DNA from: an uncultured virus (IMG/VR IMGVR_UViG_3300031088_000645)
Lineage: Duplodnaviria > Heunggongvirae > Uroviricota > Caudoviricetes
Direction: 5' to 3' (one strand)
IMG/VR virus record: IMGVR_UViG_3300031088_000645
Length of the DNA stretch: 56,397 nucleotides
The notes beneath the pieces were generated by a model. The model had not been told where the DNA came from, ran no database searches, and worked only from the letters and a program-made list of their open reading frames with translations. A program made the position numbers and the translations under genes. Positions 1 to 56,397 of the stretch are shown piece after piece. The number at the start of each line of letters is the position of its first letter. The first letter of the stretch is position 1.

Positions 1-1
1 C

Positions 2-391
2 GCTGTGGTCGAGAAGCTTTCGAATGCCATCCAGAACCCAGAGTGGGCACCTTTCTTCGGTAGGCGCGCCCATGTGCCGTCATTGCCCATCTCATTGGGG
101 ACGGCTACCAGTGAAGACCCCCGTGCGCTTCTTCAAGAGCTTCCTGTATTCTGGGGAGAAGAAGAACGTTGGTTGGCTGAAAAGACGGTACCGACTTACG
201 ACTCAGTAGGACAAGGCAGTGACCGCCCCGAGGTGGTCATCGATCAGCCAGTTTCGTTCCACCCTAGGGACAGAAATTACACCGAGCGCACACACTATGT
301 GTTCAACACAAAGGCTCAAAGAGAGCCGAAGAAGTTATCAATCGTAGAGCAGTACATCGAAATCAGGAAGGCGCTAATCAATGTTCATTAG
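2..391 (+). CDS. cas5e: Type I-E CRISPR-associated Cas5 (CasD), C-terminal part, 5' truncated by window
   Basis: AIQNPEWAPFFGRRAHVPS and DQPVSFHPRDRNYTER match Cas5e C-terminal motifs; overlaps the cas6e start. Confidence 0.85.
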   Translation, partial: AVVEKLSNAIQNPEWAPFFGRRAHVPSLPISLGTATSEDPRALLQELPVFWGEEERWLAEKTVPTYDSVGQGSDRPEVVIDQPVSFHPRDRNYTERTHYVFNTKAQREPKKLSIVEQYIEIRKALINVH

Positions 392-992
392 CCGTGTCAA
401 TGTAGGTCCAGATGCTCCGCTCTTTACTCGTGGACGCAATGGTGTCCGTGAGCATCAATTTGTGATGTCTCTTTTCCCAGATGGTTTGGATGACAAATCA
501 CCTCGCTCTGCCATCAATGCTCTCTGGCGGCTCGATGCGACCAAAATGGGCGAGCTAAAAGTCACCATCAAGTCGGATATCCTTCCTTCCCTCGACAACG
601 TGAAATCGGACAGGATGCGTAATGCAGTGTCCCTGGAATCAAAGGAGTTCGATGGATTTGCAAGGGCTATTGCTCTTGGAGATGTCTCGTACTCAGTTCG
701 TCTGAACAGTATCAAGCGCAGCGATAACGGCGAGCGCCCACTACGCAACCTGGATGAAATTGCCGCTTGGTGGAAAGACAAGGCTGCTGGCTGTGGGCTA
801 TCTATTGATGAAAGCAAGCTTGATATCGCTGTTGAGAGCGCTCTGGAGAGAACTAAAGACTCCCTGCTTGCTAGCACCCAGATTTCAGGTAGAGGAACTG
901 TGACAGATGCAGAGAAGCTTGATTCGGCAGTTCGAGATGGGGTCGGACGCGGCAAGAATTACGGATTTGGGTTGCTGCTGATTGGTGGGTAA
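381..992 (+). CDS. cas6e: Type I-E CRISPR-associated endoribonuclease Cas6e (CasE)
   Basis: N-terminal MFISRV, HQFVMSLFP, LWRLD, and the C-terminal G-rich loop GVGRGKNYGFGLL. Confidence 0.9.
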   Translation: MFISRVNVGPDAPLFTRGRNGVREHQFVMSLFPDGLDDKSPRSAINALWRLDATKMGELKVTIKSDILPSLDNVKSDRMRNAVSLESKEFDGFARAIALGDVSYSVRLNSIKRSDNGERPLRNLDEIAAWWKDKAAGCGLSIDESKLDIAVESALERTKDSLLASTQISGRGTVTDAEKLDSAVRDGVGRGKNYGFGLLLIGG

Positions 993-1105
993 GCAGTATC
1001 TTGTTTTGGGATAGACCCTTCCACAAGTTGCATCATGATGATGAGCGCGTGTATGGTTGAACTAACGGCAAGGGAACAGCCCAAGCCCCATTCAGAGGAA
1101 TCATC

Positions 1106-1279
1106 ATGGCTAAGTCGGACAAGGAAGTCGTTCGGGATATTCTTCGTGCACAGGGTATCTCGGCTGAGCCTACCCCTGAGGCTATCAAAGTCTTCGCTAA
1201 TGCTCGTGCCCATAGCTATCTTGAAGGCGTTCGTGACACGAATTCCGACAACGACTTCAGCCCTGAAATTTTTGACTAG
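1106..1279 (+). CDS. Small hypothetical protein, 57 aa (MAKSDKEVVRDILRAQG...FSPEIFD); not in ORF track
   Basis: Translated by hand; SD-like AGAGGA upstream of ATG 1106; TAG at 1277-1279. Confidence 0.6.
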   Translation: MAKSDKEVVRDILRAQGISAEPTPEAIKVFANARAHSYLEGVRDTNSDNDFSPEIFD

Positions 1280-1356
1280 TCTCCGCGTGTAAAGGTCTGA
1301 ACCTCCAGTATCCCATCTGTTACACTGCGTATCCGATGACACCTTTGGAGACTAAG

Positions 1357-1842
1357 ATGACGGATTCTAACCCAAACGCAGCAGACTACAGATGGACGCA
1401 CGTCCGTAGCGATGATGGACTTACTCTCACTTCAACTGTGAGTACCGAAGGTCTTGAATACTCAGTGAGCATGAGGTGGGATGACCGCAAGACCGCTGAC
1501 GCTATGGTGGAGCAGGCGAAGTCTGACGTTGAAGAGCGTGCGTATCTTGTCATCGGAACTGATCCTGCGAAGGAAGCAGACGCAAATACCACAGTCAAGA
1601 ATGTTGGAGAACTTTTCGGCTACAAAATTCGTCTTGGTCGCTCCAGCGGTGGACCTAGCTCTAAGGTTGCCAAGATCGCTCTCGGTGGGCGTGAGGCTTC
1701 ACTGAACCTCAACGAAGAAGGCAAGTGGGACCGCAAGAGCATCAACTTTGCAAAGCGAAATCCTGAGACCTCTAAGACCAGCCTATTCGCAACCTCTGCG
1801 AAGAATAGCCTGTGGCTGAGTGTCAGCAAGAGTGCGGACTAG
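1357..1842 (+). CDS. Hypothetical protein
   Basis: ORF with GGAG upstream of ATG 1357 (MTDSNPNA). Confidence 0.65.
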   Translation: MTDSNPNAADYRWTHVRSDDGLTLTSTVSTEGLEYSVSMRWDDRKTADAMVEQAKSDVEERAYLVIGTDPAKEADANTTVKNVGELFGYKIRLGRSSGGPSSKVAKIALGGREASLNLNEEGKWDRKSINFAKRNPETSKTSLFATSAKNSLWLSVSKSAD

Positions 1843-1938
1843 GACAAAAGCGATAGAGGTTTCACTTGCGCTCCTTCCTAGGTAGTGCTAAGCTATAAAT
1901 ATCGGAAAAGCTTAGACAAACAACCAAAAGGAAACCTC

Positions 1939-2166
1939 ATGTCGCTCATCAACCTGTGCGCCCTCTGCAAGTCGCACGCTGATCAGGAATACCACTCCAC
2001 GTACAAGGGATACCCCATCAACGTTGGAATCTCGTGGATCACGAAGACGCGCCACTACCACTCGAATTGGTGGGAGGCTAACACGCTTGCCGGAATCAAG
2101 GCGATCATCAGCGAGAGCGTTGACCCCGACCGCTTGATCGCCAGGAACAGGCGACACACAAACTAG
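1939..2166 (+). CDS. Small hypothetical protein with CxxC
   Basis: AAGGAAA SD before MSLINLCALCK; followed by terminator. Confidence 0.6.
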   Translation: MSLINLCALCKSHADQEYHSTYKGYPINVGISWITKTRHYHSNWWEANTLAGIKAIISESVDPDRLIARNRRHTN

Positions 2167-2177
2167 GCAACAAGCTC

Positions 2178-2217
2178 AACCCCTCTCAATCTATTTATCC
2201 AGATTGAGAGGGGTTTT
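2178..2217 (+). terminator. Intrinsic terminator
   Basis: AACCCCTCTCAATCT/AGATTGAGAGGGGTT inverted repeat plus T tract. Confidence 0.75.
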
Positions 2218-2420
2218 GCTATACCCCCTTCCCCTTTTTTCGATCTCTATCAACAGATGAACGGGTGATAAAGAGGGTTAGTCAAACGATACTATCAATC
2301 ACCCTCTAGTAACCCTATAAAGTTATATAAAACATAGTAATTTTCTGGTGTATTTACCAAAACTATGCTATACTTAGAAGGTAAGCAAGTAACAAATACA
2401 AAAGAATAGGAACTTACACT

Positions 2421-3266
2421 ATGAGAAAATCAACAAAGGTAATCACAATCGCAGTATCGTCCGTAGTAGCATTGGCTATCGCAATCCCATTGGGTGTGGT
2501 GCATATGCAGGACAGGGAGCCTGTTACTGTCAATGAGCCAATCGTGTCTGTATCGGGTTCGGCTGGTGTGCTCAGTGGTGGTATCACGCCAAAGCCTTCA
2601 AGCGAGGTCGTCATCAAACCAACGGCTTTGCTCACCAGCACAGCGAAGCCACTTGTTGCGGCTAAGTGTGTGGATGCATTGAAAATTCCAGGTCAGACAC
2701 CAAGGTCTTACCCCAGCTTTTCAGTGACACAGAAGAGCACTCCATGCCAATACAATGAGGCGAAGTTCAAGAAGGTGATGGAGACCTACCGTAACCTCTA
2801 CGCTCTTGCTTCTACCTCAGCAACCATTGCGAACGACAGTCGCATGAACGCCACTACCCGAGCTACCTACAGTAGCCACGCCAAGATGTATCTGGCAGAG
2901 ATGGTCGTGTGGTCAGCATTGCCTCTTCCTGCGACCTACACAGGCAACGTGAACGCCATTGCGGCGAACATCATGGGTGGAGGCACAATCACTCAGGCTC
3001 GTGTAGAAAAGGTCTCTCGTGTCATCCTCTGGCACTTGGCATACACCGGAGCAGCGGAGAACACCATCAACGGTTACTACGCATACGCAAGTATCGCTAC
3101 CAAGGAGGGCTTCGGGTTCGTGATGAAGGCATTTGGTGTCAGTAAGCCTCTTGGTTTGAGTATCTACTTGGATGTGTTAAAGAAGAGCAAGAACGTCGCC
3201 AAGTTTGTGCTCAGTGCTCAAACAGCTAAGGTCTTTGTGCCTAACTTGCTACAGGCATCACAGTAG
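2421..3266 (+). CDS. Secreted or membrane-anchored hypothetical protein
   Basis: 281-aa ORF; basic N-terminus followed by hydrophobic signal/anchor; AT-rich upstream region with TGnTATACT. Confidence 0.65.
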   Translation: MRKSTKVITIAVSSVVALAIAIPLGVVHMQDREPVTVNEPIVSVSGSAGVLSGGITPKPSSEVVIKPTALLTSTAKPLVAAKCVDALKIPGQTPRSYPSFSVTQKSTPCQYNEAKFKKVMETYRNLYALASTSATIANDSRMNATTRATYSSHAKMYLAEMVVWSALPLPATYTGNVNAIAANIMGGGTITQARVEKVSRVILWHLAYTGAAENTINGYYAYASIATKEGFGFVMKAFGVSKPLGLSIYLDVLKKSKNVAKFVLSAQTAKVFVPNLLQASQ

Positions 3267-3301
3267 TCAACGCTAACCAAATTTGAGGTTTAGAAATAGA
3301 G

Positions 3302-3336
3302 GAACGCGGTGTGTAGTATACACACCGCGTTCGTTT
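3302..3336. terminator. Intrinsic terminator
   Basis: GAACGCGGTGTGTA/TACACACCGCGTTC inverted repeat. Confidence 0.7.
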
Positions 3337-3874
3337 CTTATGCCATCATCATGACAAGGCTATTTACCACTTCTAGCATTTCTGGGGAATCCTCAGATGA
3401 TACAGAAACGCAAACAGCAATAGCGACAACAACGCGGACGAGCAAAGTAGTAAATTTCTTACTCCAATAAAGCTCAAATGCCCATGTGGTGTTGCTATCA
3501 TTCTTGTCATGGATGAGCTTTGTCTTAAAGGACATGCTTTTCCAATCTTGTTAGAGTGAAAATTTGAGAAAATTTGAAGTGTTCGTCAAATATCCACTAT
3601 CATTAAGTTACTAACTCGGATTGTGAAAGCATGCCGGTTGGTAGAAAAGGGAACTGGTCTAGTATCTAGTTCCCTTTTCGTATGTACATAAAGTTATCAT
3701 CATGTCTTTCACTTGTCAAGCGCTAGTTAAAACTTTGTCTCAAAATGTTTTGAAGAGATATTGAACACGCTATCAATCAGTTCCAACTTCTAATACGGTG
3801 ATTGAGCGCATGTAGTTGAGATGCACATTTACAGGCGGGTACATAAGCTCACAATAAGCTGCTACACTCCGAAA

Positions 3875-5074
3875 ATGCCTCCCTACATCCGCATCAGTGA
3901 AGACACCAAGTCAGCCATCGCAAGCTACGCCAAGATCTTCCATGAGAAGACGCTAGACCCGTCCAGTGACGAGAACTACGTCGCATCTCCCCTAGGCTCT
4001 TGGCTGCTTCTTGCCACCCTCGCGGCGGCTACTGACTTCTCTGGTGCTGAGGATGCGAAGCGCCGTGTGGAAGAGACCCTTGGTCTTTCCGTGAGCGTTG
4101 CGGAGCAGGAAGCTAAGGCACTACTGGGCATTGATGGCGCTGAGGTAGCTATCGGTGCGTGGTTCAACGCTGAGCTTCCCACTCGTGCTGACAGGATTGC
4201 TTACTGGCTGGACACCAACCGTCTTGCCACTGCTGAGGGTCGTATCCCCTCTCAGGGTGAGATGGATGCATGGACCAACCGTCTCACTCATGGTCTGATC
4301 GAGAAGTTCCCGCTGGATGTTACGCCGGATGTCGTCTTCATGGTGGCTACTGTCGTCTACACCAAGTTTGACTGGTATCAGGAGTACGAGGTAGTTCATC
4401 ACAGTCACGCTCCTGTCTCGGGTTGGTCTGTGGACAAGATCCTCTACTCCAACAACTCTGACCTCAGCTTCTACGAACTCAAGGAAGACGCAGATGTCAT
4501 CCTTGCCGTCCACACTCGTTTCTCCCAGAATGACCAGATTGTCTACAGTGTGGTTCCTATCGCGGAAGAACTGACCGACAGTGAGATCCTTGAATACGCT
4601 CAGGAGATTTCAGAAAGAAGCACCCGGTTCACACGTCTTGGTTACGAGACTGCTATGCACCGCCTCGGTCTTGCTGAATTGAGCGAGCCGTCAACGACAA
4701 GTGGTATCTCGTTCACCTATGACACGGAAGCTACTGCTGAGCTTGCTTCTGTATGGCTTCCGGCTTGGGAGGCTGACAACAAGCACGACCTGACTGCTGA
4801 TGCTTTCGCCTTCGGTGATGTAGTGCGCACCCTTGCTATCGGCAGCGATGAGATTGGTGACTTTGATGCCATGCAGGCAGTGGTCGCCAAGTACGGCGCA
4901 AAGGGCTTTGAAGCTGCTGCTGTGACGGGTGTTTCTGTCCTCCGTTCCGCCGTAATGCCCGCCCGGGGTCACTACGCGGCTCACCTAAGTTTCAACAGGA
5001 CGTTTGCCGCTGTCTGTGTGGTCGCTGGTCTTCCGTTGTTCTCAGCGGTCGTCAGAGGCGCTACGGAGGCATAA
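3875..5074 (+). CDS. Serpin family protein
   Basis: ENYVASPLG, DAWTNRLTHGLIEKF, hinge KGFEAAAVTG, C-terminal FNRTF...PLF; leaderless start TACACT-N6-ATG. Confidence 0.85.
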   Translation: MPPYIRISEDTKSAIASYAKIFHEKTLDPSSDENYVASPLGSWLLLATLAAATDFSGAEDAKRRVEETLGLSVSVAEQEAKALLGIDGAEVAIGAWFNAELPTRADRIAYWLDTNRLATAEGRIPSQGEMDAWTNRLTHGLIEKFPLDVTPDVVFMVATVVYTKFDWYQEYEVVHHSHAPVSGWSVDKILYSNNSDLSFYELKEDADVILAVHTRFSQNDQIVYSVVPIAEELTDSEILEYAQEISERSTRFTRLGYETAMHRLGLAELSEPSTTSGISFTYDTEATAELASVWLPAWEADNKHDLTADAFAFGDVVRTLAIGSDEIGDFDAMQAVVAKYGAKGFEAAAVTGVSVLRSAVMPARGHYAAHLSFNRTFAAVCVVAGLPLFSAVVRGATEA

Positions 5075-5076
5075 CC

Positions 5077-5331
5077 GTGGCTTCATTCGTTGTCCTGTAC
5101 GAAGACAGGAAGGGCACAAAGTGCCTCTTCATCAGTGATGAGCCAACTGCGCCAGAAGCTGCACACGCGGTCAAGGTAAAGCACATCGGTAGTGTCATCA
5201 CTAACGTCTACATCGCTGATGATGACCTCACGCCGGTCTGTATTCTGCATGGTAACCATCTGCCCTGTGCTGAGTGTGATGGGTTATCAGGTGGCAAGTT
5301 CTCATCTGAGAAGATAGACCTCGCAGGTTAG
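5077..5331 (+). CDS. Small hypothetical protein with Cys/His cluster
   Basis: Directly follows the serpin; CILHGNHLPCAEC; terminator downstream. Confidence 0.55.
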   Translation: MASFVVLYEDRKGTKCLFISDEPTAPEAAHAVKVKHIGSVITNVYIADDDLTPVCILHGNHLPCAECDGLSGGKFSSEKIDLAG

Positions 5332-5337
5332 TCAAAG

Positions 5338-5372
5338 AAGAAGCCCCGGTAGATGGTTACCGGGGCTTCTTT
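5338..5372. terminator. Bidirectional intrinsic terminator
   Basis: AAGAAGCCCCGGT/ACCGGGGCTTCTT between convergent genes. Confidence 0.75.
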
Positions 5373-5380
5373 GATGTCGA

Positions 5381-5713
5381 TCAGAAAGGGTTGTCGAGGC
5401 GACGATGTTCTTCTTGGATGCGCTCTTGCTCAGCGACATCTTCGTCTGAGTAGGACTCCATCTCGGGGTTCTCATCCTCGACCTGAACATCGAACTTCCA
5501 GAAGATGTAGATGCGTGTTGCTGCCGCAAGGAGAGCGATACCGGCGAGTACGAAGAACACGATGGGGATGTTGAACGCTGCTGATGAGCGGTTCTCTGGT
5601 GCGATGGATTGGATGGGGCTAAGTAGCGCGAAACCAATGAGTGTCAGCACGATGGAGGCAATGACGAGAGCTACTCCTTGCGCAATGGCGACGATGGCTG
5701 TTCCTCTGAACAT
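5381..5713 (-). CDS. Two-TM membrane protein
   Basis: AGGAGA SD before MFRGTAIV; two hydrophobic segments and an acidic tail. Confidence 0.65.
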   Translation of the reverse strand: MFRGTAIVAIAQGVALVIASIVLTLIGFALLSPIQSIAPENRSSAAFNIPIVFFVLAGIALLAAATRIYIFWKFDVQVEDENPEMESYSDEDVAEQERIQEEHRRLDNPF

Positions 5714-5821
5714 GGATTCTCCTGTTGGTCGGTGGTCAGCATAGCAGGCAGGCTGTACTTGCTTACTGGTATCGATTGTCTTATGATAAGGAGACAAGTA
5801 TCCATGACAGTAAGGAAGAAC

Positions 5822-6250
5822 ATGACCACCAGCTTCAACTTCATTGAGATCGGTGATGCTTTGCGTCTCGCAGATGGTGTCGAGAAGGTCAACCTCGCGC
5901 CAGGTCTGTCTTTCAAGAGTGCGGGTCGTAACCGCCGAGACGTTGTGGTGACTGATACCACTAAGAACGATGCCGGACTGGTCGTTAGTATCGAGGTCGA
6001 GGGTCAGGATGGTGTGACGGTCGTCAGTGCTGATGATGACGTTGACATCGAGTTCCTGAGTTACGCCAACATCCTTCCGGACTCCGACTACATCACGTGG
6101 GCATACGACCACGTTCAGCACCTGGCGATGCGTACCGGTCACCCTGCGAACAACGTGTGGCTGTACAACGGCAAGCAGTACAGCGCTGCTGACCTTCGTG
6201 ACATCATCGGTGATGCTCGAATTCACACCCTGGTGCTCCGCGACCAGTAA
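5822..6250 (+). CDS. Hypothetical protein
   Basis: AAGGAAG SD before MTTSFNFIEIG; terminator follows. Confidence 0.65.
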   Translation: MTTSFNFIEIGDALRLADGVEKVNLAPGLSFKSAGRNRRDVVVTDTTKNDAGLVVSIEVEGQDGVTVVSADDDVDIEFLSYANILPDSDYITWAYDHVQHLAMRTGHPANNVWLYNGKQYSAADLRDIIGDARIHTLVLRDQ

Positions 6251-6267
6251 CACTCCTCTCAGCAATG

Positions 6268-6302
6268 AAGACCGCCCCGTACATGACACACGGGGCGGTC
6301 TT
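6268..6302. terminator. Bidirectional intrinsic terminator
   Basis: AAGACCGCCCCGT/ACGGGGCGGTCTT. Confidence 0.7.
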
Positions 6303-6303
6303 G

Positions 6304-6525
6304 CTATACGCCTAGACTCTCAGCCTGATTGCCACGAGGATGAGCTTCATCCCAGCACACTGTGTGGGTTCCGGTAGCAACAATCTGCTGGTAGTTCTTG
6401 TCTCGATGAGCAAGGGCTTCTTCAACCGACAGTCCCTTGTCGAGGTCACCTAGCTCCTTGGATGATAGGTCGAGTACTGACTTGTGGTTGCAACGAACGC
6501 AGGGGTTGCTAAGGAAGAGGGTCAT
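6304..6525 (-). CDS. Small putative Zn-binding protein
   Basis: CxxC near N-terminus and HxxC near C-terminus; ends at terminator. Confidence 0.55.
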   Translation of the reverse strand: MTLFLSNPCVRCNHKSVLDLSSKELGDLDKGLSVEEALAHRDKNYQQIVATGTHTVCWDEAHPRGNQAESLGV

Positions 6526-6593
6526 GACGGCTTTCTGGCGGTTGTCGTTTCGGGATAATAGACCGGTCTTTCCCTGTTGTCAAACCAATCAGA

Positions 6594-6622
6594 TTGACAC
6601 GCACTTGATTGTCTTCTATCAT
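6594..6622 (+). promoter_or_regulatory. Sigma-A-type promoter for a leaderless transcript
   Basis: TTGACA-17 nt-TATCAT, 6 nt upstream of ATG 6629. Confidence 0.7.
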
Positions 6623-6628
6623 CAAGTC

Positions 6629-7048
6629 ATGGACGAATCGCAGTGGGAATCCACTTTGCCCCGGATGGCTAAGTCGCATCCTCATGCTGCTTCCATCGCA
6701 ACCGAGATGAAGAACCTCGGTATGACGTTTAGCGTCTTGGTCTCTATCCCCGCTGTGGTCTTCACCGCTGAGAAGTGGAGGGATGGACTCAACGATCTAC
6801 CCAGCAACTTCGGCGCTGTCGTCAACACGCTTATCGCAAGCGGCGAGGACTTGGACCGTGCGTACCTGTGGGCTACCATCTGTCTCAGTAATGGCTACAC
6901 GCCTGACGAGACGACCGTCCTGGCAAAGAGCGGGTTCGACTTCATCAAGGTCTTGGAGCACCTTCGTAGTGGCATACCACTTCAGGTTGTTCAGGAGCTA
7001 ATGGCAAACGAAATCGATTCCAGCATGATCAAGTCGCTCATCAGCTAG
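6629..7048 (+). CDS. Hypothetical protein with shared C-terminal DID module
   Basis: Leaderless start; ends ELMANEIDSSMIKSLIS. Confidence 0.7.
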   Translation: MDESQWESTLPRMAKSHPHAASIATEMKNLGMTFSVLVSIPAVVFTAEKWRDGLNDLPSNFGAVVNTLIASGEDLDRAYLWATICLSNGYTPDETTVLAKSGFDFIKVLEHLRSGIPLQVVQELMANEIDSSMIKSLIS

Positions 7049-7292
7049 TCGGTTTGTCATTGTCCTTCTGGAGGCTTATCCCACTATCAGCGGGACCATC
7101 CTTGCCGGGGTACGTAGGTTCTATCTCCGCTTTCCACTTCCGGTAGTACGAGAATGCCACCAACAAGAAGATGATGGCAGTGAAGAAGAACGCGGCGGAA
7201 TTCACGAGTCCGAGCACGAAAAACGGTATCGCTATTATCCCGAACGTCTCAGCGTAAGTCTGGTTCTCGCCCTTATGTTGGTTGTTAGTCAT
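7041..7292 (-). CDS. Small membrane protein
   Basis: AAAGGAG SD before MTNNQHK; hydrophobic hairpin. Confidence 0.6.
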   Translation of the reverse strand: MTNNQHKGENQTYAETFGIIAIPFFVLGLVNSAAFFFTAIIFLLVAFSYYRKWKAEIEPTYPGKDGPADSGISLQKDNDKPTS

Positions 7293-7339
7293 GGCATCTC
7301 CTTTACTCAAGGCTAGCTTGTGGTGTTGCGCAGAAACAG

Positions 7340-7380
7340 CGAAAGCCACCTGTGGCAATCAAATGCACAGGTGGCTTTCG
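7340..7380. terminator. Intrinsic terminator
   Basis: GAAAGCCACCTGTG/CACAGGTGGCTTTC. Confidence 0.7.
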
Positions 7381-7389
7381 GGTAGTGTC

Positions 7390-7740
7390 TTAGAAGAAGA
7401 CACCCTTGGTCATGCTGTAGCCCTCGGCATCCAGCCAGTTGTCCTTCAGACGGTGAGCGTGGTCCTGCTCGATGACGCGATACTGACGCTCGCGCTCTTC
7501 GGGCTTGAAGCTCTCGATGCGCTCGATGAACTCTTCGATGTCCTGTTCGGTACCGTACTCATCGCGGACCTCCAGCTTGTCGCTGTTGTAGCGCAGGAAG
7601 ATCTTCCATGCGTCGAAGGAGTCGAACCAGTCACCGGAGAGGATGACACCACTGCCGGTCTTTCCGATGTGCAGCTTGAGCGAACTCGTGAGCGAACTGT
7701 TACTGTCGATGTTGATGATTGCGTAATGGTTTGTGCTCAT
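7390..7740 (-). CDS. Phage-type hypothetical protein
   Basis: GGAGG SD; LHIGK...DEYG...WLDAEGY pattern reminiscent of small phage proteins. Confidence 0.65.
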   Translation of the reverse strand: MSTNHYAIINIDSNSSLTSSLKLHIGKTGSGVILSGDWFDSFDAWKIFLRYNSDKLEVRDEYGTEQDIEEFIERIESFKPEERERQYRVIEQDHAHRLKDNWLDAEGYSMTKGVFF

Positions 7741-7861
7741 ATGTGAACCTCCTGCTCACTAATCGGATACTTGTCTATTTGAATGTACTGGGTTCTGACT
7801 TGACTGTCAAGTTTTGGTGCGGTACGGTTGAATGAAGACGACGATAAAGGGAGGTGCTGAC

Positions 7862-8890
7862 ATGGTGGTAGGACTGATTTCTGGTCAGGAGTTTGAACCC
7901 ACGCAGGAATACCTTCTGAGTCGAACTCTTCACGATCTACAGAGCGATGACTCTCTTGTCGGTACGGAGAAGATCTATCGCGATTACAGCCTTCTACCTG
8001 ATGCCAAAGAGTTCAACGAATGGCTCAGCCAGGAAGCCTCCGACACCTATTCACAGGATGACATCGAGCAGATCACAAGCTCTCATTACTACAAAGAGCT
8101 TGGACCTTGGGTGCCAAAGGCTTTCTTCCTGAATGCCACTCCTGGTCCTTGGAAGCCTGAGTATGTGAGCAGGTGCTGTGGCAAAGCGGAGATGAAAGCC
8201 AAAGATAGATGGCTTACCCCAGCCGATGTCGCACACATCATCCTCAACCCTCCTGGTGGTCCGTACTTCCCCAAGCAACACAAGTACAAGATGCCCTGTG
8301 TCGTGCATGGCGATACAGCAGGGTTTGCTCCCCAGATAATCCCACCTGGCTCTGATTTCTACCGGACGGTTCGACCGACAACCATCTTCGAATTGGGCGT
8401 GTTGACACCTCGATTCGTCTATGGTGCAAGGAAGTTTGTCACCGCTGAACAGATGATCCATGCTCTCGGAATCTCATTCCAAAACAAAATGGGTTTTCCT
8501 GAGATGCCTCACTTCGACACCCACTTCAACCACGCCAATCACTTTGCAATGGCGCTCGGTGAATTGAAGTCCATCGTGCCAGAGAACCACGCACTTGCCT
8601 GGCTGATGCTAGCTGGGTGGCGGTCGAAGAATACCCGCAACCTGTATTCGCGCTTCCCTGCTGTCTCGTACCTCGTGGAGAAATCCACCGCTTCTGAGGT
8701 CTATGGCTACCTTGAAGTGGGTGTTGCCAACATCAACGAGGTCGTCAAGTTCATCAAGGCAGGGCTAGACAAGGAAACAGTCATGGCTTACTACGCCAGC
8801 AACGTCACGAAGATCAGCGTGATGAAGAGGATGACTAAAGCCGGTATCGACACCAATGTTATGACCGGTCTATTTAGAGGAGAGCTATAG
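7862..8890 (+). CDS. Hypothetical protein with shared C-terminal DID module
   Basis: GGGAGG SD (alternative start 7832); ends RMTKAGIDTNVMTGLFRGEL. Confidence 0.7.
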   Translation: MVVGLISGQEFEPTQEYLLSRTLHDLQSDDSLVGTEKIYRDYSLLPDAKEFNEWLSQEASDTYSQDDIEQITSSHYYKELGPWVPKAFFLNATPGPWKPEYVSRCCGKAEMKAKDRWLTPADVAHIILNPPGGPYFPKQHKYKMPCVVHGDTAGFAPQIIPPGSDFYRTVRPTTIFELGVLTPRFVYGARKFVTAEQMIHALGISFQNKMGFPEMPHFDTHFNHANHFAMALGELKSIVPENHALAWLMLAGWRSKNTRNLYSRFPAVSYLVEKSTASEVYGYLEVGVANINEVVKFIKAGLDKETVMAYYASNVTKISVMKRMTKAGIDTNVMTGLFRGEL

Positions 8891-9369
8891 TGTTCGACCG
8901 TTTCGAGATGACCTATGGCTCGCTGAGCATTCATCGCACACCCATGAGTTTCGATGATTGGGACAAGGTATACATGGTGTTCGATTCACTCGACGTGCAA
9001 TCCGATCAGGTCGAGGCTGTCATCATGCCAATCATCAAGGATGAGAAAGCGGCGCTTCCTTGGGTTATGCGCCTTGGGGTGTTCAACCGCCTCTTCAGGA
9101 AGAAGCTTGGTATCAAGTGGACGGAGCGCTATGAGTCGTTGCGAGCGATTGATCCTGAGGCAACCTCGGAGGAACTGGCTCGTGTATGGTTCGCCTCCTA
9201 TGCTGCCGAGGCGGCTGGCTATTCGTTCGAGAACTACATGAAGCGGGCGGTGACTGTCTGGAACAGCGCCAAGATCGTTCACTACGTCACACGGTTTGGG
9301 TTCACTAGCATGTTCTGCGCTCTTGATGCCGATCTCGACATGGAGATGATGGAGTCTCTGTCGGCATAG
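8890..9369 (+). CDS. Hypothetical protein with shared C-terminal DID module
   Basis: Coupled to the upstream stop; ends ALDADLDMEMMESLSA. Confidence 0.7.
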   Translation: MFDRFEMTYGSLSIHRTPMSFDDWDKVYMVFDSLDVQSDQVEAVIMPIIKDEKAALPWVMRLGVFNRLFRKKLGIKWTERYESLRAIDPEATSEELARVWFASYAAEAAGYSFENYMKRAVTVWNSAKIVHYVTRFGFTSMFCALDADLDMEMMESLSA

Positions 9370-9377
9370 CCCGAACA

Positions 9378-9418
9378 CACGAAAGCCCCGGTTCAACTAA
9401 GAGCCGGGGCTTTTCGTG
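9378..9418. terminator. Bidirectional intrinsic terminator
   Basis: GAAAGCCCCGG/CCGGGGCTTTTC between convergent genes. Confidence 0.75.
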
Positions 9419-9432
9419 GTGCGGATGTTGTG

Positions 9433-9645
9433 TCAGGAAAGCTCTTCCGCGAGGGCGGTGAACTCGAAGCCGTCGCTGGCTCGGACGATGAACATGCTGC
9501 CGGTCTCGTCGGGAGTGCGGAACTCCGGCGTGCCGACGATGTAGACATCCTGACCGTTGTACTTCATGAAGTTGAGGTTGTCGGTGGAGGACGTGAACAG
9601 CTTGACGAAATCGACCTGAGGGGCGGGAGCGGTTGCAGTGGACAT
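9433..9645 (-). CDS. Small hypothetical protein
   Basis: GAAAGG SD before MSTATAP; ends at terminator. Confidence 0.65.
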   Translation of the reverse strand: MSTATAPAPQVDFVKLFTSSTDNLNFMKYNGQDVYIVGTPEFRTPDETGSMFIVRASDGFEFTALAEELS

Positions 9646-9796
9646 GACGTGTACCTTTCGGTGAAATCAATGAGTGTTGCTTCGTGCTTTTACTATACTC
9701 CCTATCTTGGTAACCGCGCAACTCTGGATTAGAGTGTGTCTATCACCAGACCTCTTTGACTATTCACCGAAGTGCTGGTAGCTTGGTAGGACCACT

Positions 9797-10699
9797 ATGG
9801 AGGAAATCGTGACCTATCAAGCATCGCTCGGTCTGTTGGCTGTTGCCGACGAAGCCGTGTGCGATATGGCTGAGAGGAACCTCACGCTTGGTATCGATGA
9901 CGCGGATGACTACTTCTACCCTCTCGATGAGAGAGTGGCATACCCTAGAACCACGAAGCTAGATGACTTCGTGGCGAGCCTCAAAGATACTCGGGGTGAT
10001 GTCAACGACATCGCTAACTCTCGACTCCGAATGCTCTCACGCTTGAAGCATCACAACTTGGATGATAGCTACATTCCCATGCTTGTCGCTCTTCATCTTC
10101 GGCATGGTGAGTCGCTGTGGAACAGCACGAGCTTCCACGAAGCAACCGGTCTTGCCATCAAGCTCAACGCCGATGACTCACCGACATACTGCCTAGACGA
10201 AGATGGCAAGCTGACGGTGTTTGGTGTCAGCCTCATTGGTAGTCGTGATCTCCCGCTCGGGGCGCTTACCAAGCTTGCAGGTCGTGAATGTAATTGGACT
10301 GTGACGATGGGTGAATTGACCCATTACGTTCAGCGCTCATACGCATCCATCTACAAGAATGCTGACACTCATTCCACGTTTCCTAACAGGATGGATACGC
10401 GCCATAGGCTCAACTCTCCCCGTATGTTGTTCATGATCAACAGGTTTGTCGATGATGACTCGGCAGTGTCGTGGTTCTTCGCTTACCTGAACGACAGAAA
10501 TTTCACGGAGTCTCGTGACAGCGAGTTCACGGATCTCTTGGAGTTCCTATCTGTCGTTGGTCCATCTGGTCGTTTCGATGAGCTTGCCCCGGTGTTTATC
10601 GAAAAGCGGCACCACCTATCACCCCAGGTTATCGCTGAGATGTGCAACCACGACATCGACGAAGCAATCACAGAAAGCTTGTTCTCATACAATGGCTAA
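9797..10699 (+). CDS. Hypothetical protein with shared C-terminal DID module
   Basis: 300-aa ORF; ends EMCNHDIDEAITESLFSYNG. Confidence 0.7.
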   Translation: MEEIVTYQASLGLLAVADEAVCDMAERNLTLGIDDADDYFYPLDERVAYPRTTKLDDFVASLKDTRGDVNDIANSRLRMLSRLKHHNLDDSYIPMLVALHLRHGESLWNSTSFHEATGLAIKLNADDSPTYCLDEDGKLTVFGVSLIGSRDLPLGALTKLAGRECNWTVTMGELTHYVQRSYASIYKNADTHSTFPNRMDTRHRLNSPRMLFMINRFVDDDSAVSWFFAYLNDRNFTESRDSEFTDLLEFLSVVGPSGRFDELAPVFIEKRHHLSPQVIAEMCNHDIDEAITESLFSYNG

Positions 10700-11279
10700 G
10701 GCGCTATGGAGTCATGATGATCAGTGGAGTCAGCACGTTCGTTACGTTGCGGAGTGGGAAACAAAGGAAGATCCCACGGGCGAGCTTCTCACGCTTGCTG
10801 ACTTCCAAAGCATCGATTTCAACTCAATGGGTGCCTTTTCGACTCTTGGTTACTTTGGAGTGAGCTTTGAGTCCTTCAGTAGGTCGATGAAGAAGAACTG
10901 GATTGATGACAACTCGCCCTTGTTTGATGCTGTTGCAGCGAACATCCTTAACGACCCTGACGTTTATGATGCTAGTGACATCGCTATGATCGTCGCGCAT
11001 GACATTACCGCTGTCAAAAATCACCTACGAACGCTCAACCTGACGAGCGTCACAAGCGATTCAGACATGCTTGATTACGTCTTCCTTCTGACTCTTGCGG
11101 GGTCGCCTGACAGGGCAAGCGTCAGATACGTTCATTCACTCACACGCAGGCATGGTGTGCCTGCTGTGGCGAGGATGATCGTTGCCAAGGTGCCGTTCAC
11201 GAGCATAGACAGGTTCATTCAGAATGACATTGACCCCAGTCTCGCCTCAGATATCGCTCTAGGTGCTCAATTCTTGTAG
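10692..11279 (+). CDS. Hypothetical protein with shared C-terminal DID module
   Basis: Start MAKALW overlaps the upstream stop; ends FIQNDIDPSLASDIALGAQFL. Confidence 0.7.
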   Translation: MAKALWSHDDQWSQHVRYVAEWETKEDPTGELLTLADFQSIDFNSMGAFSTLGYFGVSFESFSRSMKKNWIDDNSPLFDAVAANILNDPDVYDASDIAMIVAHDITAVKNHLRTLNLTSVTSDSDMLDYVFLLTLAGSPDRASVRYVHSLTRRHGVPAVARMIVAKVPFTSIDRFIQNDIDPSLASDIALGAQFL

Positions 11280-11310
11280 TGATGCAGTGTTTCTATGAGA
11301 GCATTTTGCT

Positions 11311-11919
11311 ATGCAACCCGACTTCTCAGCCGTAGCACTTCTCGGAATCATCAATCACCGCGATGCTAACGATGCCGCGCAAGAGCCAATCCTCGATAGC
11401 TCAGCGCTCAATTACATCGCTGGCGCGCTTGTCTACATTGAGCTTGCTCGTATTGGTCGCCTTCAGCCGACTGGTAGCGGACAGGATGAGTTCAAGCTGC
11501 TTCCTTCTTCTGGCGAGACCGATCGTGTGACCGGTGAGTTCGTATCGAGCATCCCTGAGGTGTCCAACATCATGGACGATGGCTCGCGTGTAGGCAGCCA
11601 TGCCATCGAGCTTTACTCTGAGTCCATTGAGGCGGGTAGAAGGTCTCCTGACGGGCGCTGGGAGCTAACCAACGGCTTTGCCAAGGTGGCTCGGGGCGAG
11701 GGCACGGGTTCGTACGCTGCTAACGCACTAGCCACCCTCCTTGCGCAGGGTGAGATGGGTCGTATGGTCTCTGGTCTACTCGGTGACACCGACCAGGATT
11801 CCATCAAACAGATTCCCATTCATGAGTCGTTCTGGTCGGGAAGCGTTGAGTCTGTAAGGTTGGGTTACATCTCCGAAATCATCGGTGCGGCGAATACGAC
11901 ACTAAGCAACTTGGGTTGA
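11311..11919 (+). CDS. Hypothetical protein, possibly GPP34/GOLPH3-like; paralog of 45559..46221
   Basis: IAGALVYIELARIG resembles the LAGAxLxEL motif. Confidence 0.5.
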   Translation: MQPDFSAVALLGIINHRDANDAAQEPILDSSALNYIAGALVYIELARIGRLQPTGSGQDEFKLLPSSGETDRVTGEFVSSIPEVSNIMDDGSRVGSHAIELYSESIEAGRRSPDGRWELTNGFAKVARGEGTGSYAANALATLLAQGEMGRMVSGLLGDTDQDSIKQIPIHESFWSGSVESVRLGYISEIIGAANTTLSNLG

Positions 11920-12221
11920 TGCATATGGTTGCTATTGAGCTTCCCAAGTCCAATCTAAGACTCGGATTCTACACTGAATTGGGTCTTGCTGCCGAGAGTA
12001 GATTCAATGGCAAGGTAGACTCTGCTGCCGCCGAGATGTTTCTTCTCTTTGGCGAGACGGAGGCAATCGATATTCCTACCCTGAAAAGCTCGCTTGACTA
12101 CTCTGACGATGTTGTCAATGCAGCAATGTGGTTGCTTATCGATCACGACATCGTGGAGCTATCTTCCATCAGGGATCTGGAAATCACTGATGTGGGTCGT
12201 ATAGCATTAGGCTCCATCTAG
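11919..12221 (+). CDS. Putative winged-helix protein
   Basis: TGATG coupling; helix pattern ending LEITDVGR as in wHTH wings. Confidence 0.45.
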   Translation: MHMVAIELPKSNLRLGFYTELGLAAESRFNGKVDSAAAEMFLLFGETEAIDIPTLKSSLDYSDDVVNAAMWLLIDHDIVELSSIRDLEITDVGRIALGSI

Positions 12222-12262
12222 AGTAGAATTCTGCTAACCTTCGGTCGATAGAAGGAGATGAC

Positions 12263-12547
12263 ATGACATCCAAAGACATCCTTGAGTTCGTCAAAGACAA
12301 CTCGGAGGTTTACGACGAGGAATGGCTTCCGGTAATCGCTCGTACTCATGTGAAGCTTCTCTACATCGACCCTAACTACCAGATCCTACAGATCAAGGAG
12401 AAGTTCGGTGGTCTCCGTTACTACTACTCATCAGAGTTCAGCTTCGGAGATCCAGAACGCGACCTGATGGAAAGTATCGTCACTAGCGCAGAAGACCAGA
12501 TTGAAGAAATCGAGCGGGTAAGAAGCGAGAAGCGAAAGAATGCCTAA
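12263..12547 (+). CDS. Conserved phage-type hypothetical protein
   Basis: QIKEKFGGLRYY motif common in phage proteins; AAGGAG SD. Confidence 0.7.
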   Translation: MTSKDILEFVKDNSEVYDEEWLPVIARTHVKLLYIDPNYQILQIKEKFGGLRYYYSSEFSFGDPERDLMESIVTSAEDQIEEIERVRSEKRKNA

Positions 12548-13127
12548 CCAGCGCATCAAGATGAGTCCGATGGGACCGTCATTCAACATCAATCCTGACC
12601 ATCACGTTGAGGCACTCCATGAGTGGGAAGAGGGTACCTTCTTGCAGGGTGGTGACAGGGGTATCGTCGTCACGCGAGACCCAGAGAACCCCACCTACCG
12701 CACTGCATTCGTTGAAGCCTTTCCTCCCAGTAGCGGATTCTTCCGAGGTGAAGGTTCCAGCATTGCAGAGGCAGAGAAGAATGCGTGGGACAAGTGGAGA
12801 CGTTCTGAGGAATGCCCTGGTCATGAATGGGATGCTCGCGGATATACCAACGGCGGCGGGTTCTGCAAGATCTGCAAGAGGTTTGGATCTAACGTCTTCA
12901 CCGGAGAACAGCTAGGTCAGTTCTGCGCGACGTGTGGTGTCGGTACCACCTACGGCAATGTAGGGATGGATAAGGACAACAAGGTGTGGTACTGCAAAGA
13001 ACATATTGACGTGGCGCACAGGAGCCTGTACGACATCCTGCTCGCTATTCCCGAGGATGAGCGCACAGAGTCACAGCGGATGCAGTTCAGCCATCTCAGC
13101 TTCCTTTTGAGCGATGATGACGAGTAA
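12540..13127 (+). CDS. Cys-rich hypothetical protein (putative Zn binding)
   Basis: FVEAFP...RGEG, CxxH, CxxC, CxxC, CxxH. Confidence 0.65.
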   Translation: MPNQRIKMSPMGPSFNINPDHHVEALHEWEEGTFLQGGDRGIVVTRDPENPTYRTAFVEAFPPSSGFFRGEGSSIAEAEKNAWDKWRRSEECPGHEWDARGYTNGGGFCKICKRFGSNVFTGEQLGQFCATCGVGTTYGNVGMDKDNKVWYCKEHIDVAHRSLYDILLAIPEDERTESQRMQFSHLSFLLSDDDE

Positions 13128-13140
13128 CACCCGTCGAGCG

Positions 13141-13569
13141 CTATTCGGTGAGTAGGAACCAACCCCGATAACCCTGAGGGATGTTCGGGTGGTTCTCAAG
13201 CATCTCCTTCAAGAACGGCAATCGAGCGTTCTGCATTGCTTCGTCATCGGCATATGGCTTCGCCCACCATGACGCTTTGCCGTCCCAGCATCCTTCTGGG
13301 TTACCGCCGTATCGAGCGGTCTTGATGTTGGCGATAAAGTCGTCTATTGACCAAGGGTGCTGCACATCGATGCTGCCATCCCATAGCGTTCCGGTGAATG
13401 CACCGAGGCGACCGTTACTGCGCTTGCTGAACCAGACCGCCTGCACGCTGTAACGCACATAGTCTTTACCACCACTGACGGAGCCGGGTGTGAGGTCCGC
13501 CACTAGTGAACTTTCATCAATGGCGTAGAGCTTTTTGGAAGCGCGGAAGTCGTACGGGATGAGAGGCAT
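13141..13569 (-). CDS. Hypothetical protein
   Basis: 142-aa ORF; leaderless TATCCT-N7-ATG. Confidence 0.65.
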   Translation of the reverse strand: MPLIPYDFRASKKLYAIDESSLVADLTPGSVSGGKDYVRYSVQAVWFSKRSNGRLGAFTGTLWDGSIDVQHPWSIDDFIANIKTARYGGNPEGCWDGKASWWAKPYADDEAMQNARLPFLKEMLENHPNIPQGYRGWFLLTE

Positions 13570-13673
13570 GTAAGAGAGGATACCTCATGCGCTTGAAACA
13601 ACCAAATAGTCAAAATTGATTGTTTTTGGTCAAAAACGTAAACAACGTACCTAGCTGGTGTTATGGTCTGCTC

Positions 13674-14309
13674 ATGACATCACCTAGAAATCGCAATCTT
13701 GTTTCTTACTTCGCTCAGAAGACTACCCTTTCAGAAGGACCAACGCCGCCACCCACCTCCAACGCGGAGCTACAGGAGTCTACCGCTGAGACAATGGAGC
13801 GCGTAATCAATGCAAGCGGTAACATCATTGAACTCATTAACACCATCAGCAAACTCAATACCCAGTTCGATACCGAACCAACAGATCAAGACGTTCTGCG
13901 TTCGATTAACCTGTTGTTAGAGATACGAGACCTAATTGATGAAGAGGTGAGCTATCAGGCTGCCGTGTTATCCGTGGCGGAGTCGGGCACACTGTCGAAT
14001 AGGGAGATTGCCTCTGTAGCAAGACTTGCGCCAGCTACTCTTTCAAAGATCGTCAAAGGGTATCAGGAGCAAGTAAATGATGTATGGTCCAGCGCCGTGA
14101 AAAGGAGATGGGGGTTCACCCCTGAGAGCGTTGATGCCGTTGCTGAGTGCGAGCATCAGAAGTTTCTTAGCGATAAGAACGAACTGATCAATCAGATGTC
14201 CGTCGAAAGAATGAAGTACGTAAACTCTCTTCCTGAGGACCAGCAAAAAGAATTCTGGGAGAAGGAAGTTTCGATTGAACGTGTACAAGGCAGGCTTAAA
14301 AGGGTATAG
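13674..14309 (+). CDS. Putative HTH DNA-binding protein
   Basis: LSNREIASVARLAPATLSKIV is HTH-like; leaderless TATGGT-N6-ATG. Confidence 0.55.
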   Translation: MTSPRNRNLVSYFAQKTTLSEGPTPPPTSNAELQESTAETMERVINASGNIIELINTISKLNTQFDTEPTDQDVLRSINLLLEIRDLIDEEVSYQAAVLSVAESGTLSNREIASVARLAPATLSKIVKGYQEQVNDVWSSAVKRRWGFTPESVDAVAECEHQKFLSDKNELINQMSVERMKYVNSLPEDQQKEFWEKEVSIERVQGRLKRV

Positions 14310-14407
14310 CGGTCACAGCAGTATGACTTTGATGTAGGCGCACGTTACATTCTCATGAAATCTACCAAAACATGAATGGATGTCAAGTTTCGATGTCATC
14401 ATGAGAT

Positions 14408-15010
14408 ATGACTCCGACACAGCCGCCAGGGTGGTACCTGCTGAATCAAGAAGATCGACAAGCTCAGTATTGGAATGGGCAGTCTTTCACTGGTGACATG
14501 TCCCCGCGATTCAACCATGACTTCCCGGTATTCGATGCTGGTCTTGGCACACAAACGAGTCGCAGACGGTCACCTCGTAGAGCGCAACAACCTCGACAGA
14601 GACTGATACTTACTGGACCCACAACAGGTAACGCTCGTGTGGATGCGGTGGGAAATGGCATACGAAACGTCTTCATGGCTTTTGTGTTTGCGTTTATAGC
14701 CATCGTGTTCGTGTCCTGTTCGATAGCTGTGGCTACAAGCGGAGGTCAGGATGACCTAGCAAGTACATCTGAACCAACGTCACAGGAAGTAGCGGTTGAA
14801 CCAGTGCCAGAACCTGTTGTGGAGCAGCCACCGGTTGTGCCTGAACCAGCGCCGGTAGTAGCACCTCCGGCTCCCGTAGCACCTCCGGTGTCGTACAAAA
14901 ACTGTGCTGCTGTTCATGCGGCGGGAAAGCCTTACATCATGCCAAACGAACCGGGCTGGCAAGATAGATTTGACGGTCACCCCAAGAATGGTATTGGTTG
15001 CGACGGATAA
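14408..15010 (+). CDS. DUF2510-like + TM + Pro-rich linker + Excalibur-like domain protein
   Basis: PPGWY...YWNG at N-terminus; YKNCAAVHAAG...DGHPKNGIGCD at C-terminus. Confidence 0.75.
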   Translation: MTPTQPPGWYLLNQEDRQAQYWNGQSFTGDMSPRFNHDFPVFDAGLGTQTSRRRSPRRAQQPRQRLILTGPTTGNARVDAVGNGIRNVFMAFVFAFIAIVFVSCSIAVATSGGQDDLASTSEPTSQEVAVEPVPEPVVEQPPVVPEPAPVVAPPAPVAPPVSYKNCAAVHAAGKPYIMPNEPGWQDRFDGHPKNGIGCDG

Positions 15011-15021
15011 ATCATCTCAAT

Positions 15022-15071
15022 AAACAAGCTCGGATGGTTGATCACATCAGATCAACCATCCGAGCTTGTTT
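15022..15071. terminator. Long bidirectional terminator hairpin
   Basis: AAACAAGCTCGGATGGTTGATC/GATCAACCATCCGAGCTTGTTT between convergent genes. Confidence 0.75.
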
Positions 15072-15586
15072 CAGTTCAAAACGTATGCGTCAAAGATGAT
15101 GAACAGTACAAGAAGCACGTTCGCGACCATCATTCCGAGGATGACGGAGAACACTGCTGACTGACCTATGACCGGTAGAACCGAATCCTTGAACGTCAGC
15201 TTGGTATGACCGATTCCCTCATTGAACGCAGTGTGCAGCCACTCTTGGAAGGTCATCTCACCCAGCCTCTTGTTGCGCTCCACATGCGCACTCAGTGAGT
15301 CTGGATCTTCAACCTCGAATCCCATCGTCCCTTCGGTCGTTTCATCGAAGAACGTGTTTTCGAGACTGTACACCTCGTGATGCACTTCGTACTCCGCCCT
15401 CATTGCATGAAGGAAGAACAGTATCGGTATGACCGCTAGACCGATGAGACCACCTAGTAGGTAGACCCACCAGAAGACGTGTCCGTAGCGGTAGAAGGAG
15501 ATGGCGACAAAGAGGAAGCTGGATAGCACGAAGAAGTAGGTTCCGGGTGTGAACCTGACGCTCACTACTCTCTGTTCGCTACTCAT
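15071..15586 (-). CDS. Membrane protein
   Basis: Three hydrophobic segments; leaderless TAATCT-N6-ATG. Confidence 0.65.
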   Translation of the reverse strand: MSSEQRVVSVRFTPGTYFFVLSSFLFVAISFYRYGHVFWWVYLLGGLIGLAVIPILFFLHAMRAEYEVHHEVYSLENTFFDETTEGTMGFEVEDPDSLSAHVERNKRLGEMTFQEWLHTAFNEGIGHTKLTFKDSVLPVIGQSAVFSVILGMMVANVLLVLFIIFDAYVLN

Positions 15587-15815
15587 CGATACAGATTATC
15601 ACGTCCCAATTGGGCAACAGCTTGTTGCGCAAATCGTTAGCTGAGTACATGAGACGGATTGACTGAAAAGAAGCCGATAATCATGCACTTTATGCAACAT
15701 TGACGAAGTTGTCCTTTATAGTTGCCTTCGATCAACTAAGTGCGAGTTCGTTACGTGTGGCAAAGAAGCTTCCGATAGAGGCTTGCAACCCACATTCACA
15801 GTAAGGAACTCACCT

Positions 15816-17444
15816 ATGTCCGCAGTGGCAGATACTAAAGAAGCCTCTCATGGCTACGACATCTTCTACAACCACCCCCGTAAGCTCTGGGCAATCCTTG
15901 GGACACTGATGGTCGCTATGTTGCTATCAGCACTCGACCAGATGATTTTCTCGACAGCACTACCCACCATCGTTGGAGAACTAAATGGTGTCGAGCACAT
16001 GCTTTGGGTCACCACAGCCTACATTATGGCGGTAACTATCAGCATGCCGTTGTACGGAAAACTCAGCGACCTCATCGGTAGGAAGCCACTGCTTCTCATC
16101 GGTATCGGTCTGTTCCTTGCTGGCTCAGTTGTTGGTGGACTTGCTAACGACATGGGCACACTCATCACTGGACGCGCCATTCAAGGTCTCGGCGGTGGTG
16201 GTTTGATGATTCTCGCGCAGGCAACCATTTCCGACCTCGTACCCGTTGCCAAGCGCGGAAAGTACATGGGTTTCATCGGAGGTATCTTCGGACTGGCTTC
16301 TGTACTAGGTCCGCTGCTCGGTGGTTACTTCACTGACGGCATCGGCTGGCGCTGGGCGTTCTGGATGAACATTCCTCTTGGAATCATCGCCATCGCCTTA
16401 GTCATCGCCTTCTTGCAGACTCCGTTTGAGCGCATCAAGTCTAAGTTCGATGTGCTGGGAACCATCACAATGGTCATCGCTGTGTCGTCACTGGTTCTCT
16501 TCACTTCATGGGGTGGTACGCAGTACGACTGGAACTCCGGAATCATCCTCGGTCTCATCGCGTCGTTCGTCGTATTCACCGCGCTGTTCATCTTGGTAGA
16601 GACCAAGGCAACCGATCCTCTCATCCCGCTCAGGTTCTTCAAGAGTCGCAACTTCTCTCTTGCTGCCGCCGCTGGACTCATCGTGGGAATCATGATGTTC
16701 GGAGCTTTGGCTTACCTACCGACCTACTTGCAGATTGTCAACGGTCTCGGTGCCACCAACTCTGGTCTCTTGCTCTTGCCTATGATGGGTGGACTCATCG
16801 TCATGTCTATCGTCAGCGGTCAGATTGTCAGCAAGACGGGTAACTACAAGGTGCTCCCTATCGTCGGTTTCGCAGTCATTGGTGTTGCTCTGTTCCTCTT
16901 CTCCACTCTTACGCCTGACGTTCCGCTCTGGCAGACCAGCGTATACATGGTGACCTTAGGTTCCGGTATTGGTATGATCATGCAGCAGATTGTGCTCATT
17001 GTGCAGCAGTCGGTTCCTCGTAGCTCGCTTGGTACAGCCACAAGCACATCTGGGTTCACCCGTGAAATCGGTGCCGCTCTTGGTGGAAGCTTTGTTGGTG
17101 CAGTCTTCACCAACAACCTCACCTCCCTCCTATCGGAGCGTTTGCCTGCCGAAGCTCTACAGGGTAAGGGTATGGATTCGCTCACCCCGGGTATCATTGA
17201 GGCTCTTCCTGACAACATCAGGACCATCATCGTGTCGTCTTACAACGATGCTCTGACTCCGGTGTTCGGCTACCTAATTCCACTGGCTGTCATCGCACTG
17301 ATCGGTATGTGCTTCGTCAAGCAGCAGAAGATTGTCGATACCGGTGAAGAAGTGCACATGAGTGACAGAATTGTAGACGCTATGACGGATACCAGTCCTA
17401 TTCGAACCGACTTCAAGACGGGTTCTATCCCTACTCGCTCGTAA
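15816..17444 (+). CDS. MFS drug/metabolite exporter, DHA2 (EmrB/QacA) family
   Basis: LSALDQMIFSTALP, motif A GKLSDLIGRK, GRAIQGLGGG, GPLLGG, WRWAFWMNIP; about 14 TMs. Confidence 0.92.
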   Translation: MSAVADTKEASHGYDIFYNHPRKLWAILGTLMVAMLLSALDQMIFSTALPTIVGELNGVEHMLWVTTAYIMAVTISMPLYGKLSDLIGRKPLLLIGIGLFLAGSVVGGLANDMGTLITGRAIQGLGGGGLMILAQATISDLVPVAKRGKYMGFIGGIFGLASVLGPLLGGYFTDGIGWRWAFWMNIPLGIIAIALVIAFLQTPFERIKSKFDVLGTITMVIAVSSLVLFTSWGGTQYDWNSGIILGLIASFVVFTALFILVETKATDPLIPLRFFKSRNFSLAAAAGLIVGIMMFGALAYLPTYLQIVNGLGATNSGLLLLPMMGGLIVMSIVSGQIVSKTGNYKVLPIVGFAVIGVALFLFSTLTPDVPLWQTSVYMVTLGSGIGMIMQQIVLIVQQSVPRSSLGTATSTSGFTREIGAALGGSFVGAVFTNNLTSLLSERLPAEALQGKGMDSLTPGIIEALPDNIRTIIVSSYNDALTPVFGYLIPLAVIALIGMCFVKQQKIVDTGEEVHMSDRIVDAMTDTSPIRTDFKTGSIPTRS

Positions 17445-17447
17445 GAG

Positions 17448-17482
17448 AAAAGCCCCGGAGATGATTACTCCGGGGCTTTCTT
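17448..17482. terminator. Bidirectional intrinsic terminator
   Basis: AAAGCCCCGGAG/CTCCGGGGCTTT. Confidence 0.75.
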
Positions 17483-18145
17483 CTAGTCGTCTTCCGACTC
17501 GTGAACTTCGAACTGGAAGTCCACGTCATCGTAAGGATCGACCTCCATGTCTGCCGTTCCTTCGAAGTTGTAGATATGTCCGTTCACACGGTGCTGAGGA
17601 ACGATGGTTAGTCGAGGGCTACCTTCGATGGTGATGTGCGGTGTGCTGCCCTGGTGGCACATCACGACAACGTTAGCGGTTCCTGAGACGGTAAGGTGCG
17701 TCTCTCCCGAGTTAGTCAGTGCGATGACAGCATTGCCGCTGTCTACTCGGAGGTTCGGCACATCAGCCCTAGCTCGTACGATGATGGGCGTGCCATCCTT
17801 GGGCGGAACGATAGTGAAGTCGCTGCTTTGGTTGGTGTTGTCGTCGGTGAGTTCGACCCAACGCACCTTTCCGTTGGACTGCGTACCATCGGCATCGTTG
17901 ATCAGATGGATGGACTCTCCAACACTGCCACCTTCACTTACAGCGTCATCGGTGAAGTCGAAATCATCGACGTAGCTCTGGGGGAAGTAAGGCGCTCCCT
18001 TACCTGGGTGGTGAATGAGGTTCACGGGTACGACAAGGCGGGGCACATCAGGAAGCTGACGGGAAGTAGTTGCGCCCTCTACCTTCTTGTGGACGTGAGT
18101 AGCCTTACCGTTCTTGTCAACGATGGGTGTCTTCTCGGTTGCCAT
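17483..18145 (-). CDS. IVDKNG-tagged protein, beta-rich unknown domain
   Basis: Starts MATEKTPIVDKNGKATHVHKK; GAAAGG SD. Confidence 0.7.
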   Translation of the reverse strand: MATEKTPIVDKNGKATHVHKKVEGATTSRQLPDVPRLVVPVNLIHHPGKGAPYFPQSYVDDFDFTDDAVSEGGSVGESIHLINDADGTQSNGKVRWVELTDDNTNQSSDFTIVPPKDGTPIIVRARADVPNLRVDSGNAVIALTNSGETHLTVSGTANVVVMCHQGSTPHITIEGSPRLTIVPQHRVNGHIYNFEGTADMEVDPYDDVDFQFEVHESEDD

Positions 18146-18171
18146 GATGATGCCTTTCGTATGTCGGTGAG

Positions 18172-18681
18172 TTAGTACAAGGGTTCTATCTCGGTGTGCT
18201 TTTCAGCAGTCTCGTGCAGCCCATAAGCTATTTCGAGTGGCTCTATTTCGAAGTCTGGTTCCACTCCCGATAGTTTAGAGAGGAACGGCTTTGCCGGTTC
18301 GAGATGATCGCCGCCCCACCTTGATAGTAGCCCCTTCTCGGTGTGAATACCCTCAATGTCGATGAGCCTTCCATCAGGTAGCCGGTTAACCATGTGCATC
18401 CACGGCGCACCTTCATCGATGCCCTCGGGAACCATCACGGCAACAGCCTCCCAGCCAAATTCACCCTCGGCAGTAGCGGCAAGTAGCCAGCAGTCACCTG
18501 ATGTGAACGCTTCTAGTTCAAGTGGATCAGTATCGAACTCGATGAATGGTTCTTGTGTGGTCTGGATGCTAGGCGTTAGCTCTGCGACTCGACTGGTCGT
18601 TGCTGAATCAGCGACATCGTTGTTGCGATGAACAGTCGTGTGCTTGCCATTCTTGTCGATGATGGCGGTGGGTGTTGTCAC
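18172..18681 (-). CDS. IVDKNG-tagged protein with papain/transglutaminase-like Cys-His-Asp motif
   Basis: GTG start after AAGGAG; AIIDKNGKHTTVH; FTSGDCWLLA...WMHMV...LIDIEG. Confidence 0.65.
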   Translation of the reverse strand: MTTPTAIIDKNGKHTTVHRNNDVADSATTSRVAELTPSIQTTQEPFIEFDTDPLELEAFTSGDCWLLAATAEGEFGWEAVAVMVPEGIDEGAPWMHMVNRLPDGRLIDIEGIHTEKGLLSRWGGDHLEPAKPFLSKLSGVEPDFEIEPLEIAYGLHETAEKHTEIEPLY

Positions 18682-18760
18682 TGATGCTCCTTGATGTAGC
18701 TCAATACTACCATCGGTATATGACAGCAGGGGTAGCGGGTACAATGAGGTAAAGGAGGAC

Positions 18761-19756
18761 ATGGCTATGCGCTCGCATCTCACCCCGAAAAAGATTGTTG
18801 ACAAGAACGGTCGTCACACCACGGTGCTTATCAACGACTCGAAATCATCGGCTCGTGGGTTGCCTACCGTTAGCGCCGTACCTTCTCAACCAATTCTTGA
18901 TGCTAAGGCTCATCTCCTGTCTCAGCAGGTGGACGAATACACGTGCGACAATCATGATGACTACGGCTGTCGTAAGGGATGCGTTCAGGGTCTTGCAAGG
19001 GACTGGTCACGTAAGCAAATCATGTCCAGTCCTGAGCAACAAGCAATCATTGCCGCTCACGGAATTACAGAGCTAGATACCAAGCGGATCTATGGTTCCA
19101 AGCTAGATGGCTGGGGTGAATGGGAAGTGAGAGACAAAAGCGATCCCGCCAAAAGAGCTACAGTTCGCGTGCCACTTCATCGTCCAGCCTTGGTTGACGA
19201 CATCGCCGCAATCGATAAGTCGATTATTCCTTCATTCGACTCTCCCGACGAGCTAAGCGCCTTTGTCGAAGATCTGTACGGTAGTAGTAATGTCACTCTG
19301 ACTTTCTACGAGCAGGGTCGTCACGTAGCGCAACTCAGCGATATCTTTGTGGACGCAGACCTACGCGGCTTGGGCATTGGTAACCACATCATGCAGATGA
19401 TCTCTCGATACGGAGATGAGCATGATGTTGCCATCACACTGTCCCCAACCGAAGGAGGCGATGGCTCTATCTATCCTGACGCTACCAACAAGGAGCTATT
19501 CGACAAGCACCGCGCGACCCATCAGTCTAGGGTATGGTCGTACTACGAGAGTCATGGCTATGAACGCAACATGGCGTACATGGGCTACTTCAAAAGAGTC
19601 GATACCGACAGTCAGTTGATGGGCGATCCAGAATTTGCAGACTCGCTCGATGCTGACTACTACAGCGAAGTACAGGGTGGCGTGATGGTGAGATACCCCA
19701 ATGGAAAGCCTTCTGAGAGGTTCTTCAAGAAGGCTGTTGCAGGACAGTCGATTTAG
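18761..19756 (+). CDS. IVDKNG-tagged GNAT acetyltransferase
   Basis: KKIVDKNGRHTTVLIN; GNAT motif A IFVDADLRGLGIG and motif B YYESHGY. Confidence 0.75.
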   Translation: MAMRSHLTPKKIVDKNGRHTTVLINDSKSSARGLPTVSAVPSQPILDAKAHLLSQQVDEYTCDNHDDYGCRKGCVQGLARDWSRKQIMSSPEQQAIIAAHGITELDTKRIYGSKLDGWGEWEVRDKSDPAKRATVRVPLHRPALVDDIAAIDKSIIPSFDSPDELSAFVEDLYGSSNVTLTFYEQGRHVAQLSDIFVDADLRGLGIGNHIMQMISRYGDEHDVAITLSPTEGGDGSIYPDATNKELFDKHRATHQSRVWSYYESHGYERNMAYMGYFKRVDTDSQLMGDPEFADSLDADYYSEVQGGVMVRYPNGKPSERFFKKAVAGQSI

Positions 19757-19802
19757 TACTAGGATGTAGTTATCACTTAGCCGCCTTCTTCCATAAGGAC
19801 TC

Positions 19803-20240
19803 ATGATGACGACCACCATTACCACCGCTCCCGCGACGATGACCGAGACCGTTCAGGGTCGATTCAACAACGCACTCAAGGCTATCCGCAAGCAGGGTGT
19901 CAGCACCCGCATGAACGCTCAGTCGTGCTGCACGGACTGTGACGGTCCTGAGGCGAGTGGTCACCCCGAGGTGGTGTGGACCTACGGCAGCCAGGAGGGT
20001 ACCTTCTCGTGGGTCGATGGTGTGATGGTCTACCGCAACATCATGAACATGGTCAAGCGTCGTACTGGCAGTGCGCAGCTTGACGCGATCTTCCGCGCGA
20101 ACGGGCGGGTCACCAAGCTCTACTTCAACCACACGTCGGTCGAGGCGGCTTCCATCGCCGCTATGGCGTTCAACGTCGAGGGCTTCGAGGTTGCTTGGGA
20201 TGGTGCCGACACCGAGTGCGTCATCGTGACCATCCGATAG
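19803..20240 (+). CDS. Hypothetical protein (CCxxC; possibly DUF6891-like)
   Basis: AAGGA SD; QSCCTDC and VAWDG motifs. Confidence 0.6.
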   Translation: MMTTTITTAPATMTETVQGRFNNALKAIRKQGVSTRMNAQSCCTDCDGPEASGHPEVVWTYGSQEGTFSWVDGVMVYRNIMNMVKRRTGSAQLDAIFRANGRVTKLYFNHTSVEAASIAAMAFNVEGFEVAWDGADTECVIVTIR

Positions 20241-20252
20241 CACTGCGGACAT

Positions 20253-20290
20253 ACGAAGCACCCCATCTTTCACGAGGTGGGGTGCTTCGT
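20253..20290 (+). terminator. Intrinsic terminator
   Basis: ACGAAGCACCCCA/TGGGGTGCTTCGT. Confidence 0.7.
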
Positions 20291-20375
20291 CGTTACCACA
20301 ATTTCAATCTAGTAATTTAGGGGTAGACCAGCCTGTATCCTGACTGTAAGTCAACAGAAAGATGGAAGGTACGCC

Positions 20376-21365
20376 TTGTCCACACCAGTAGAAATCGCGC
20401 CGAGAGAGCATAACGACATATGGGCTAAAGTTCGTCCAGCAGTGCTCAAAACTATCGTTGGATCGGTGGTTGCAGCAGCGCTAGTCGGCGTGACGGCAAT
20501 CGTGGTGGGTCAGTTTGGAACCATCCACCTCCAAGCCCTTTTCACCGTCATTCTCATCGTCGCATTTGCGCTCTTGACATGGTATGACGCAGAGGTGTCA
20601 GCAAAGCGTTCCAGCACGTTCGCGCTGATTGGGGTAGGTATCTCCGTCATTCTGCTCATTATCGGCATGTTCAAGATTTGGCTGCCACAGAGTTCCGACC
20701 TAGATACCGATTATGCCTACTACGATGACACATCCTATGACGTGGCGGAGAACTTTGGTCACTGGGTCTGGCTTGTCATCATCGCTAGGTTTGCACTTCT
20801 TCACGCTCACTTGCTTCTGAACATCCACCGCAAGTACAACACTCCGGTTCTCAGCGTTGTCGCCAACATCACCCTAGGACTCATCGCCCTATTCGGAATC
20901 TTGCTTGCACTCCCCAGCATCTTCGACAACACCGACTTCGGTGAAGCTTACTGGCGCTTATTTGGTGCGGTGTTCATCCTCGATGTGCTCGGTACCGTTT
21001 TGATTCCTCTGGCTTACGCTTTGTTCTCACCCAAGAAGAGCGCTGAAGAAGAGTATAAGCGTTGGGATGAACAGCCTCATGTACCGGTAGTGCAGCAAGA
21101 GCAGCAGTTCCAAAGTCCTGCTCGTCAGCAGCTACATGAGCATCGTGACGTTCCGAGCCAGCCTGTAGCGCACAGAAGCACCTTCCAGCCCGCTACAAGC
21201 CCCGTAGAGCCTACAGAGCAGACGTTTGGTCCGACTGGCGCTGTCAAGTTTGAAAAGCGCCCTACGCCCAGCAAGAAGCTCGCCTGGCCGCGTTACGAAG
21301 ACGGCACTCCACTACCTATCAATCCTGACGGAACGCCTAACTTCGATGATGTGGAGCGCTTTTAG
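20376..21365 (+). CDS. Multi-pass membrane protein with Pro/Gln-rich tail
   Basis: About 6 TM segments; GGAAGG SD before TTG. Confidence 0.75.
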   Translation: MSTPVEIAPREHNDIWAKVRPAVLKTIVGSVVAAALVGVTAIVVGQFGTIHLQALFTVILIVAFALLTWYDAEVSAKRSSTFALIGVGISVILLIIGMFKIWLPQSSDLDTDYAYYDDTSYDVAENFGHWVWLVIIARFALLHAHLLLNIHRKYNTPVLSVVANITLGLIALFGILLALPSIFDNTDFGEAYWRLFGAVFILDVLGTVLIPLAYALFSPKKSAEEEYKRWDEQPHVPVVQQEQQFQSPARQQLHEHRDVPSQPVAHRSTFQPATSPVEPTEQTFGPTGAVKFEKRPTPSKKLAWPRYEDGTPLPINPDGTPNFDDVERF

Positions 21366-21829
21366 TAGACCGGGTAGTCTTTGAGGACATCACCATCGAC
21401 GATTGACCTTAGCTGAAAGTCAGTGACTTCCATCCTGTCAACTTCGCCCTCATCTCCACTGGTAACGTCGGACCACTTGACGGTATCGGTGGAGATGATG
21501 GAGTTGATGCTGAATGCGATCAGGTCGTCATAGATAATGATCTCTTGACCTAGACGGACAGCATCTTCCATGCTGCTTGGGTTCAGGATGATGAACCCGA
21601 TATCAACAACATCTGTGCGCGTCATGTAGAAGTCATGCACCAGTTCGGAGAGTTCTGCGAGGGTCTCTTTGTTCTTGAAGTCCGTGCCTGTCATGGCGTG
21701 AAGTACGGACGTAATCTCGCTGCCATCCTTGTTGAAGTAGGTGATAGCCACGAACCTACCTTCACCGAATTCGGCTGTAATGAAAGCAAGGTTGTTGATC
21801 ATTTCATTGGGCGCATCGATGGCTGTCAT
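21362..21829 (-). CDS. Hypothetical protein, paralog of 24051..24533
   Basis: TTGACT-17-TAAACT-N6-ATG leaderless start; WSD...EGEVDRM...DFQL. Confidence 0.65.
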   Translation of the reverse strand: MTAIDAPNEMINNLAFITAEFGEGRFVAITYFNKDGSEITSVLHAMTGTDFKNKETLAELSELVHDFYMTRTDVVDIGFIILNPSSMEDAVRLGQEIIIYDDLIAFSINSIISTDTVKWSDVTSGDEGEVDRMEVTDFQLRSIVDGDVLKDYPVY

Positions 21830-21910
21830 GCGCACAGTTTACGTCCCTGTTAAGCCATAGTCAATCGATTCGGTTCATTGCCAGCATGTACTTAGTTTCA
21901 TGAGTGCGGT

Positions 21911-22885
21911 ATGATTCGGATTATGTACAGCGACGATGACAGGACTGAGTTCAATCATCCGTGGGCGCGTCTTGGTTCCAAGGCATCTAAATCTGTAGGT
22001 AGTAGCCGATGGTTGACTAGACCCAACCAAGCGTTGCTGCCGGATGTCATGTCGATGCAAGAGTTCATCATCCATGCAGAATCGGACAGTAACGAAAACT
22101 CACAGCCCAGCCGTGACACTACCCTAAGGTTCGCTGCTTCTCATGAGTGGACTACGTATATCGACAAGCATCAAAACCGTCAAGACGGCGATATCAAGCT
22201 CAGAAAAGAAATCGACACATCGTTCGGCGGTAACAAGCTGAACCCAGCAGACATCATTGATATCTGGGACAACAGCCCTTACCTGTACAAGATGCTGCTT
22301 GACGATTTTGCAGCATCAAAGTTCGTGGAGTACCAGTTAATTGATGACAAGATACAGCCAGTAAATCGTTTAGGGGTACATCTCGACGACCTGACTTTTA
22401 GCTCGTATGCGTCACCGATGATCGAATACGTCCTGGTCAAGGAGCCTACTGCAATGATGGTGAGTATCGTCACCATCTACAATGAAGAGGCAATCAGCAG
22501 CAGGATGTTCAAAAGGTTTTCTCGCAATGGTCTTAGCATTGTTGACTTTGCCGAGGGTACACGGATGTTTGAAGGCATCGAGTCCATCTATGTCGATACC
22601 ATTATCAAGCATCTCCGGGAAGAGCTTTACTCCGAGCCTCACGAGGTGAAAATACCCATCGCCGCATTGTCATCAGGCGATGGTTTCGCGCGGTGGATCT
22701 ATGAGGTCTATCTTCGTCAGAGCAAGAACATTGACATCTCCGACTTGGAAGAGATTGCCACCACAACTCTGTTGCAATATGCCCGCGAGGGAATCTTCAA
22801 GCCGCGTGTGGTGAAGAATTGTTGCCACAGTGGTATCGACCCCGCACTTGCTGGTGAGATGCTACGGACTAGCGTTGACAATTAG
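21911..22885 (+). CDS. Hypothetical protein with shared C-terminal DID module
   Basis: Ends CCHSGIDPALAGEMLRTSVDN; start may be 21923. Confidence 0.7.
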   Translation: MIRIMYSDDDRTEFNHPWARLGSKASKSVGSSRWLTRPNQALLPDVMSMQEFIIHAESDSNENSQPSRDTTLRFAASHEWTTYIDKHQNRQDGDIKLRKEIDTSFGGNKLNPADIIDIWDNSPYLYKMLLDDFAASKFVEYQLIDDKIQPVNRLGVHLDDLTFSSYASPMIEYVLVKEPTAMMVSIVTIYNEEAISSRMFKRFSRNGLSIVDFAEGTRMFEGIESIYVDTIIKHLREELYSEPHEVKIPIAALSSGDGFARWIYEVYLRQSKNIDISDLEEIATTTLLQYAREGIFKPRVVKNCCHSGIDPALAGEMLRTSVDN

Positions 22886-22909
22886 TGCATTACCAGCTAA
22901 TCTATGAGT

Positions 22910-23179
22910 ATGAAGCTTTCAACTCTCACCGCAGAAGCCGTCGATGCCTACGACTACGTGCACACGTATGTCGATAAGGGCGACCACTCGCGTGTTTTCG
23001 AGGATCTTGAGTCTCGCAACGCAACGGGTGTCGTTGTCAAGTTCGGTGATGCTGTTGTGGCTCACTGGCTCGACTTCGAGTCGTACTTCGGACTCGGAGA
23101 TCCCGAGCGTGAGCAGTCGATGCTCGATGAGGTCGTGGCGGGATACCTCGCAAAGCTCTTCCCGTCCGCTGGAAGCTGA
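22910..23179 (+). CDS. Small hypothetical protein
   Basis: TTGACA-17-TAATCT-N6-ATG leaderless start. Confidence 0.65.
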   Translation: MKLSTLTAEAVDAYDYVHTYVDKGDHSRVFEDLESRNATGVVVKFGDAVVAHWLDFESYFGLGDPEREQSMLDEVVAGYLAKLFPSAGS

Positions 23180-23188
23180 CCAACAGGT

Positions 23189-23770
23189 ATGGATAAGCCG
23201 ATTACATGGGTAGAGCGGATGGGTTCTAGTCATTCCGATTTTCTCGATCAGATAGGCGTTCCTGACGATAAGCGTTCTTTCGCTTGGTCGAACTACCATG
23301 TCACTCGTTTCGCACTCGATGAGGTGCTGAGTGAAGATGGCACTTACGCGATGGCTCAACTGGTAGGTGACCAGTACCTAGGCAAGATGGTAGAAAGCAT
23401 CGCAGAGGAAGCGATCCTCCTTTGGAGATACGCCAATATCAAGGAAGATGGCAGTCTTCCAGGAATTATCGTCACCCATGCTGCCCGTATCCTCATGATA
23501 GAGATAGAGCGCTATCAGGAAGCCATCTACACGCTGACTAGTTCTCCTGCGGAGATGTATTCGCTGTTGATTGTATCGCTTGCGTCTAGCAAGAAGATGG
23601 GTCAAGAGATATTCATGGAGCGGTGGTATCCGATTGTTCGTGCTTACCCAACGCGCGTAATCTTGCCAGTGCTAGACAATGGTGGTAGTCTCGAATCACT
23701 AGAGAAGTTCCACCAAAACGGGTTGGATAGTGACATTCTTCTCTCATTCACTACATCAAACAGGAGTTGA
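23189..23770 (+). CDS. Hypothetical protein with shared C-terminal DID module
   Basis: Ends FHQNGLDSDILLSFTTSNRS. Confidence 0.7.
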   Translation: MDKPITWVERMGSSHSDFLDQIGVPDDKRSFAWSNYHVTRFALDEVLSEDGTYAMAQLVGDQYLGKMVESIAEEAILLWRYANIKEDGSLPGIIVTHAARILMIEIERYQEAIYTLTSSPAEMYSLLIVSLASSKKMGQEIFMERWYPIVRAYPTRVILPVLDNGGSLESLEKFHQNGLDSDILLSFTTSNRS

Positions 23771-24012
23771 AGATGACTGCATCAATCGATGCTGGCGTGA
23801 CGATGAACGCCGCGCTGCATTACAGCGTTGTTCTTGCGGTGTGGGACGATGAGTATGAAGAGTACGTTTCGTCTAGCAGTCGCCGTGACAACTGGGTTGA
23901 TGAGTACTACTTCGACAGCGAAGAGTCTGCTCTGGAATTCCTTCGCGAACACCAGATCAACGCCGCCTACATCAGCGATGACGAAGACATGTTCAAGCTC
24001 GTCTTCCCATGA
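23767..24012 (+). CDS. Small acidic hypothetical protein
   Basis: Coupled to the upstream gene; terminator follows. Confidence 0.55.
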   Translation: MKMTASIDAGVTMNAALHYSVVLAVWDDEYEEYVSSSSRRDNWVDEYYFDSEESALEFLREHQINAAYISDDEDMFKLVFP

Positions 24013-24049
24013 AGAAAGCCCCTCAGGTTTCCATCTGAGGGGCTTTCTT
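24012..24049. terminator. Bidirectional intrinsic terminator
   Basis: AAGAAAGCCCCTCAG/CTGAGGGGCTTTCTT. Confidence 0.75.
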
Positions 24050-24050
24050 G

Positions 24051-24533
24051 CTAGAAGAGTGCTTCGACCGCTTCTGTGTTCTGAATAGCTCCTAGCTGCC
24101 AGTCAGAGAGTTTCATGCGATCAACGAGACCTTCGGTCTTGGTCGTTCTGTCTGACCAGGCAAGTCCATCGGATGAGATCGCAGCGACATTGCGCAGGTG
24201 GTGCTTAGATGCAGCTTCACTCATGACGAACGAGAGTGTATTAGCTTCACCCACATCTTTGCTGATCGCGAGGGTGGTGACAAAGTGCGCTCGGGTGTGC
24301 TCTAGGTTCGTGATCTGCCATAGAAGAGCGTCTACGCGGGTGGTCACTTCATCCTCTGAAACGCCGTGCTGGAACGCGAGAACTACCGCGTCGAGGAACT
24401 GCGACTTGGCATCGAAAATACCGAACGCCACAACCACTTCAGGGTTGGGCAAATTTGTCGCGAACAGAGCGTTGTTGATCCACTCTGAGGGGTCAATGAC
24501 CTGAGACGTTCGGGCATTAGTTCTGTTGAACAT
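24051..24533 (-). CDS. Hypothetical protein, paralog of 21362..21829
   Basis: TTGACA-17-TAGTAT promoter and GGAG SD; WSD...EGLVDRM...DWQL. Confidence 0.65.
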   Translation of the reverse strand: MFNRTNARTSQVIDPSEWINNALFATNLPNPEVVVAFGIFDAKSQFLDAVVLAFQHGVSEDEVTTRVDALLWQITNLEHTRAHFVTTLAISKDVGEANTLSFVMSEAASKHHLRNVAAISSDGLAWSDRTTKTEGLVDRMKLSDWQLGAIQNTEAVEALF

Positions 24534-24662
24534 GCATTCTCCATTCGGTGATATAGATACTAGTTGTAGTTCAATCGATTGTCAAATCGGCAAGTCTAGA
24601 ATCGGGTCGATGGGTTTGCCAACTTTCCTTGGTGGGTACCAAATGAATGCAATACTGTCTGC

Positions 24663-24938
24663 ATGAAGAGGAATCAGCACAGACGCAACACTACTTTGGA
24701 TCTCGTCAATCTCGCTTCGATGGGCGCAGCTATTCTGTTTGGTCTCATCGCAATCATCACACTCATCGTCACATTGGTGACTGGTGGAACCATCGGCGGA
24801 CTCTTCATTGCGTTCCTCGCGCTGTTCCTCGTTTCCATTGCTGCCGTATTGGTTTCGAAGAAGCTCAAGACGGATGAGCAGAAGCGGGCTGATGAAGCAA
24901 AAGAGCCTTCGAGCAATGCCGGAAGACATCGCGCATAA
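24663..24938 (+). CDS. Small two-TM membrane protein
   Basis: Hydrophobic hairpin. Confidence 0.6.
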   Translation: MKRNQHRRNTTLDLVNLASMGAAILFGLIAIITLIVTLVTGGTIGGLFIAFLALFLVSIAAVLVSKKLKTDEQKRADEAKEPSSNAGRHRA

Positions 24939-25127
24939 ATTAATGCTTGACATAGTTTGAACAGTAAGATAGTTTGATAGTAGTGAGTCTCTAACCAATA
25001 CTCATCTGTCTCTCGACTAACCATCGAGACAAGCAGAGATCAGGCTGCTCTTTTCATTCAATATTCAACTACCTTTCGTTCCTGATGAGAACAAAAACGA
25101 AGACTAACCACCTTTGGAAGGTATCAG

Positions 25128-25808
25128 ATGTCCAACGCATTTTCTACGCGCCGTAAGTCGCGTCTTGTCCCCGCAATCCTCGCCCTGGGTATTGCAACCT
25201 CGCTTCTCGTTGCGTTCGTGACGACCGGGGCACTGTCTGGTTTCACTGCCAGCATCAACAACTCGAACAACACCATCGGATCTGGAACGCTCCTTATGAG
25301 CGAGACGCAGGGTGCTATCACCTGTACGTCATCCACCGCTGGAACTGTCTCGACTGCCAACGCAGGAACGTGCACCACCATCAACAAGTTCGGTGGAAGC
25401 ACGACCGCCTCTCCTGGTGAGGTATTCACTTCTACGGTGACCATCACCAACAGCGGTACGACTCCTGCCAACACATTCACCCTGACTCCCGCTGCATGCA
25501 CGGTCAGCACCAACGGTCCCATCTCTGGGTCGAACACTGCTGGGTTCTGTAGCAAGGTGAACATCACCATCCTCGATGAGGTCGGTGCTAAGTGTGTTGC
25601 CCCTGTCTCTACCACTCCGTGTGCAGCGCCGTCCTCTACGACGACTCTGAACTCCATCGCGACCAAGCCAATTACCCTGGCTGTTCCTGTCGCGCCTGGT
25701 GAACAGCGCCGTTACACCTTCAAGGTTCAGCTTGATGCTGCTTCCGCGACGAATGCCGATCAGGGTCTTCTCGCAAGCATGCCTCTCCTTTGGTCCTTCG
25801 CTTCCTAA
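25128..25808 (+). CDS. SipW-class secreted TasA/camelysin-like fibre subunit 1
   Basis: SipW-cognate signal GALSGFTASINNSNNTIGSGTLL; Cys pairs; linked sipW. Confidence 0.75.
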   Translation: MSNAFSTRRKSRLVPAILALGIATSLLVAFVTTGALSGFTASINNSNNTIGSGTLLMSETQGAITCTSSTAGTVSTANAGTCTTINKFGGSTTASPGEVFTSTVTITNSGTTPANTFTLTPAACTVSTNGPISGSNTAGFCSKVNITILDEVGAKCVAPVSTTPCAAPSSTTTLNSIATKPITLAVPVAPGEQRRYTFKVQLDAASATNADQGLLASMPLLWSFAS

Positions 25809-25834
25809 TCCACCCTACTCGGAGATTCGAGATC

Positions 25835-27232
25835 ATGTCTGTTCGACGTAAGTCTCTTTGTGGTGCCCTGGTTGCCGTTAGCATTGTTGCCGGAGTAATC
25901 ACTTTTGCCAATGGCTCTGCACAGGCGGGATTCACGGCATCTGTTGCGAACCCCGCCAGCAGTGTCGGGACCGCCACTTCGTTCCTGACTGCCACCAATG
26001 GTTCCGTAAGGTGTACATCGGTGCCTAGTGGAAGCGTTGTGCCGACGACCGCTGCGTTCCCTTGCACTGGTTCTATCACGCCTAGCGTTCCCACTACTGG
26101 TACGGCGGTTTCTACCACCACTCTTGCTGGAAGCGGAACCGCTGCTTTCAGCGCTGCCTCTCTTACTGCTACATCATGTGGTCCCGTGCAGCTAGCTAAC
26201 TCGGCGGCGGCAACCAACCCCATGCTGGTTCGAGGACCGGTTTCGTTTGCTCAGGCTGGTCCCCTCTCAGGAAGCACGTCTCTCGGATTGAACGGTACCA
26301 ACACCCTTGCAGCCGACGTGGTTCAGCGCAATGGTACTGCTAACTTCTCAATTGGTATCTGGTTTAAGGCGAGTGCTGCTAATGGCTCACTGGTGAGCTT
26401 TGCTACTAACCCCAATGAGGCAGTTCCGACAACCAGTGACCGAAGCATCTACTTTGACACTGCTGGTCGGCTTGCTTTCTCGGTTTCGCCTAGTCTTCCA
26501 ACCACCATCCGAAGCACAAAGAGCTACGCTGATGGCAACTGGCACTACGCTGTCGGAACCTTTGCAAGCGGCGGACTCACCCTTGCTCGGCAGACTCTTT
26601 ATGTCGATGGGGTGGTTGCTGCAAGTAACACCAACATCCTGAGCCTGAACCTTGGCACTATGAACTACGCGGGTTACTGGCGGGTAGGTCAGAGTAACGT
26701 CAGTGGCGGGTCTCTTGCGGGAAGTGGGAACTACTTCAACGGTTCGCTGTCTAACGCTTCCGTGTGGTCGTCTGAGCTTACTGCCGCACAGGTCTCCACA
26801 CTCTCCGGTCAGACCACTCAGGCAGGTCTTTCGAGCAGTATCGCAAGCCTCGCTCCTGTTGCAAGCTGGACGCTAGGTGACAACGGTCTACAGACATTCG
26901 CAGGTCCATATCCTGTCGTAGGTAATGTGTCTCCGTGCAGTGCTGTGAGGTCCACTGTGGGCACAGCAGGTAAGTGCGTCTCCCCGGCTCAGGCTACTGC
27001 TTGCGCGGCACCTTCGGCTTCCACTACCCTCAGTGGACTGATTGCTGCGGGTAGCCTTGCTCTCAACCCTAGTGGTCCGACAACGGCGCAGGCGCTGACT
27101 GCGACTGTTGCTCGTGACACCACTTACGACACTCGATACCATGTTGGGTTGAACATCCTCATGCCTATTGAGGTTAAGGAAGTGGGCTTTACTCAGACGT
27201 TCTCTTGGTTGGGAAACCGGTTCATTATCTAA
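25835..27232 (+). CDS. SipW-class secreted protein with LamG/ConA-like domain 1
   Basis: AQAGFTAS signal; FSIGIWFK, DGNWHYAVG, LYVDG, YFNGSL. Confidence 0.8.
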   Translation: MSVRRKSLCGALVAVSIVAGVITFANGSAQAGFTASVANPASSVGTATSFLTATNGSVRCTSVPSGSVVPTTAAFPCTGSITPSVPTTGTAVSTTTLAGSGTAAFSAASLTATSCGPVQLANSAAATNPMLVRGPVSFAQAGPLSGSTSLGLNGTNTLAADVVQRNGTANFSIGIWFKASAANGSLVSFATNPNEAVPTTSDRSIYFDTAGRLAFSVSPSLPTTIRSTKSYADGNWHYAVGTFASGGLTLARQTLYVDGVVAASNTNILSLNLGTMNYAGYWRVGQSNVSGGSLAGSGNYFNGSLSNASVWSSELTAAQVSTLSGQTTQAGLSSSIASLAPVASWTLGDNGLQTFAGPYPVVGNVSPCSAVRSTVGTAGKCVSPAQATACAAPSASTTLSGLIAAGSLALNPSGPTTAQALTATVARDTTYDTRYHVGLNILMPIEVKEVGFTQTFSWLGNRFII

Positions 27233-27558
27233 CCAAAGCTGAGTAAACGCCCAGACTTGGTGCGATTTATCCAGATTTTGCAACACTACGCACCTCTCCT
27301 TGAGGGCGATTGTGAGGACAATTTGGGGTACAAGATGACCATTTTGTTGCCGATTCTGGCTGCTTTTGCTTGATATGGGGTACACGACTTGACCTTCAAC
27401 CGCCATGTCATTTTGTACCCCGCCCCCATTCTGGGGTAATGCGTTATTGAAAGATCCATGTAGTCTCAAGTGAGTTACATGTGAAGGAATACAAATTCGC
27501 TACATCCCGGACTCACGATGAGCCGGGTCCAACTAACCATCGGAAGGCACAACACAGA

Positions 27559-28245
27559 ATGAGCACCAACACTACGACCACGACCAGAAAGCGTCGCAAG
27601 CTGCTACCTATGCTGATCGCTACTGGTGCTGTGGCTAGCCTGTTGCTCGCGTTCGCCAACACGAATGCGCTCTCGGGCTTCACTGCCAGCATCAACAACA
27701 CGAACAACACCATCGGTGCAGGAACCCTGCTCATGAGCGAGACCCAGGACGCTACCACGTGTCTTTCGTCCGCTGCGGGTACGGTTACGGCTTCCAACGC
27801 TGGTACCTGTTCGACCATCAACAAGTTCGGTGGCTCCAACGCCGTCTACCCTGGTGGTCCCCTCTCGGTTTCCACCGTGACCATCCGTAACGCTGGTACC
27901 ACGCCCGCCAACACCTTCAACCTCACCCCTTCGGGCTGCGTTCAGGTGAACAACGGCGCTACCAACGGCACCGCGACCGACTTCTGCAACAAGGTCAACA
28001 TCACCATCGATGACGTTACCGGTGGTAACTGCGTCTTCCCCGCCGCTGCTACGCCTTGTGCTGCAACGCCGACCACTGCGGGTAACCTCGCTCTGCTGGG
28101 CACCGCACCGCTTGGTCTTCACGTGCCGATGGCTCCTGGTGACGCTCGCGTGTTCAAGTTCACCCTCCAGTTGGACAACTCTGCAACGAACGCCTACCAG
28201 GGTCTTGCAGCCAACGAGGCTCTGCTTTGGAGCTTCGCTTCCTAA
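27559..28245 (+). CDS. SipW-class secreted TasA/camelysin-like fibre subunit 2
   Basis: ALSGFTASINNTNNTIGAGTLLM; paralog of 25128..25808, same LLWSFAS end. Confidence 0.75.
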   Translation: MSTNTTTTTRKRRKLLPMLIATGAVASLLLAFANTNALSGFTASINNTNNTIGAGTLLMSETQDATTCLSSAAGTVTASNAGTCSTINKFGGSNAVYPGGPLSVSTVTIRNAGTTPANTFNLTPSGCVQVNNGATNGTATDFCNKVNITIDDVTGGNCVFPAAATPCAATPTTAGNLALLGTAPLGLHVPMAPGDARVFKFTLQLDNSATNAYQGLAANEALLWSFAS

Positions 28246-28303
28246 GTAGAACCCCAGCAACACAACTCCATCACTGAATCCAGCCTGACAGAAAAGGTTA
28301 CCC

Positions 28304-29719
28304 ATGTCTAAGTTCAAGAACAAGCTCGCGGTAGTAGCAGGATCACTTGCTGCAACCATCACGCTTATCCTCTTGACCGGTGTGGGAACCAACACTGCTC
28401 AGGCTGGATTCAGTGCTTCTGTTTCCAGCAGCAACATTGCAGGATCAGGAACATCATTCCTCACCGCAAAGAAGCAGGGTGGCACGCAGTGCACCTCTGT
28501 TCCCTCTGGTCGGACTATTCCTGACAAGACGGTGTTCCCCTGTTCTGGTGAAGTTATGCCGACTGGCTCTTACGCCTCGTCTTCCGCGACTGTTGCGCTC
28601 TCTCAGAATGGTACTGTTCCATTCACCCGCGCTGATTTTAGGGTCGATGGCTGCGCTCCTGTCAATCAGGTGAACAGCATTGACACTGGCGATCACATGA
28701 TGGCGCACGGTGGCATCACTTTCAACCAGATCGGACCCACCAACGTTCCTGGTGTGAACTCGACGACTTACCGCAGTAGTGCTTACTCGTCGAACGTTCT
28801 TTCTTCGACCGGTCCTCAGACCTTCTCGGCAGGTATTTGGTTCAGAACCACCACTGCCGAGGGTGCACTGTTCGGTTGGTCCACTTCACCGAACACCAAC
28901 CTCGCCGGACACTATGACCGGAGCGTTTACCTTACGTCTGCTGGAAAGCTTGCTTTTGCGACCTACCCGCAGAGTGCAGCACAGATCATCACGAGTCCGA
29001 ACTCGTATAACGACAACACCTGGCACTATGTTGTCGCCACAGCACAGTCGGGCGTGACCGCTTCATCTTCGAAGATCACGCTCAACGTTGATGGTGTTGA
29101 TGTCGCAACTAGCACTTTCAACTCCCCCACTGCGGCAGAAAACTCGGTTGGGTACTGGCACATCGGTCAGTCCTTTGTCTCTACAAGTGATGGATACACC
29201 GGCAATGGTCGGTTCTTCACTGGTCAGCTTTCGAACTTTGCGGTGTTCAACAATGTTCTCCTCAGCGGTACTCAGATCAACAACCTCTATAACGCGGGAC
29301 ACATCACTACGTTCAGAAACAGAGTGATGTCCTATGGAGCTACCGACTACTGGTTCCTTGGGGATACAGGTCTCACGACTTTTGCTGGACCCTATCCTGT
29401 TGTTGGCAACCAGGACATCTGCTCACACTTCAATGTGACGGTTGGTACGGACACCAAGTGTCTTCACCCTTCACTTGATACGACATGCCCTGCCTTGAGT
29501 TCCGATTACACTTACGCTACTATTGGTAAAGCGCCTACTGTCGCCTTGGACCCGTCTACACCGTCAACGACACAGAACGTCATCACTCGGATGACCCGAA
29601 ACGACGCATTCAACCCGAGCTATGACACCGGTCTTATCTTGCTCATGCCCATCACCATCAACGAATACGGATTCAACCAGACGTTCTTCTGGTCATCAAA
29701 CCGCACCATTATCTTCTAG
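28304..29719 (+). CDS. SipW-class secreted protein with LamG/ConA-like domain 2
   Basis: AQAGFSAS signal; FSAGIWFR, DNTWHYVVA, FFTGQL; paralog of 25835..27232. Confidence 0.8.
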   Translation: MSKFKNKLAVVAGSLAATITLILLTGVGTNTAQAGFSASVSSSNIAGSGTSFLTAKKQGGTQCTSVPSGRTIPDKTVFPCSGEVMPTGSYASSSATVALSQNGTVPFTRADFRVDGCAPVNQVNSIDTGDHMMAHGGITFNQIGPTNVPGVNSTTYRSSAYSSNVLSSTGPQTFSAGIWFRTTTAEGALFGWSTSPNTNLAGHYDRSVYLTSAGKLAFATYPQSAAQIITSPNSYNDNTWHYVVATAQSGVTASSSKITLNVDGVDVATSTFNSPTAAENSVGYWHIGQSFVSTSDGYTGNGRFFTGQLSNFAVFNNVLLSGTQINNLYNAGHITTFRNRVMSYGATDYWFLGDTGLTTFAGPYPVVGNQDICSHFNVTVGTDTKCLHPSLDTTCPALSSDYTYATIGKAPTVALDPSTPSTTQNVITRMTRNDAFNPSYDTGLILLMPITINEYGFNQTFFWSSNRTIIF

Positions 29720-29730
29720 GAGTCTCAACC

Positions 29731-30597
29731 ATGAACAGCACCCGTGTTCTCCACAAGGCACTAGCGGCGTTTCTGCTGCTAGCTGCTGGTGTGGCGATCC
29801 TGAGTGCTGGTGCCTTCTATCTCACTGGCGGTAAGACTTTCACTATCCAGACACCCTCGATGAGTGAATATGCCCCTGTGGGCACAACCGTTTTCTCGCG
29901 TGAGGTTCCGTTCGATTCCATCGAGGTGGGTGACACTATCGTGTTCAACCCTCCGGCATCGAACTCGCAGTACTTCCACCGTGTTCACTCCATTGATGGA
30001 TCTGGTGGTATCCACACCAAGGGTGATTTGAACGAGTCTGTTGACCCGTGGACGCTACATGCCGAAGATGTCCACGGCTCTGAGTCGTTCCGTATCATCG
30101 GACTGGGTTGGCTCATCAAGGCTCTACCCATCTTCCTCATCGGTGGAATCTTGCTGTGGACGCTAACTCACTACTACACAGTTCCTATCTGGGTGCTACC
30201 CACTCGTGTCGTTGGTCTATCGTTCATGGCTGCGTTTTCGGCATTCATTATCAAGCCATTCGTTCGAGCCGACGTTATCTCGCAGACCGTTTCTGAGGGC
30301 GTTGCAACAACCGTCTTTGTTCCTACCGGTCTGTTCCCTATCAAGGCGGTCGCTCAGGGTGGTAATTCTGATATCAGCTACCCCGGTAATCTCGGTAACG
30401 TCATGACAAGTGATCAAGATCCTAGTGGGTACTTCAATGTCATCCTGACTGCCAACTTGGGCTTCTGGGGCTGGGTCATTCAGGTGGCAGTGTGGTCCAT
30501 TCCAACCATCATCATGGTAATCTACGCATTCAAGGTGAAGAAGCTCTACCCTGAATACTTCCCCTCTCCTGCGCACCGAGAGACAGCAAAGGTATGA
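29731..30597 (+). CDS. sipW: Signal peptidase I, SipW/ER type (S26B), with membrane C-terminal extension
   Basis: TPSM (catalytic Ser), GDTIVF, HRV (catalytic His), TKGDLNESVDP. Confidence 0.85.
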   Translation: MNSTRVLHKALAAFLLLAAGVAILSAGAFYLTGGKTFTIQTPSMSEYAPVGTTVFSREVPFDSIEVGDTIVFNPPASNSQYFHRVHSIDGSGGIHTKGDLNESVDPWTLHAEDVHGSESFRIIGLGWLIKALPIFLIGGILLWTLTHYYTVPIWVLPTRVVGLSFMAAFSAFIIKPFVRADVISQTVSEGVATTVFVPTGLFPIKAVAQGGNSDISYPGNLGNVMTSDQDPSGYFNVILTANLGFWGWVIQVAVWSIPTIIMVIYAFKVKKLYPEYFPSPAHRETAKV

Positions 30598-31205
30598 ACG
30601 GCAGCGAAGTAGTGCTTACTGTTCCTGCCGACTATGCCTGGGGTAACAGCGAGATGGGTGGCGATAAAACCATCGGTCTTGGGATGACACAGGAACAGGC
30701 TAGTCAGTACGTCACTCTTGAAGAGATGCGTTCTGCTGGATGGGTGAACGTTGCCAGCATCATGATGGCATTCGGTGGCGTTACTCCGGGGTGGCGTGAC
30801 TTCTCCCGACTGGTCAAGCGGGTCGGCGTTCACCAGTTCGACAGAGTGCTCATGGAGGGGATTGCTACCTGCCCTCGACCCGATTGGACAGAAGATAGGG
30901 GTGCAAAGCACACGCCGCAGTACACCGACTTCTACGTTTACATATCTCAGAGTCTGGAATTACTCAAAGAGACCACTGAGTACAACGTCAAGAGTTCCAA
31001 GCTAGACCTGGCGTACATGATTGGTATGACCTGCGGGGTGGAGAGTGACCCACAGGCAGTGCTTCGAGCCTACCGCAAGGTTGGTTTGCTGAGATTCATC
31101 GCGGAGTACAAGAGAAACATTGGGGTAGACATGTTTCTCCGAATGGTAGATAATGACATCGACATCGAGCTAGTAACGAAACTACACGAAGGAATCGCAT
31201 TATGA
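30594..31205 (+). CDS. Hypothetical protein with shared C-terminal DID module
   Basis: ATGA overlap with sipW; ends MVDNDIDIELVTKLHEGIAL. Confidence 0.7.
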   Translation: MNGSEVVLTVPADYAWGNSEMGGDKTIGLGMTQEQASQYVTLEEMRSAGWVNVASIMMAFGGVTPGWRDFSRLVKRVGVHQFDRVLMEGIATCPRPDWTEDRGAKHTPQYTDFYVYISQSLELLKETTEYNVKSSKLDLAYMIGMTCGVESDPQAVLRAYRKVGLLRFIAEYKRNIGVDMFLRMVDNDIDIELVTKLHEGIAL

Positions 31206-31477
31206 GTACAGGAATCGACACCGTATCGGAGACAGAGCTTTTCCAGTCACTTGACCTAGATGAACACGTTGAGTGTAGCTACGATGGTTGTGACGCTACA
31301 GCTACTCACATGCTTGAATGTCCCGAGGACAAGGCGGCAGAAACCATCTGTCCGCAGCACGCAGTCATGTGCCGACTGGTCGCCATCACCAATCCTGACG
31401 AATTGATTCACTTCAATCACTCGTGTGGGCACTGGAACAAGTTCGGTGAGTGCCAGATTATCCCGCTCACCAAGTGA
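31202..31477 (+). CDS. Small Cys/His-rich putative Zn-binding protein
   Basis: CxxxxC, CxxH, CxH; ATGA coupling. Confidence 0.65.
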   Translation: MSTGIDTVSETELFQSLDLDEHVECSYDGCDATATHMLECPEDKAAETICPQHAVMCRLVAITNPDELIHFNHSCGHWNKFGECQIIPLTK

Positions 31478-31479
31478 TA

Positions 31480-31518
31480 CAAAAGACCCCTTGCTCCATG
31501 AGAACAAGGGGTCTTTTG
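31480..31518. terminator. Bidirectional intrinsic terminator
   Basis: CAAAAGACCCCTTG/CAAGGGGTCTTTTG. Confidence 0.75.
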
Positions 31519-31522
31519 CTAG

Positions 31523-31915
31523 CTAGTCCTTGATAGCCTTGATTGCTAGCTTCAGGGCTTCATTGTCCGCTCTTAGCCGAACCTTCTCTTCGTCCTCAAC
31601 CGGGACTGGGAATGTCTCGTTATCTGCGTAGAACGACTCGACAGGAACACCGTAGATTCCAGCCAGTGCGTAGAGTTCACCAGCCTTGATGTGTCGGGTG
31701 GGCTTGTCACCTTCGGTGTTGGTGACGGTCATCTGGCTCCACGTTGAGTAACCAGCCTCCCGCATGCTTTTACCGACATCAGCCTGAGTCTTACGAAGCC
31801 ACCCCCGGAACTTCCTAAGGTTCTGAGCAATGATTATCTCGACCTCGTTGAATGGGATGGTGCTGCCTTTTGTTCTTCCCCGAGCTTTGACACCTGATCC
31901 GTTGACAGTCATCAT
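31523..31915 (-). CDS. XRE-family HTH transcriptional regulator
   Basis: NLRKFR...TQADVG...WSQMTVTNTEG...ELYALAGIYGVPV. Confidence 0.8.
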   Translation of the reverse strand: MMTVNGSGVKARGRTKGSTIPFNEVEIIIAQNLRKFRGWLRKTQADVGKSMREAGYSTWSQMTVTNTEGDKPTRHIKAGELYALAGIYGVPVESFYADNETFPVPVEDEEKVRLRADNEALKLAIKAIKD

Positions 31916-32009
31916 TTCCTTTCCTGCTAATTGGTTGAGACCATACTAACTAAGTTTTCCTCATAGTCAACAACTTGACGATAACCCATTATTGGATTAA
32001 GCTGTATTT

Positions 32010-32843
32010 ATGCATGTAGACATCATTATGCCGAGCGCCTCCGAGCGTATTGAAGAGCGCCCATTTGGTGATGTCAGAGGGGGCGATCTAGTCTTTTTGC
32101 GTCACTCGACGCATCCAGAGTGGGAGTTCTCAGGTCGAGCGATTGTAGATGCTGTCGCCAATAGCTCTGTGTGCCTGCGTGGGGCTTGGTATAGAGCAGA
32201 CGAGGGCTGGGTCATCAATGTCATCGAACAGCCCGCATATGCTGACGTAGAAGAGCCTCGTGAGGGCAGGAACGAGTCGTGGACTGATGCTCTTGAAGGA
32301 AGATATGGCAGCACTCGTGTTGCTCGCAGATCGCTAGAAGAACTGTCTCAACTGATGCCCCTAGCGGACGTAAAGCGCCAGATGACCGATGAGGCTTATC
32401 AGGCGCTCGTCGGTATGGAGAAGCATGTCTCCTGGGATACCGTCAGCAAGATGTGCAGGAAGCTGGGAGTGGAACGCGCCTCTGCATGTATCGAGTCACT
32501 CCACTACTCGGTGAAAGAGCTTTACGAGCGATACCGTGACCTTGACTTCGGTGAAGATGGCGGACTGGAACTGGCATATGCCGAAATCTCATCCTATTCC
32601 AAAGCAAAAGCCGTCATTCCTGATGGCACTGATGCCGAGTTGTTTACCTTGCAGGGCATGACCGAGTACTTCGGATACAACGCTGAGGATATTCACGAGG
32701 TGGTTAGCATCCTGGGTTACGACCAGTTGTACATGCTGATCGAAGACAAGAGGCTGGATATGGAGTCGGTATTGGAGATTGCGCGCCGTAGTAAGGATTA
32801 CGACATCGACGTAAGTCTGATGGTAGATCTCGTCAATCCGTAA
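32010..32843 (+). CDS. Hypothetical protein with shared C-terminal DID module
   Basis: TTGACG-17-TAAGCT-N6-ATG; ends SKDYDIDVSLMVDLVNP. Confidence 0.7.
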   Translation: MHVDIIMPSASERIEERPFGDVRGGDLVFLRHSTHPEWEFSGRAIVDAVANSSVCLRGAWYRADEGWVINVIEQPAYADVEEPREGRNESWTDALEGRYGSTRVARRSLEELSQLMPLADVKRQMTDEAYQALVGMEKHVSWDTVSKMCRKLGVERASACIESLHYSVKELYERYRDLDFGEDGGLELAYAEISSYSKAKAVIPDGTDAELFTLQGMTEYFGYNAEDIHEVVSILGYDQLYMLIEDKRLDMESVLEIARRSKDYDIDVSLMVDLVNP

Positions 32844-32859
32844 CCCTTTCTCACTGAAG

Positions 32860-32899
32860 TAAGCCCCGAAACTCCAACACAATCGAGTTTCGGGGCTTA
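32860..32899 (+). terminator. Intrinsic terminator
   Basis: AAGCCCCGAAACTC/GAGTTTCGGGGCTT. Confidence 0.7.
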
Positions 32900-33074
32900 T
32901 TTTGTACCCCGTCGTAACGCTATTGGTTTCGGTTTGGTACCTTTTGGTAACGAACACCTAACGGGTCTATGGGAGTTACCTGGCTATCAGAGAGTTTCTT
33001 TCGATGTGCCCCTTTTTGGTTACAACTCCGCGTAGTGTGGAACACATCAACCAACAAGGTAAAGGAGTTTCATC

Positions 33075-33773
33075 ATGAGAAAGTTTCTCAAGCTAACCAC
33101 AGGCATCGTTGCAACCGGAGCGCTTGCGTTTACACTCGCAGCATGTTCCCCCGCCAGTGATGACGGTGGCAACACGACTAGCCCCAGCGCTAGTTCCTCA
33201 TCGTCTTCGTCTGCAACGGCAGACCCTACGCCCCTAGCAAGCATTGACGCACTAGGCGGACAGGACACCCAGGTCGCACTTGACGCTGGATTCGTTGACG
33301 CACTTACGTCACTCGGTCTCACCCCTGGTGTTACCGGAACTGCAACCCTCACTGATGGCGTTCTCGCATTCCCCATCACTGGTGGAAACGTAGACTACTA
33401 CGACCCAGCCGAGGACTACCGTCCATACGTACAGGGTGAAATTGACCACGAGGGTTCGGGTATCACCTTGACCGCTGGTGACACCGTTGTCGGACTATCT
33501 GACTTCGTTATCGACCCGGGTACTTCAAGGCTCACCGGTACCGTTACAGCTAACGGTGAGGTCGTAGGCGAAGACATCTTCATCTTCAACCTCGACGGAA
33601 CCACGTTGAACCCATTGGAGACCGGTCCTAACGGTGAGGCAATCCTTCAGGGAACCACCGTCAAGGTTTCTGAGGACGCAGCAACGCTCCTCAACGACAC
33701 CTTCGGAACTGATGCAGTCACTTCCGATCTAGTGGTTGGTATCGCTACCATCACTGCAACCCCTGCTAGCTAA
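33075..33773 (+). CDS. Lipoprotein
   Basis: Lipobox LAAC, Ser-rich linker, beta-rich domain; AAAGGAG SD. Confidence 0.8.
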   Translation: MRKFLKLTTGIVATGALAFTLAACSPASDDGGNTTSPSASSSSSSSATADPTPLASIDALGGQDTQVALDAGFVDALTSLGLTPGVTGTATLTDGVLAFPITGGNVDYYDPAEDYRPYVQGEIDHEGSGITLTAGDTVVGLSDFVIDPGTSRLTGTVTANGEVVGEDIFIFNLDGTTLNPLETGPNGEAILQGTTVKVSEDAATLLNDTFGTDAVTSDLVVGIATITATPAS

Positions 33774-33798
33774 TTCGAGAGTAGCTAGTCGAGAGACT

Positions 33799-33836
33799 GA
33801 GAAAGCCCATCATCCGTCCGGGAAGGTGGGCTTTCT
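33799..33836. terminator. Bidirectional intrinsic terminator
   Basis: GAGAAAGCCCA/TGGGCTTTCTC. Confidence 0.65.
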
Positions 33837-33854
33837 CGCTGCTCGATTGCTGGA

Positions 33855-34136
33855 TTATGCGTGTTGTGCGTGACCAGCTTCGAGGTAAGTCTTGGGCATT
33901 TCGACAAACTGTTCCATGCCCCAATTCGTACGGTATCCGTTGAAGGTGCGGTAGAATCTGACCGTAGCGCACGACGGATCTTTGAGTGTCTTGGTATCCA
34001 TCTCGATACCTGATGAACCATCTGAGTGCGCAAGTTCAGCGTCAATATCAGCACCTAGCGTCTCTCGTGCGTACTGCTTGAATCTGGTAATAGCGAGATT
34101 TTCGTAGTCGCATCCAGAGCATCCATCGATGTTCAT
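33855..34136 (-). CDS. Small hypothetical protein
   Basis: GGAAG SD before MNIDGCSGC. Confidence 0.55.
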   Translation of the reverse strand: MNIDGCSGCDYENLAITRFKQYARETLGADIDAELAHSDGSSGIEMDTKTLKDPSCATVRFYRTFNGYRTNWGMEQFVEMPKTYLEAGHAQHA

Positions 34137-34214
34137 AACTGTGTTCTTCCGTCCGGGTTGATTCGATGGTACTCTCATACTCGCAAAATACAACCCAAAT
34201 CGAAAGGTGAATCA

Positions 34215-34625
34215 ATGTTTGGTGATTCCGTCTACCTTCATGACGTACACCACGACATCATCGAAAGGGTCAAGCAAGACGCTGGTCTGACTGTAGATGT
34301 CTCCAACGGTCAGGTTGTCACGTCAGGCTTTGTCGTTGCCACTGAGGGCTATACGAAGGTCGTGCCAGACTCCGAATTCTTTGGTGAGAGTGGCAAGCGA
34401 ATCATCGCTGAGTACATCACCAGGCTTCATGACGTTCTCACTGATAACGGTAATCGGCTCGGGGTATGGCACGACAAAGAGACCAATGAAGTCGTATTCG
34501 ATGTTGTTGAAAGTGTCTATTCGCGCGATGAAGTCATGAAGCTCGGAATTGAGCGCAATCAGAAGGCTGTCTACGACCTTACAGGCGAGACAGGCGATAC
34601 CTTGTTCATTACGAAATCTGACTGA
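34215..34625 (+). CDS. Phage-type hypothetical protein
   Basis: GAAAGGT SD; LGVWHD...VVFDV...NQKAVYDL pattern seen in phage proteins. Confidence 0.65.
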   Translation: MFGDSVYLHDVHHDIIERVKQDAGLTVDVSNGQVVTSGFVVATEGYTKVVPDSEFFGESGKRIIAEYITRLHDVLTDNGNRLGVWHDKETNEVVFDVVESVYSRDEVMKLGIERNQKAVYDLTGETGDTLFITKSD

Positions 34626-35526
34626 AAGTCTTCGTTCCAGAAAGTCCAGCGTCAAGCAGAATCTGAGTGACTTCTTCACGCTCTACTGTCTTGCCCACTG
34701 CTGATGATTCACCGATAGGAACAACAGAGTGCAGAACCGAGTCTCTGAACATATGCACTAAGTTGAACGCCTGTGCGGTGTTTCGACCGCGAGTCTGACC
34801 TTCCGCAAAGGTAAGATCCTGGGTGTAGCACGAAGACGAAGCTACGCTGACGGGAATTCCCGCGAATGTTCCGAACGAAGAGTAGTGCAGATGACCCGCA
34901 ATGATTGTGCGAACATCGGAACCCTGAATGACCTCTGCCAAACCAGTCTGGTCCTGAAGCTCCACCGTCTGCGCTAGCGGCATGACCACAGGAAGGGGCG
35001 GGTGGTGCATTGCAAGCACTGTGCCGTATTCTGATGGCTTCACAAGTTCGTTGGAGAGCCATTCAAGCTGATTGTCTGCGACTAGACCGTAGTGATGACC
35101 AGGCACAGAGGTGTCGAGCGAGATGATGCGAAGACCATTGACGTTATGCACTTCATCAATGGGTGCCATTGAAGGCTCCTGATAGAGCAACGACTGCCTG
35201 AGGACTTCTCTGTCATCGTGGTTGCCCATGACCCAGATGAGTTCTGCGCCCATCTTGTCGGCTACCGGTTCGATTGCGTTACGCAACTTTCGGTATGCTT
35301 CAGCTTCACCTCTATCTGCAAGATCTCCCGTGAACACCATTGCGTCAGGGTGAATCTCTGTAGAGATGAGTGCCGCCACAAGCTCCGCGAGCTTCTCGTC
35401 AGCATCAAGGGGGTAGCCATGCCACTTTCCTCTAGCTCCGATCAACTGTGTATCGGAAACGTGAATGATGGTATGTGAATTGTCCTCGTATTGCCGGGTC
35501 AGAGCAATATGGTCGGTTTCTAACAT
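34609..35526 (-). CDS. cpdA: Class III cyclic-nucleotide phosphodiesterase, CpdA/Rv0805-like
   Basis: HVSDTQL, TGDLAD, GNHD, MHHPP, GHLH, SSCYTQD. Confidence 0.8.
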   Translation of the reverse strand: MLETDHIALTRQYEDNSHTIIHVSDTQLIGARGKWHGYPLDADEKLAELVAALISTEIHPDAMVFTGDLADRGEAEAYRKLRNAIEPVADKMGAELIWVMGNHDDREVLRQSLLYQEPSMAPIDEVHNVNGLRIISLDTSVPGHHYGLVADNQLEWLSNELVKPSEYGTVLAMHHPPLPVVMPLAQTVELQDQTGLAEVIQGSDVRTIIAGHLHYSSFGTFAGIPVSVASSSCYTQDLTFAEGQTRGRNTAQAFNLVHMFRDSVLHSVVPIGESSAVGKTVEREEVTQILLDAGLSGTKTFSQIS

Positions 35527-35631
35527 TAGTCCTCGTCGGTAGCCGCTTCGTCCTTATTTCAGACGCAGCCCAAGACTAGCACGATTCCCCAAAGGTGTCG
35601 CTATTGGGGAATCGTGTTTGCCAAAAGTTTG

Positions 35632-35835
35632 TTAGAGGTCGTGAGTGTTGCGCTCGCGAAGCTTGTTTGTGCCCTTATCCAAGGTGCTACGGAACTTCTC
35701 TCCGAGACGGAGGTTGTCAACCTTTGCAACACGCTCAGGGGTGACTACCTTCTGTGTCGCTTCGGCGGCGCTGAGTGCACCTACCTCGATGGTCTTCTTG
35801 GCGGAGTCGATGAAATTACTTAGTGATTTGCTCAT
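35632..35835 (-). CDS. Small hypothetical protein
   Basis: TATGGT-N6-ATG leaderless start (MSKSLSN). Confidence 0.5.
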   Translation of the reverse strand: MSKSLSNFIDSAKKTIEVGALSAAEATQKVVTPERVAKVDNLRLGEKFRSTLDKGTNKLRERNTHDL

Positions 35836-35983
35836 GGAAAGACCATAGCATGCAAGCGCACGGCTACTCATTTGCTCATAACAACTTCTCGGAGATTCGC
35901 AGAAAAACCTCAGAGAGTGTTGACACTCATGTCTTTTTAGAATAAGGTGTGAGTATACGACTATAAACCAAAGGATCTTCTCT

Positions 35984-36238
35984 ATGTCTAACTCCGCTCA
36001 GTCCGATTACCCGCAGTTACCAGATGGGTATAAGTGGAGTGCCCACACAGGAACGACTACTCCAGGTTTCGTGAACTTCACAGTCAAGCTTCGTAAGATG
36101 ATCAAGGTCGCGGGTATCCCCTTCTTCATCTCTGTTGCTAGTAGCACAGGCACTATCCGCTCTGAGGACTACTTCATGCTGAGCGAGCGTATCTACGAAG
36201 AGGCGCAGAATCTCATGCATGCAAAGCTCGCTATCTGA
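35984..36238 (+). CDS. Small hypothetical protein
   Basis: AAAGGA SD; TTGACA promoter upstream. Confidence 0.6.
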   Translation: MSNSAQSDYPQLPDGYKWSAHTGTTTPGFVNFTVKLRKMIKVAGIPFFISVASSTGTIRSEDYFMLSERIYEEAQNLMHAKLAI

Positions 36239-36294
36239 ACAGTAGATGAATAGGTCTCCAAACTAGTGTCAAGGGTCAGTGGCATAATTACTGC

Positions 36295-36543
36295 ATGCTC
36301 TCGATAGAACCCGGATGGTACCTGTTCAAACCCAGGGATCTCGCTGTCCACTATTGGAACGGTCAGACCTTCACAGAAGACATCAGCCCGCGCGGTGTTG
36401 GCTCCTACCCCGTCTTGACCTGGCGAGCGCTGCGCAAATGGAAGCGCTATGACCGTAAGACGCGAATTCATGTCGCCAAGGTATTCATTCCCACGGTCAT
36501 CACGCTTCAGTACGCATTGCCAGACGGTTACATCGCCTTCTAA
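36295..36543 (+). CDS. Stand-alone DUF2510-like small protein
   Basis: PGWY...HYWNGQTFTEDISPR, similar to the N-terminus of 14408..15010. Confidence 0.6.
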   Translation: MLSIEPGWYLFKPRDLAVHYWNGQTFTEDISPRGVGSYPVLTWRALRKWKRYDRKTRIHVAKVFIPTVITLQYALPDGYIAF

Positions 36544-36546
36544 CTC

Positions 36547-37089
36547 TTAGGCATCAAACTGGTCGAAGCTCAACGGCTCCCAAGAACCGTAGAACTGCTC
36601 AAGCACCGCTCTGCCAATTGTGCGATATGTTTCTACGACCGTCTCGTCAGGAAGTGCATTGAGTTCATCTATATCGACGACAACGATGTCTGTTGACTCG
36701 CCATCCTCAGGAGCAAGTGCGGGAGGTCCATCAGCAACAAAAGCGTATGTCACGTCAGTGTGTGAATGCTTCTTCGGGGTGCCGGGGTACTCCTTGGTCG
36801 AGTAGCATAGGGGCACCGGATGCAAAGTTGCTTCCGCAAGGAATGAGATGCGCTGCTTAGGCTGAAGTACCGAAAGCTGACTATGAAGATAGCCGGTCTC
36901 TTCTGTCACTTCATGAAGCACTGTCTCCCAAGGTGACTCGTTGGTCTCAACGTGCCCACCGAACATCATCAACCGACCTATCTTCCGATGCACATGCAGC
37001 ATGATCGATGGCTTCGGTGTATCTGTCCTGACGATGTAGAAGCTGACCGTGTGGTCATGCTCTCCTTCTTCGGTATGAATGTGGGGCAT
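36547..37089 (-). CDS. Nudix hydrolase
   Basis: Nudix box GGHVETNESPWETVLHEVTEETG; leaderless TACGCT-N6-ATG. Confidence 0.88.
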   Translation of the reverse strand: MPHIHTEEGEHDHTVSFYIVRTDTPKPSIMLHVHRKIGRLMMFGGHVETNESPWETVLHEVTEETGYLHSQLSVLQPKQRISFLAEATLHPVPLCYSTKEYPGTPKKHSHTDVTYAFVADGPPALAPEDGESTDIVVVDIDELNALPDETVVETYRTIGRAVLEQFYGSWEPLSFDQFDA

Positions 37090-37303
37090 GAACGGAGCGT
37101 ATCAGCTTGATATCTCGATGTATACAGTTCTCGTCTATAGCCCCTGTCTAAAGAACGCCAAAGGTGACATCTGACAGCACTTTTTCACCAAGAAATATCT
37201 CACGGAGTGAGTCTCGTACATCGTAAGAATGACATTGGATATCACTAAGGTAACATCAATCAAAAACGGGTCTGACCACCTGTTTTGTCTCTATCATTCG
37301 AAC

Positions 37304-38053
37304 ATGAGAACACGTCCACTACTCGGCATCGTCGCCATTGCTACATCTGTCTTCATCCTCACGGGCTGCACTTCTGGTTCGCCTGAACCCACTCCGAAGC
37401 CCACTGTCTCAAAGACAGCTACGCCTACTCCCAAGCCTAGTGCGACCTCTACTCCCACACCGACCCCGACAAAGGCTCCGGTAACCCCTCCTAAGCCCGT
37501 TGTCTACAACACCACTATCATCATTGGTTCCGACAGCCTCATTGTTGAGAAGGGTCAGGACGTACAGAAGTTTTCCTACGACGAAGCCCCTGCGAGCGCT
37601 ATTGCCGCAGTGACTAACACCACTGGTATTGAGCCTGAGTCAACCTACAGCGGCGAAGAGAACTACTGCTGGTATCAAATGACCACGATTGACTGGGGAG
37701 AGCTAAAGCTGAACTTCAGCAAGCAGGATGCTGGAACGTCAGAATACTGGACCGTTGGGACCAACACCGATGATGGAGATCCTTTGGTCTCGGTCATGTC
37801 GCCACGTGGATACAAGCCGGGCGACCTCATGTCGGAAGTAATTGCCAACCATCCTGAAATCTTGCACGAGTCAAGTGAGTATGAAGGAACCTCCTATGAG
37901 ATGGCGCTCGATGAGCAGTCTTTGGCATACCCCACGACTCCCGAAGGTACATACGATGGCAAGCAGTATGATGCTTCCGGCACCATCTTGAGCGGTACAA
38001 ACGGTGTCATTGAAAGCGTGTCTGCTCGCCAGGGTCTTTACGGCGACTGCTAA
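37304..38053 (+). CDS. Lipoprotein with Pro/Thr linker
   Basis: Lipobox LTGC; leaderless TATCAT-N6-ATG. Confidence 0.75.
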   Translation: MRTRPLLGIVAIATSVFILTGCTSGSPEPTPKPTVSKTATPTPKPSATSTPTPTPTKAPVTPPKPVVYNTTIIIGSDSLIVEKGQDVQKFSYDEAPASAIAAVTNTTGIEPESTYSGEENYCWYQMTTIDWGELKLNFSKQDAGTSEYWTVGTNTDDGDPLVSVMSPRGYKPGDLMSEVIANHPEILHESSEYEGTSYEMALDEQSLAYPTTPEGTYDGKQYDASGTILSGTNGVIESVSARQGLYGDC

Positions 38054-38095
38054 GAACGATTTGCTATCGGCTATCCGACTTGGTACTATCCGAGC

Positions 38096-38461
38096 ATGGC
38101 TGATAACAAAAACCTTGATGCGTACGTCACGTGGCTAGAGAAGACGCTCAACTCATACGCAAAAGAGTGCGAGAGCTATGTTCGGGCGAATGATGAGAGT
38201 CCTTCCGATAGCCTCTCCCGACCCTACTATGCACTTCGCGAGGCGTGGGATTCATACTGCATCGTAGTGAGGCATGATAGCGCCTACAGTCCATCGCGGG
38301 CGCTATCGAGCTTCATCGAGGCTTACTCGAACGATGAGTCTGAGCCTTTGGAGCTTTACAAGGTCTACATCAAGACCGTGTTCCGGCAGAACCACAAGTC
38401 GAATCGCAACGAAGAGCGCATGGTGGGTAAGATCAACAAGTTGTTGTCTAGCGTTCACTAA
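38096..38461 (+). CDS. Hypothetical protein
   Basis: TACTAT-N6-ATG leaderless start. Confidence 0.6.
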   Translation: MADNKNLDAYVTWLEKTLNSYAKECESYVRANDESPSDSLSRPYYALREAWDSYCIVVRHDSAYSPSRALSSFIEAYSNDESEPLELYKVYIKTVFRQNHKSNRNEERMVGKINKLLSSVH

Positions 38462-38979
38462 TGATTGCCGCTCGTCGTGGTCTCAGTAGGAATGCGGAGT
38501 TAGCGAATAGCATCATCATGTCAACGAGCTACATGCTAAATAAGACCGAAGCAGCAGGTATCACGAGGACCGAGTATAAGAAGCTAGCTGAGTTTTACGA
38601 TATCAAAAAACTATCTGATGGTGGTAATGCGCTCTACCGCTATGCAGCGAGAAAGCCAGTTACGCCGGACATGTCTACCTTGTGGGAAAGGATAGTTGGG
38701 GACCGTGGAAAGAACGGTCTAGCACGTGATAGTCGTAACCTAACCAGAAGTCTTCATCGAGCGGGATATGACCGAGAGGTAGTGCTACTTACATGGGGGC
38801 TATGGGTCGTCTTGGACTCCATCGATGTTCCTGTTGTTGCCGAAGCGTTTTATAGGTTTGGAGGACGGCGCGTCATAACTCTGCTGGATAGAGGGCTGAG
38901 TCTTGACACAATCCAAGATTGGCTTTCGCAGGACATTGATGCCGACATCATCGATTCGATGTTCACTCTTGATCTTTGA
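38461..38979 (+). CDS. Hypothetical protein with shared C-terminal DID module
   Basis: TAATG coupling; ends DWLSQDIDADIIDSMFTLDL. Confidence 0.7.
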   Translation: MIAARRGLSRNAELANSIIMSTSYMLNKTEAAGITRTEYKKLAEFYDIKKLSDGGNALYRYAARKPVTPDMSTLWERIVGDRGKNGLARDSRNLTRSLHRAGYDREVVLLTWGLWVVLDSIDVPVVAEAFYRFGGRRVITLLDRGLSLDTIQDWLSQDIDADIIDSMFTLDL

Positions 38980-39028
38980 CCTTTGGGTAGTTCTGCACTA
39001 GTCTCTATGTAGAGCAGAAAGAGTCCTC

Positions 39029-39439
39029 ATGTCCAGCCTACTCACTCGTGAGCAGTTCAGAGTACGCACCCTTGCACGTAACCAAGGTCAGTGTGTTGTT
39101 CCGTCATGCCCTGAGGCGGCGGTTGATGCACACCACACTCTAAACAGGAACCTCTTCACTCATGACTCTGAGTTCGGCGGATACTTCTTCGAGAATGGCT
39201 CTGGGCTATGCTCGGGACACCACCTTGATGCAGAGAGAACACTAATTGCAACCACAGACCTCTACCTTTGGTGTCAAGTAGAGCGGTTGCTTCCCATCGG
39301 CTTTGATCCTGATTATGAGTATGACACCTGGGGCAATATCGTCATCTCCGAACATGAGCGTATTGCTGGTCCGATGTTCGAGAATGAGGGTTGCCAGAAA
39401 GCTCTTGGCGCGGCAGGTGTTCTTTGGATGTTCAGCTAG
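39029..39439 (+). CDS. HNH endonuclease family protein
   Basis: CVVPSC...DAHH...ENGSGLCSGHH. Confidence 0.75.
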   Translation: MSSLLTREQFRVRTLARNQGQCVVPSCPEAAVDAHHTLNRNLFTHDSEFGGYFFENGSGLCSGHHLDAERTLIATTDLYLWCQVERLLPIGFDPDYEYDTWGNIVISEHERIAGPMFENEGCQKALGAAGVLWMFS

Positions 39440-40421
39440 TCTTACGGCGACGGCGTACGGGCTTGCGAACATACGGGTAGATGGTCCTGACAACGCGCTC
39501 TGAAACCGTCTGAGTGGGCTTCTCAGCGTCATTGAAGGCAAGGTTGGACATGTCATCAACCATCTTGATGGTATCTTCAACGTCGAATGCTGGCTCACCA
39601 AGAGCAATGATGGACTTCGGGACGATACGAAGGTACCTCTCATCGAAAAGCATTGTCACAGTGGGGATGCGCATGACGTTCAAAGGCACCAAGATAGGAC
39701 TTGGGTATGTCACAACCACGTCTGATTCCGCTGCTGTAAAGATAGGTGACTTCGTAGAGATCTCATACCTCGACCAAAGGCTTCTATCCTCTCCCGGGTT
39801 CAAGCTCACGATGATATCCCAGCCTTCGTCGTAGAGCGTTTCGGCTACGTCCATCAATGCTTGTCCATCATCAGGCATCTCGGCTGAGATAGAGGTGGCA
39901 ATGACCACCCTTCTTGCGGTCTCTGTGGGGTTCCACTTAGGAAGGTCATCCACAAGAGGTAGACCAACAATCTGGGTCTTGCTTGCTGGAAGATCAAAGT
40001 AGCTACCAAGAATCAGTTGAGTTGCCTCACTTGACACGATGGTGCCCCTGACCTCTACTCCGTCTAGCCTTCTGTGAACACCCGAGATAGCAGGGTATTC
40101 GGCTTCGAGGAAGATGACCGGCACGTTTGACCTGTTTGCTCGACGACCAACAGCTTGGGTCCATGCCGAAAGCACTCCACCAACAATAAGGATAATCGAA
40201 GCCTTATCGATTGCATTGATGTCGTTGGTAGTTTTGAGATGACCCTTAGGCGGCTTAGGGGCATACCGAGGGGGCTGACCTTCACGCTGGGGTAGTTCAG
40301 GAATGAGGTGCACTACATCACCAAGCTGATTGACGTAGTGTCGCAGTGTCGGTGTGAAGTTCTTGTATCCGAATGGCTCTTGGGTGGCTACAACTATGCG
40401 AGGGCGCAAGGGAGTTGTCAT
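39432..40421 (-). CDS. Putative GT-B-fold glycosyltransferase-like protein
   Basis: GGGAGG SD before MTTPLRP; VGLPLVDD and DVVVTYPS patterns of a two-Rossmann GT-B fold. Confidence 0.45.
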   Translation of the reverse strand: MTTPLRPRIVVATQEPFGYKNFTPTLRHYVNQLGDVVHLIPELPQREGQPPRYAPKPPKGHLKTTNDINAIDKASIILIVGGVLSAWTQAVGRRANRSNVPVIFLEAEYPAISGVHRRLDGVEVRGTIVSSEATQLILGSYFDLPASKTQIVGLPLVDDLPKWNPTETARRVVIATSISAEMPDDGQALMDVAETLYDEGWDIIVSLNPGEDRSLWSRYEISTKSPIFTAAESDVVVTYPSPILVPLNVMRIPTVTMLFDERYLRIVPKSIIALGEPAFDVEDTIKMVDDMSNLAFNDAEKPTQTVSERVVRTIYPYVRKPVRRRRKTS

Positions 40422-40703
40422 ACCACCCTCCCTTCTAAGGTATGCGTTCACGTATGTGAATTCGGGTGTGCTACTCGCGGACAGTCTATGACATAGGTGA
40501 GGGTGGTTGTCAAGGAATTGAGATAACGTTTCTTGTTCGCATTTTCTCGACACGCCGGTACCATTACTGCTGATAACTCAAAATAGTGGTATGCGAAAAA
40601 TACCATCAATTTGTTTCGCAAAACGACTAACGACTGGATATCTCTTCTTGTTTGCCCCTACAATGGGGGCAGGGCGTAATCTCGCCTCATCACCCAAGGA
40701 GAA

Positions 40704-42257
40704 TTGATGAAGCTTTCATCACGTACACCTCTGCTCAAAAGCTTCGGCATTGCAGCCCTTGCACTGGCACTGGTTACATCGTCTGGAGTTGCAGCAAGTG
40801 CAGCAACCACACCTAGCGTTTCTGCCGATTCGCTCACCACTACGTTCTACCAGGCTAACAACCCAAGAACCACTACAACCCTGATCTCGCGCTGGGACGA
40901 TGAGATTCAGAAGGCTAGCGTCAACAACGGATACACCGACGTAAAGGGTCCGGTATTCAAGGCATCAGTGAAGGCGGCTGATGGTCTTGTTCCTGTCTAC
41001 CGCATGTTCAAGAAGGGCGACTTCATCTGGGTTGCCGACTGGAAGGGTTCGAATGAGTATTCGAATGCTCAGACCAAGTACGGTTATGAGTCTCAGGGTC
41101 TTGCCTTCTACGCTTCTATGTCCAAGTTTGATGGCTCGGTCGGAGTAGAGCGCTTCCTGAGTGGTAGCAAGCACAGCTACGCAGTGACCGATGCTGATAA
41201 GGCTACGGCTCGCGCTGCTGGATACCAGAGCGAGGGAACTATGTTCTATGTCGCTCCGGTCAAGGCTGCTACCCCCGCACCAACTCCCACGCCAGAGCCA
41301 ACCACCCCGGCTCCTACGCCAGTACCTCCGGTTGTCACGCCTGCGCCTACCCCTACGCCAGAGCCTGAGCCAGTCCCTGAGGTCAAGGACGAGAAGTTCA
41401 CCATCGCCTTGGTTCCTGACACCCAGGCTGAGGTTTTCGGAACTGACACCCGTTTCGATCAGCGTAGTGACTACATTGTCGCCAATAAGGACAAGCTGAA
41501 CATCAAGTACGCCATTCACACTGGTGACGTTGCTAACTGGGGAGAAGTAGACCCGGCTCAGTACATCATCGCAGAGCGCGCTATGGACAAGCTTTCCGCC
41601 AACGGAATCCCTTACTCCATCGCAATCGGTAACCACGACACTGGTGCAGTTGGTGTTGGTGGAGGCGCAGCAAACTCCAAGACAACACGCATCACCGTTC
41701 GTAACACTGGTGCTTTCAACGCTGCGTTCCCCGTAGCTGAGCACACTGCTGATGGTGGCGCATTCGAGCCTGGCAAGATTGACAACAGCTTCCAGACCTT
41801 CACTGCCGGTGGCAAGAAGTTCCTCGTCCTCACCCTTGAGCTTTGGCCGCGTGTCGAGGCTGTCGAGTGGGCTAAGGGAGTCGTCTCGTCGCACCCTGAC
41901 TACAACGTCATCGTCAACACCCATTCCTACCTCAACGGAGATAGCAGCATCTCTACTTCCAGTGAGTACGGAACAACCTCTCCTAAGTACCTCTACGACA
42001 ACCTCATCAGCAAGTACTCGAACATCAAGATTGTTGTTTCGGGTCACGTCGGTGAAGCTGGTTACCGTGAGGACGTTACGGCAAATGGCAACAAGGTAGT
42101 TTCCTACCTCAACACCTTCCACAGCCGTAGCAACCCTTCGAGGTTCCTCAACATCGACACCGCAACCGGTGACCTAAGCATCACTGCTTATGCACCAAAG
42201 GACGGTGCTACTTACTCGCAGTACGACAAGAAGAGCAACATCACTCTCGTCAAGTAA
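40704..42257 (+). CDS. Secreted calcineurin-like metallophosphoesterase with N-terminal repeat domain (DUF5648-like) and Pro/Thr linker
   Basis: Signal peptide; GYxSxGxxFY repeats; PDTQ, TGD, GNHD, TH, SGH. Confidence 0.8.
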   Translation: MMKLSSRTPLLKSFGIAALALALVTSSGVAASAATTPSVSADSLTTTFYQANNPRTTTTLISRWDDEIQKASVNNGYTDVKGPVFKASVKAADGLVPVYRMFKKGDFIWVADWKGSNEYSNAQTKYGYESQGLAFYASMSKFDGSVGVERFLSGSKHSYAVTDADKATARAAGYQSEGTMFYVAPVKAATPAPTPTPEPTTPAPTPVPPVVTPAPTPTPEPEPVPEVKDEKFTIALVPDTQAEVFGTDTRFDQRSDYIVANKDKLNIKYAIHTGDVANWGEVDPAQYIIAERAMDKLSANGIPYSIAIGNHDTGAVGVGGGAANSKTTRITVRNTGAFNAAFPVAEHTADGGAFEPGKIDNSFQTFTAGGKKFLVLTLELWPRVEAVEWAKGVVSSHPDYNVIVNTHSYLNGDSSISTSSEYGTTSPKYLYDNLISKYSNIKIVVSGHVGEAGYREDVTANGNKVVSYLNTFHSRSNPSRFLNIDTATGDLSITAYAPKDGATYSQYDKKSNITLVK

Positions 42258-42268
42258 GTTCCCTATGA

Positions 42269-42306
42269 CACGAACCGCCTCGGTCTTTTGATCGGGGCGG
42301 TTCGTG
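42269..42306 (+). terminator. Intrinsic terminator
   Basis: CACGAACCGCCTCG/CGGGGCGGTTCGTG. Confidence 0.65.
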
Positions 42307-42359
42307 CTGTTATGACACCGGTTATTGGTAAGGTTGAGTTAACCAAGGAAAGGTCGGCA

Positions 42360-43256
42360 ATGGGTGTTCGTAGCCTGATACGCAAGCCGATAGTGGACAA
42401 GAACGGCAAGAACACCACAGTACTCGTACGACCAGACCAAGGGTCAAATGACCGCGCTTCTGCTGCACCGGTACCTCAAAACTCCGGTCCTTTCGTTCCT
42501 GTAATCCCACCATCTCCAGAGCCTTTCGCGCCCAAAGATCCCAACAGCAAAATGCTTTCTAGCTGGAATGGCGAGAGGCTTCAACCAGTCAAGATTGTCA
42601 CCGAAACTGGCGGGCAATGGGATCTTGCTCCCGAGGGATTCTCTGGCGCAAAATGCTTCACGTGTGGTTCGTTCTTCACTGATGAACAGGTATCATCAGG
42701 AAGCTACATCAAGTGCCTTCGATGCCTCAAAGAGACACGAGGTGGTCGTATTGAGAGTGGCATTAGGTACAGCGATGTGCACCTCCTATCGCAAGAGGCA
42801 ACCCGTGAAAACGATTGGTACCACATCACCCTGAGTGCTAATTGGGACACCGATATCACCACGGCTAGTCCCATGAACCAGCCATATGTTCATGTCGGCT
42901 CACTTGCCGCTGCGGAGACCAGAATGAAAGACCTCATTGACTCGCACAAGAGTTCTGAGAGATTTAGCAAGCATCTCGCACCCTCGGACGATCTAGTCTT
43001 CTACTGCTACCGCATCAAGATGGTCGAAGATGCCGACCTATCTCCTAACATCATTACTGATGCTGATTTTGACGCACCCGAATCCGTAGCTCAGATTAGA
43101 GCAGAGTCTCTGAAAGAGGATGGAGAGTCCTACGCGCAGTATGAGTTGTTCGGCGCAACTAGGTACGTCAACGAGTATGAGTCTCACGGTTCCATCTCAC
43201 TGATTACCCACCCCACAGCCATCGAAGTCGTCGAGCGATTCGTCATGGAACGGTAA
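42360..43256 (+). CDS. IVDKNG-tagged protein: Zn finger + ADP-ribosyltransferase-like domain
   Basis: RKPIVDKNGKNTTVLV; two CxxC; WYHIT, VHVGSLAAA, YVNEYESHGSISLI. Confidence 0.6.
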   Translation: MGVRSLIRKPIVDKNGKNTTVLVRPDQGSNDRASAAPVPQNSGPFVPVIPPSPEPFAPKDPNSKMLSSWNGERLQPVKIVTETGGQWDLAPEGFSGAKCFTCGSFFTDEQVSSGSYIKCLRCLKETRGGRIESGIRYSDVHLLSQEATRENDWYHITLSANWDTDITTASPMNQPYVHVGSLAAAETRMKDLIDSHKSSERFSKHLAPSDDLVFYCYRIKMVEDADLSPNIITDADFDAPESVAQIRAESLKEDGESYAQYELFGATRYVNEYESHGSISLITHPTAIEVVERFVMER

Positions 43257-43363
43257 AACGGAGCATTCCTCAACCGCAATGTCTGGTTTGGAAAGGTATG
43301 ACCACCTGTACTGGTAATCTATAGATGTTGTTACCCAACCCTTATTTGACCAGGAGATTACTT

Positions 43364-44959
43364 ATGGCACCAAAGATGCCTCGTGCAGGAGCAGCCGTGT
43401 TGGCTGTAGGTCTTGCTTTCAGTAGTGTTACGGGCGGAGTCGCCCTTTCCGCTAGCGCTGCTACACCAGTTGTAGATAGACAGACCGTTGTGAGTTTTGA
43501 CGGTAGACCAGACGTATCAAGCTTCAATACTGACGGTGTGAACCTAGATGCTAGCGGATTGACCGCCAATGAGCGCGTCACTATCGCTCTTGACTATGCT
43601 CGCGCTGCAACGCCTAACGCTTTCAGTAACTACCAGACTCAGGAATCCGCTGCTGACGCTACCGGTCATGTGCGTTTGTTCGCTACGCCTTTCGATAGCG
43701 GAGATGGTGGTTCTACCCTTCCTGACGGTGCCGGTGCATTTGCTGCTGGTGACGTTGTTCGTGCCGTAGTTACCCCCGCAACCTCATCGCCCTACACCTT
43801 CACCTACATCGTGCCCGCAGGCGGTGGAGTGGACACGAACACACCGGTAGTTCTAGAGACCGCTGACGTGACTGTAACGCCCGCTGAGGCGCTGAGTGGT
43901 ATCGACATTGGCATCCCCGGTGTAGACCCCGCTAAGAAGACCGTTGTCACCACATTCATTACCCGCGAGGGTTCGACTGTTGCCGTTCCTGTTGAGCGTC
44001 AGTACCTTGATGCAACCAACACCTTCATCCAGACAACCGTTCACGGTTGGAGCGAGGTAGACGATACTGTTGCCCTCGAAGTGGGCGATAAGGTATCTGT
44101 TGATGTTGAGCTAGGAGGAACGGTCAATACAGCACCGGATCTTGAAATCACGATTGCTAATGAAGCTGATGTCCCCACGGACCCAACTGACCCAACCAAT
44201 CCTACCGACCCGGGCACGCCTGCAACTCCTGCTGGTTCATTCGCTGTCGCTAACCCCACCGCTAGCCAGATTAGAGAGGGTGTTGACTACAACATCACTG
44301 GTCTCGATGCTAATGCAGCTAACGTTGCTGGTGTGTACCTCGACCGTGCAGATGCAGACGGTGGTTTCGAGACAGTAACCACAATCACCCTGGAGCCTTC
44401 TCTCATTCAGAATGGTTCCGCCCTCGTTAACTTCTCCGCGTTCTACCGTACCGATGATGGTGTCATCAACACCTTGCAGCCTGGTGACGTACTCGAAGTT
44501 AGATTGAGCGTGGATGGAGCCGAGCGTGTCCTCACCTCGTACACCATTGCTGGTGCCCCGGTAACAAACCCCACTCCTGTTGATCCTACCAATCCGGTTG
44601 TTATTCCCGTTACTCCCGTAGCTCCTGTTGATGTTGCTGGTGCAAACCCGGAGGCAGAGTTCAACACTGGTGGATACGATGATGGAACGCTTGAGGCTTA
44701 CGAGAACTGCGAGGCTGCACAGGCTGACGGTAAGGCTGACCTTACTGCCAAAGACCCTGGCTTCACTCCCGCTCTGGACGGCGACAATGACGGTGTTGGT
44801 TGTGAGGACAACATCTCCGCTCTTGCCAAGACTGGTGCAAGCGATGACCGTACCGTCAAGCAGAACATCTTGCTTGCCGCTGGTGGTTCGCTCTTCCTCG
44901 GTCTCTCCCTCATGGGTGCCAAGGTTCTTCGTAACCGCAAGGCTGACGAACTCGTCTAA
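43364..44959 (+). CDS. Sortase-anchored surface protein with Excalibur Ca-binding domain
   Basis: Signal peptide; YENCEAAQ...LDGDNDGVGCE; LAKTG followed by TM and basic tail. Confidence 0.8.
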   Translation: MAPKMPRAGAAVLAVGLAFSSVTGGVALSASAATPVVDRQTVVSFDGRPDVSSFNTDGVNLDASGLTANERVTIALDYARAATPNAFSNYQTQESAADATGHVRLFATPFDSGDGGSTLPDGAGAFAAGDVVRAVVTPATSSPYTFTYIVPAGGGVDTNTPVVLETADVTVTPAEALSGIDIGIPGVDPAKKTVVTTFITREGSTVAVPVERQYLDATNTFIQTTVHGWSEVDDTVALEVGDKVSVDVELGGTVNTAPDLEITIANEADVPTDPTDPTNPTDPGTPATPAGSFAVANPTASQIREGVDYNITGLDANAANVAGVYLDRADADGGFETVTTITLEPSLIQNGSALVNFSAFYRTDDGVINTLQPGDVLEVRLSVDGAERVLTSYTIAGAPVTNPTPVDPTNPVVIPVTPVAPVDVAGANPEAEFNTGGYDDGTLEAYENCEAAQADGKADLTAKDPGFTPALDGDNDGVGCEDNISALAKTGASDDRTVKQNILLAAGGSLFLGLSLMGAKVLRNRKADELV

Positions 44960-44967
44960 TCCCTAGT

Positions 44968-45007
44968 CAAAACGCCCCTCTGATTTTCTAGTCAGAGGGG
45001 CGTTTTG
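44968..45007 (+). terminator. Intrinsic terminator
   Basis: CAAAACGCCCCTCTGA/TCAGAGGGGCGTTTTG. Confidence 0.75.
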
Positions 45008-45050
45008 CTGTCCTCTTGATAATCAACTGGTGATGGTCTATTGTGCGCTC

Positions 45051-45599
45051 ATGCCTAAACCACTCGTTCTCATCGACTTTGATGGTGTGTTCAACATTGT
45101 CAACTCAGTCGAGAGTGCTAGGAAGCAGTGGGGCAAGGTAATCACAGCAACCATTCCTTATGAAGGAGATCCTCGACAGTCGGCTTTCTCAGTCATTGTC
45201 GCGCAGGACATCATCGAATTCTTTGTCTGGGTTGACGCATTGGGCATGGTTGATATCAAGTGGCTTTCCACGTGGACACATAACACCTCTAAGTTCCCCC
45301 GATTCCTAGGTCTTCCTGAGTTTGGTTGGCTGGAAAGACCATCGCACGATCCAGAATGGGGTTGGTGGAAGCTTGATGTAGCCAAAGAGGCGATTGGCGG
45401 GCTAGAGGAAGAAACGAAGGTGCTATGGATCGACGATGATCATGGTTTTGACCCGGGTGCTAGGACATGGCTGCGAAACCACCCGAATGTGACAGCGGTA
45501 GCTCCCAAGACCGTTTTTGGATTGACCGTAAGCGATCTCAAAGAGGTCGCCGTCTTCATTGAGAAAGAGACTGGACATGTATACTCACCGAACTCATAA
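45051..45599 (+). CDS. HAD-family phosphatase (Swiss-Army-knife RNA-repair HAD-like)
   Basis: IDFDGV, WLSTW, WWKL, LWIDDD; leaderless TATTGT-N6-ATG. Confidence 0.8.
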   Translation: MPKPLVLIDFDGVFNIVNSVESARKQWGKVITATIPYEGDPRQSAFSVIVAQDIIEFFVWVDALGMVDIKWLSTWTHNTSKFPRFLGLPEFGWLERPSHDPEWGWWKLDVAKEAIGGLEEETKVLWIDDDHGFDPGARTWLRNHPNVTAVAPKTVFGLTVSDLKEVAVFIEKETGHVYSPNS

Positions 45600-46221
45600 A
45601 GCCCATGACTACCACTCGTACGATACATCGGGTGTTCTGGCGATGCTCGTACTGAATCGGGGTAGTACTTCGGTCTTTCGTAAAAAGCCTGTTCTCGACC
45701 GCGAGCAGCAAATTGTCATCGCAGGTGCGCTTGCGTTGATTGAGCTTTCTCGACTCGATGCCTTCTTCTATACGAAAGTTGACGTACTGACCAAAAGAGA
45801 TGCACTTATCTACGATGACGAAGAAGCACAGGGCGCATTTGCGTTGCTTCCCAATTCGTTCTATGTGCGTGATGTCATCTTCGATATCGGAGCCTACACG
45901 CTCGAATGGTATCGAAGCAGCGCGTCATCTATCTTTGCCAACCCAAGCTTCAAGATGGACTCAGTTCGTACGGAATTTTCCAAGGTAGTGAGCGGTCAAC
46001 TGGAAGGGTTCTACTCTCAGATGACGCTAGCAGAGCTTCTCATGACTACGGAAAATGGCGTGGTCGTCGCTTCCGAACTAGGTGACAACTCCTACGCTCG
46101 CATGGGAGATGAATATGTTCACATTCGAGAGACATCCTGGTTCAACCAGTCGGAAGGCAACCTTGATTTCGAAACCGTTGAACTCATCAGAAGGAGTGTC
46201 CCTGACATTCTCAGATGGTAG
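45559..46221 (+). CDS. Hypothetical protein, possibly GPP34-like; paralog of 11311..11919
   Basis: IAGALALIELSRL and HIRETSW; exact start uncertain. Confidence 0.5.
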   Translation: MRKRLDMYTHRTHKAHDYHSYDTSGVLAMLVLNRGSTSVFRKKPVLDREQQIVIAGALALIELSRLDAFFYTKVDVLTKRDALIYDDEEAQGAFALLPNSFYVRDVIFDIGAYTLEWYRSSASSIFANPSFKMDSVRTEFSKVVSGQLEGFYSQMTLAELLMTTENGVVVASELGDNSYARMGDEYVHIRETSWFNQSEGNLDFETVELIRRSVPDILRW

Positions 46222-46224
46222 CGG

Positions 46225-46491
46225 CTAGAGCATCAAATCGAATGCTGCGATAGCGGCAATGCCGATGAGTCCACCTATGATTGCCGCGATAAAGGTAACC
46301 TTTTCGAACGTGATGTTCGCATTCTCGGTCCTGGCTCTCCGGATGGCTGACATGTACCAAAGAACCGCTACTATCTCGAAGATCGTAATGGCAATGATGT
46401 ATCCATAGGTGGGTATGGTGCTGAGGATGTTCACGATTTGCCTTTCTTGCGAATCTGGAGTGTAGCAAAGGTCCGTACCGGTTGTGACCAA
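46225..46491 (-). CDS. Small two-TM membrane protein
   Basis: Two hydrophobic segments; start uncertain. Confidence 0.5.
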   Translation of the reverse strand: MVTTGTDLCYTPDSQERQIVNILSTIPTYGYIIAITIFEIVAVLWYMSAIRRARTENANITFEKVTFIAAIIGGLIGIAAIAAFDLML

Positions 46492-46518
46492 TAGGTGTAA
46501 TGGGATAACATACGCCCT

Positions 46519-47205
46519 ATGACCGAACTGACAGTAGTGCCCGTTCTTCTCAGCAAGCTGTTAGAAGAGAGCCACCCGGTCTATCCGAGACCATACTCAT
46601 GGGACAACACTGTTGCTTTCATGAAGAGCGAAAGTGCAGATTGGGATACCGTCTGCGAACTCATCAAGGTTCTAGAGCGGGGTGAGAAGTTCCGTGAACC
46701 GGTCTACGTCAGCTTTGATTCACCGTGGGAAGAAGGCGAGTACTTCGTTCCCAATAAGCCTTTTGTGAGTGACGGTACTCATCGCGTTATCGCTCACATC
46801 TTGCATGGCTCTGAGTACGTCGATGTCCATTACGAAAACTCTGACGATGGGGTGGACGAACCGACAAGATATGAAGATGAGACCGGTCCTGTCTATCGAT
46901 GCCTAGAGACGGTCATCGAGTTTGCAGAACCACTCTCAGAAGACGACTCCGACAGAATGGAAGCTGAAGACAGGATGTTTGGAGCGGTTCGATCCTTCAA
47001 GGTCACCGAAGACCTATGGTTCAACTGTGATGTCTCATCTGCTCGGGATCTCAAAGAGTTCTCTTACATGTGGAGCGAAAGGATCTTTGACGACCCTGCG
47101 CTTCTTGAACGCATTACTGAGATTTGCACCGAACGAGTGCGCCACTATATAGGTATCGAGCCGCTCTCAGTAAGGACATTCGTAGACGAATGGGTGGACG
47201 AGTAA
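46519..47205 (+). CDS. ParB/sulfiredoxin-like N-terminal domain protein
   Basis: FREPVYV...VSDGTHRVIA. Confidence 0.6.
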   Translation: MTELTVVPVLLSKLLEESHPVYPRPYSWDNTVAFMKSESADWDTVCELIKVLERGEKFREPVYVSFDSPWEEGEYFVPNKPFVSDGTHRVIAHILHGSEYVDVHYENSDDGVDEPTRYEDETGPVYRCLETVIEFAEPLSEDDSDRMEAEDRMFGAVRSFKVTEDLWFNCDVSSARDLKEFSYMWSERIFDDPALLERITEICTERVRHYIGIEPLSVRTFVDEWVDE

Positions 47206-47276
47206 ACGCGCACTGCTGTCGGTCCTGCACCCTATACTGATTAGACAATCACACCTTAGAGCTATCGGAGCGATAC

Positions 47277-48350
47277 ATGTCCAATCCCAACCTCATCAGG
47301 AAGTCTATTGTCGATAAGAACGGCAAGGCGACAACCGTTCATATCAGCATGGGTAAACTGGACCCCTCGCAAGATACCTCTCAGCCTCGAATCCATGCTG
47401 CTTCAACGCCGCCGCAGCTTAGTTCCGCACCGGGTGTCTACCAGTTCTCTATCGCGGTATCGCGTAATGACTATAACGTCTATCTACCCCGTAAGAAGAA
47501 TCCACGCGGCGTTTTCTATAAGGACCATATCATTATCGATGTTCCTGTTGTCGATGTCGAAGAAGCTCCCATTTCCATGTCCTACGACGACGTAGATTAT
47601 CGCCACTTCGATGGGAATATCTACAAGCTGGAGAGGGATGAAAACGGAATCGTCATTGAAGCAGAAGACATGTTCAGCGGCTCATACAGCCTAGAGCACT
47701 TCGATAGGTACGCAGAAGACACGCCGGATTACCAGGGTGTCTTCAACGAGCATGCTGACGACTTTATAGTGATTGATGGCGAGGTCTACAAGAAGACATC
47801 AGAGCCGAAGTACGTTATCGACGTAAGTCACCACATGTGGGGCGACACAATGAAGATCGGTGTGAGCGACAGCATGTACGACAGCAGAATCAGCAACGAA
47901 AACAACTTCTCTGCCTTGGAATACGACCAGGCAGTAGCTAAGGCTAGTGAGATTATCGATGGTATGACAGAAGCCTATAATTCAGGTCGAAATTCAGACA
48001 GCGACTGGAATATTAAGGCGGCTCGTCAAAGCCTTGATGAGCTAGAAAAGATTGAGGTGTCTGACCCCGCTGGCGTGGGAACAACTTATGAATTCCCCGT
48101 CCGCATCGAGTATCCCGAATTCCACAGCTATGACAGTAACGATTGGAACTCGGATAACGATCACAATGCAGGTGAGCGATTCACCAAGGCGATGACTGCG
48201 TACCGCGACATCATCCAGTCCACCCCAGGTGCTATTACCGAAACCGAGGCGGGCGCGAAGAAAATTGAGTGGTCTCGACTTCCAGATGGACTCAAGAGCA
48301 ACTACCAGAGCGCTCTCAGTTGGGCTTCCGATCACGACTACCTAGTCTAA
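47277..48350 (+). CDS. IVDKNG-tagged protein, unknown acidic domain
   Basis: MSNPNLIRKSIVDKNGKATTVHIS; GGAG SD. Confidence 0.7.
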   Translation: MSNPNLIRKSIVDKNGKATTVHISMGKLDPSQDTSQPRIHAASTPPQLSSAPGVYQFSIAVSRNDYNVYLPRKKNPRGVFYKDHIIIDVPVVDVEEAPISMSYDDVDYRHFDGNIYKLERDENGIVIEAEDMFSGSYSLEHFDRYAEDTPDYQGVFNEHADDFIVIDGEVYKKTSEPKYVIDVSHHMWGDTMKIGVSDSMYDSRISNENNFSALEYDQAVAKASEIIDGMTEAYNSGRNSDSDWNIKAARQSLDELEKIEVSDPAGVGTTYEFPVRIEYPEFHSYDSNDWNSDNDHNAGERFTKAMTAYRDIIQSTPGAITETEAGAKKIEWSRLPDGLKSNYQSALSWASDHDYLV

Positions 48351-48364
48351 TCGGTAGGTACAGG

Positions 48365-48392
48365 ACAAGCCACGAACTTCTTCGTGGCTTGT
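48365..48392 (+). terminator. Intrinsic terminator
   Basis: ACAAGCCACGAA/TTCGTGGCTTGT. Confidence 0.65.
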
Positions 48393-48448
48393 TCTCGTTA
48401 ACGGTCCCTCATCTTGACTTTTGCGTGACAATGAAGTACATTCAGAGA

Positions 48449-49534
48449 ATGACTGAACTTTATGCGAAGTGGCTCGATGCAGTATTCAAGACGGGAGACC
48501 GTGTTCTTCTCACGTTCCCCGATGGAGAGAAGATCCTCTGGACCGCTAATCTGAATGCTGCTGCACACGGCGACCTCGGAGATGCTGCTATTGATGAGCA
48601 GGGGCGTAATGTTGCTCCCCTCAACTCCTACCACACCCTCGCGGCAGGTAAGTTCCTCGAACCCATCTCAGTGCGCACGCTCGACACTAACGAGCCGGGT
48701 ATCGATGTGGACAGTCTTAGTCCTATCAACCACATCGATGATGTTCCGTTCGGTGATCTTGTTGTTGCTACGCTCTCAGATGGTTCTCTCATTGAGTTCG
48801 TTCATAACGACCATGAAGAGAGCATTGGTGGCGATAGCGCTCACACGCGATACACCGACATCAACATCGATAACTCGTACGCATCACTTTGGGTTGGCAC
48901 CCGCGCAAATGACGGAAGTCATGATGAGGTAGAGGTCGATGATGCCGCAGCAAACAGTGTCGCTCCGACAAATCCTGCGCCTAATGGTGGACCAGTAGAT
49001 ATCAACGGTGGCAGCATCGTTGTCTACTCCGATGGAACGTATGTCGTCAATGGCGTGGACGGTAGCGGCAACCGCACCACATCCAAGCCCCTGCCCGCGT
49101 TCCAGCCGCCGAGCTTCTCGCTGGTGATGGATTTCCCGCCATCTGAGCTTTGGATGTACCCGAAGGATTACCTCGTCGGGCTAGACAAGGCAGGTGTCGT
49201 TGGCGCTCAGTTCCTGAACGCACACGATCTGTTCGGTCACAAGTTCCATATCTACGATGCTGATGAGCTAAAGCAGTGGGTCAAGGACTTCACTGAGGTT
49301 GCGCTGAGCAAGAAGGCATGGGAACTTGATGAGGCTTTCTGGAAGTACTCGCTGACCTACTTCGTCACTCGACCTGCTACCAACGTCAAGACACCAGAGG
49401 ATGCTCTTGAACTGCATCCTGTTGCTAAGCGTGTGGGTGTCGAATTGTTCTTCGGTGGCGCGGCTACTCTCGTAAACAACCCAGATGATGACAGTGAGAC
49501 GACCAACTCCATCCGTTCCTTCTTCATCAACTAG
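48449..49534 (+). CDS. Hypothetical protein
   Basis: TACATT-N6-ATG leaderless start (MTELYAKW). Confidence 0.7.
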   Translation: MTELYAKWLDAVFKTGDRVLLTFPDGEKILWTANLNAAAHGDLGDAAIDEQGRNVAPLNSYHTLAAGKFLEPISVRTLDTNEPGIDVDSLSPINHIDDVPFGDLVVATLSDGSLIEFVHNDHEESIGGDSAHTRYTDINIDNSYASLWVGTRANDGSHDEVEVDDAAANSVAPTNPAPNGGPVDINGGSIVVYSDGTYVVNGVDGSGNRTTSKPLPAFQPPSFSLVMDFPPSELWMYPKDYLVGLDKAGVVGAQFLNAHDLFGHKFHIYDADELKQWVKDFTEVALSKKAWELDEAFWKYSLTYFVTRPATNVKTPEDALELHPVAKRVGVELFFGGAATLVNNPDDDSETTNSIRSFFIN

Positions 49535-49579
49535 TCACAAGTAGTGAGTGACCACATCCGGTGATGCCATAATTGCCGG

Positions 49580-49840
49580 ATGTGGTTCACTGAGCAGACA
49601 ACCCTAATCGGCGCGCTAGGACTTGGCGTTGCTGTAATTCTTGCTGTCCTCGTGTTCGCCTTCTTTGACGTAAAATCGGGACTACAAGGCAAAGAGTCTT
49701 TTACCGGTAACTTCACCGCTTTCCTCGTGAGGACCGCTGGTATGAACTTCTGGCACACAAGGGTGTTTTTGATTGTCATTGCGCTTTTGGTCGTGATGAT
49801 CATTGCGACACTTGTCGTCGTATTCCATCTCAGTGTGTGA
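49580..49840 (+). CDS. Small two-TM membrane protein
   Basis: CATAAT-N6-ATG; two hydrophobic segments. Confidence 0.6.
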   Translation: MWFTEQTTLIGALGLGVAVILAVLVFAFFDVKSGLQGKESFTGNFTAFLVRTAGMNFWHTRVFLIVIALLVVMIIATLVVVFHLSV

Positions 49841-49903
49841 CCAAATGTGAATATACCCCAGATGAGGGGTCATTCCTTACACCCGCCTCCACTACTGATT
49901 GGA

Positions 49904-49948
49904 GGGTGTTTACCTCTTGGTATAATCTGCACTAAGAGGTAAACACCC
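49904..49948 (+). promoter_or_regulatory. Perfect 15-bp inverted repeat enclosing a TATAAT; right arm contains the RBS
   Basis: GGGTGTTTACCTCTT (49904-49918) / AAGAGGTAAACACCC (49934-49948); TATAAT at 49921. Confidence 0.7.
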
Positions 49949-51949
49949 ATGTCATTCACTAGTAGACTAGTAGCTAGGCTGTCATCTGATAGAGCCGAGA
50001 ACTCTATCATGCAGACCATTACTATCGCTGTGTCTGCAATCCTCATTGCCTCTGGGCTTGTTACCGCACCTGGCTTGATCAATAACGCCAGAGACAACAA
50101 TGCCAGAACCGACCTTGCGAACATCGCGTACTCGGAAGAGTTCGTCATGGCTGATACAGGTAGGTACATCTCGAAGTTACGCGGGGAATCATCACTTTCC
50201 TTTTACATGTCTGAAAGTGGAGCCGGTGTCAAATTGACACTCTCTAGTTCTGTGTCAGATCAACAAGCCATTGTGTGTAACAATCCTGAATGGGCTTACC
50301 TCATCAAGGCAACATCATCGTCCGGCAAGACATTCTTCCGTGCGTCTAACTCTGCGGCTGTAAGTTCTGATCTTAGCGCGGTTCAGATAGCACAATGTAT
50401 TGCGGACGATCCTCAGTTCCCTGGCTTCTTGGAAGATTCGACGGCACCGGGTGAATCTCCCGGAAACAGTGGTAACTCACCCAGCGCCCCTATTATCACC
50501 AACACCGCGCTACCTAATGGTTCAGTCGGACAACCGTATTCATACCAGTTTGCTGCAACGGGTTCACCACTATTTTCTTCCACCGACCTACCGAACGGTC
50601 TGGCGCTATCCACAAGTGGTCTACTTAGCGGCACACCCACTGAAAACGGTAAGACGACTTTCCATATCAAGGCTCAAAACCAGGGTGGCTCTTCAACCAT
50701 CGAGACGTTCCTGACTGTGGGTCAGTCGCCTAACCTCAACGCGGTTCCCAACAAGCTACCTGACACGGCGATAGACACACCGTATAGCTACAAGGTTGAG
50801 GCAAGTGGATTCCCTGCTCCTGTGATTTCAGCATCTGGTTTGCCTGCGGGTCTCTCTATGACTACGGATGGACTGATTTCGGGAACTCCTAAGGATGTTT
50901 CGTCCTATACCGTCACGCTTACTGCCACTAACTCTTTGGGCAAGGTGACCAAGACTGCGACCATCAAATCAGTTACTACGTATTCCAAGGCTACGCTTAA
51001 TACCGCAACCATCAAGCTTCCTACCGCCGTAATTGGTGAAGAGTACGATGGGTACCAGTTCAGCGCTCAGGGTTCTCCAGACCCCGTATTTACAAGCAAT
51101 AGGTCGTTGCCAACAGGAATGACCCTGAGTGAAGATGGCGAACTCAGTGGTACACCTACGGACTTCGGTAGTAGTGGTCAAGGCACAACAGCACTGTTTG
51201 TCAATTTGACCAACGTCAAGGGCATCAACGTCTATTCGATTCCACTGCCCAAACGATATGCAGGTGACCTTCCGGTTATGACCACTACGGCAGAGATGCC
51301 TACCGGCGTTACTTCTGAACCCTATGCCGGTTTCACAGTCAGTGCATCCGGTACGCCGAAGCCCACTTACAGCGCGTCGGCATTACCTGCTGGCTTAACC
51401 ATCAATAAAGACACTGGTGTGGTTTCGGGAACACCTACAGCATCATTCAATTCTGATGTCGTATTTACAGCAACAAATCAGGTTGGTTCCGCCTCTGTTA
51501 CCAAGCGCCTGACTATCTCGTTCGCAGCATATTCGTACACTCAGGACTTCCAAACAGTAACCAACGGCAATCAACTAGCAGAGTGGAAGCAAAAGAGATC
51601 GCAAGACTCTACTCAAACTGATGTCACTGTTTTCCGTCAAAGTTCGAGCTTGGTATATCTTTCGTCATCTGGTAAGGGTATTGATTACTTCCTGACGTTG
51701 AACTTCGCACCGGGAATTTATGAGGTGAGTGCTGACGTATTCCACACTCAGGGGGCGTTACCGTGGACCATATCGAATGGTAACGGTAGCTATACCTCGG
51801 CACCTCTCAAAGCCTATGCGTTCAATACCATCAGCACGACTCTCAACTTCACTCAATCTGGTAATCAGCAAATCAAGATATCGCTACCAGCTAATGCATC
51901 ATCAGGAACATTGCAGCTAGACAACGTAAAGGTAACTCGCGTAGGATAA
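49949..51949 (+). CDS. Pilin-like N-terminus + four putative Ig (He_PIG) domains + C-terminal beta-sandwich adhesin
   Basis: AENSIMQTITIAVSAIL hydrophobic helix; repeated LPxGLx...GxxSGTP. Confidence 0.75.
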   Translation: MSFTSRLVARLSSDRAENSIMQTITIAVSAILIASGLVTAPGLINNARDNNARTDLANIAYSEEFVMADTGRYISKLRGESSLSFYMSESGAGVKLTLSSSVSDQQAIVCNNPEWAYLIKATSSSGKTFFRASNSAAVSSDLSAVQIAQCIADDPQFPGFLEDSTAPGESPGNSGNSPSAPIITNTALPNGSVGQPYSYQFAATGSPLFSSTDLPNGLALSTSGLLSGTPTENGKTTFHIKAQNQGGSSTIETFLTVGQSPNLNAVPNKLPDTAIDTPYSYKVEASGFPAPVISASGLPAGLSMTTDGLISGTPKDVSSYTVTLTATNSLGKVTKTATIKSVTTYSKATLNTATIKLPTAVIGEEYDGYQFSAQGSPDPVFTSNRSLPTGMTLSEDGELSGTPTDFGSSGQGTTALFVNLTNVKGINVYSIPLPKRYAGDLPVMTTTAEMPTGVTSEPYAGFTVSASGTPKPTYSASALPAGLTINKDTGVVSGTPTASFNSDVVFTATNQVGSASVTKRLTISFAAYSYTQDFQTVTNGNQLAEWKQKRSQDSTQTDVTVFRQSSSLVYLSSSGKGIDYFLTLNFAPGIYEVSADVFHTQGALPWTISNGNGSYTSAPLKAYAFNTISTTLNFTQSGNQQIKISLPANASSGTLQLDNVKVTRVG

Positions 51950-51999
51950 CCTGCTGTTTTCGATTTGACATGTGACCTACTTACTGATATAACTTCCAT

Positions 52000-53079
52000 A
52001 TGGTAAACAACACTATCGTTCGTAAGGTGCGCCGCGCCGTTCTATCTACGCTGCTCGCTGTTGCTCTTATTGGCGGCGCTACAGTGGTTGGTCCATTCAG
52101 TCTTGACATGGCGCAAGCTGCTGAAGTCTCCACAAAGGCGACCCTTGCGAATCCGAACGATGCGCTTCCTGTAGCCGTTCTCGGTGAGCCTTATCCTGAT
52201 TACAAGTTCGAGTCCATTGGCTTCCCTGTGCCGAGCTTCAGTACCAACAGAACTCTTCCAGCAGGAATGACTCTTAGTAAGGATGGTGTTTTGTCGGGTG
52301 TGCCCACGGGCAACCCCATCAAGACTCAGCTTGCTGTCTACCTGTCGAATGCTAAGGGGATTACTACATACAACATCCCCCTCACGGTGCGTTACCCCGG
52401 TACCGCTCCTATCCTTGCGCAAGGTGATTTAATGCCTGAGGGTCTGGTAGGTAATCCGTACTCGTATGGTGTCACCGCGACCGCCAGCCCAAGCCCGATT
52501 TTTTCTGCTTCTAACCTCCCCAGTGGTCTGGTTATCAACCCCTCCACCGGACTTATCGCCGGTACACCTAAGCAAAGTTTTGATGACAACATCACCATCT
52601 CAGCAAGTAATCATGTTGGTACTAGCTCAGTAGTCAAGCACCTTGTGATCGTGCAGAATGCAAGCGCTTATTCACAGGGATTTGACGCAAAGGGAGACTT
52701 CCCCGAATGGCAGCTAAAGCGGTCACAGGACAACGACTTCATGGATGTCCAGCAGTTCATTCAAAACAGAACAACTGGATACCTCTTCAACACCGGCAAG
52801 GGTACCGACTACGAACTAACGATGCGGTTCGCTCCTGGCGTTTACAAGGTGAATGCCGAGACCTATCAGAGCAAGATTACCGGCTCGTGGACGATTTCTG
52901 CGGGTGATGATGTGCTGATTACCCCGGTCGCCGCCGCCAACAAGTTTGTCCCTCAGGAGATGACCTTTGAGGTTAGCCAGTACGGTAATGAGTCCATCCA
53001 CTTCGTGTTCCCCACACAGAAGCCCACAGATGGCTATTCGTTTAGCCTCGATAACGTCACTGTCAATAAGATTGGTTGA
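52000..53079 (+). CDS. Secreted putative-Ig-domain protein, paralog of the C-terminal half of 49949..51949
   Basis: Sec signal ending AQA; two LPxG...GxP Ig repeats; TTGACA-17-TATAAC-N6-ATG. Confidence 0.75.
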   Translation: MVNNTIVRKVRRAVLSTLLAVALIGGATVVGPFSLDMAQAAEVSTKATLANPNDALPVAVLGEPYPDYKFESIGFPVPSFSTNRTLPAGMTLSKDGVLSGVPTGNPIKTQLAVYLSNAKGITTYNIPLTVRYPGTAPILAQGDLMPEGLVGNPYSYGVTATASPSPIFSASNLPSGLVINPSTGLIAGTPKQSFDDNITISASNHVGTSSVVKHLVIVQNASAYSQGFDAKGDFPEWQLKRSQDNDFMDVQQFIQNRTTGYLFNTGKGTDYELTMRFAPGVYKVNAETYQSKITGSWTISAGDDVLITPVAAANKFVPQEMTFEVSQYGNESIHFVFPTQKPTDGYSFSLDNVTVNKIG

Positions 53080-53174
53080 CCTGCATAACAATAATTGACC
53101 CCAGTTGGGGGTGAATGTACCACGATTATCGAGATAAATCAATTGGGGTACATTGGTTTGCATAGAATACCACT

Positions 53175-54179
53175 ATGCCTTTTCTCCCATCTCGACTACA
53201 GATGTCTGATGATCATGGTGAAAATTCCATCATGCAGACCATCACCATCGCGGTTTCTGCGATCCTGATTGCCGCTGGTCTTGTTACTGCTCCTGGTCTC
53301 ATCAATAACGCCCGGGACAACAATGCGACTACTGAGTTAGCCAACATCTCTTACGGTGAGGCAGCCTACCTCGCTGAGAACGGTAAGTACACATCGAGCG
53401 TAGATGAACTCAGTAATGGCTCTGTCAAGATTACCAAGGGCGGTGATTCGCAAACCAACATCTTCGCGGGCGACAACTGCTTTGGAGCATTCTCTAAGTC
53501 AACAAGTGGTAAGTACTTCTACGCATCTTCTGAGAAGAGCGGTGTCACCCTCATTGGCACAACATGGTCTGCCACCAAGCCTGCTGATTATCCCGCTAAC
53601 TGCCAGTGGCCGACCACGAGTAAGCAGGCTGTTGGCTCTTCCTTTACCAACCTTGTACCCAACCCAGGTTTTGAAGCGGCAACAATCGGAAACATCATCG
53701 CGCCCGGTTCTGTAACCTACACCAAGGGTACTGTTGGTGCTAACGGCAATCTTTCGTTCAAACGCACATCCACAGCAGATCCCTTCATCATGCTTGTTGT
53801 TCCTGCTCAGGCGAACGCGGGCGATACCTTTACATGGAAATTCGATATCTGGACCGATTCTCCTACTCCTGTCAATGCTGAGGGATTCTTCTTCCGTCTA
53901 CCCAACGACATCTCACTAATGGACACCAGGACCGCCTACAGCGTTTCTTCTACTAAGCAGACTGTCACCATCACCGGTAAGGTTCCTGCCGGAACGAGCG
54001 GTTCTGAACTTCAACTAATCTTCCGCCCTGTCATGAGTGACACTTACCGCACATATGTGGACAACGTTATGTTGGTCAAAGGTAATTACAGTGGAAGCTA
54101 CTTCGATGGTAACTCCGCAAACGCTCAGTGGTCGGGAACCCCGAATGCATCACCCTCAACCCTAAGCATGGAGAAATAA
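53175..54179 (+). CDS. Pilin-like protein with carbohydrate-binding-like C-terminal domain
   Basis: GENSIMQTITIAV...; NLVPNPGFE...YVDNVML...YFDG. Confidence 0.7.
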   Translation: MPFLPSRLQMSDDHGENSIMQTITIAVSAILIAAGLVTAPGLINNARDNNATTELANISYGEAAYLAENGKYTSSVDELSNGSVKITKGGDSQTNIFAGDNCFGAFSKSTSGKYFYASSEKSGVTLIGTTWSATKPADYPANCQWPTTSKQAVGSSFTNLVPNPGFEAATIGNIIAPGSVTYTKGTVGANGNLSFKRTSTADPFIMLVVPAQANAGDTFTWKFDIWTDSPTPVNAEGFFFRLPNDISLMDTRTAYSVSSTKQTVTITGKVPAGTSGSELQLIFRPVMSDTYRTYVDNVMLVKGNYSGSYFDGNSANAQWSGTPNASPSTLSMEK

Positions 54180-55606
54180 TGCAACACCCGAATCTACTTT
54201 TAGATGATGCTGCCGAAAACAGCATCATGCAAACCATCACCATTGCTGTCTCAGCCATTCTGATTGCCTCTGGACTTGTCACCGCGCCGGGTCTAATCAA
54301 CAACGCCCGTGACAACAATGCGACAACCGACCTATCGAACATCGCTTATGCCCAGGAAGTCTATCTTGGAGATCAGGGTACTTATGCCGACCTACCTACG
54401 CTAGTCGAGGCTGGTAAGTCACAGAGCGCTGACAAGCCTGCTGCGCGCATTACGCTTTCCGCAAAGACAAGCAACCAAGAAGTCCGCTTCTGTAACACGC
54501 CTGATGCCTGGGTGGCAAAGGCGACATCACCATCTGGAAAGACTTTCTATCGCTCTTCAGACTCAGCGACAACCAGTAGCAGCCTGTCTGAAATCAAGCT
54601 TGCCAGTTGCCTCGACACCACCAACTTTGAAGTTGCTCAGCCGGAAGAAGGCGGAAGCAACCCGGGCGATGGTAATGACAATGGCGGCGACAACGGCGGG
54701 AGCAATCCTGGTTCAGGAACTCCCGAGGAACAGCCTGGCTATGTGAACCCTACACCTCCCACTATTGTTGCTGACCCAGAGGGATACAAGGCGGTCTCTT
54801 ATGACCCAGACTACGATGCTATCGTTCTTCCTCTCAACAGAGGCTCTGCTGAGTTCCAGAAGTTCATTCCTAGCACCCCAAACAACCTCGACCAGAAGCT
54901 AACTACCATTACGGGAGTTACCACCAAGGGCGCTCCTGGAATTACTACAGAGGACTTGAGTGGCGGTTACACCTACATCCTTCCTCAGGATGCCACCAAC
55001 AGGGTGATTCTCGGAATGAACCCTGGGTTTGATGCCACTGATGAAGAGATGTATCTCTTCTACAAGGACAGTGTTGTTCAGTACACCGTAGAAGGATCTG
55101 ATGTTGTCAACGCTATCCACATTTCTACGCCAGACGCAGACAACCCCGCAGTCCTTTATAGAGGTTGGGTTCCTGTAGGAGCGGTAGCACCGATGCCAAG
55201 TACTAACTATGTATCGCGTTATGCACTGTCAGACAAGTACATTGCTCCTGACTACAGCACGTATTACGGAATGCAGTACCAAGGATTCATCAACAACGCT
55301 GCCAACATGTCCAATGTTCGCGCTGGTAACTACCTCAACGTCAATCAGGGTAAGGACATTCAAATTGCAACAGTACGTGCTTTCGTAGACGGCGAAGAAA
55401 TCACCATCAACGGTTCAGGATGGGTTGTTAGCTATGACAGAGAAAACACCGCTCACTTCGGTGTTCGTAACGTATCTGGTGGCAAGGTAGGTGCTAACGC
55501 ACAAGAAGAGGCAGCCTTCTTTGCTCGTGGTGTTATGACCTTCACCGTGCCGAGCGACAATCTGTCACCTCGACAGATCAGCAAGGTGTCCTTCGGTAAC
55601 GGATAA
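54179..55606 (+). CDS. Pilin-like protein with unknown C-terminal domain
   Basis: TAATG coupling; AENSIMQTITIAV...; G/N/D-rich linker. Confidence 0.7.
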   Translation: MQHPNLLLDDAAENSIMQTITIAVSAILIASGLVTAPGLINNARDNNATTDLSNIAYAQEVYLGDQGTYADLPTLVEAGKSQSADKPAARITLSAKTSNQEVRFCNTPDAWVAKATSPSGKTFYRSSDSATTSSSLSEIKLASCLDTTNFEVAQPEEGGSNPGDGNDNGGDNGGSNPGSGTPEEQPGYVNPTPPTIVADPEGYKAVSYDPDYDAIVLPLNRGSAEFQKFIPSTPNNLDQKLTTITGVTTKGAPGITTEDLSGGYTYILPQDATNRVILGMNPGFDATDEEMYLFYKDSVVQYTVEGSDVVNAIHISTPDADNPAVLYRGWVPVGAVAPMPSTNYVSRYALSDKYIAPDYSTYYGMQYQGFINNAANMSNVRAGNYLNVNQGKDIQIATVRAFVDGEEITINGSGWVVSYDRENTAHFGVRNVSGGKVGANAQEEAAFFARGVMTFTVPSDNLSPRQISKVSFGNG

Positions 55607-55615
55607 CACACTACG

Positions 55616-55653
55616 CAAAAGAGCCTCACTGCTTTGGTGGTGAGGCTCTTTTG
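55616..55653 (+). terminator. Intrinsic terminator
   Basis: CAAAAGAGCCTCAC/GTGAGGCTCTTTTG. Confidence 0.75.
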
Positions 55654-55708
55654 TTTGTTTCAATGACGGTCGTAAGTTGTCGATACAATAGGGCGTAGGA
55701 AGGTAACA

Positions 55709-56397
55709 GTGAGCAATCTCGTACTCAAACCAATCGTTGACAAGAATGGGAAGCATACCCATGTTCGCGTTAGCCCTGACGGTAAAAACGCCTCTAAGCG
55801 TCTCTCGCCGTCTTTGAAGCCTTCGGTGTCCACCCACAACCCTACGGCGGCAAAAGTCCCTGAGCCGTCTCCTGTGGCTTCTGCGGGTCGTAATGAAGAT
55901 TCTGTGATGTTCATAAAGCCGTGGAACAAGATTCAACTTGAGCACACCACATTTGAGTATGAAGGCATGGACTGGGAACTTGCTCCCGAGGGCTACTCTG
56001 GCGCATATTGTGACAGGTGCAGGTCATTCTTCACCGTCGAAGAAATTGAAGAGGCTGACAATAGGACGAAGCTTCTGTATTGCCAAATGTGCAACCATGT
56101 TCACTCCACCGGGCAGTTGGCTTCGGCAGTGCGATATACCGACCGTCAATTCTTCGACAAAGAAGCGGTTCGCGACACCGAGTGGTACCACATCAGCACC
56201 AAGTCGAATTGGGAAGAAGCCATTACCGAGATGGCGGAATCCGAGCAGCCTTTGATTCATGCAGGAAGTCTCAATGCGGCAGAAAGTCGAATGAAGTACA
56301 TCAAGACGATTACCGATGAAGACATTCATGTAGCAAAACTGGATAACCCTATCCATCATGCTGCATGGGGAGACAAAGCGAAGTTCTACCGGTATAC
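55709..56397 (+). CDS. IVDKNG-tagged Zn finger + ART-like protein, paralog of 42360..43256; 3' truncated, absent from ORF track
   Basis: GTG after AGGAAGG; translates LKPIVDKNGKHTHVRV...WELAPEGYSGAYCDRC...CQMC...WYHIS...IHAGSLNAAESRMK; open to window end. Confidence 0.75.
   Translation, partial: MSNLVLKPIVDKNGKHTHVRVSPDGKNASKRLSPSLKPSVSTHNPTAAKVPEPSPVASAGRNEDSVMFIKPWNKIQLEHTTFEYEGMDWELAPEGYSGAYCDRCRSFFTVEEIEEADNRTKLLYCQMCNHVHSTGQLASAVRYTDRQFFDKEAVRDTEWYHISTKSNWEEAITEMAESEQPLIHAGSLNAAESRMKYIKTITDEDIHVAKLDNPIHHAAWGDKAKFYRY

Follow-up and report, generated by a model that had tools for sequence, protein, structure and literature searches.

Ten proteins encoded in one island of an uncultured virus record end in the same short helical module, and together they form a lineage-restricted, fast-diverging gene family. 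The window analysed here is the whole stretch of DNA, 56,397 nucleotides with 76 ORFs. Our leading reading, a tentative one, is that what unites the family is an adaptor domain for protein-protein contacts at the C-terminus, here called the DID module. The ten C-termini quoted in the original prediction were all found, each on the plus strand and with its stop at the final coordinate in Table 1.

Table 1. Genes of the DID family in the window (last coordinate, stop).
Gene	Coordinates	Strand	Length	Assignment	C-terminal end	Basis
p7048	6629..7048	+	139 aa	DID-family	...GIPLQVVQELMANEIDSSMIKSLIS	ORF, translation
p8890	7832..8890	+	352 aa	DID-family	...KAGIDTNVMTGLFRGEL	ORF, translation
p9369	8890..9369	+	159 aa	DID-family	...DADLDMEMMESLSA	ORF, translation
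p10699	9797..10699	+	300 aa	DID-family	...NHDIDEAITESLFSYNG	ORF, translation
p11279	10692..11279	+	195 aa	DID-family	...QNDIDPSLASDIALGAQFL	translation, homologue
p22885	21911..22885	+	324 aa	DID-family	...HSGIDPALAGEMLRTSVDN	ORF, translation, homologues
p23770	23189..23770	+	193 aa	DID-family	...QNGLDSDILLSFTTSNRS	ORF, translation
p31205	30594..31205	+	203 aa	DID-family	...DNDIDIELVTKLHEGIAL	ORF, translation, homologues
p32843	32010..32843	+	277 aa	DID-family	...DYDIDVSLMVDLVNP	ORF, translation, homologues
p38979	38461..38979	+	172 aa	DID-family	...SQDIDADIIDSMFTLDL	ORF, translation

Two start sites were placed from homologues: that of p7048 at 6629, from the 142-aa proteins P0006 and P0036 (83-85% identity), and that of p11279 at 10692, from P0002 (MAKALW..., 195 aa). 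p8890 possibly starts at residue 11, where its Atlas record begins. For p9369 there is a homologue of equal length, P0008, at 98% identity, and p10699 has seven homologues at 97-100%. Five of the ten genes lie in tandem at 6.6-11.3 kb, some of them with overlapping start and stop codons, the p8890 stop overlapping the GTG start of p9369 and the p11279 ATG sitting within the final codons of p10699. This arrangement favours old duplication and divergence over the shuffling of a mobile module. Elsewhere, the start of p31205 overlaps the stop of an S26 peptidase gene, and its own stop overlaps the next ORF. The ten proteins have pI values of 4.6-7.9 and neither signal peptide nor membrane segment, the signal-peptide call being a simple hydropathy reading rather than the output of a predictor (maximum 19-residue hydropathy 0.68-1.72, N-termini polar and free of any hydrophobic stretch). 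Read-sized contigs from two metatranscriptome libraries cover p7048, p8890 and p11279, a weak hint that these genes are expressed.

The pattern [DGE][IL]Dxx[LIMV]xxx[LMFI] ends 2-7 residues ahead of the stop in all ten ORFs, all on the plus strand. When all 471 six-frame stop-to-stop segments of at least 50 aa were scanned, the window held 12 matches, ten of them in these ORFs; the remaining two are internal to 49943-51949 (+) and within a 63-aa antisense segment. Over 500 residue shuffles the mean total was 2.46 matches (maximum 8), and C-terminal matches averaged 0.18 (maximum 2) versus the ten observed, an enrichment at C-termini that agrees with the original prediction. The match count is partly circular, since the pattern was drawn from the same ten sequences; this circularity does not touch the rarity of matches elsewhere or the fixed spacing from the stop. 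Leave-one-out profiles of the last 30 aa placed the left-out member at ranks 10-14 among 679 six-frame segments, aligned at the extreme C-terminus every time, with weak E-values (2.6e-4 to 2.6). The weakest member is p23770 (rank 14 of 679, E 2.2). In six of the ten runs an antisense segment, 22412-22669 (-), ranked above the left-out member. As judged from these profiles, the statistical signal beyond the last helix is weak, and the antisense segment scores on a par with some true members. The window contains no eleventh member, the best-scoring non-member having E 0.077.

The DID helix had been proposed as the conserved unit. It is indeed the last and best-kept helix, but the unit is longer, about 38-60 aa, of which only about the last 38 residues align reliably among members. 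The predicted helical character is borne out by AlphaFold models of the last 60 aa of p7048 and of full-length p38979, in which three to five short helices of ~9 residues each, spaced ~13 residues apart, make up the module. In the p7048 model (pLDDT 76.5) there are five, at 2-8, 13-22, 26-34, 39-47 and 52-59. The p38979 model is all-alpha with ten helices (pLDDT 65.7, pTM 0.67), those toward the C-terminus spanning 123-133, 135-143, 148-156 and 161-169. It is best predicted at residues 91-140, a stretch running from the helices that precede the module into the first ones of the module itself, and confidence drops toward the C-terminus. By our reading of the sequences, a flexible linker between body and module is visible in none of the ten members. 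Because the best-predicted stretch spans both regions and no such linker is seen, the C-terminal segment seems to belong to a larger helical domain and not to be a detachable tag. Between strains, variable sites make up 9 of 153 in the last 17 residues versus 95 of 1422 in the rest, the region just upstream being more variable (43 of 387). As the last 17 residues vary about as the rest do, there is no sign of short-range extra constraint on a tag.

By blastp and hhalign, likeness is detected at the C-terminal end only and none in the regions upstream of the module, in line with the claim that the N-terminal parts are dissimilar; the term 'unrelated' used there is, at the level of sequence comparison, simply 'without detectable similarity'. 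The best blastp pair joins the C-terminal 34 aa of p23770 to p38979 (E 0.004). One of 45 hhalign pairs exceeds 50% probability (p7048/p38979, 86.7%, 38 columns), and weak colinear, C-terminus-anchored alignments link p38979 with p11279, p23770, p31205 and p10699 (E 1e-3 to 6e-3, probabilities 6-20%).

When 1.84 billion representative proteins were searched with the profile, 21 matches came back: ten are the families of the window itself, P0014 and P0018 are distant relatives, and the other nine are repeat proteins judged spurious. The credible matches are thus confined to the window families and two relatives, as expected for the element-specific expanded family that had been proposed. P0014 is 46% identical to p8890 across the last 94 aa, and the likeness is limited to this stretch because P0014 is a fragment. 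P0018 is 23% identical to p38979 and colinear over its full length, so for at least p38979 an orthologue exists in a distant relative, which makes this member old. None of the ten full-length proteins matched Pfam at E <= 0.01. Judged by sequence searches, the DID module defines a new domain family without relatives in Pfam, PHROGs, NCBIfam, PADLOC or PDB sequences, and no significant fold match was obtained. Metagenomes from the phyllosphere, straw, litter and food contain this DNA, and contigs carrying related proteins measure 0.4-0.8 Mb; the replicon may be a phage or a giant element, or else a small genome like that of an episymbiont.

Genes for surface structures and attachment abound nearby; their products include pilin-like proteins with Ig domains, LamG proteins, a lipoprotein and Excalibur domains. 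Five other proteins of the island bear a second tag, IVDKNG, at the N-terminus, which, as had been stated, is found on none of the ten DID proteins. Among the 76 ORFs of the window we detected no binding partner, no secretion system, secretion ATPase, coupling protein or type IV gene, and no capsid or shell gene, encapsulin and BMC shell families included.

Several other explanations for the common C-terminus need to be weighed. A short degenerate pattern, defined after the sequences were seen and returning weak leave-one-out E-values, might have arisen by chance, from biased composition or from a DNA repeat, such as a terminator or recombination site, translated at gene ends. We regard this as having next to no likelihood, as it is contradicted by the shuffles, by the retention of the motif in P0014 and P0018, and by the DNA around the stops, which has only the GAC-ATC-GAC codons in common, their third bases differing and the sequence beyond them being unrelated. 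Conservation therefore lies in the protein and not the DNA, and searches for tandem or Rfam elements found none. It is also very improbable that the module is a nucleic-acid-binding helix-turn-helix (HTH) or helix-hairpin-helix (HhH)-like domain, which would make the family regulators or DNA-associated proteins. By eye, G-[IL]-[SD]-x-x-x-h-x-x-h resembles the turn and second helix of such domains; there are weak fold similarities to MerR N-terminal, DnaD-like and KorB domains (Z 3.3-4.1), and single weak MerR matches (Pfam E 0.06; PDB ZntR E 0.84). However, every fold score is far under the tool's noise level for helical models, and each HTH or HhH Pfam family matches at most one of the ten modules, even at E up to 10. 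The module is also acidic (net charge -6 to +1 over the last 20 residues, -6 to +2 over the last 40), which, with the pI values of the proteins, makes DNA binding unlikely.

A more substantial alternative, although we still consider it unlikely, is that these are plain diverged paralogues whose C-terminal helices are the slowest-evolving part of a common all-alpha fold, with no tag function and no common partner. The tandem genes with their codon overlaps, the missing linker, the compact p38979 model, its weak colinear links to four members and the lack of extra between-strain conservation in the last 17 residues are all consistent with this. Against it, protein sizes span 139 to 352 aa, upstream similarity is not significant in 44 of the 45 hhalign pairs, and a terminal helix alone kept at a fixed 2-7 residues from the end at deep divergence is unusual for a mere core element. 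A low-confidence Atlas model of p32843, whose N-terminal part is weakly like small beta-barrel domains (TM below 0.5), also hints weakly at a beta-rich region, in contrast to the all-alpha p38979. Less probable again is a C-terminal translocation or recruitment signal, by which the ten proteins would be substrates of a secretion or transfer machine, such as the coupling protein of a monoderm-type type IV system, or would be loaded into virions or compartments, with variable effectors passing to a host cell. The extreme C-terminal position, the short, free acidic tail, the absence of a Sec signal, the variable upstream parts, the surface and attachment genes and the IVDKNG tag would all fit. 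Yet the window lacks a detected secretion ATPase, coupling protein, capsid or shell gene, the segment models inside a folded domain in p38979, and known C-terminal signals either lack structure or are much larger. Ultrasmall epibiotic bacteria widely possess type IV systems, with no substrates named in the part of the source drawn on here (bioRxiv 10.1101/2025.01.22.634366), and this too would suit a translocation signal.

For the adaptor that we tentatively favour, we propose a model where each module helix starts with a small or acidic capping residue, as read from the sequences. The last helix follows [N/D/G]-[D/G]-[I/L]-D-x-x-h-h-x-x-h and leads into a free tail of 2-7 residues; its invariant Asp would cap it and the preceding Ile/Leu would anchor it. 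Such a protein-protein adaptor could hold the variable, mostly acidic, cytosolic N-terminal regions on one common partner or on each other. Three large-then-small neighbour pairs could associate through it: p8890/p9369 and p10699/p11279, whose stop and start codons overlap, and p22885/p23770, which have a 91-aa ORF between them. It is tempting, if something of a long shot, to see the DID module as the domain recognised by an undescribed route for delivering or recruiting proteins in an uncultivated plant-surface episymbiont or giant mobile element, bringing ten fast-evolving cytosolic proteins as effectors to one machine, with IVDKNG marking a second class of cargo.

Secretion signals, docking systems and cargo-loading peptides have more than once been discovered through terminal modules common to otherwise unrelated proteins. 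The present family is located in an island of surface and attachment genes, on an uncultivated replicon found repeatedly in metagenomes from plant surfaces. A single partner bound by the module, if there is one, would be a handle on the island's biology, and the ten proteins would then be a list of candidate effectors; if the module binds no common partner, the family would still exemplify extreme paralogue divergence with one terminal helix kept. Should the delivery route prove real, the island would be a first sequence-defined substrate set for such a system.

Known systems offer partial parallels. XVIPCD, the domain of Xanthomonadales type IV secretion effectors, is about 120 aa long with a Gln-rich tail and binds the coupling protein VirD4. 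As in the DID family, one C-terminal domain is found on about a dozen proteins per genome that have unrelated N-terminal parts, are cytosolic and lack a Sec signal. The reliable unit in our ten proteins is shorter, about 40-60 aa, and the window has no detected coupling protein or type IV gene. Dockerins of cellulosomal enzymes, which dock on one scaffold, are likewise short, internally duplicated C-terminal modules on many different proteins. They consist of two calcium-binding segments of about 22 residues on secreted enzymes with signal peptides, whereas signal peptides are absent from the ten proteins and nothing cohesin-like was seen among the genes; Dockerin_1 matched none of the full proteins (Pfam E <= 0.01) and none of the 60-aa modules (E up to 10).

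UBA and SOUBA domains, overlapping three-helix bundles that are often C-terminal and bind proteins, resemble the module in their ~13-residue-spaced short helices. SOUBA 4ae4_B was the top fold match of the p38979 model (Z 4.1, 78 aligned residues, rmsd 3.4, residues 82-169) and ranked third for the module model (Z 4.4, 60 aligned, rmsd 4.4), both within noise for helical models. UBA-family Pfam profiles match neither proteins nor modules, and no ubiquitin-like gene was noted nearby. A helix-hairpin-helix or (HhH)2 assignment was rejected, there being no HHH Pfam match, an invariant Asp in place of the second Gly of G-h-G, and an acidic module. The tandem helix-turn units and recurring G-h-[S/D]-x-x-x-h also recall the alpha-solenoids of mTERF and TAL effectors, and the module model gave fold matches to MTERF4 (Z 4.8) and TAL effectors (Z 4.1) that are both within noise. 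Those repeats are 30-34 aa, two-helix and nucleic-acid-binding, whereas each unit here comprises about 13 aa with one helix and is acidic; Pfam gave no match to mTERF/TAL-type repeats for proteins or modules. In evolutionary pattern only, the family is like Theileria Tpr, which, in the portion of the source used here, is a hypervariable, expanded, genome-clustered family with a conserved, membrane-associated C-terminal domain and some orthologues between species (PMC10730637). Tpr is eukaryotic and membrane-associated and the ten proteins are soluble and bacterial or element-encoded, but both families pair a hypervariable, clustered gene set with a conserved C-terminal domain.

Ten proteins encoded on the + strand, each named here by its stop coordinate (p7048, p8890 and so on), form a lineage-restricted family. 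All that they detectably share is the DID module, a run of short helices at the C-terminus, of which the last is Asp-capped and locked in position. The original observation of ten such ends, all on one strand, was borne out by the open reading frames and their stops. The six frames yield 471 stop-to-stop segments of 50 aa or longer, in which the pattern [DGE][IL]Dxx[LIMV]xxx[LMFI] occurs 12 times; ten of these occurrences are the DID proteins, with the motif ending 2-7 residues ahead of the stop in each. Across 500 residue shuffles the mean was 2.46 matches overall (maximum 8) and 0.18 close to the C-terminus (maximum 2), against ten in the real sequence, in agreement with the predicted C-terminal enrichment. 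As the pattern had been devised with the sequences already seen, two profile tests were added. A search of 679 segments with a profile of the final 58 aa added nothing to the ten (best non-member E 0.077). In leave-one-out profile tests on the final 30 aa, the omitted protein ranked 10-14 of 679 and always aligned at its extreme end, at weak E-values (2.6e-4 to 2.6), and one antisense segment equalled some true members in score. The motif is real and position-locked; since the leave-one-out values are weak and an antisense segment rivals them, it holds little information beyond its last helix.

Overlapping stop and start codons often join DID genes to their neighbours, p8890 to p9369 and p10699 to p11279 included, which indicates operons with translational coupling. 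A clear Shine-Dalgarno sequence is missing at most starts.

Coordinates of the DID genes and of other recognizable features in the window
Feature	Coordinates	Strand	Remarks
Ten DID-family ORFs	stops 7048, 8890, 9369, 10699, 11279, 22885, 23770, 31205, 32843, 38979	+	p7048 (139 aa) starts at 6629, p11279 (195 aa) at 10692, both set by homologues in public data
Stop/start overlaps joining DID genes to neighbours	8887-8892, 10692-10699, 30594-30597, 31202-31205, 38458-38461		TAGTG, ATGGCTAA, ATGA
Type I-E cas5e and cas6e	5-992		left edge; the window begins inside this pair
Distant paralogues	11311-11919, 45559-46221	+	26% identical over 195 aa, E 1.8e-9; no known family
MFS transporter	15783-17444		
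IVDKNG ORFs	17483-18145(-), 18761-19756(+), 42288-43256(+), 47277-48350(+), 55709-56395(+)		
Two proteins flanking the p22885-p23770 pair	21362-21835, 24051-24533	-	41-aa C-terminal stretch in common, 41% identical, E 3e-7
Two tandem sets of TasA-like and LamG protein, then SipW-like S26 signal peptidase	25128-30597		
136-aa protein	39029-39439		phrog_24030 match (annotated RNA ligase), E 2.7e-27
Type IV pilin-like proteins 49949, 53175, 54128	49949-55606		N-terminal region of about 60-140 aa in common
Other recognizable genes			GNAT, NUDIX hydrolase, two metallophosphoesterases, Excalibur domains, lipoprotein with Pro/Thr linker

With the ten paralogous ends as its alignment, AlphaFold models the last 60 aa of p7048 as five short helices (2-8, 13-22, 26-34, 39-47 and 52-59; pLDDT 76.5). 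For full-length p38979 the input was eight sequences, among them a relative at 23% identity, and the model is all-alpha; of its ten helices, the final four span 123-133, 135-143, 148-156 and 161-169 (pLDDT 65.7, pTM 0.67); residues 91-140 are the best predicted, and confidence drops toward the C-terminus. The helix positions thus place helix-turn units about 13 residues apart in both models. By our reading of the sequences, each unit starts with G, N or D, a hydrophobic residue and then S, T, D or P, forming a helix cap; in the last helix this role would fall to the invariant Asp. Scanning with a position matrix of the terminal unit revealed no copies of it further upstream, so the label 'tandem repeat' is based on helix spacing, geometry and this reading and not on sequence statistics.

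The DID domain is without detectable relative in the libraries searched. None of the ten proteins had a match in Pfam, PHROGs, NCBIfam or PADLOC; the modules gave four unrelated single matches and no consistent family against Pfam at E up to 10, and a single match (E 0.84) in a PDB sequence profile search. Structural matches were not significant, whether from Foldseek against PDB (best E 3.8 for the module, 0.79 for p38979) and BFVD (best E 0.73) or from VIA-align (best Z 5.3 for the module, to a designed cage, and 4.1 for p38979), and the ESM Atlas models for p8890 and p32843 were of low confidence and had no usable feature match. The single entry ranked high for both of our models was 4ae4_B, a SOUBA solenoid of overlapping UBA domains (Z 4.4 and 4.1), which appears to resemble the DID module in geometry, with short helices 13 residues apart, and at these scores serves as an analogy only.

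Within the family, one of 45 profile-profile pairs exceeds 50% probability, p7048 with p38979 (86.7%, over the last ~38 columns), and the best blastp match, located at the C-terminus, has E 0.004. The proteins are mostly acidic (pI 4.6-7.9), with a net charge of -6 to +1 over the last 20 residues, and none has a signal peptide or membrane segment. Between close strains, variable sites are about equally frequent in the last 17 residues (9/153) and in the rest (95/1422); the stretch just upstream of those 17 is somewhat more variable (43/387), chiefly in p38979 and p11279.

A profile of the ten ends, run against 1.84 billion representative proteins, returned 21 matches at E <= 1e-3. Ten were the window's own families and two were distant relatives, in keeping with the predicted element-specific expanded family: P0014, a fragment of 94 aa with 46% identity to the p8890 C-terminus, and P0018, a 170-aa protein 23% identical to and colinear with full-length p38979. 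The other nine (ankyrin, formin-repeat, M56-peptidase and low-complexity proteins) were judged spurious, having matched via many short stretches. Word-indexed homologue searches with p38979 and then with its profile (A3) found only P0001 and P0018. At least one member is matched by an orthologue of its own in a distant relative, which makes the paralogues old. Contigs carrying close variants of the family (83-100% identical) reach 412, 637 and 805 kb; P0018 is on one of 654 kb. The searched collection includes contigs of this lineage of up to 805 kb and yet yields no further family, so that, as far as the profile can tell, the DID family seems confined to this island.

Phage sequences gave no megablast match to 6000-24000 and no tblastn match to p8890; IMG/VR scans with p38979, with p8890 and with an exact 40-mer of the window found nothing, and metagenome scans with P0018 or an alignment of p8890, P0014 and P0004 gave no confirmed relative. 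The A3 profile had no convincing match in 401 Patescibacteria genomes and none in 401 Saccharimonadia genomes, and the A1 profile none in sets of four and five Saccharibacteria genomes or in two huge-phage records. The region 6400-11300 itself is present in 20 public runs from 14 studies, labelled as metagenomes of phyllosphere, plant, straw, leaf litter and food, together with one coded organism. Two metatranscriptome libraries hold read-sized contigs within p7048, p8890 and p11279, covering just 9 and 4 of 30 bins. This hints weakly at transcription; DNA carry-over may contribute.

The rest of the window consists mostly of orphan genes. No cas1 or cas2 was recognized among the ORFs that follow the cas pair, and the window contains no CRISPR array. 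The nearest homologues of the MFS gene are from Actinomycetota (49-59% identical, at most 59-60%); identity to its counterparts in four Saccharibacteria MAGs is about 54%. A quick tree gives it a very long branch (1.65) outside the clade of the Saccharibacteria copies, and those nest within Actinomycetota. In the two tandem sets, the TasA-like proteins (226 and 254 aa) are 58% identical to each other and both end in LLWSFAS, the paired LamG-domain proteins (480 and 471 aa) are 38% identical, and a SipW-like peptidase stop overlaps the p31205 start. The three pilin-like proteins lack the usual G|FTLxE cleavage motif and have variable C-terminal parts, and protein 52000 has in common with 49949 a C-terminal part bearing He_PIG Ig domains, detected in both. 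Of 301 Saccharimonadia genomes, 20 encode homologues of the pilin-like N-terminal domain, and of five Microbacteriaceae genomes none does; as the homologues are ordinary type IV pilins, they do not fix the taxon. Jumbo phages infecting Caulobacter and Ralstonia, as well as uncultured phages of 462-485 kb, encode homologues of the 136-aa protein (37-40% identical). The lipoprotein, the pilins and the transporter would point to a cell or large plasmid.

About 10-25 residues into their N-termini, five further ORFs carry a near-identical motif, [KR]x(I/P)IVDKNG[KR]xT(T/H)V; a GNAT domain is present as well in one of the five. Close homologues of 47277-48350 bear the precomputed label PF27633, on which we found no literature. 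An IVDKNGK DNA pattern matched one of 401 genomes, internal in an ABC permease, and is therefore taken as chance.

Docking, secretion and adaptor roles with hypervariable cargo had all been proposed for the module. We lean, tentatively, toward a protein-protein adaptor at the C-terminal end. The variable, acidic, cytosolic bodies would be held by the module on a common partner or on one another, and module-mediated pairing would fit the three large-then-small neighbours p8890/p9369, p10699/p11279 and p22885/p23770. The main rival, which we consider somewhat less probable, is that the ten arose long ago as tandem paralogues sharing a single all-alpha fold, of which the last helices are the slowest to evolve. 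In its favour, linkers are absent, close strains do not reveal extra constraint on the tag, and the best-predicted stretch of the p38979 model extends from the upstream helices into the module. Reliable profile-profile similarity is limited to the very end of the proteins, and the claim that their N-terminal parts are unrelated holds in the narrower form of no detectable similarity.

The most interesting reading, a secretion or loading signal, seems unlikely to us: its C-terminal position, free acidic tail and lack of a Sec signal would suit such a role, as would the surface genes nearby and a second tag (IVDKNG), but no such machine was detected among 76 ORFs of the window. A role in DNA binding is disfavoured by the charge of the module and has a very small chance of being correct. 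Smaller still, to the point of being negligible, is the chance that the motif is an accident or a DNA repeat, contradicted both by the shuffle counts and by DNA comparison around the stops. There, just the D-I-D codons are in common, third bases differ and the downstream DNA is unrelated, by which a translated DNA repeat was ruled out; the window holds no tandem repeat, tRNA or Rfam element.

The module is undescribed in the literature we found on Saccharibacteria type IV secretion effectors and Patescibacteria paralogues, and in passages of bioRxiv 10.1101/2025.01.22.634366. As an observation in genomic dark matter it is robust and clearly bounded, and its worth hinges on identifying the partner. 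A terminal module common to otherwise variable proteins is a known theme, seen in dockerins, effector C-terminal domains and cargo peptides. The Theileria Tpr family is reported to be another case of that theme (PMC10730637).

Follow-up and report, generated by a model that had tools for sequence, protein, structure and literature searches.

Six genes of a 56,397-nucleotide stretch of DNA from an uncultured virus (IMG/VR IMGVR_UViG_3300031088_000645; the whole stretch is called the window here) begin with nearly the same peptide and continue into differing proteins, and the question raised by this arrangement is what the shared beginning does. A sequence-only reading of the window had described it as a modular address label that routes a library of enzymes into a virion head or a conjugation channel for delivery into the next host. 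The six near-identical peptides quoted in that reading proved to be exact (Table 1). DKNG occurs six times in the six-frame translation of the window, against 0.17 occurrences expected from amino-acid composition, and all six fall in the genes that had been named. The pattern xPIVDKNGKxTxV lies at the N-terminus of 6/6 tagged proteins, the Asp of DKNG follows the start codon by 10-13 residues, and each of the six starts is preceded by a purine-rich, Shine-Dalgarno-like stretch. With the window and a 202-kb relative (G001) as the search space, an HMM of the 20-residue motif scored the six window proteins at 29-36 bits (E 4e-10 to 7e-8). The S/P/A-rich linker that had been claimed to follow the tag is present in every protein as a low-complexity S/P/A/T-rich segment, and residues 1-40 of the six proteins matched no Pfam or PHROG family at E<=1.

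Table 1 Tagged genes of the window, with the position of the Asp (D) codon of DKNG
Protein	Position	Strand	Product	Tag	D codon	Motif HMM (bits)	Layout and cargo
A	17483..18145	-	220 aa	MATEKTPIVDKNGKATHVHKK	18118(-)	36.4	tag, linker, beta-rich repeat without known family
B	18172..18681	-	169 aa, GTG start	VTTPTAIIDKNGKHTTVHR	18657(-)	31.6	small domain with conserved Cys-Trp
C	18761..19756	+	331 aa, divergent from B	...TPKKIVDKNGRHTTVL	18800(+)	29.4	weak GNAT match
D	42360..43256	+	298 aa	...IRKPIVDKNGKNTTVL	42396(+)		tag, P/S-rich linker, CxxC...CxxC zinc ribbon, ART/RES-like C-terminal domain
E	47277..48350	+	357 aa	MSNPNLIRKSIVDKNGKATTVH	47313(+)	34.1	
F	55709..56397	+	GTG start, cut by window end	VSNLVLKPIVDKNGKHTHVR	55739(+)	34.7	zinc ribbon, ART-like domain

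The claim that each protein bears a different domain held in part. The cargos are diverse, but D and F are paralogs (40% identical), and the domain of B, which stands alone in the window, is fused in relatives upstream of a D-type zinc-ribbon/ART-like module, so that B clusters with the D/F group through these two-domain relatives; the window therefore holds about four to five cargo types and not six. B itself gave no Pfam or PHROG match, and its alignment with a papain-like tagged protein of G001 is restricted to the tag. The zinc finger and ART-like domain assigned to two of the proteins belong to D and F. The cysteines of the ribbon are kept in 8/8 relatives, and an AF2 model of D (pLDDT 76) had ParT, MbcT, RES and NatT as its best Foldseek and VIA-align matches, followed by pertussis S1 and exotoxin A, suggesting an ART/RES-like fold. 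The same model predicts a beta-hairpin for the tag, with strands at 7-12 and 18-23, and disorder for residues 26-42. The GNAT cargo proposed for C sits just at the Pfam threshold (Acetyltransf_1 reaches exactly its cut-off of 20.7 bits, E 5e-4, and Acetyltransf_7, E 4e-4, stays under its own). A is 98.6% identical to the database protein P0064, its cargo cluster having 9 members, and F is 90.8% identical to the 304-aa P0061. E found no match in the copies of Pfam and PHROG searched here and is 98.3% identical to P0032, which bears a precomputed PF27633 label.

The tag is widespread outside the window. When 1.84 billion representative proteins were searched exhaustively with a profile, 672 clusters (at 50% identity) had E<=1e-3, and among the matches listed the alignment begins at residues 1-16 in 150/150. 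G001 has 17 tagged genes, 738 kb of metagenome loci gave 210 profile matches with up to 9 per 20 kb, and the Asp stands at residue 9-13 in 171/188 start-aligned tagged genes. The carriers range from 44 to 55% GC. One protein of 770 aa (P0126) has three copies of the hairpin, two of them internal, which is more in keeping with a binding module than with an N-terminal signal that is threaded. Plant-associated metagenomes contain related giant plasmid-like elements with hundreds of tagged proteins. Over residues 1-40, no Pfam family was found among 122 cargo representatives at E<=1e-3 and no PHROG family among 126 tagged proteins at E<=1e-4, and the top 120 database matches supplied no source name for the tag. 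It was not found in the sequenced plasmids or phages searched, nor described in the literature found; it is absent from 50,697 phage records, and among 2.9 million IMG/VR contigs true tags occurred only in G001 under the pattern used. With no described Pfam or PHROG domain over it, the tag looks like an undescribed N-terminal module.

The conservation is that of a peptide, with the consensus M-x(3-5)-[LT]-x-P-T-P-I-V-D-K-N-G-K-x-T-T-V-H-K-K. Among 189 distinct DNA instances the invariant Gly is encoded by GGC (94), GGT (64), GGA (18) and GGG (13), the invariant Asp by GAC (125) and GAT (64), and both Thr positions use all four codons. Because synonymous variation is free at invariant residues, it is the peptide that is under selection; upstream, no DNA motif was seen to be conserved except the Shine-Dalgarno. 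The linker that follows is a disordered, S/A/P/T-rich segment of 20-40 residues, often with an Arg about 20 residues past the Asp. A basic tag stands before an acidic cargo. Both tag and linker are hydrophilic and lack the hydrophobic h-region of Sec/Tat/lipoprotein or prepilin signals; such signal peptides were rejected, since 2/295 tagged proteins have any 19-residue window with a mean Kyte-Doolittle value >=1.6.

The 295 tagged cargos formed 122 BLAST clusters, 64 of them singletons, and cargo modules are visibly shuffled among relatives. The library is large and evolves quickly; besides anti-restriction and ART/RES-like proteins it includes nucleases, proteases and many members of no recognised kind. 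Tagged proteins are soluble and acidic, with a median length of 241 aa (5-95% range 129-389 aa), and a TM-like hydrophobic segment is present in 2/295 of them versus 221/693 untagged ORFs. Such properties (few TM segments, 129-389 aa, a basic tag on an acidic cargo), read from sequence, would fit proteins that are moved. Any Pfam match was obtained for 14/122 cargo representatives, leaving 108/122 without one. The recognised cargos include ArdA, ArdC-N with MPTase-PolyVal, LPD29, SprT-like, GmrSD_N/DUF262, ADPrib_exo_Tox, NUDIX, PolyA_pol/CCA-adding enzyme and Tox-PLDMTX, usually one cargo domain per protein with a few two-domain forms (P0140, P0181), and 16/126 cargos match phage PHROG families of unknown function. 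This recognisable part corresponds mostly to the domain repertoire of polyvalent proteins, for which passages of Iyer et al. 2017 (PMC5512222) infer injection or transfer together with the DNA of mobile elements. The toxic folds among the cargos would make sense if tagged proteins act in another cell.

The carriers are giant plasmid-like mobile elements of uncultured plant-associated bacteria, probably actinobacterial, and the host is probably monoderm. VirB4 and FtsK-like genes co-reside with tagged genes. In G001, a 920-aa protein identified by Pfam as AAA_10 was modelled by AF2 as a full-length VirB4 (pLDDT 72); Foldseek ranks TrwK from the T4SS of R388 first (E 1.9e-20; about 850-880 aligned columns, TM 0.48-0.53), whereas the match to HerA (E 6e-10) is ten orders worse. 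VirB4 is the one ubiquitous T4SS protein according to passages of PMC4027160, and the predicted fold indicates that G001 encodes it. Near this gene lie two lipoproteins, a 12-TM protein of 1297 aa and a 3-TM protein of 921 aa; NCBIfam returned nothing above its cut-offs for T4SS parts, and those other than VirB4 stand as candidates. The FtsK-like protein (1030 aa; FtsK 7e-17) has 7 N-terminal TM segments, weak TraB/EccC matches and a weak 'terminase' PHROG match (1.2e-5). A relaxase was not detected in 164 G001 ORFs (Pfam, E<=1e-4), and a CHAP hydrolase is present on a relative contig. Carriers also have an operon of two T2SSE genes, T2SSF and a prepilin peptidase, together with a family of pilin-headed adhesins whose genes differ in their C-terminal domains (He_PIG, BNR and others).

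The window, at 56 kb, has no VirB4 or FtsK-like gene. For VirB4 homologs of 85-90% identity the reported contigs measure 805,269 and 494,976 bp, and contigs of these lengths are also reported for several tagged proteins, including the F homolog P0061, so that the window is linked to VirB4 via relatives and equal reported lengths and not by one contig read through. Distant VirB4-like homologs occur in Curtobacterium plasmids of 546-567 kb, and the VirB4-like ATPase is in no record of the 50,697-record phage collection. Some VirB4 homologs contain inteins, which is neutral for either reading. Adaptation-less type I-E CRISPR-Cas, tRNA arrays and adhesin-tipped type IV pili were also observed on carrier elements.

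The tag is thus real, N-terminal and conserved at the level of the peptide, and its cargo is diverse. The explanation that we favour, with a confidence that stops just short of even, is that this modular tag recruits its cargos for co-transfer by way of a conjugative T4SS. Hairpin, disordered linker and cargo would together form an autonomous N-terminal recruitment system, in which every cargo is docked by its hairpin to a single conserved receptor in the DNA-transfer machine of the element. That machine would be a Gram-positive-style T4SS comprising polytopic membrane proteins, the VirB4 ATPase and the FtsK-like translocase of the membrane, and its work would be assisted by a type IV pilus whose pilins are adhesin-tipped. 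The cargos would enter the recipient together with the DNA or before it, and there they could counter restriction along with other defences and reshape the host ahead of any expression of the element's genes, each 'polyvalent protein' domain being shipped separately under its own label. We infer that the tag binds a receptor, that this receptor is the T4SS and that tagged proteins leave the cell. As to the original proposal, the idea of a modular label that addresses a library of enzymes is strongly supported by at least 122 cargo clusters, the N-terminal position, selection on the peptide and the lack of a known domain over it. The evidence for delivery into the next host is circumstantial, consisting of the polyvalent cargo, the predicted VirB4-fold ATPase and the FtsK-like translocase. 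Of the two routes, the conjugation channel is favoured over the virion head, since about 1 Mb of sequence yielded no capsid, portal or terminase; this total covers parts of contigs reported up to 654-805 kb, and divergent capsids can escape profiles.

Somewhat more tentative is the possibility that these proteins represent a new class, in which an N-terminal 20-residue hairpin signal serves bacterium-to-bacterium effectors on the scale of Dot/Icm (670 or more clusters and 120 or more cargo families, with about 7-8% of genes per element). These would be shipped via a Gram-positive-type T4SS of an undescribed family of giant elements (200 kb to possibly >800 kb) widespread on plant surfaces, and the cargo would be mostly novel enzymes for anti-defence or host takeover. 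To our knowledge, the T4SS protein signals described so far are C-terminal or internal; an N-terminal hairpin would be without precedent for this machine, a point against the T4SS reading.

A rather unlikely alternative is that the hairpin is an intracellular handle without any transfer and that the cargos act in the producing cell. Its partner might be an inhibitor, chaperone or adaptor of the element, a protease (as a degron or for timed clearance), the replication factory, or a conserved hub of the host (ribosome, RNA polymerase, DnaK, nucleoid). That a peptide of 16-20 residues is so extremely conserved in elements of 44-55% GC fits any conserved receptor, even one of the host, and the internal hairpins of P0126 are as expected for a binding module. 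One regulator could control many toxic enzymes, a membrane-anchored J-domain protein near the tags is conserved in 4 sequences, and no candidate receptor in the transfer machine was identified. However, element-encoded genes need no label to act after entry, the cargo leans towards toxin folds and towards functions that are needed before DNA enters or as it does so (ArdA, ArdC), and no protease, chaperone or inhibitor gene is consistently found beside tagged genes (+-10 kb around tags).

We judge it improbable that the tag is a capsid-targeting sequence of huge phages, with cargo injected together with DNA in the manner of Alt and the internal proteins of T4, or of Dar in P1. IMG/VR classes G001 among the proviruses, with a CheckV completeness of 96%, and like huge phages it encodes RNR, ThyX, dUTPase, NAD salvage, RtcB and its own replisome besides a 17-kb array of 64 tRNAs and a tmRNA. 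Large tRNA arrays are more typical of large phages. The cargos that match phage PHROG families also suit a phage, as does the loading of unrelated proteins by T4 and P1 through short N-terminal peptides in the accounts given in parts of PMC7697877 and PMC9024508. Against this, in the parts of the elements covered, no capsid, portal, terminase, prohead protease or tail was found in 164 G001 ORFs with Pfam or in 116 with PHROGs, and no virion family among 71 neighbour families or 49-52 window ORFs; a scaffold was likewise not detected in these sets. The exceptions are window proteins with LamG, He_PIG (Ig) and NUDIX whose PHROG matches are labelled tail fiber, tail or portal (E 1e-9 to 7e-5), and the weak FtsK/terminase match. 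The restriction of true tags to G001 within IMG/VR, the absence of both tag and VirB4-like ATPase from the phage collection, and the full VirB4 architecture predicted for the core ATPase also argue against a capsid-targeting role.

A secretion signal for contact-dependent antibacterial toxins, comparable with the XVIPCD effectors and serving to kill competitors instead of to establish the element, has little chance of being correct either. VirB4, adhesin-tipped pili and toxin-type cargos (ADPrib_exo_Tox, Tox-PLDMTX, ART/RES-like, DUF262 nuclease) on the elements would suit such a weapon, and passages of PMC8740702 describe XVIPCD as one conserved module that addresses many toxins to a T4SS; yet many cargos are not killing toxins, ArdA, ArdC, CCA-adding enzyme, NUDIX and SprT having roles in anti-restriction or repair that are useful only with incoming DNA, and an unsystematic look noted no obvious immunity genes beside the tagged genes of the window. 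Hardly credible is a recombination or translation-initiation cassette without function of its own that spreads by gene shuffling, for although homology from the Met on would give constant spacing and cargo modules are shuffled, synonymous sites vary freely beside invariant amino acids, upstream DNA is not conserved and the tag persists across elements of 44-55% GC.

How conjugative elements, especially those of monoderm hosts, choose the proteins to be sent ahead of their DNA is largely unknown, and should the tag mark proteins for transfer or packaging, this portable unit of 20-40 residues would make the choice directly testable. If true, it would also nominate hundreds of uncharacterised proteins, among them the 108/122 cargo families without a Pfam match, as candidate anti-defence or takeover effectors, and could become a tool for protein delivery between bacteria. 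Regardless of mechanism, the tag is a sensitive marker for a coherent and apparently undescribed family of giant mobile elements in plant-associated metagenomes.

Comparison with known systems places the carriers beside several of them. The thin pilus of IncI1 (R64) is encoded by an operon of the type IV pilus kind, with an ATPase, a platform protein and a prepilin peptidase, and has shufflon-varied PilV adhesins. The putatively conjugative carriers likewise combine such an operon with alternative adhesin tips, the variety arising from separate pilin-headed genes here and from DNA inversion in R64; this likeness concerns the companion pilus and not the tag. For the tag itself, the T4 capsid-targeting sequence and P1 Dar offer a short N-terminal peptide common to unrelated proteins that are loaded for delivery with DNA, and their cargo also includes ADP-ribosyltransferase and anti-restriction proteins (parts of PMC7697877, PMC9024508 and PMC5512222). 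The tag sequence is unrelated to theirs, however, virion genes were not detected on the parts examined, and the scale differs, with a density of 17 or more tagged genes in 200 kb and a cargo of at least 122 families here versus a handful there. Polyvalent proteins share the vocabulary (ArdC-N, MPTase, LPD29, SprT, DUF262/ParB-like, ART, GNAT, NUDIX) and, as passages of PMC5512222 present it, the inferred role of early action in the invaded cell. They join 2-15 domains in one giant protein, whereas the tagged proteins have this repertoire in mostly single and at most two domains, each polypeptide with an N-terminal tag of its own. Among T4SS effectors, the XVIPCD of Xanthomonas/Stenotrophomonas toxins is a conserved module for a VirB4-containing secretion system (parts of PMC8740702), and proteins co-transferred in conjugation include ArdC, the Sog/TraC1 primases and PsiB/SSB/ParB of the F plasmid, with plasmid DNA being accompanied by anti-restriction and SOS-suppressing proteins (parts of PMC8406263 and PMC5512222). 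XVIPCD, Dot/Icm and the co-transferred proteins resemble the present system in that one module or machine serves many unrelated proteins. XVIPCD has a length of about 120 aa, whereas the tag described here is an N-terminal hairpin of about 20 aa followed by a linker, with a putative recognition by the coupling protein.

The sequence-only reading had claimed that six open reading frames (ORFs) of the window begin with essentially the same peptide, and this was confirmed: DKNG occurs exactly six times in the six-frame translation (0.17 expected from composition), and it lies 10-13 residues past the start codon in 6/6 tagged ORFs, each start being preceded by a Shine-Dalgarno-like stretch. Alignment of the six proteins (A-F in the table) gives x-[PKAS]-I-[VI]-D-K-N-G-[KR]-x-T-[TH]-V, behind which the residues are hydrophilic and rich in S/P/A/T, and their N-termini match no Pfam or PHROGs family, even at E<=1. 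The predicted structure of D folds the tag into a beta-hairpin (strands 7-12 and 18-23, pLDDT 52-67) with DKNGK at the turn, while residues 26-42 are disordered. Behind tag and linker lie the domains that we call cargo. D and F are paralogs (40% identity) with an invariant CxxC...CxxC, and in relatives the small domain of B is fused upstream of a D-type module. The cargos of A and E matched no known family. The GNAT cargo that had been proposed stands in so far as C does match GNAT, but exactly at the Pfam cut-off.

G001, a 202,737-bp relative contig from IMG/VR, contains 17 tagged ORFs when read whole, with the tag N-terminal in 17/17. A degenerate DNA-pattern scan of IMG/VR returned 64 loci, of which the six on G001 were true and the rest were chance internal matches. 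A profile built from 23 N-termini (alignment A1) retrieved 305 proteins at E<=10 in a word-indexed search of a 5.8-billion-protein collection; the best 120 of these score 47-66 bits and all come from metagenome sources. In 125 proteins (the best 120 and five other D homologs) DKNG stands at residue index 8-33, with values above 13 confined to proteins that have an extended called start. Exhaustive hmmsearch of 1.84 billion representative proteins yielded 672 at E<=1e-3, and the match begins at residue 1-16 in all of the best 150 of the 672. A metagenome scan with a more closely related alignment (A2) gave 65 loci, 738 kb and 210 profile matches, with up to nine matches per 20 kb on contigs of 44-55% GC. 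ESM Atlas matches to the tag (scores 0.76-0.82, none named) serve as leads only. Searches of the tag against PLSDB plasmids and INPHARED phages by tblastn gave chance matches only (E>=5), a near-identity DNA search of window 17483-25000 against plasmids and phages returned nothing, and a DNA-pattern scan of genome contigs (at least 120 matches) had 0/8 near-start matches with a tag continuation. The likeness of the motif to the N-terminus of a protein at locus L157, which we take to be a Bacteroidota uL4, was dismissed as chance. DNA near-identical to window 42000-49000 was found in 20 listed runs from 15 studies (one possibly the source of the window), labelled as phyllosphere, plant, leaf-litter, straw and food metagenomes, and 13 of the 20 contain half or more of the sampled words. 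No RNA runs were among these listed holders, which has no bearing on expression.

The anatomy of the tag was derived from 299/304 unique tagged proteins, with Asp as position 0. Positions -5 to -1 are P (74%), T (71%), P (72%), I (90%) and V (72%); positions 0 to +4 are D (100%), K (99%), N (100%), G (100%) and K (83%); position +5 is variable; and positions +6 to +11 are T (95%), T (87%), V (91%), H (74%), K (70%) and K (44%). Farther on, an acidic residue is common at +13, followed by S/A/T/G, then by Arg at +20 (34% of tagged proteins) or +21 (22%) and by an A/P/V-rich stretch that merges gradually into the cargo; the Arg-containing part is a candidate place for cleavage of the tag. Asp falls at residue 9-13 in 171/188 start-aligned genes. 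Among 189 distinct DNA instances the invariant Gly is encoded by GGC (94), GGT (64), GGA (18) and GGG (13), the invariant Asp by GAC (125) and GAT (64), and both Thr positions use all four Thr codons. Upstream of the tagged genes no conservation was found beyond the ribosome-binding site. This free synonymous variation, with nothing but a ribosome-binding site upstream, indicates selection on the peptide and not on DNA or mRNA. A 770-aa metagenome protein (P0126), the sole multi-copy protein among the best 150 matches, carries three hairpin copies, at the N-terminus and near residues 190 and 430; with two copies internal, the hairpin thus behaves as an autonomous module.

Cargo was taken as the sequence after residue 45 (n=295) and fell into 122 BLAST clusters, 64 of them singletons. 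Pfam matches at E<=1e-3 were obtained for 14/122 representatives: GmrSD_N/DUF262, LPD29, ArdC-N with MPTase-PolyVal, ArdA, SprT-like, ADPrib_exo_Tox, NUDIX, PolyA_pol (a tRNA CCA-adding enzyme by PHROGs), DUF7007, DUF7226 and LRV/HEAT, with weak GNAT, HD_4 and PGDYG. One G001 tagged protein contains Tox-PLDMTX. PHROG matches were found in 16/126 cargos, nearly all of them 'unknown function', and no structural PHROG family was among the 126. The tagged proteins are soluble, with a TM-like segment in 2/295 versus 221/693 untagged ORFs; they are small (5-95% range 129-389 aa) and combine a basic tag with an acidic cargo.

The GC content is 51% in G001 and 51.6% in the window. The window starts with type I-E cas5 and cas6e, encodes an MFS transporter, two LamG proteins, phosphoesterases, NUDIX, an RNA-ligase fragment and He_PIG proteins, and contains no Rfam family; the majority of its ORFs have no known function. 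G001 encodes cas3-cse1-cas7-cas5-cas6e, WhiB, DUF2637 and HA-domain proteins, NrdIEF, ThyX, dUTPase, NAD salvage and RtcB, and the replication proteins Pol III alpha, clamp, clamp loader, SSB, GyrA and NAD ligase. Its tmRNA has the tag peptide ANASRNDFALAA. IMG/VR classes G001 as a provirus with a CheckV completeness of 96%, and several tagged proteins reported on its 654,127-bp parent contig, outside the 17 of G001, show that the element exceeds these borders. No cas1 or cas2 was present among the scanned ORFs of window and G001, nor were direct repeats detected in window 900-4000, downstream of cas6e; this may be an element-borne CRISPR-Cas without adaptation module. The 136-aa product of window 39029-39439 is, judged by its sequence match, an RNA ligase that has been truncated or split. 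The dATP/dGTP diphosphohydrolase N-terminal domain, found beside NrdIEF in G001, is linked to base-modified phage genomes.

Coordinates of tagged proteins and other features on the window, G001 and a Curtobacterium plasmid
Sequence	Position	Strand	Feature
Window	5-992	+	cas5 end and cas6e
Window	17483..18145	-	Tagged protein A
Window	18172..18681	-	Tagged protein B
Window	18761..19756	+	Tagged protein C
Window	25790-27232, 27481-28245, 28304-29719	+	Secreted trio, common signal peptide ending G-F-[TS]-A-S; LamG domains in two of three
Window	29731-30597	+	Weak S26 signal-peptidase match
Window	39029-39439	+	Matches only first 130/342 positions of RNA-ligase phrog_24030, E 2.7e-27
Window	42360..43256	+	Tagged protein D
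Window	47277..48350	+	Tagged protein E
Window	49949-51949, 53175-54179, 54128-55606	+	Pilin-headed ORFs
Window	55709..56397	+	Tagged protein F
G001	6775, 31065, 31728, 81954, 113359		Pilin-headed ORFs
G001	64899-81841 (L075 4899 to L076 1841)		64 tRNA genes and tmRNA in ~17 kb
G001	101698-102468		Membrane-anchored J-domain (DnaJ) protein, multi-pass C-terminal domain; adjoins S26-like peptidase
G001	114277-121760		cas genes
G001	131966-132700	-	dATP/dGTP diphosphohydrolase N-terminal domain, PF18909, E 2e-37
G001	142-163 kb		Two lipoproteins, 920-aa AAA_10 ATPase, 755-aa protein, 2-TM protein, 1297-aa protein (12 TM), 921-aa protein (3 TM)
G001	146395-149157		VirB4-like gene (the AAA_10 ATPase)
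G001	177.6 kb		1030-aa FtsK-like protein, seven N-terminal TM segments
NZ_CP126255.1	359096-390640		VirB4-like homolog (22% identity, 59% of query) among hypothetical, HA-domain and DinG-like helicase genes

A model of the AAA_10 ATPase of G001, built with 21 homologs (pLDDT 72), matched TrwK/VirB4 of the R388 T4SS over ~850-880 columns (E 1.9e-20, TM 0.48-0.53), with weaker matches to HerA (6e-10) and TrwB (1e-6). T4SSs have VirB4 as their signature protein (PMC4027160). The 28 VirB4-like homologs are metagenomic except for one short NCBI contig. Those nearest to the G001 protein (85-90% identity) were reported from contigs 805,269 and 494,976 bp long, and the same two contig sizes are reported for tagged proteins, including P0061 (91% identical to F). 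Some of the homologs P0237-P0243 reach 1227-1371 aa, and P0239 has homing-endonuclease/LAGLIDADG Pfam labels, which suggests inteins inside some of these ATPases. Distant homologs reside in 546-567 kb Curtobacterium plasmids beside HA-domain and DinG-like genes, and none was found in the phage collection. One such plasmid, NZ_CP126255.1 (Curtobacterium sp., 545,759 bp), belongs to a plant-associated actinobacterium and also has flagellar genes; it may represent a distant relative, from a cultured host, of the tag-carrying elements, and a tag-profile scan over it, uninformative on absence, gave no match. T4SS parts other than VirB4 are candidates only. No relaxase was detected among the G001 ORFs, no NCBIfam model scored above cut-off on 38 machinery candidates, and the VirB4-like, 921-aa and 755-aa proteins found no useful match when their sequences were compared with the PDB. 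Complex prediction of the tag alignment with the FtsK-like cytoplasmic part (340-1030) scored 0.00, which is weightless either way.

G001 also encodes a T2SSE x2/T2SSF/prepilin-peptidase operon followed by pilins, among them short members of a family whose type-IV-pilin-like N-terminal head ...AENSIMQTITIAVSAILIA... is conserved in 32 proteins on 11 contigs. The pilin-like head ...AENSIMQTITIAVSAILIAAGLVTAPGLINNARDNNA... is joined to varied C-terminal domains (He_PIG Ig repeats, BNR/sortilin and others), and the family resembles a repertoire of pilins with adhesin tips. The secreted genes and S26 match at window 25790-30597 presumably resemble SipW/TasA-type fibre operons. The S26 peptidase was rejected as a tag cleaver; its window gene adjoins signal-peptide proteins, which are more plausible substrates. 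The J-domain membrane protein, conserved in four sequences (G001, L259, L242 and L253), was dropped as a candidate tag receptor, its non-J part being a multi-pass membrane domain.

From sequence, the best account of the tag is a label by which the cargos would dock onto a single conserved receptor, since a conserved peptide stands N-terminally on more than 100 unrelated soluble cargos with a flexible linker between. Our tentative first choice, which we rate somewhat short of an even chance, is that the tag would recruit its cargos to a conjugative transfer machine and that the recruited cargos would be delivered into the recipient. This is favoured by the cargo vocabulary (anti-restriction, ART/RES-like, nuclease, NUDIX, protease and tRNA repair), by the toxin folds among the cargo, and by the presence on the same elements of VirB4, of an FtsK-like translocase and of mating-type pili. 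Against it speak the phage-like features of the elements, and we know of no T4SS signal that is N-terminal. An intracellular handle, for example a regulator, degron or hub, is less likely, though the most credible of the rivals. A capsid-targeting sequence of huge phages is improbable: capsid, portal, terminase, protease and tail families were not found in G001 (164 ORFs by Pfam, 116 by PHROGs), in the window ORFs or in 71 neighbour families (34 with Pfam matches). The exceptions, which a phage reading can claim, are domain-level LamG, Ig and NUDIX matches with tail or portal labels, together with the FtsK-like protein, which is weakly labelled as a terminase. To an antibacterial toxin signal we give an equally slim chance; toxin folds do occur among the cargo, beside anti-restriction and tRNA-repair domains. 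A shuffling cassette without function is scarcely credible in view of the free synonymous codon variation at invariant residues.

To judge by the family libraries and literature searched, neither the tag nor the scale on which it occurs nor this family of elements seems to have been described: full-text and concept searches found no account of such a tag, and none of the listed literature matches to the motif string concerned bacterial mobile elements, judged by title. That delivered effectors may have one label in common is an established concept, with the T4 CTS, P1 Dar, XVIPCD and Dot/Icm as precedents. The recognisable tagged cargos are the domain set of the polyvalent proteins (Iyer et al. 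2017), which are inferred there from domain architectures and contexts to be delivered with phage or plasmid DNA, with ArdC and TraC1 given as examples of full-length transfer and T4 Alt as one of injection (PMC5512222). However, polyvalent proteins bundle such domains, whereas the tagged proteins described here are unbundled and each carries its own label.
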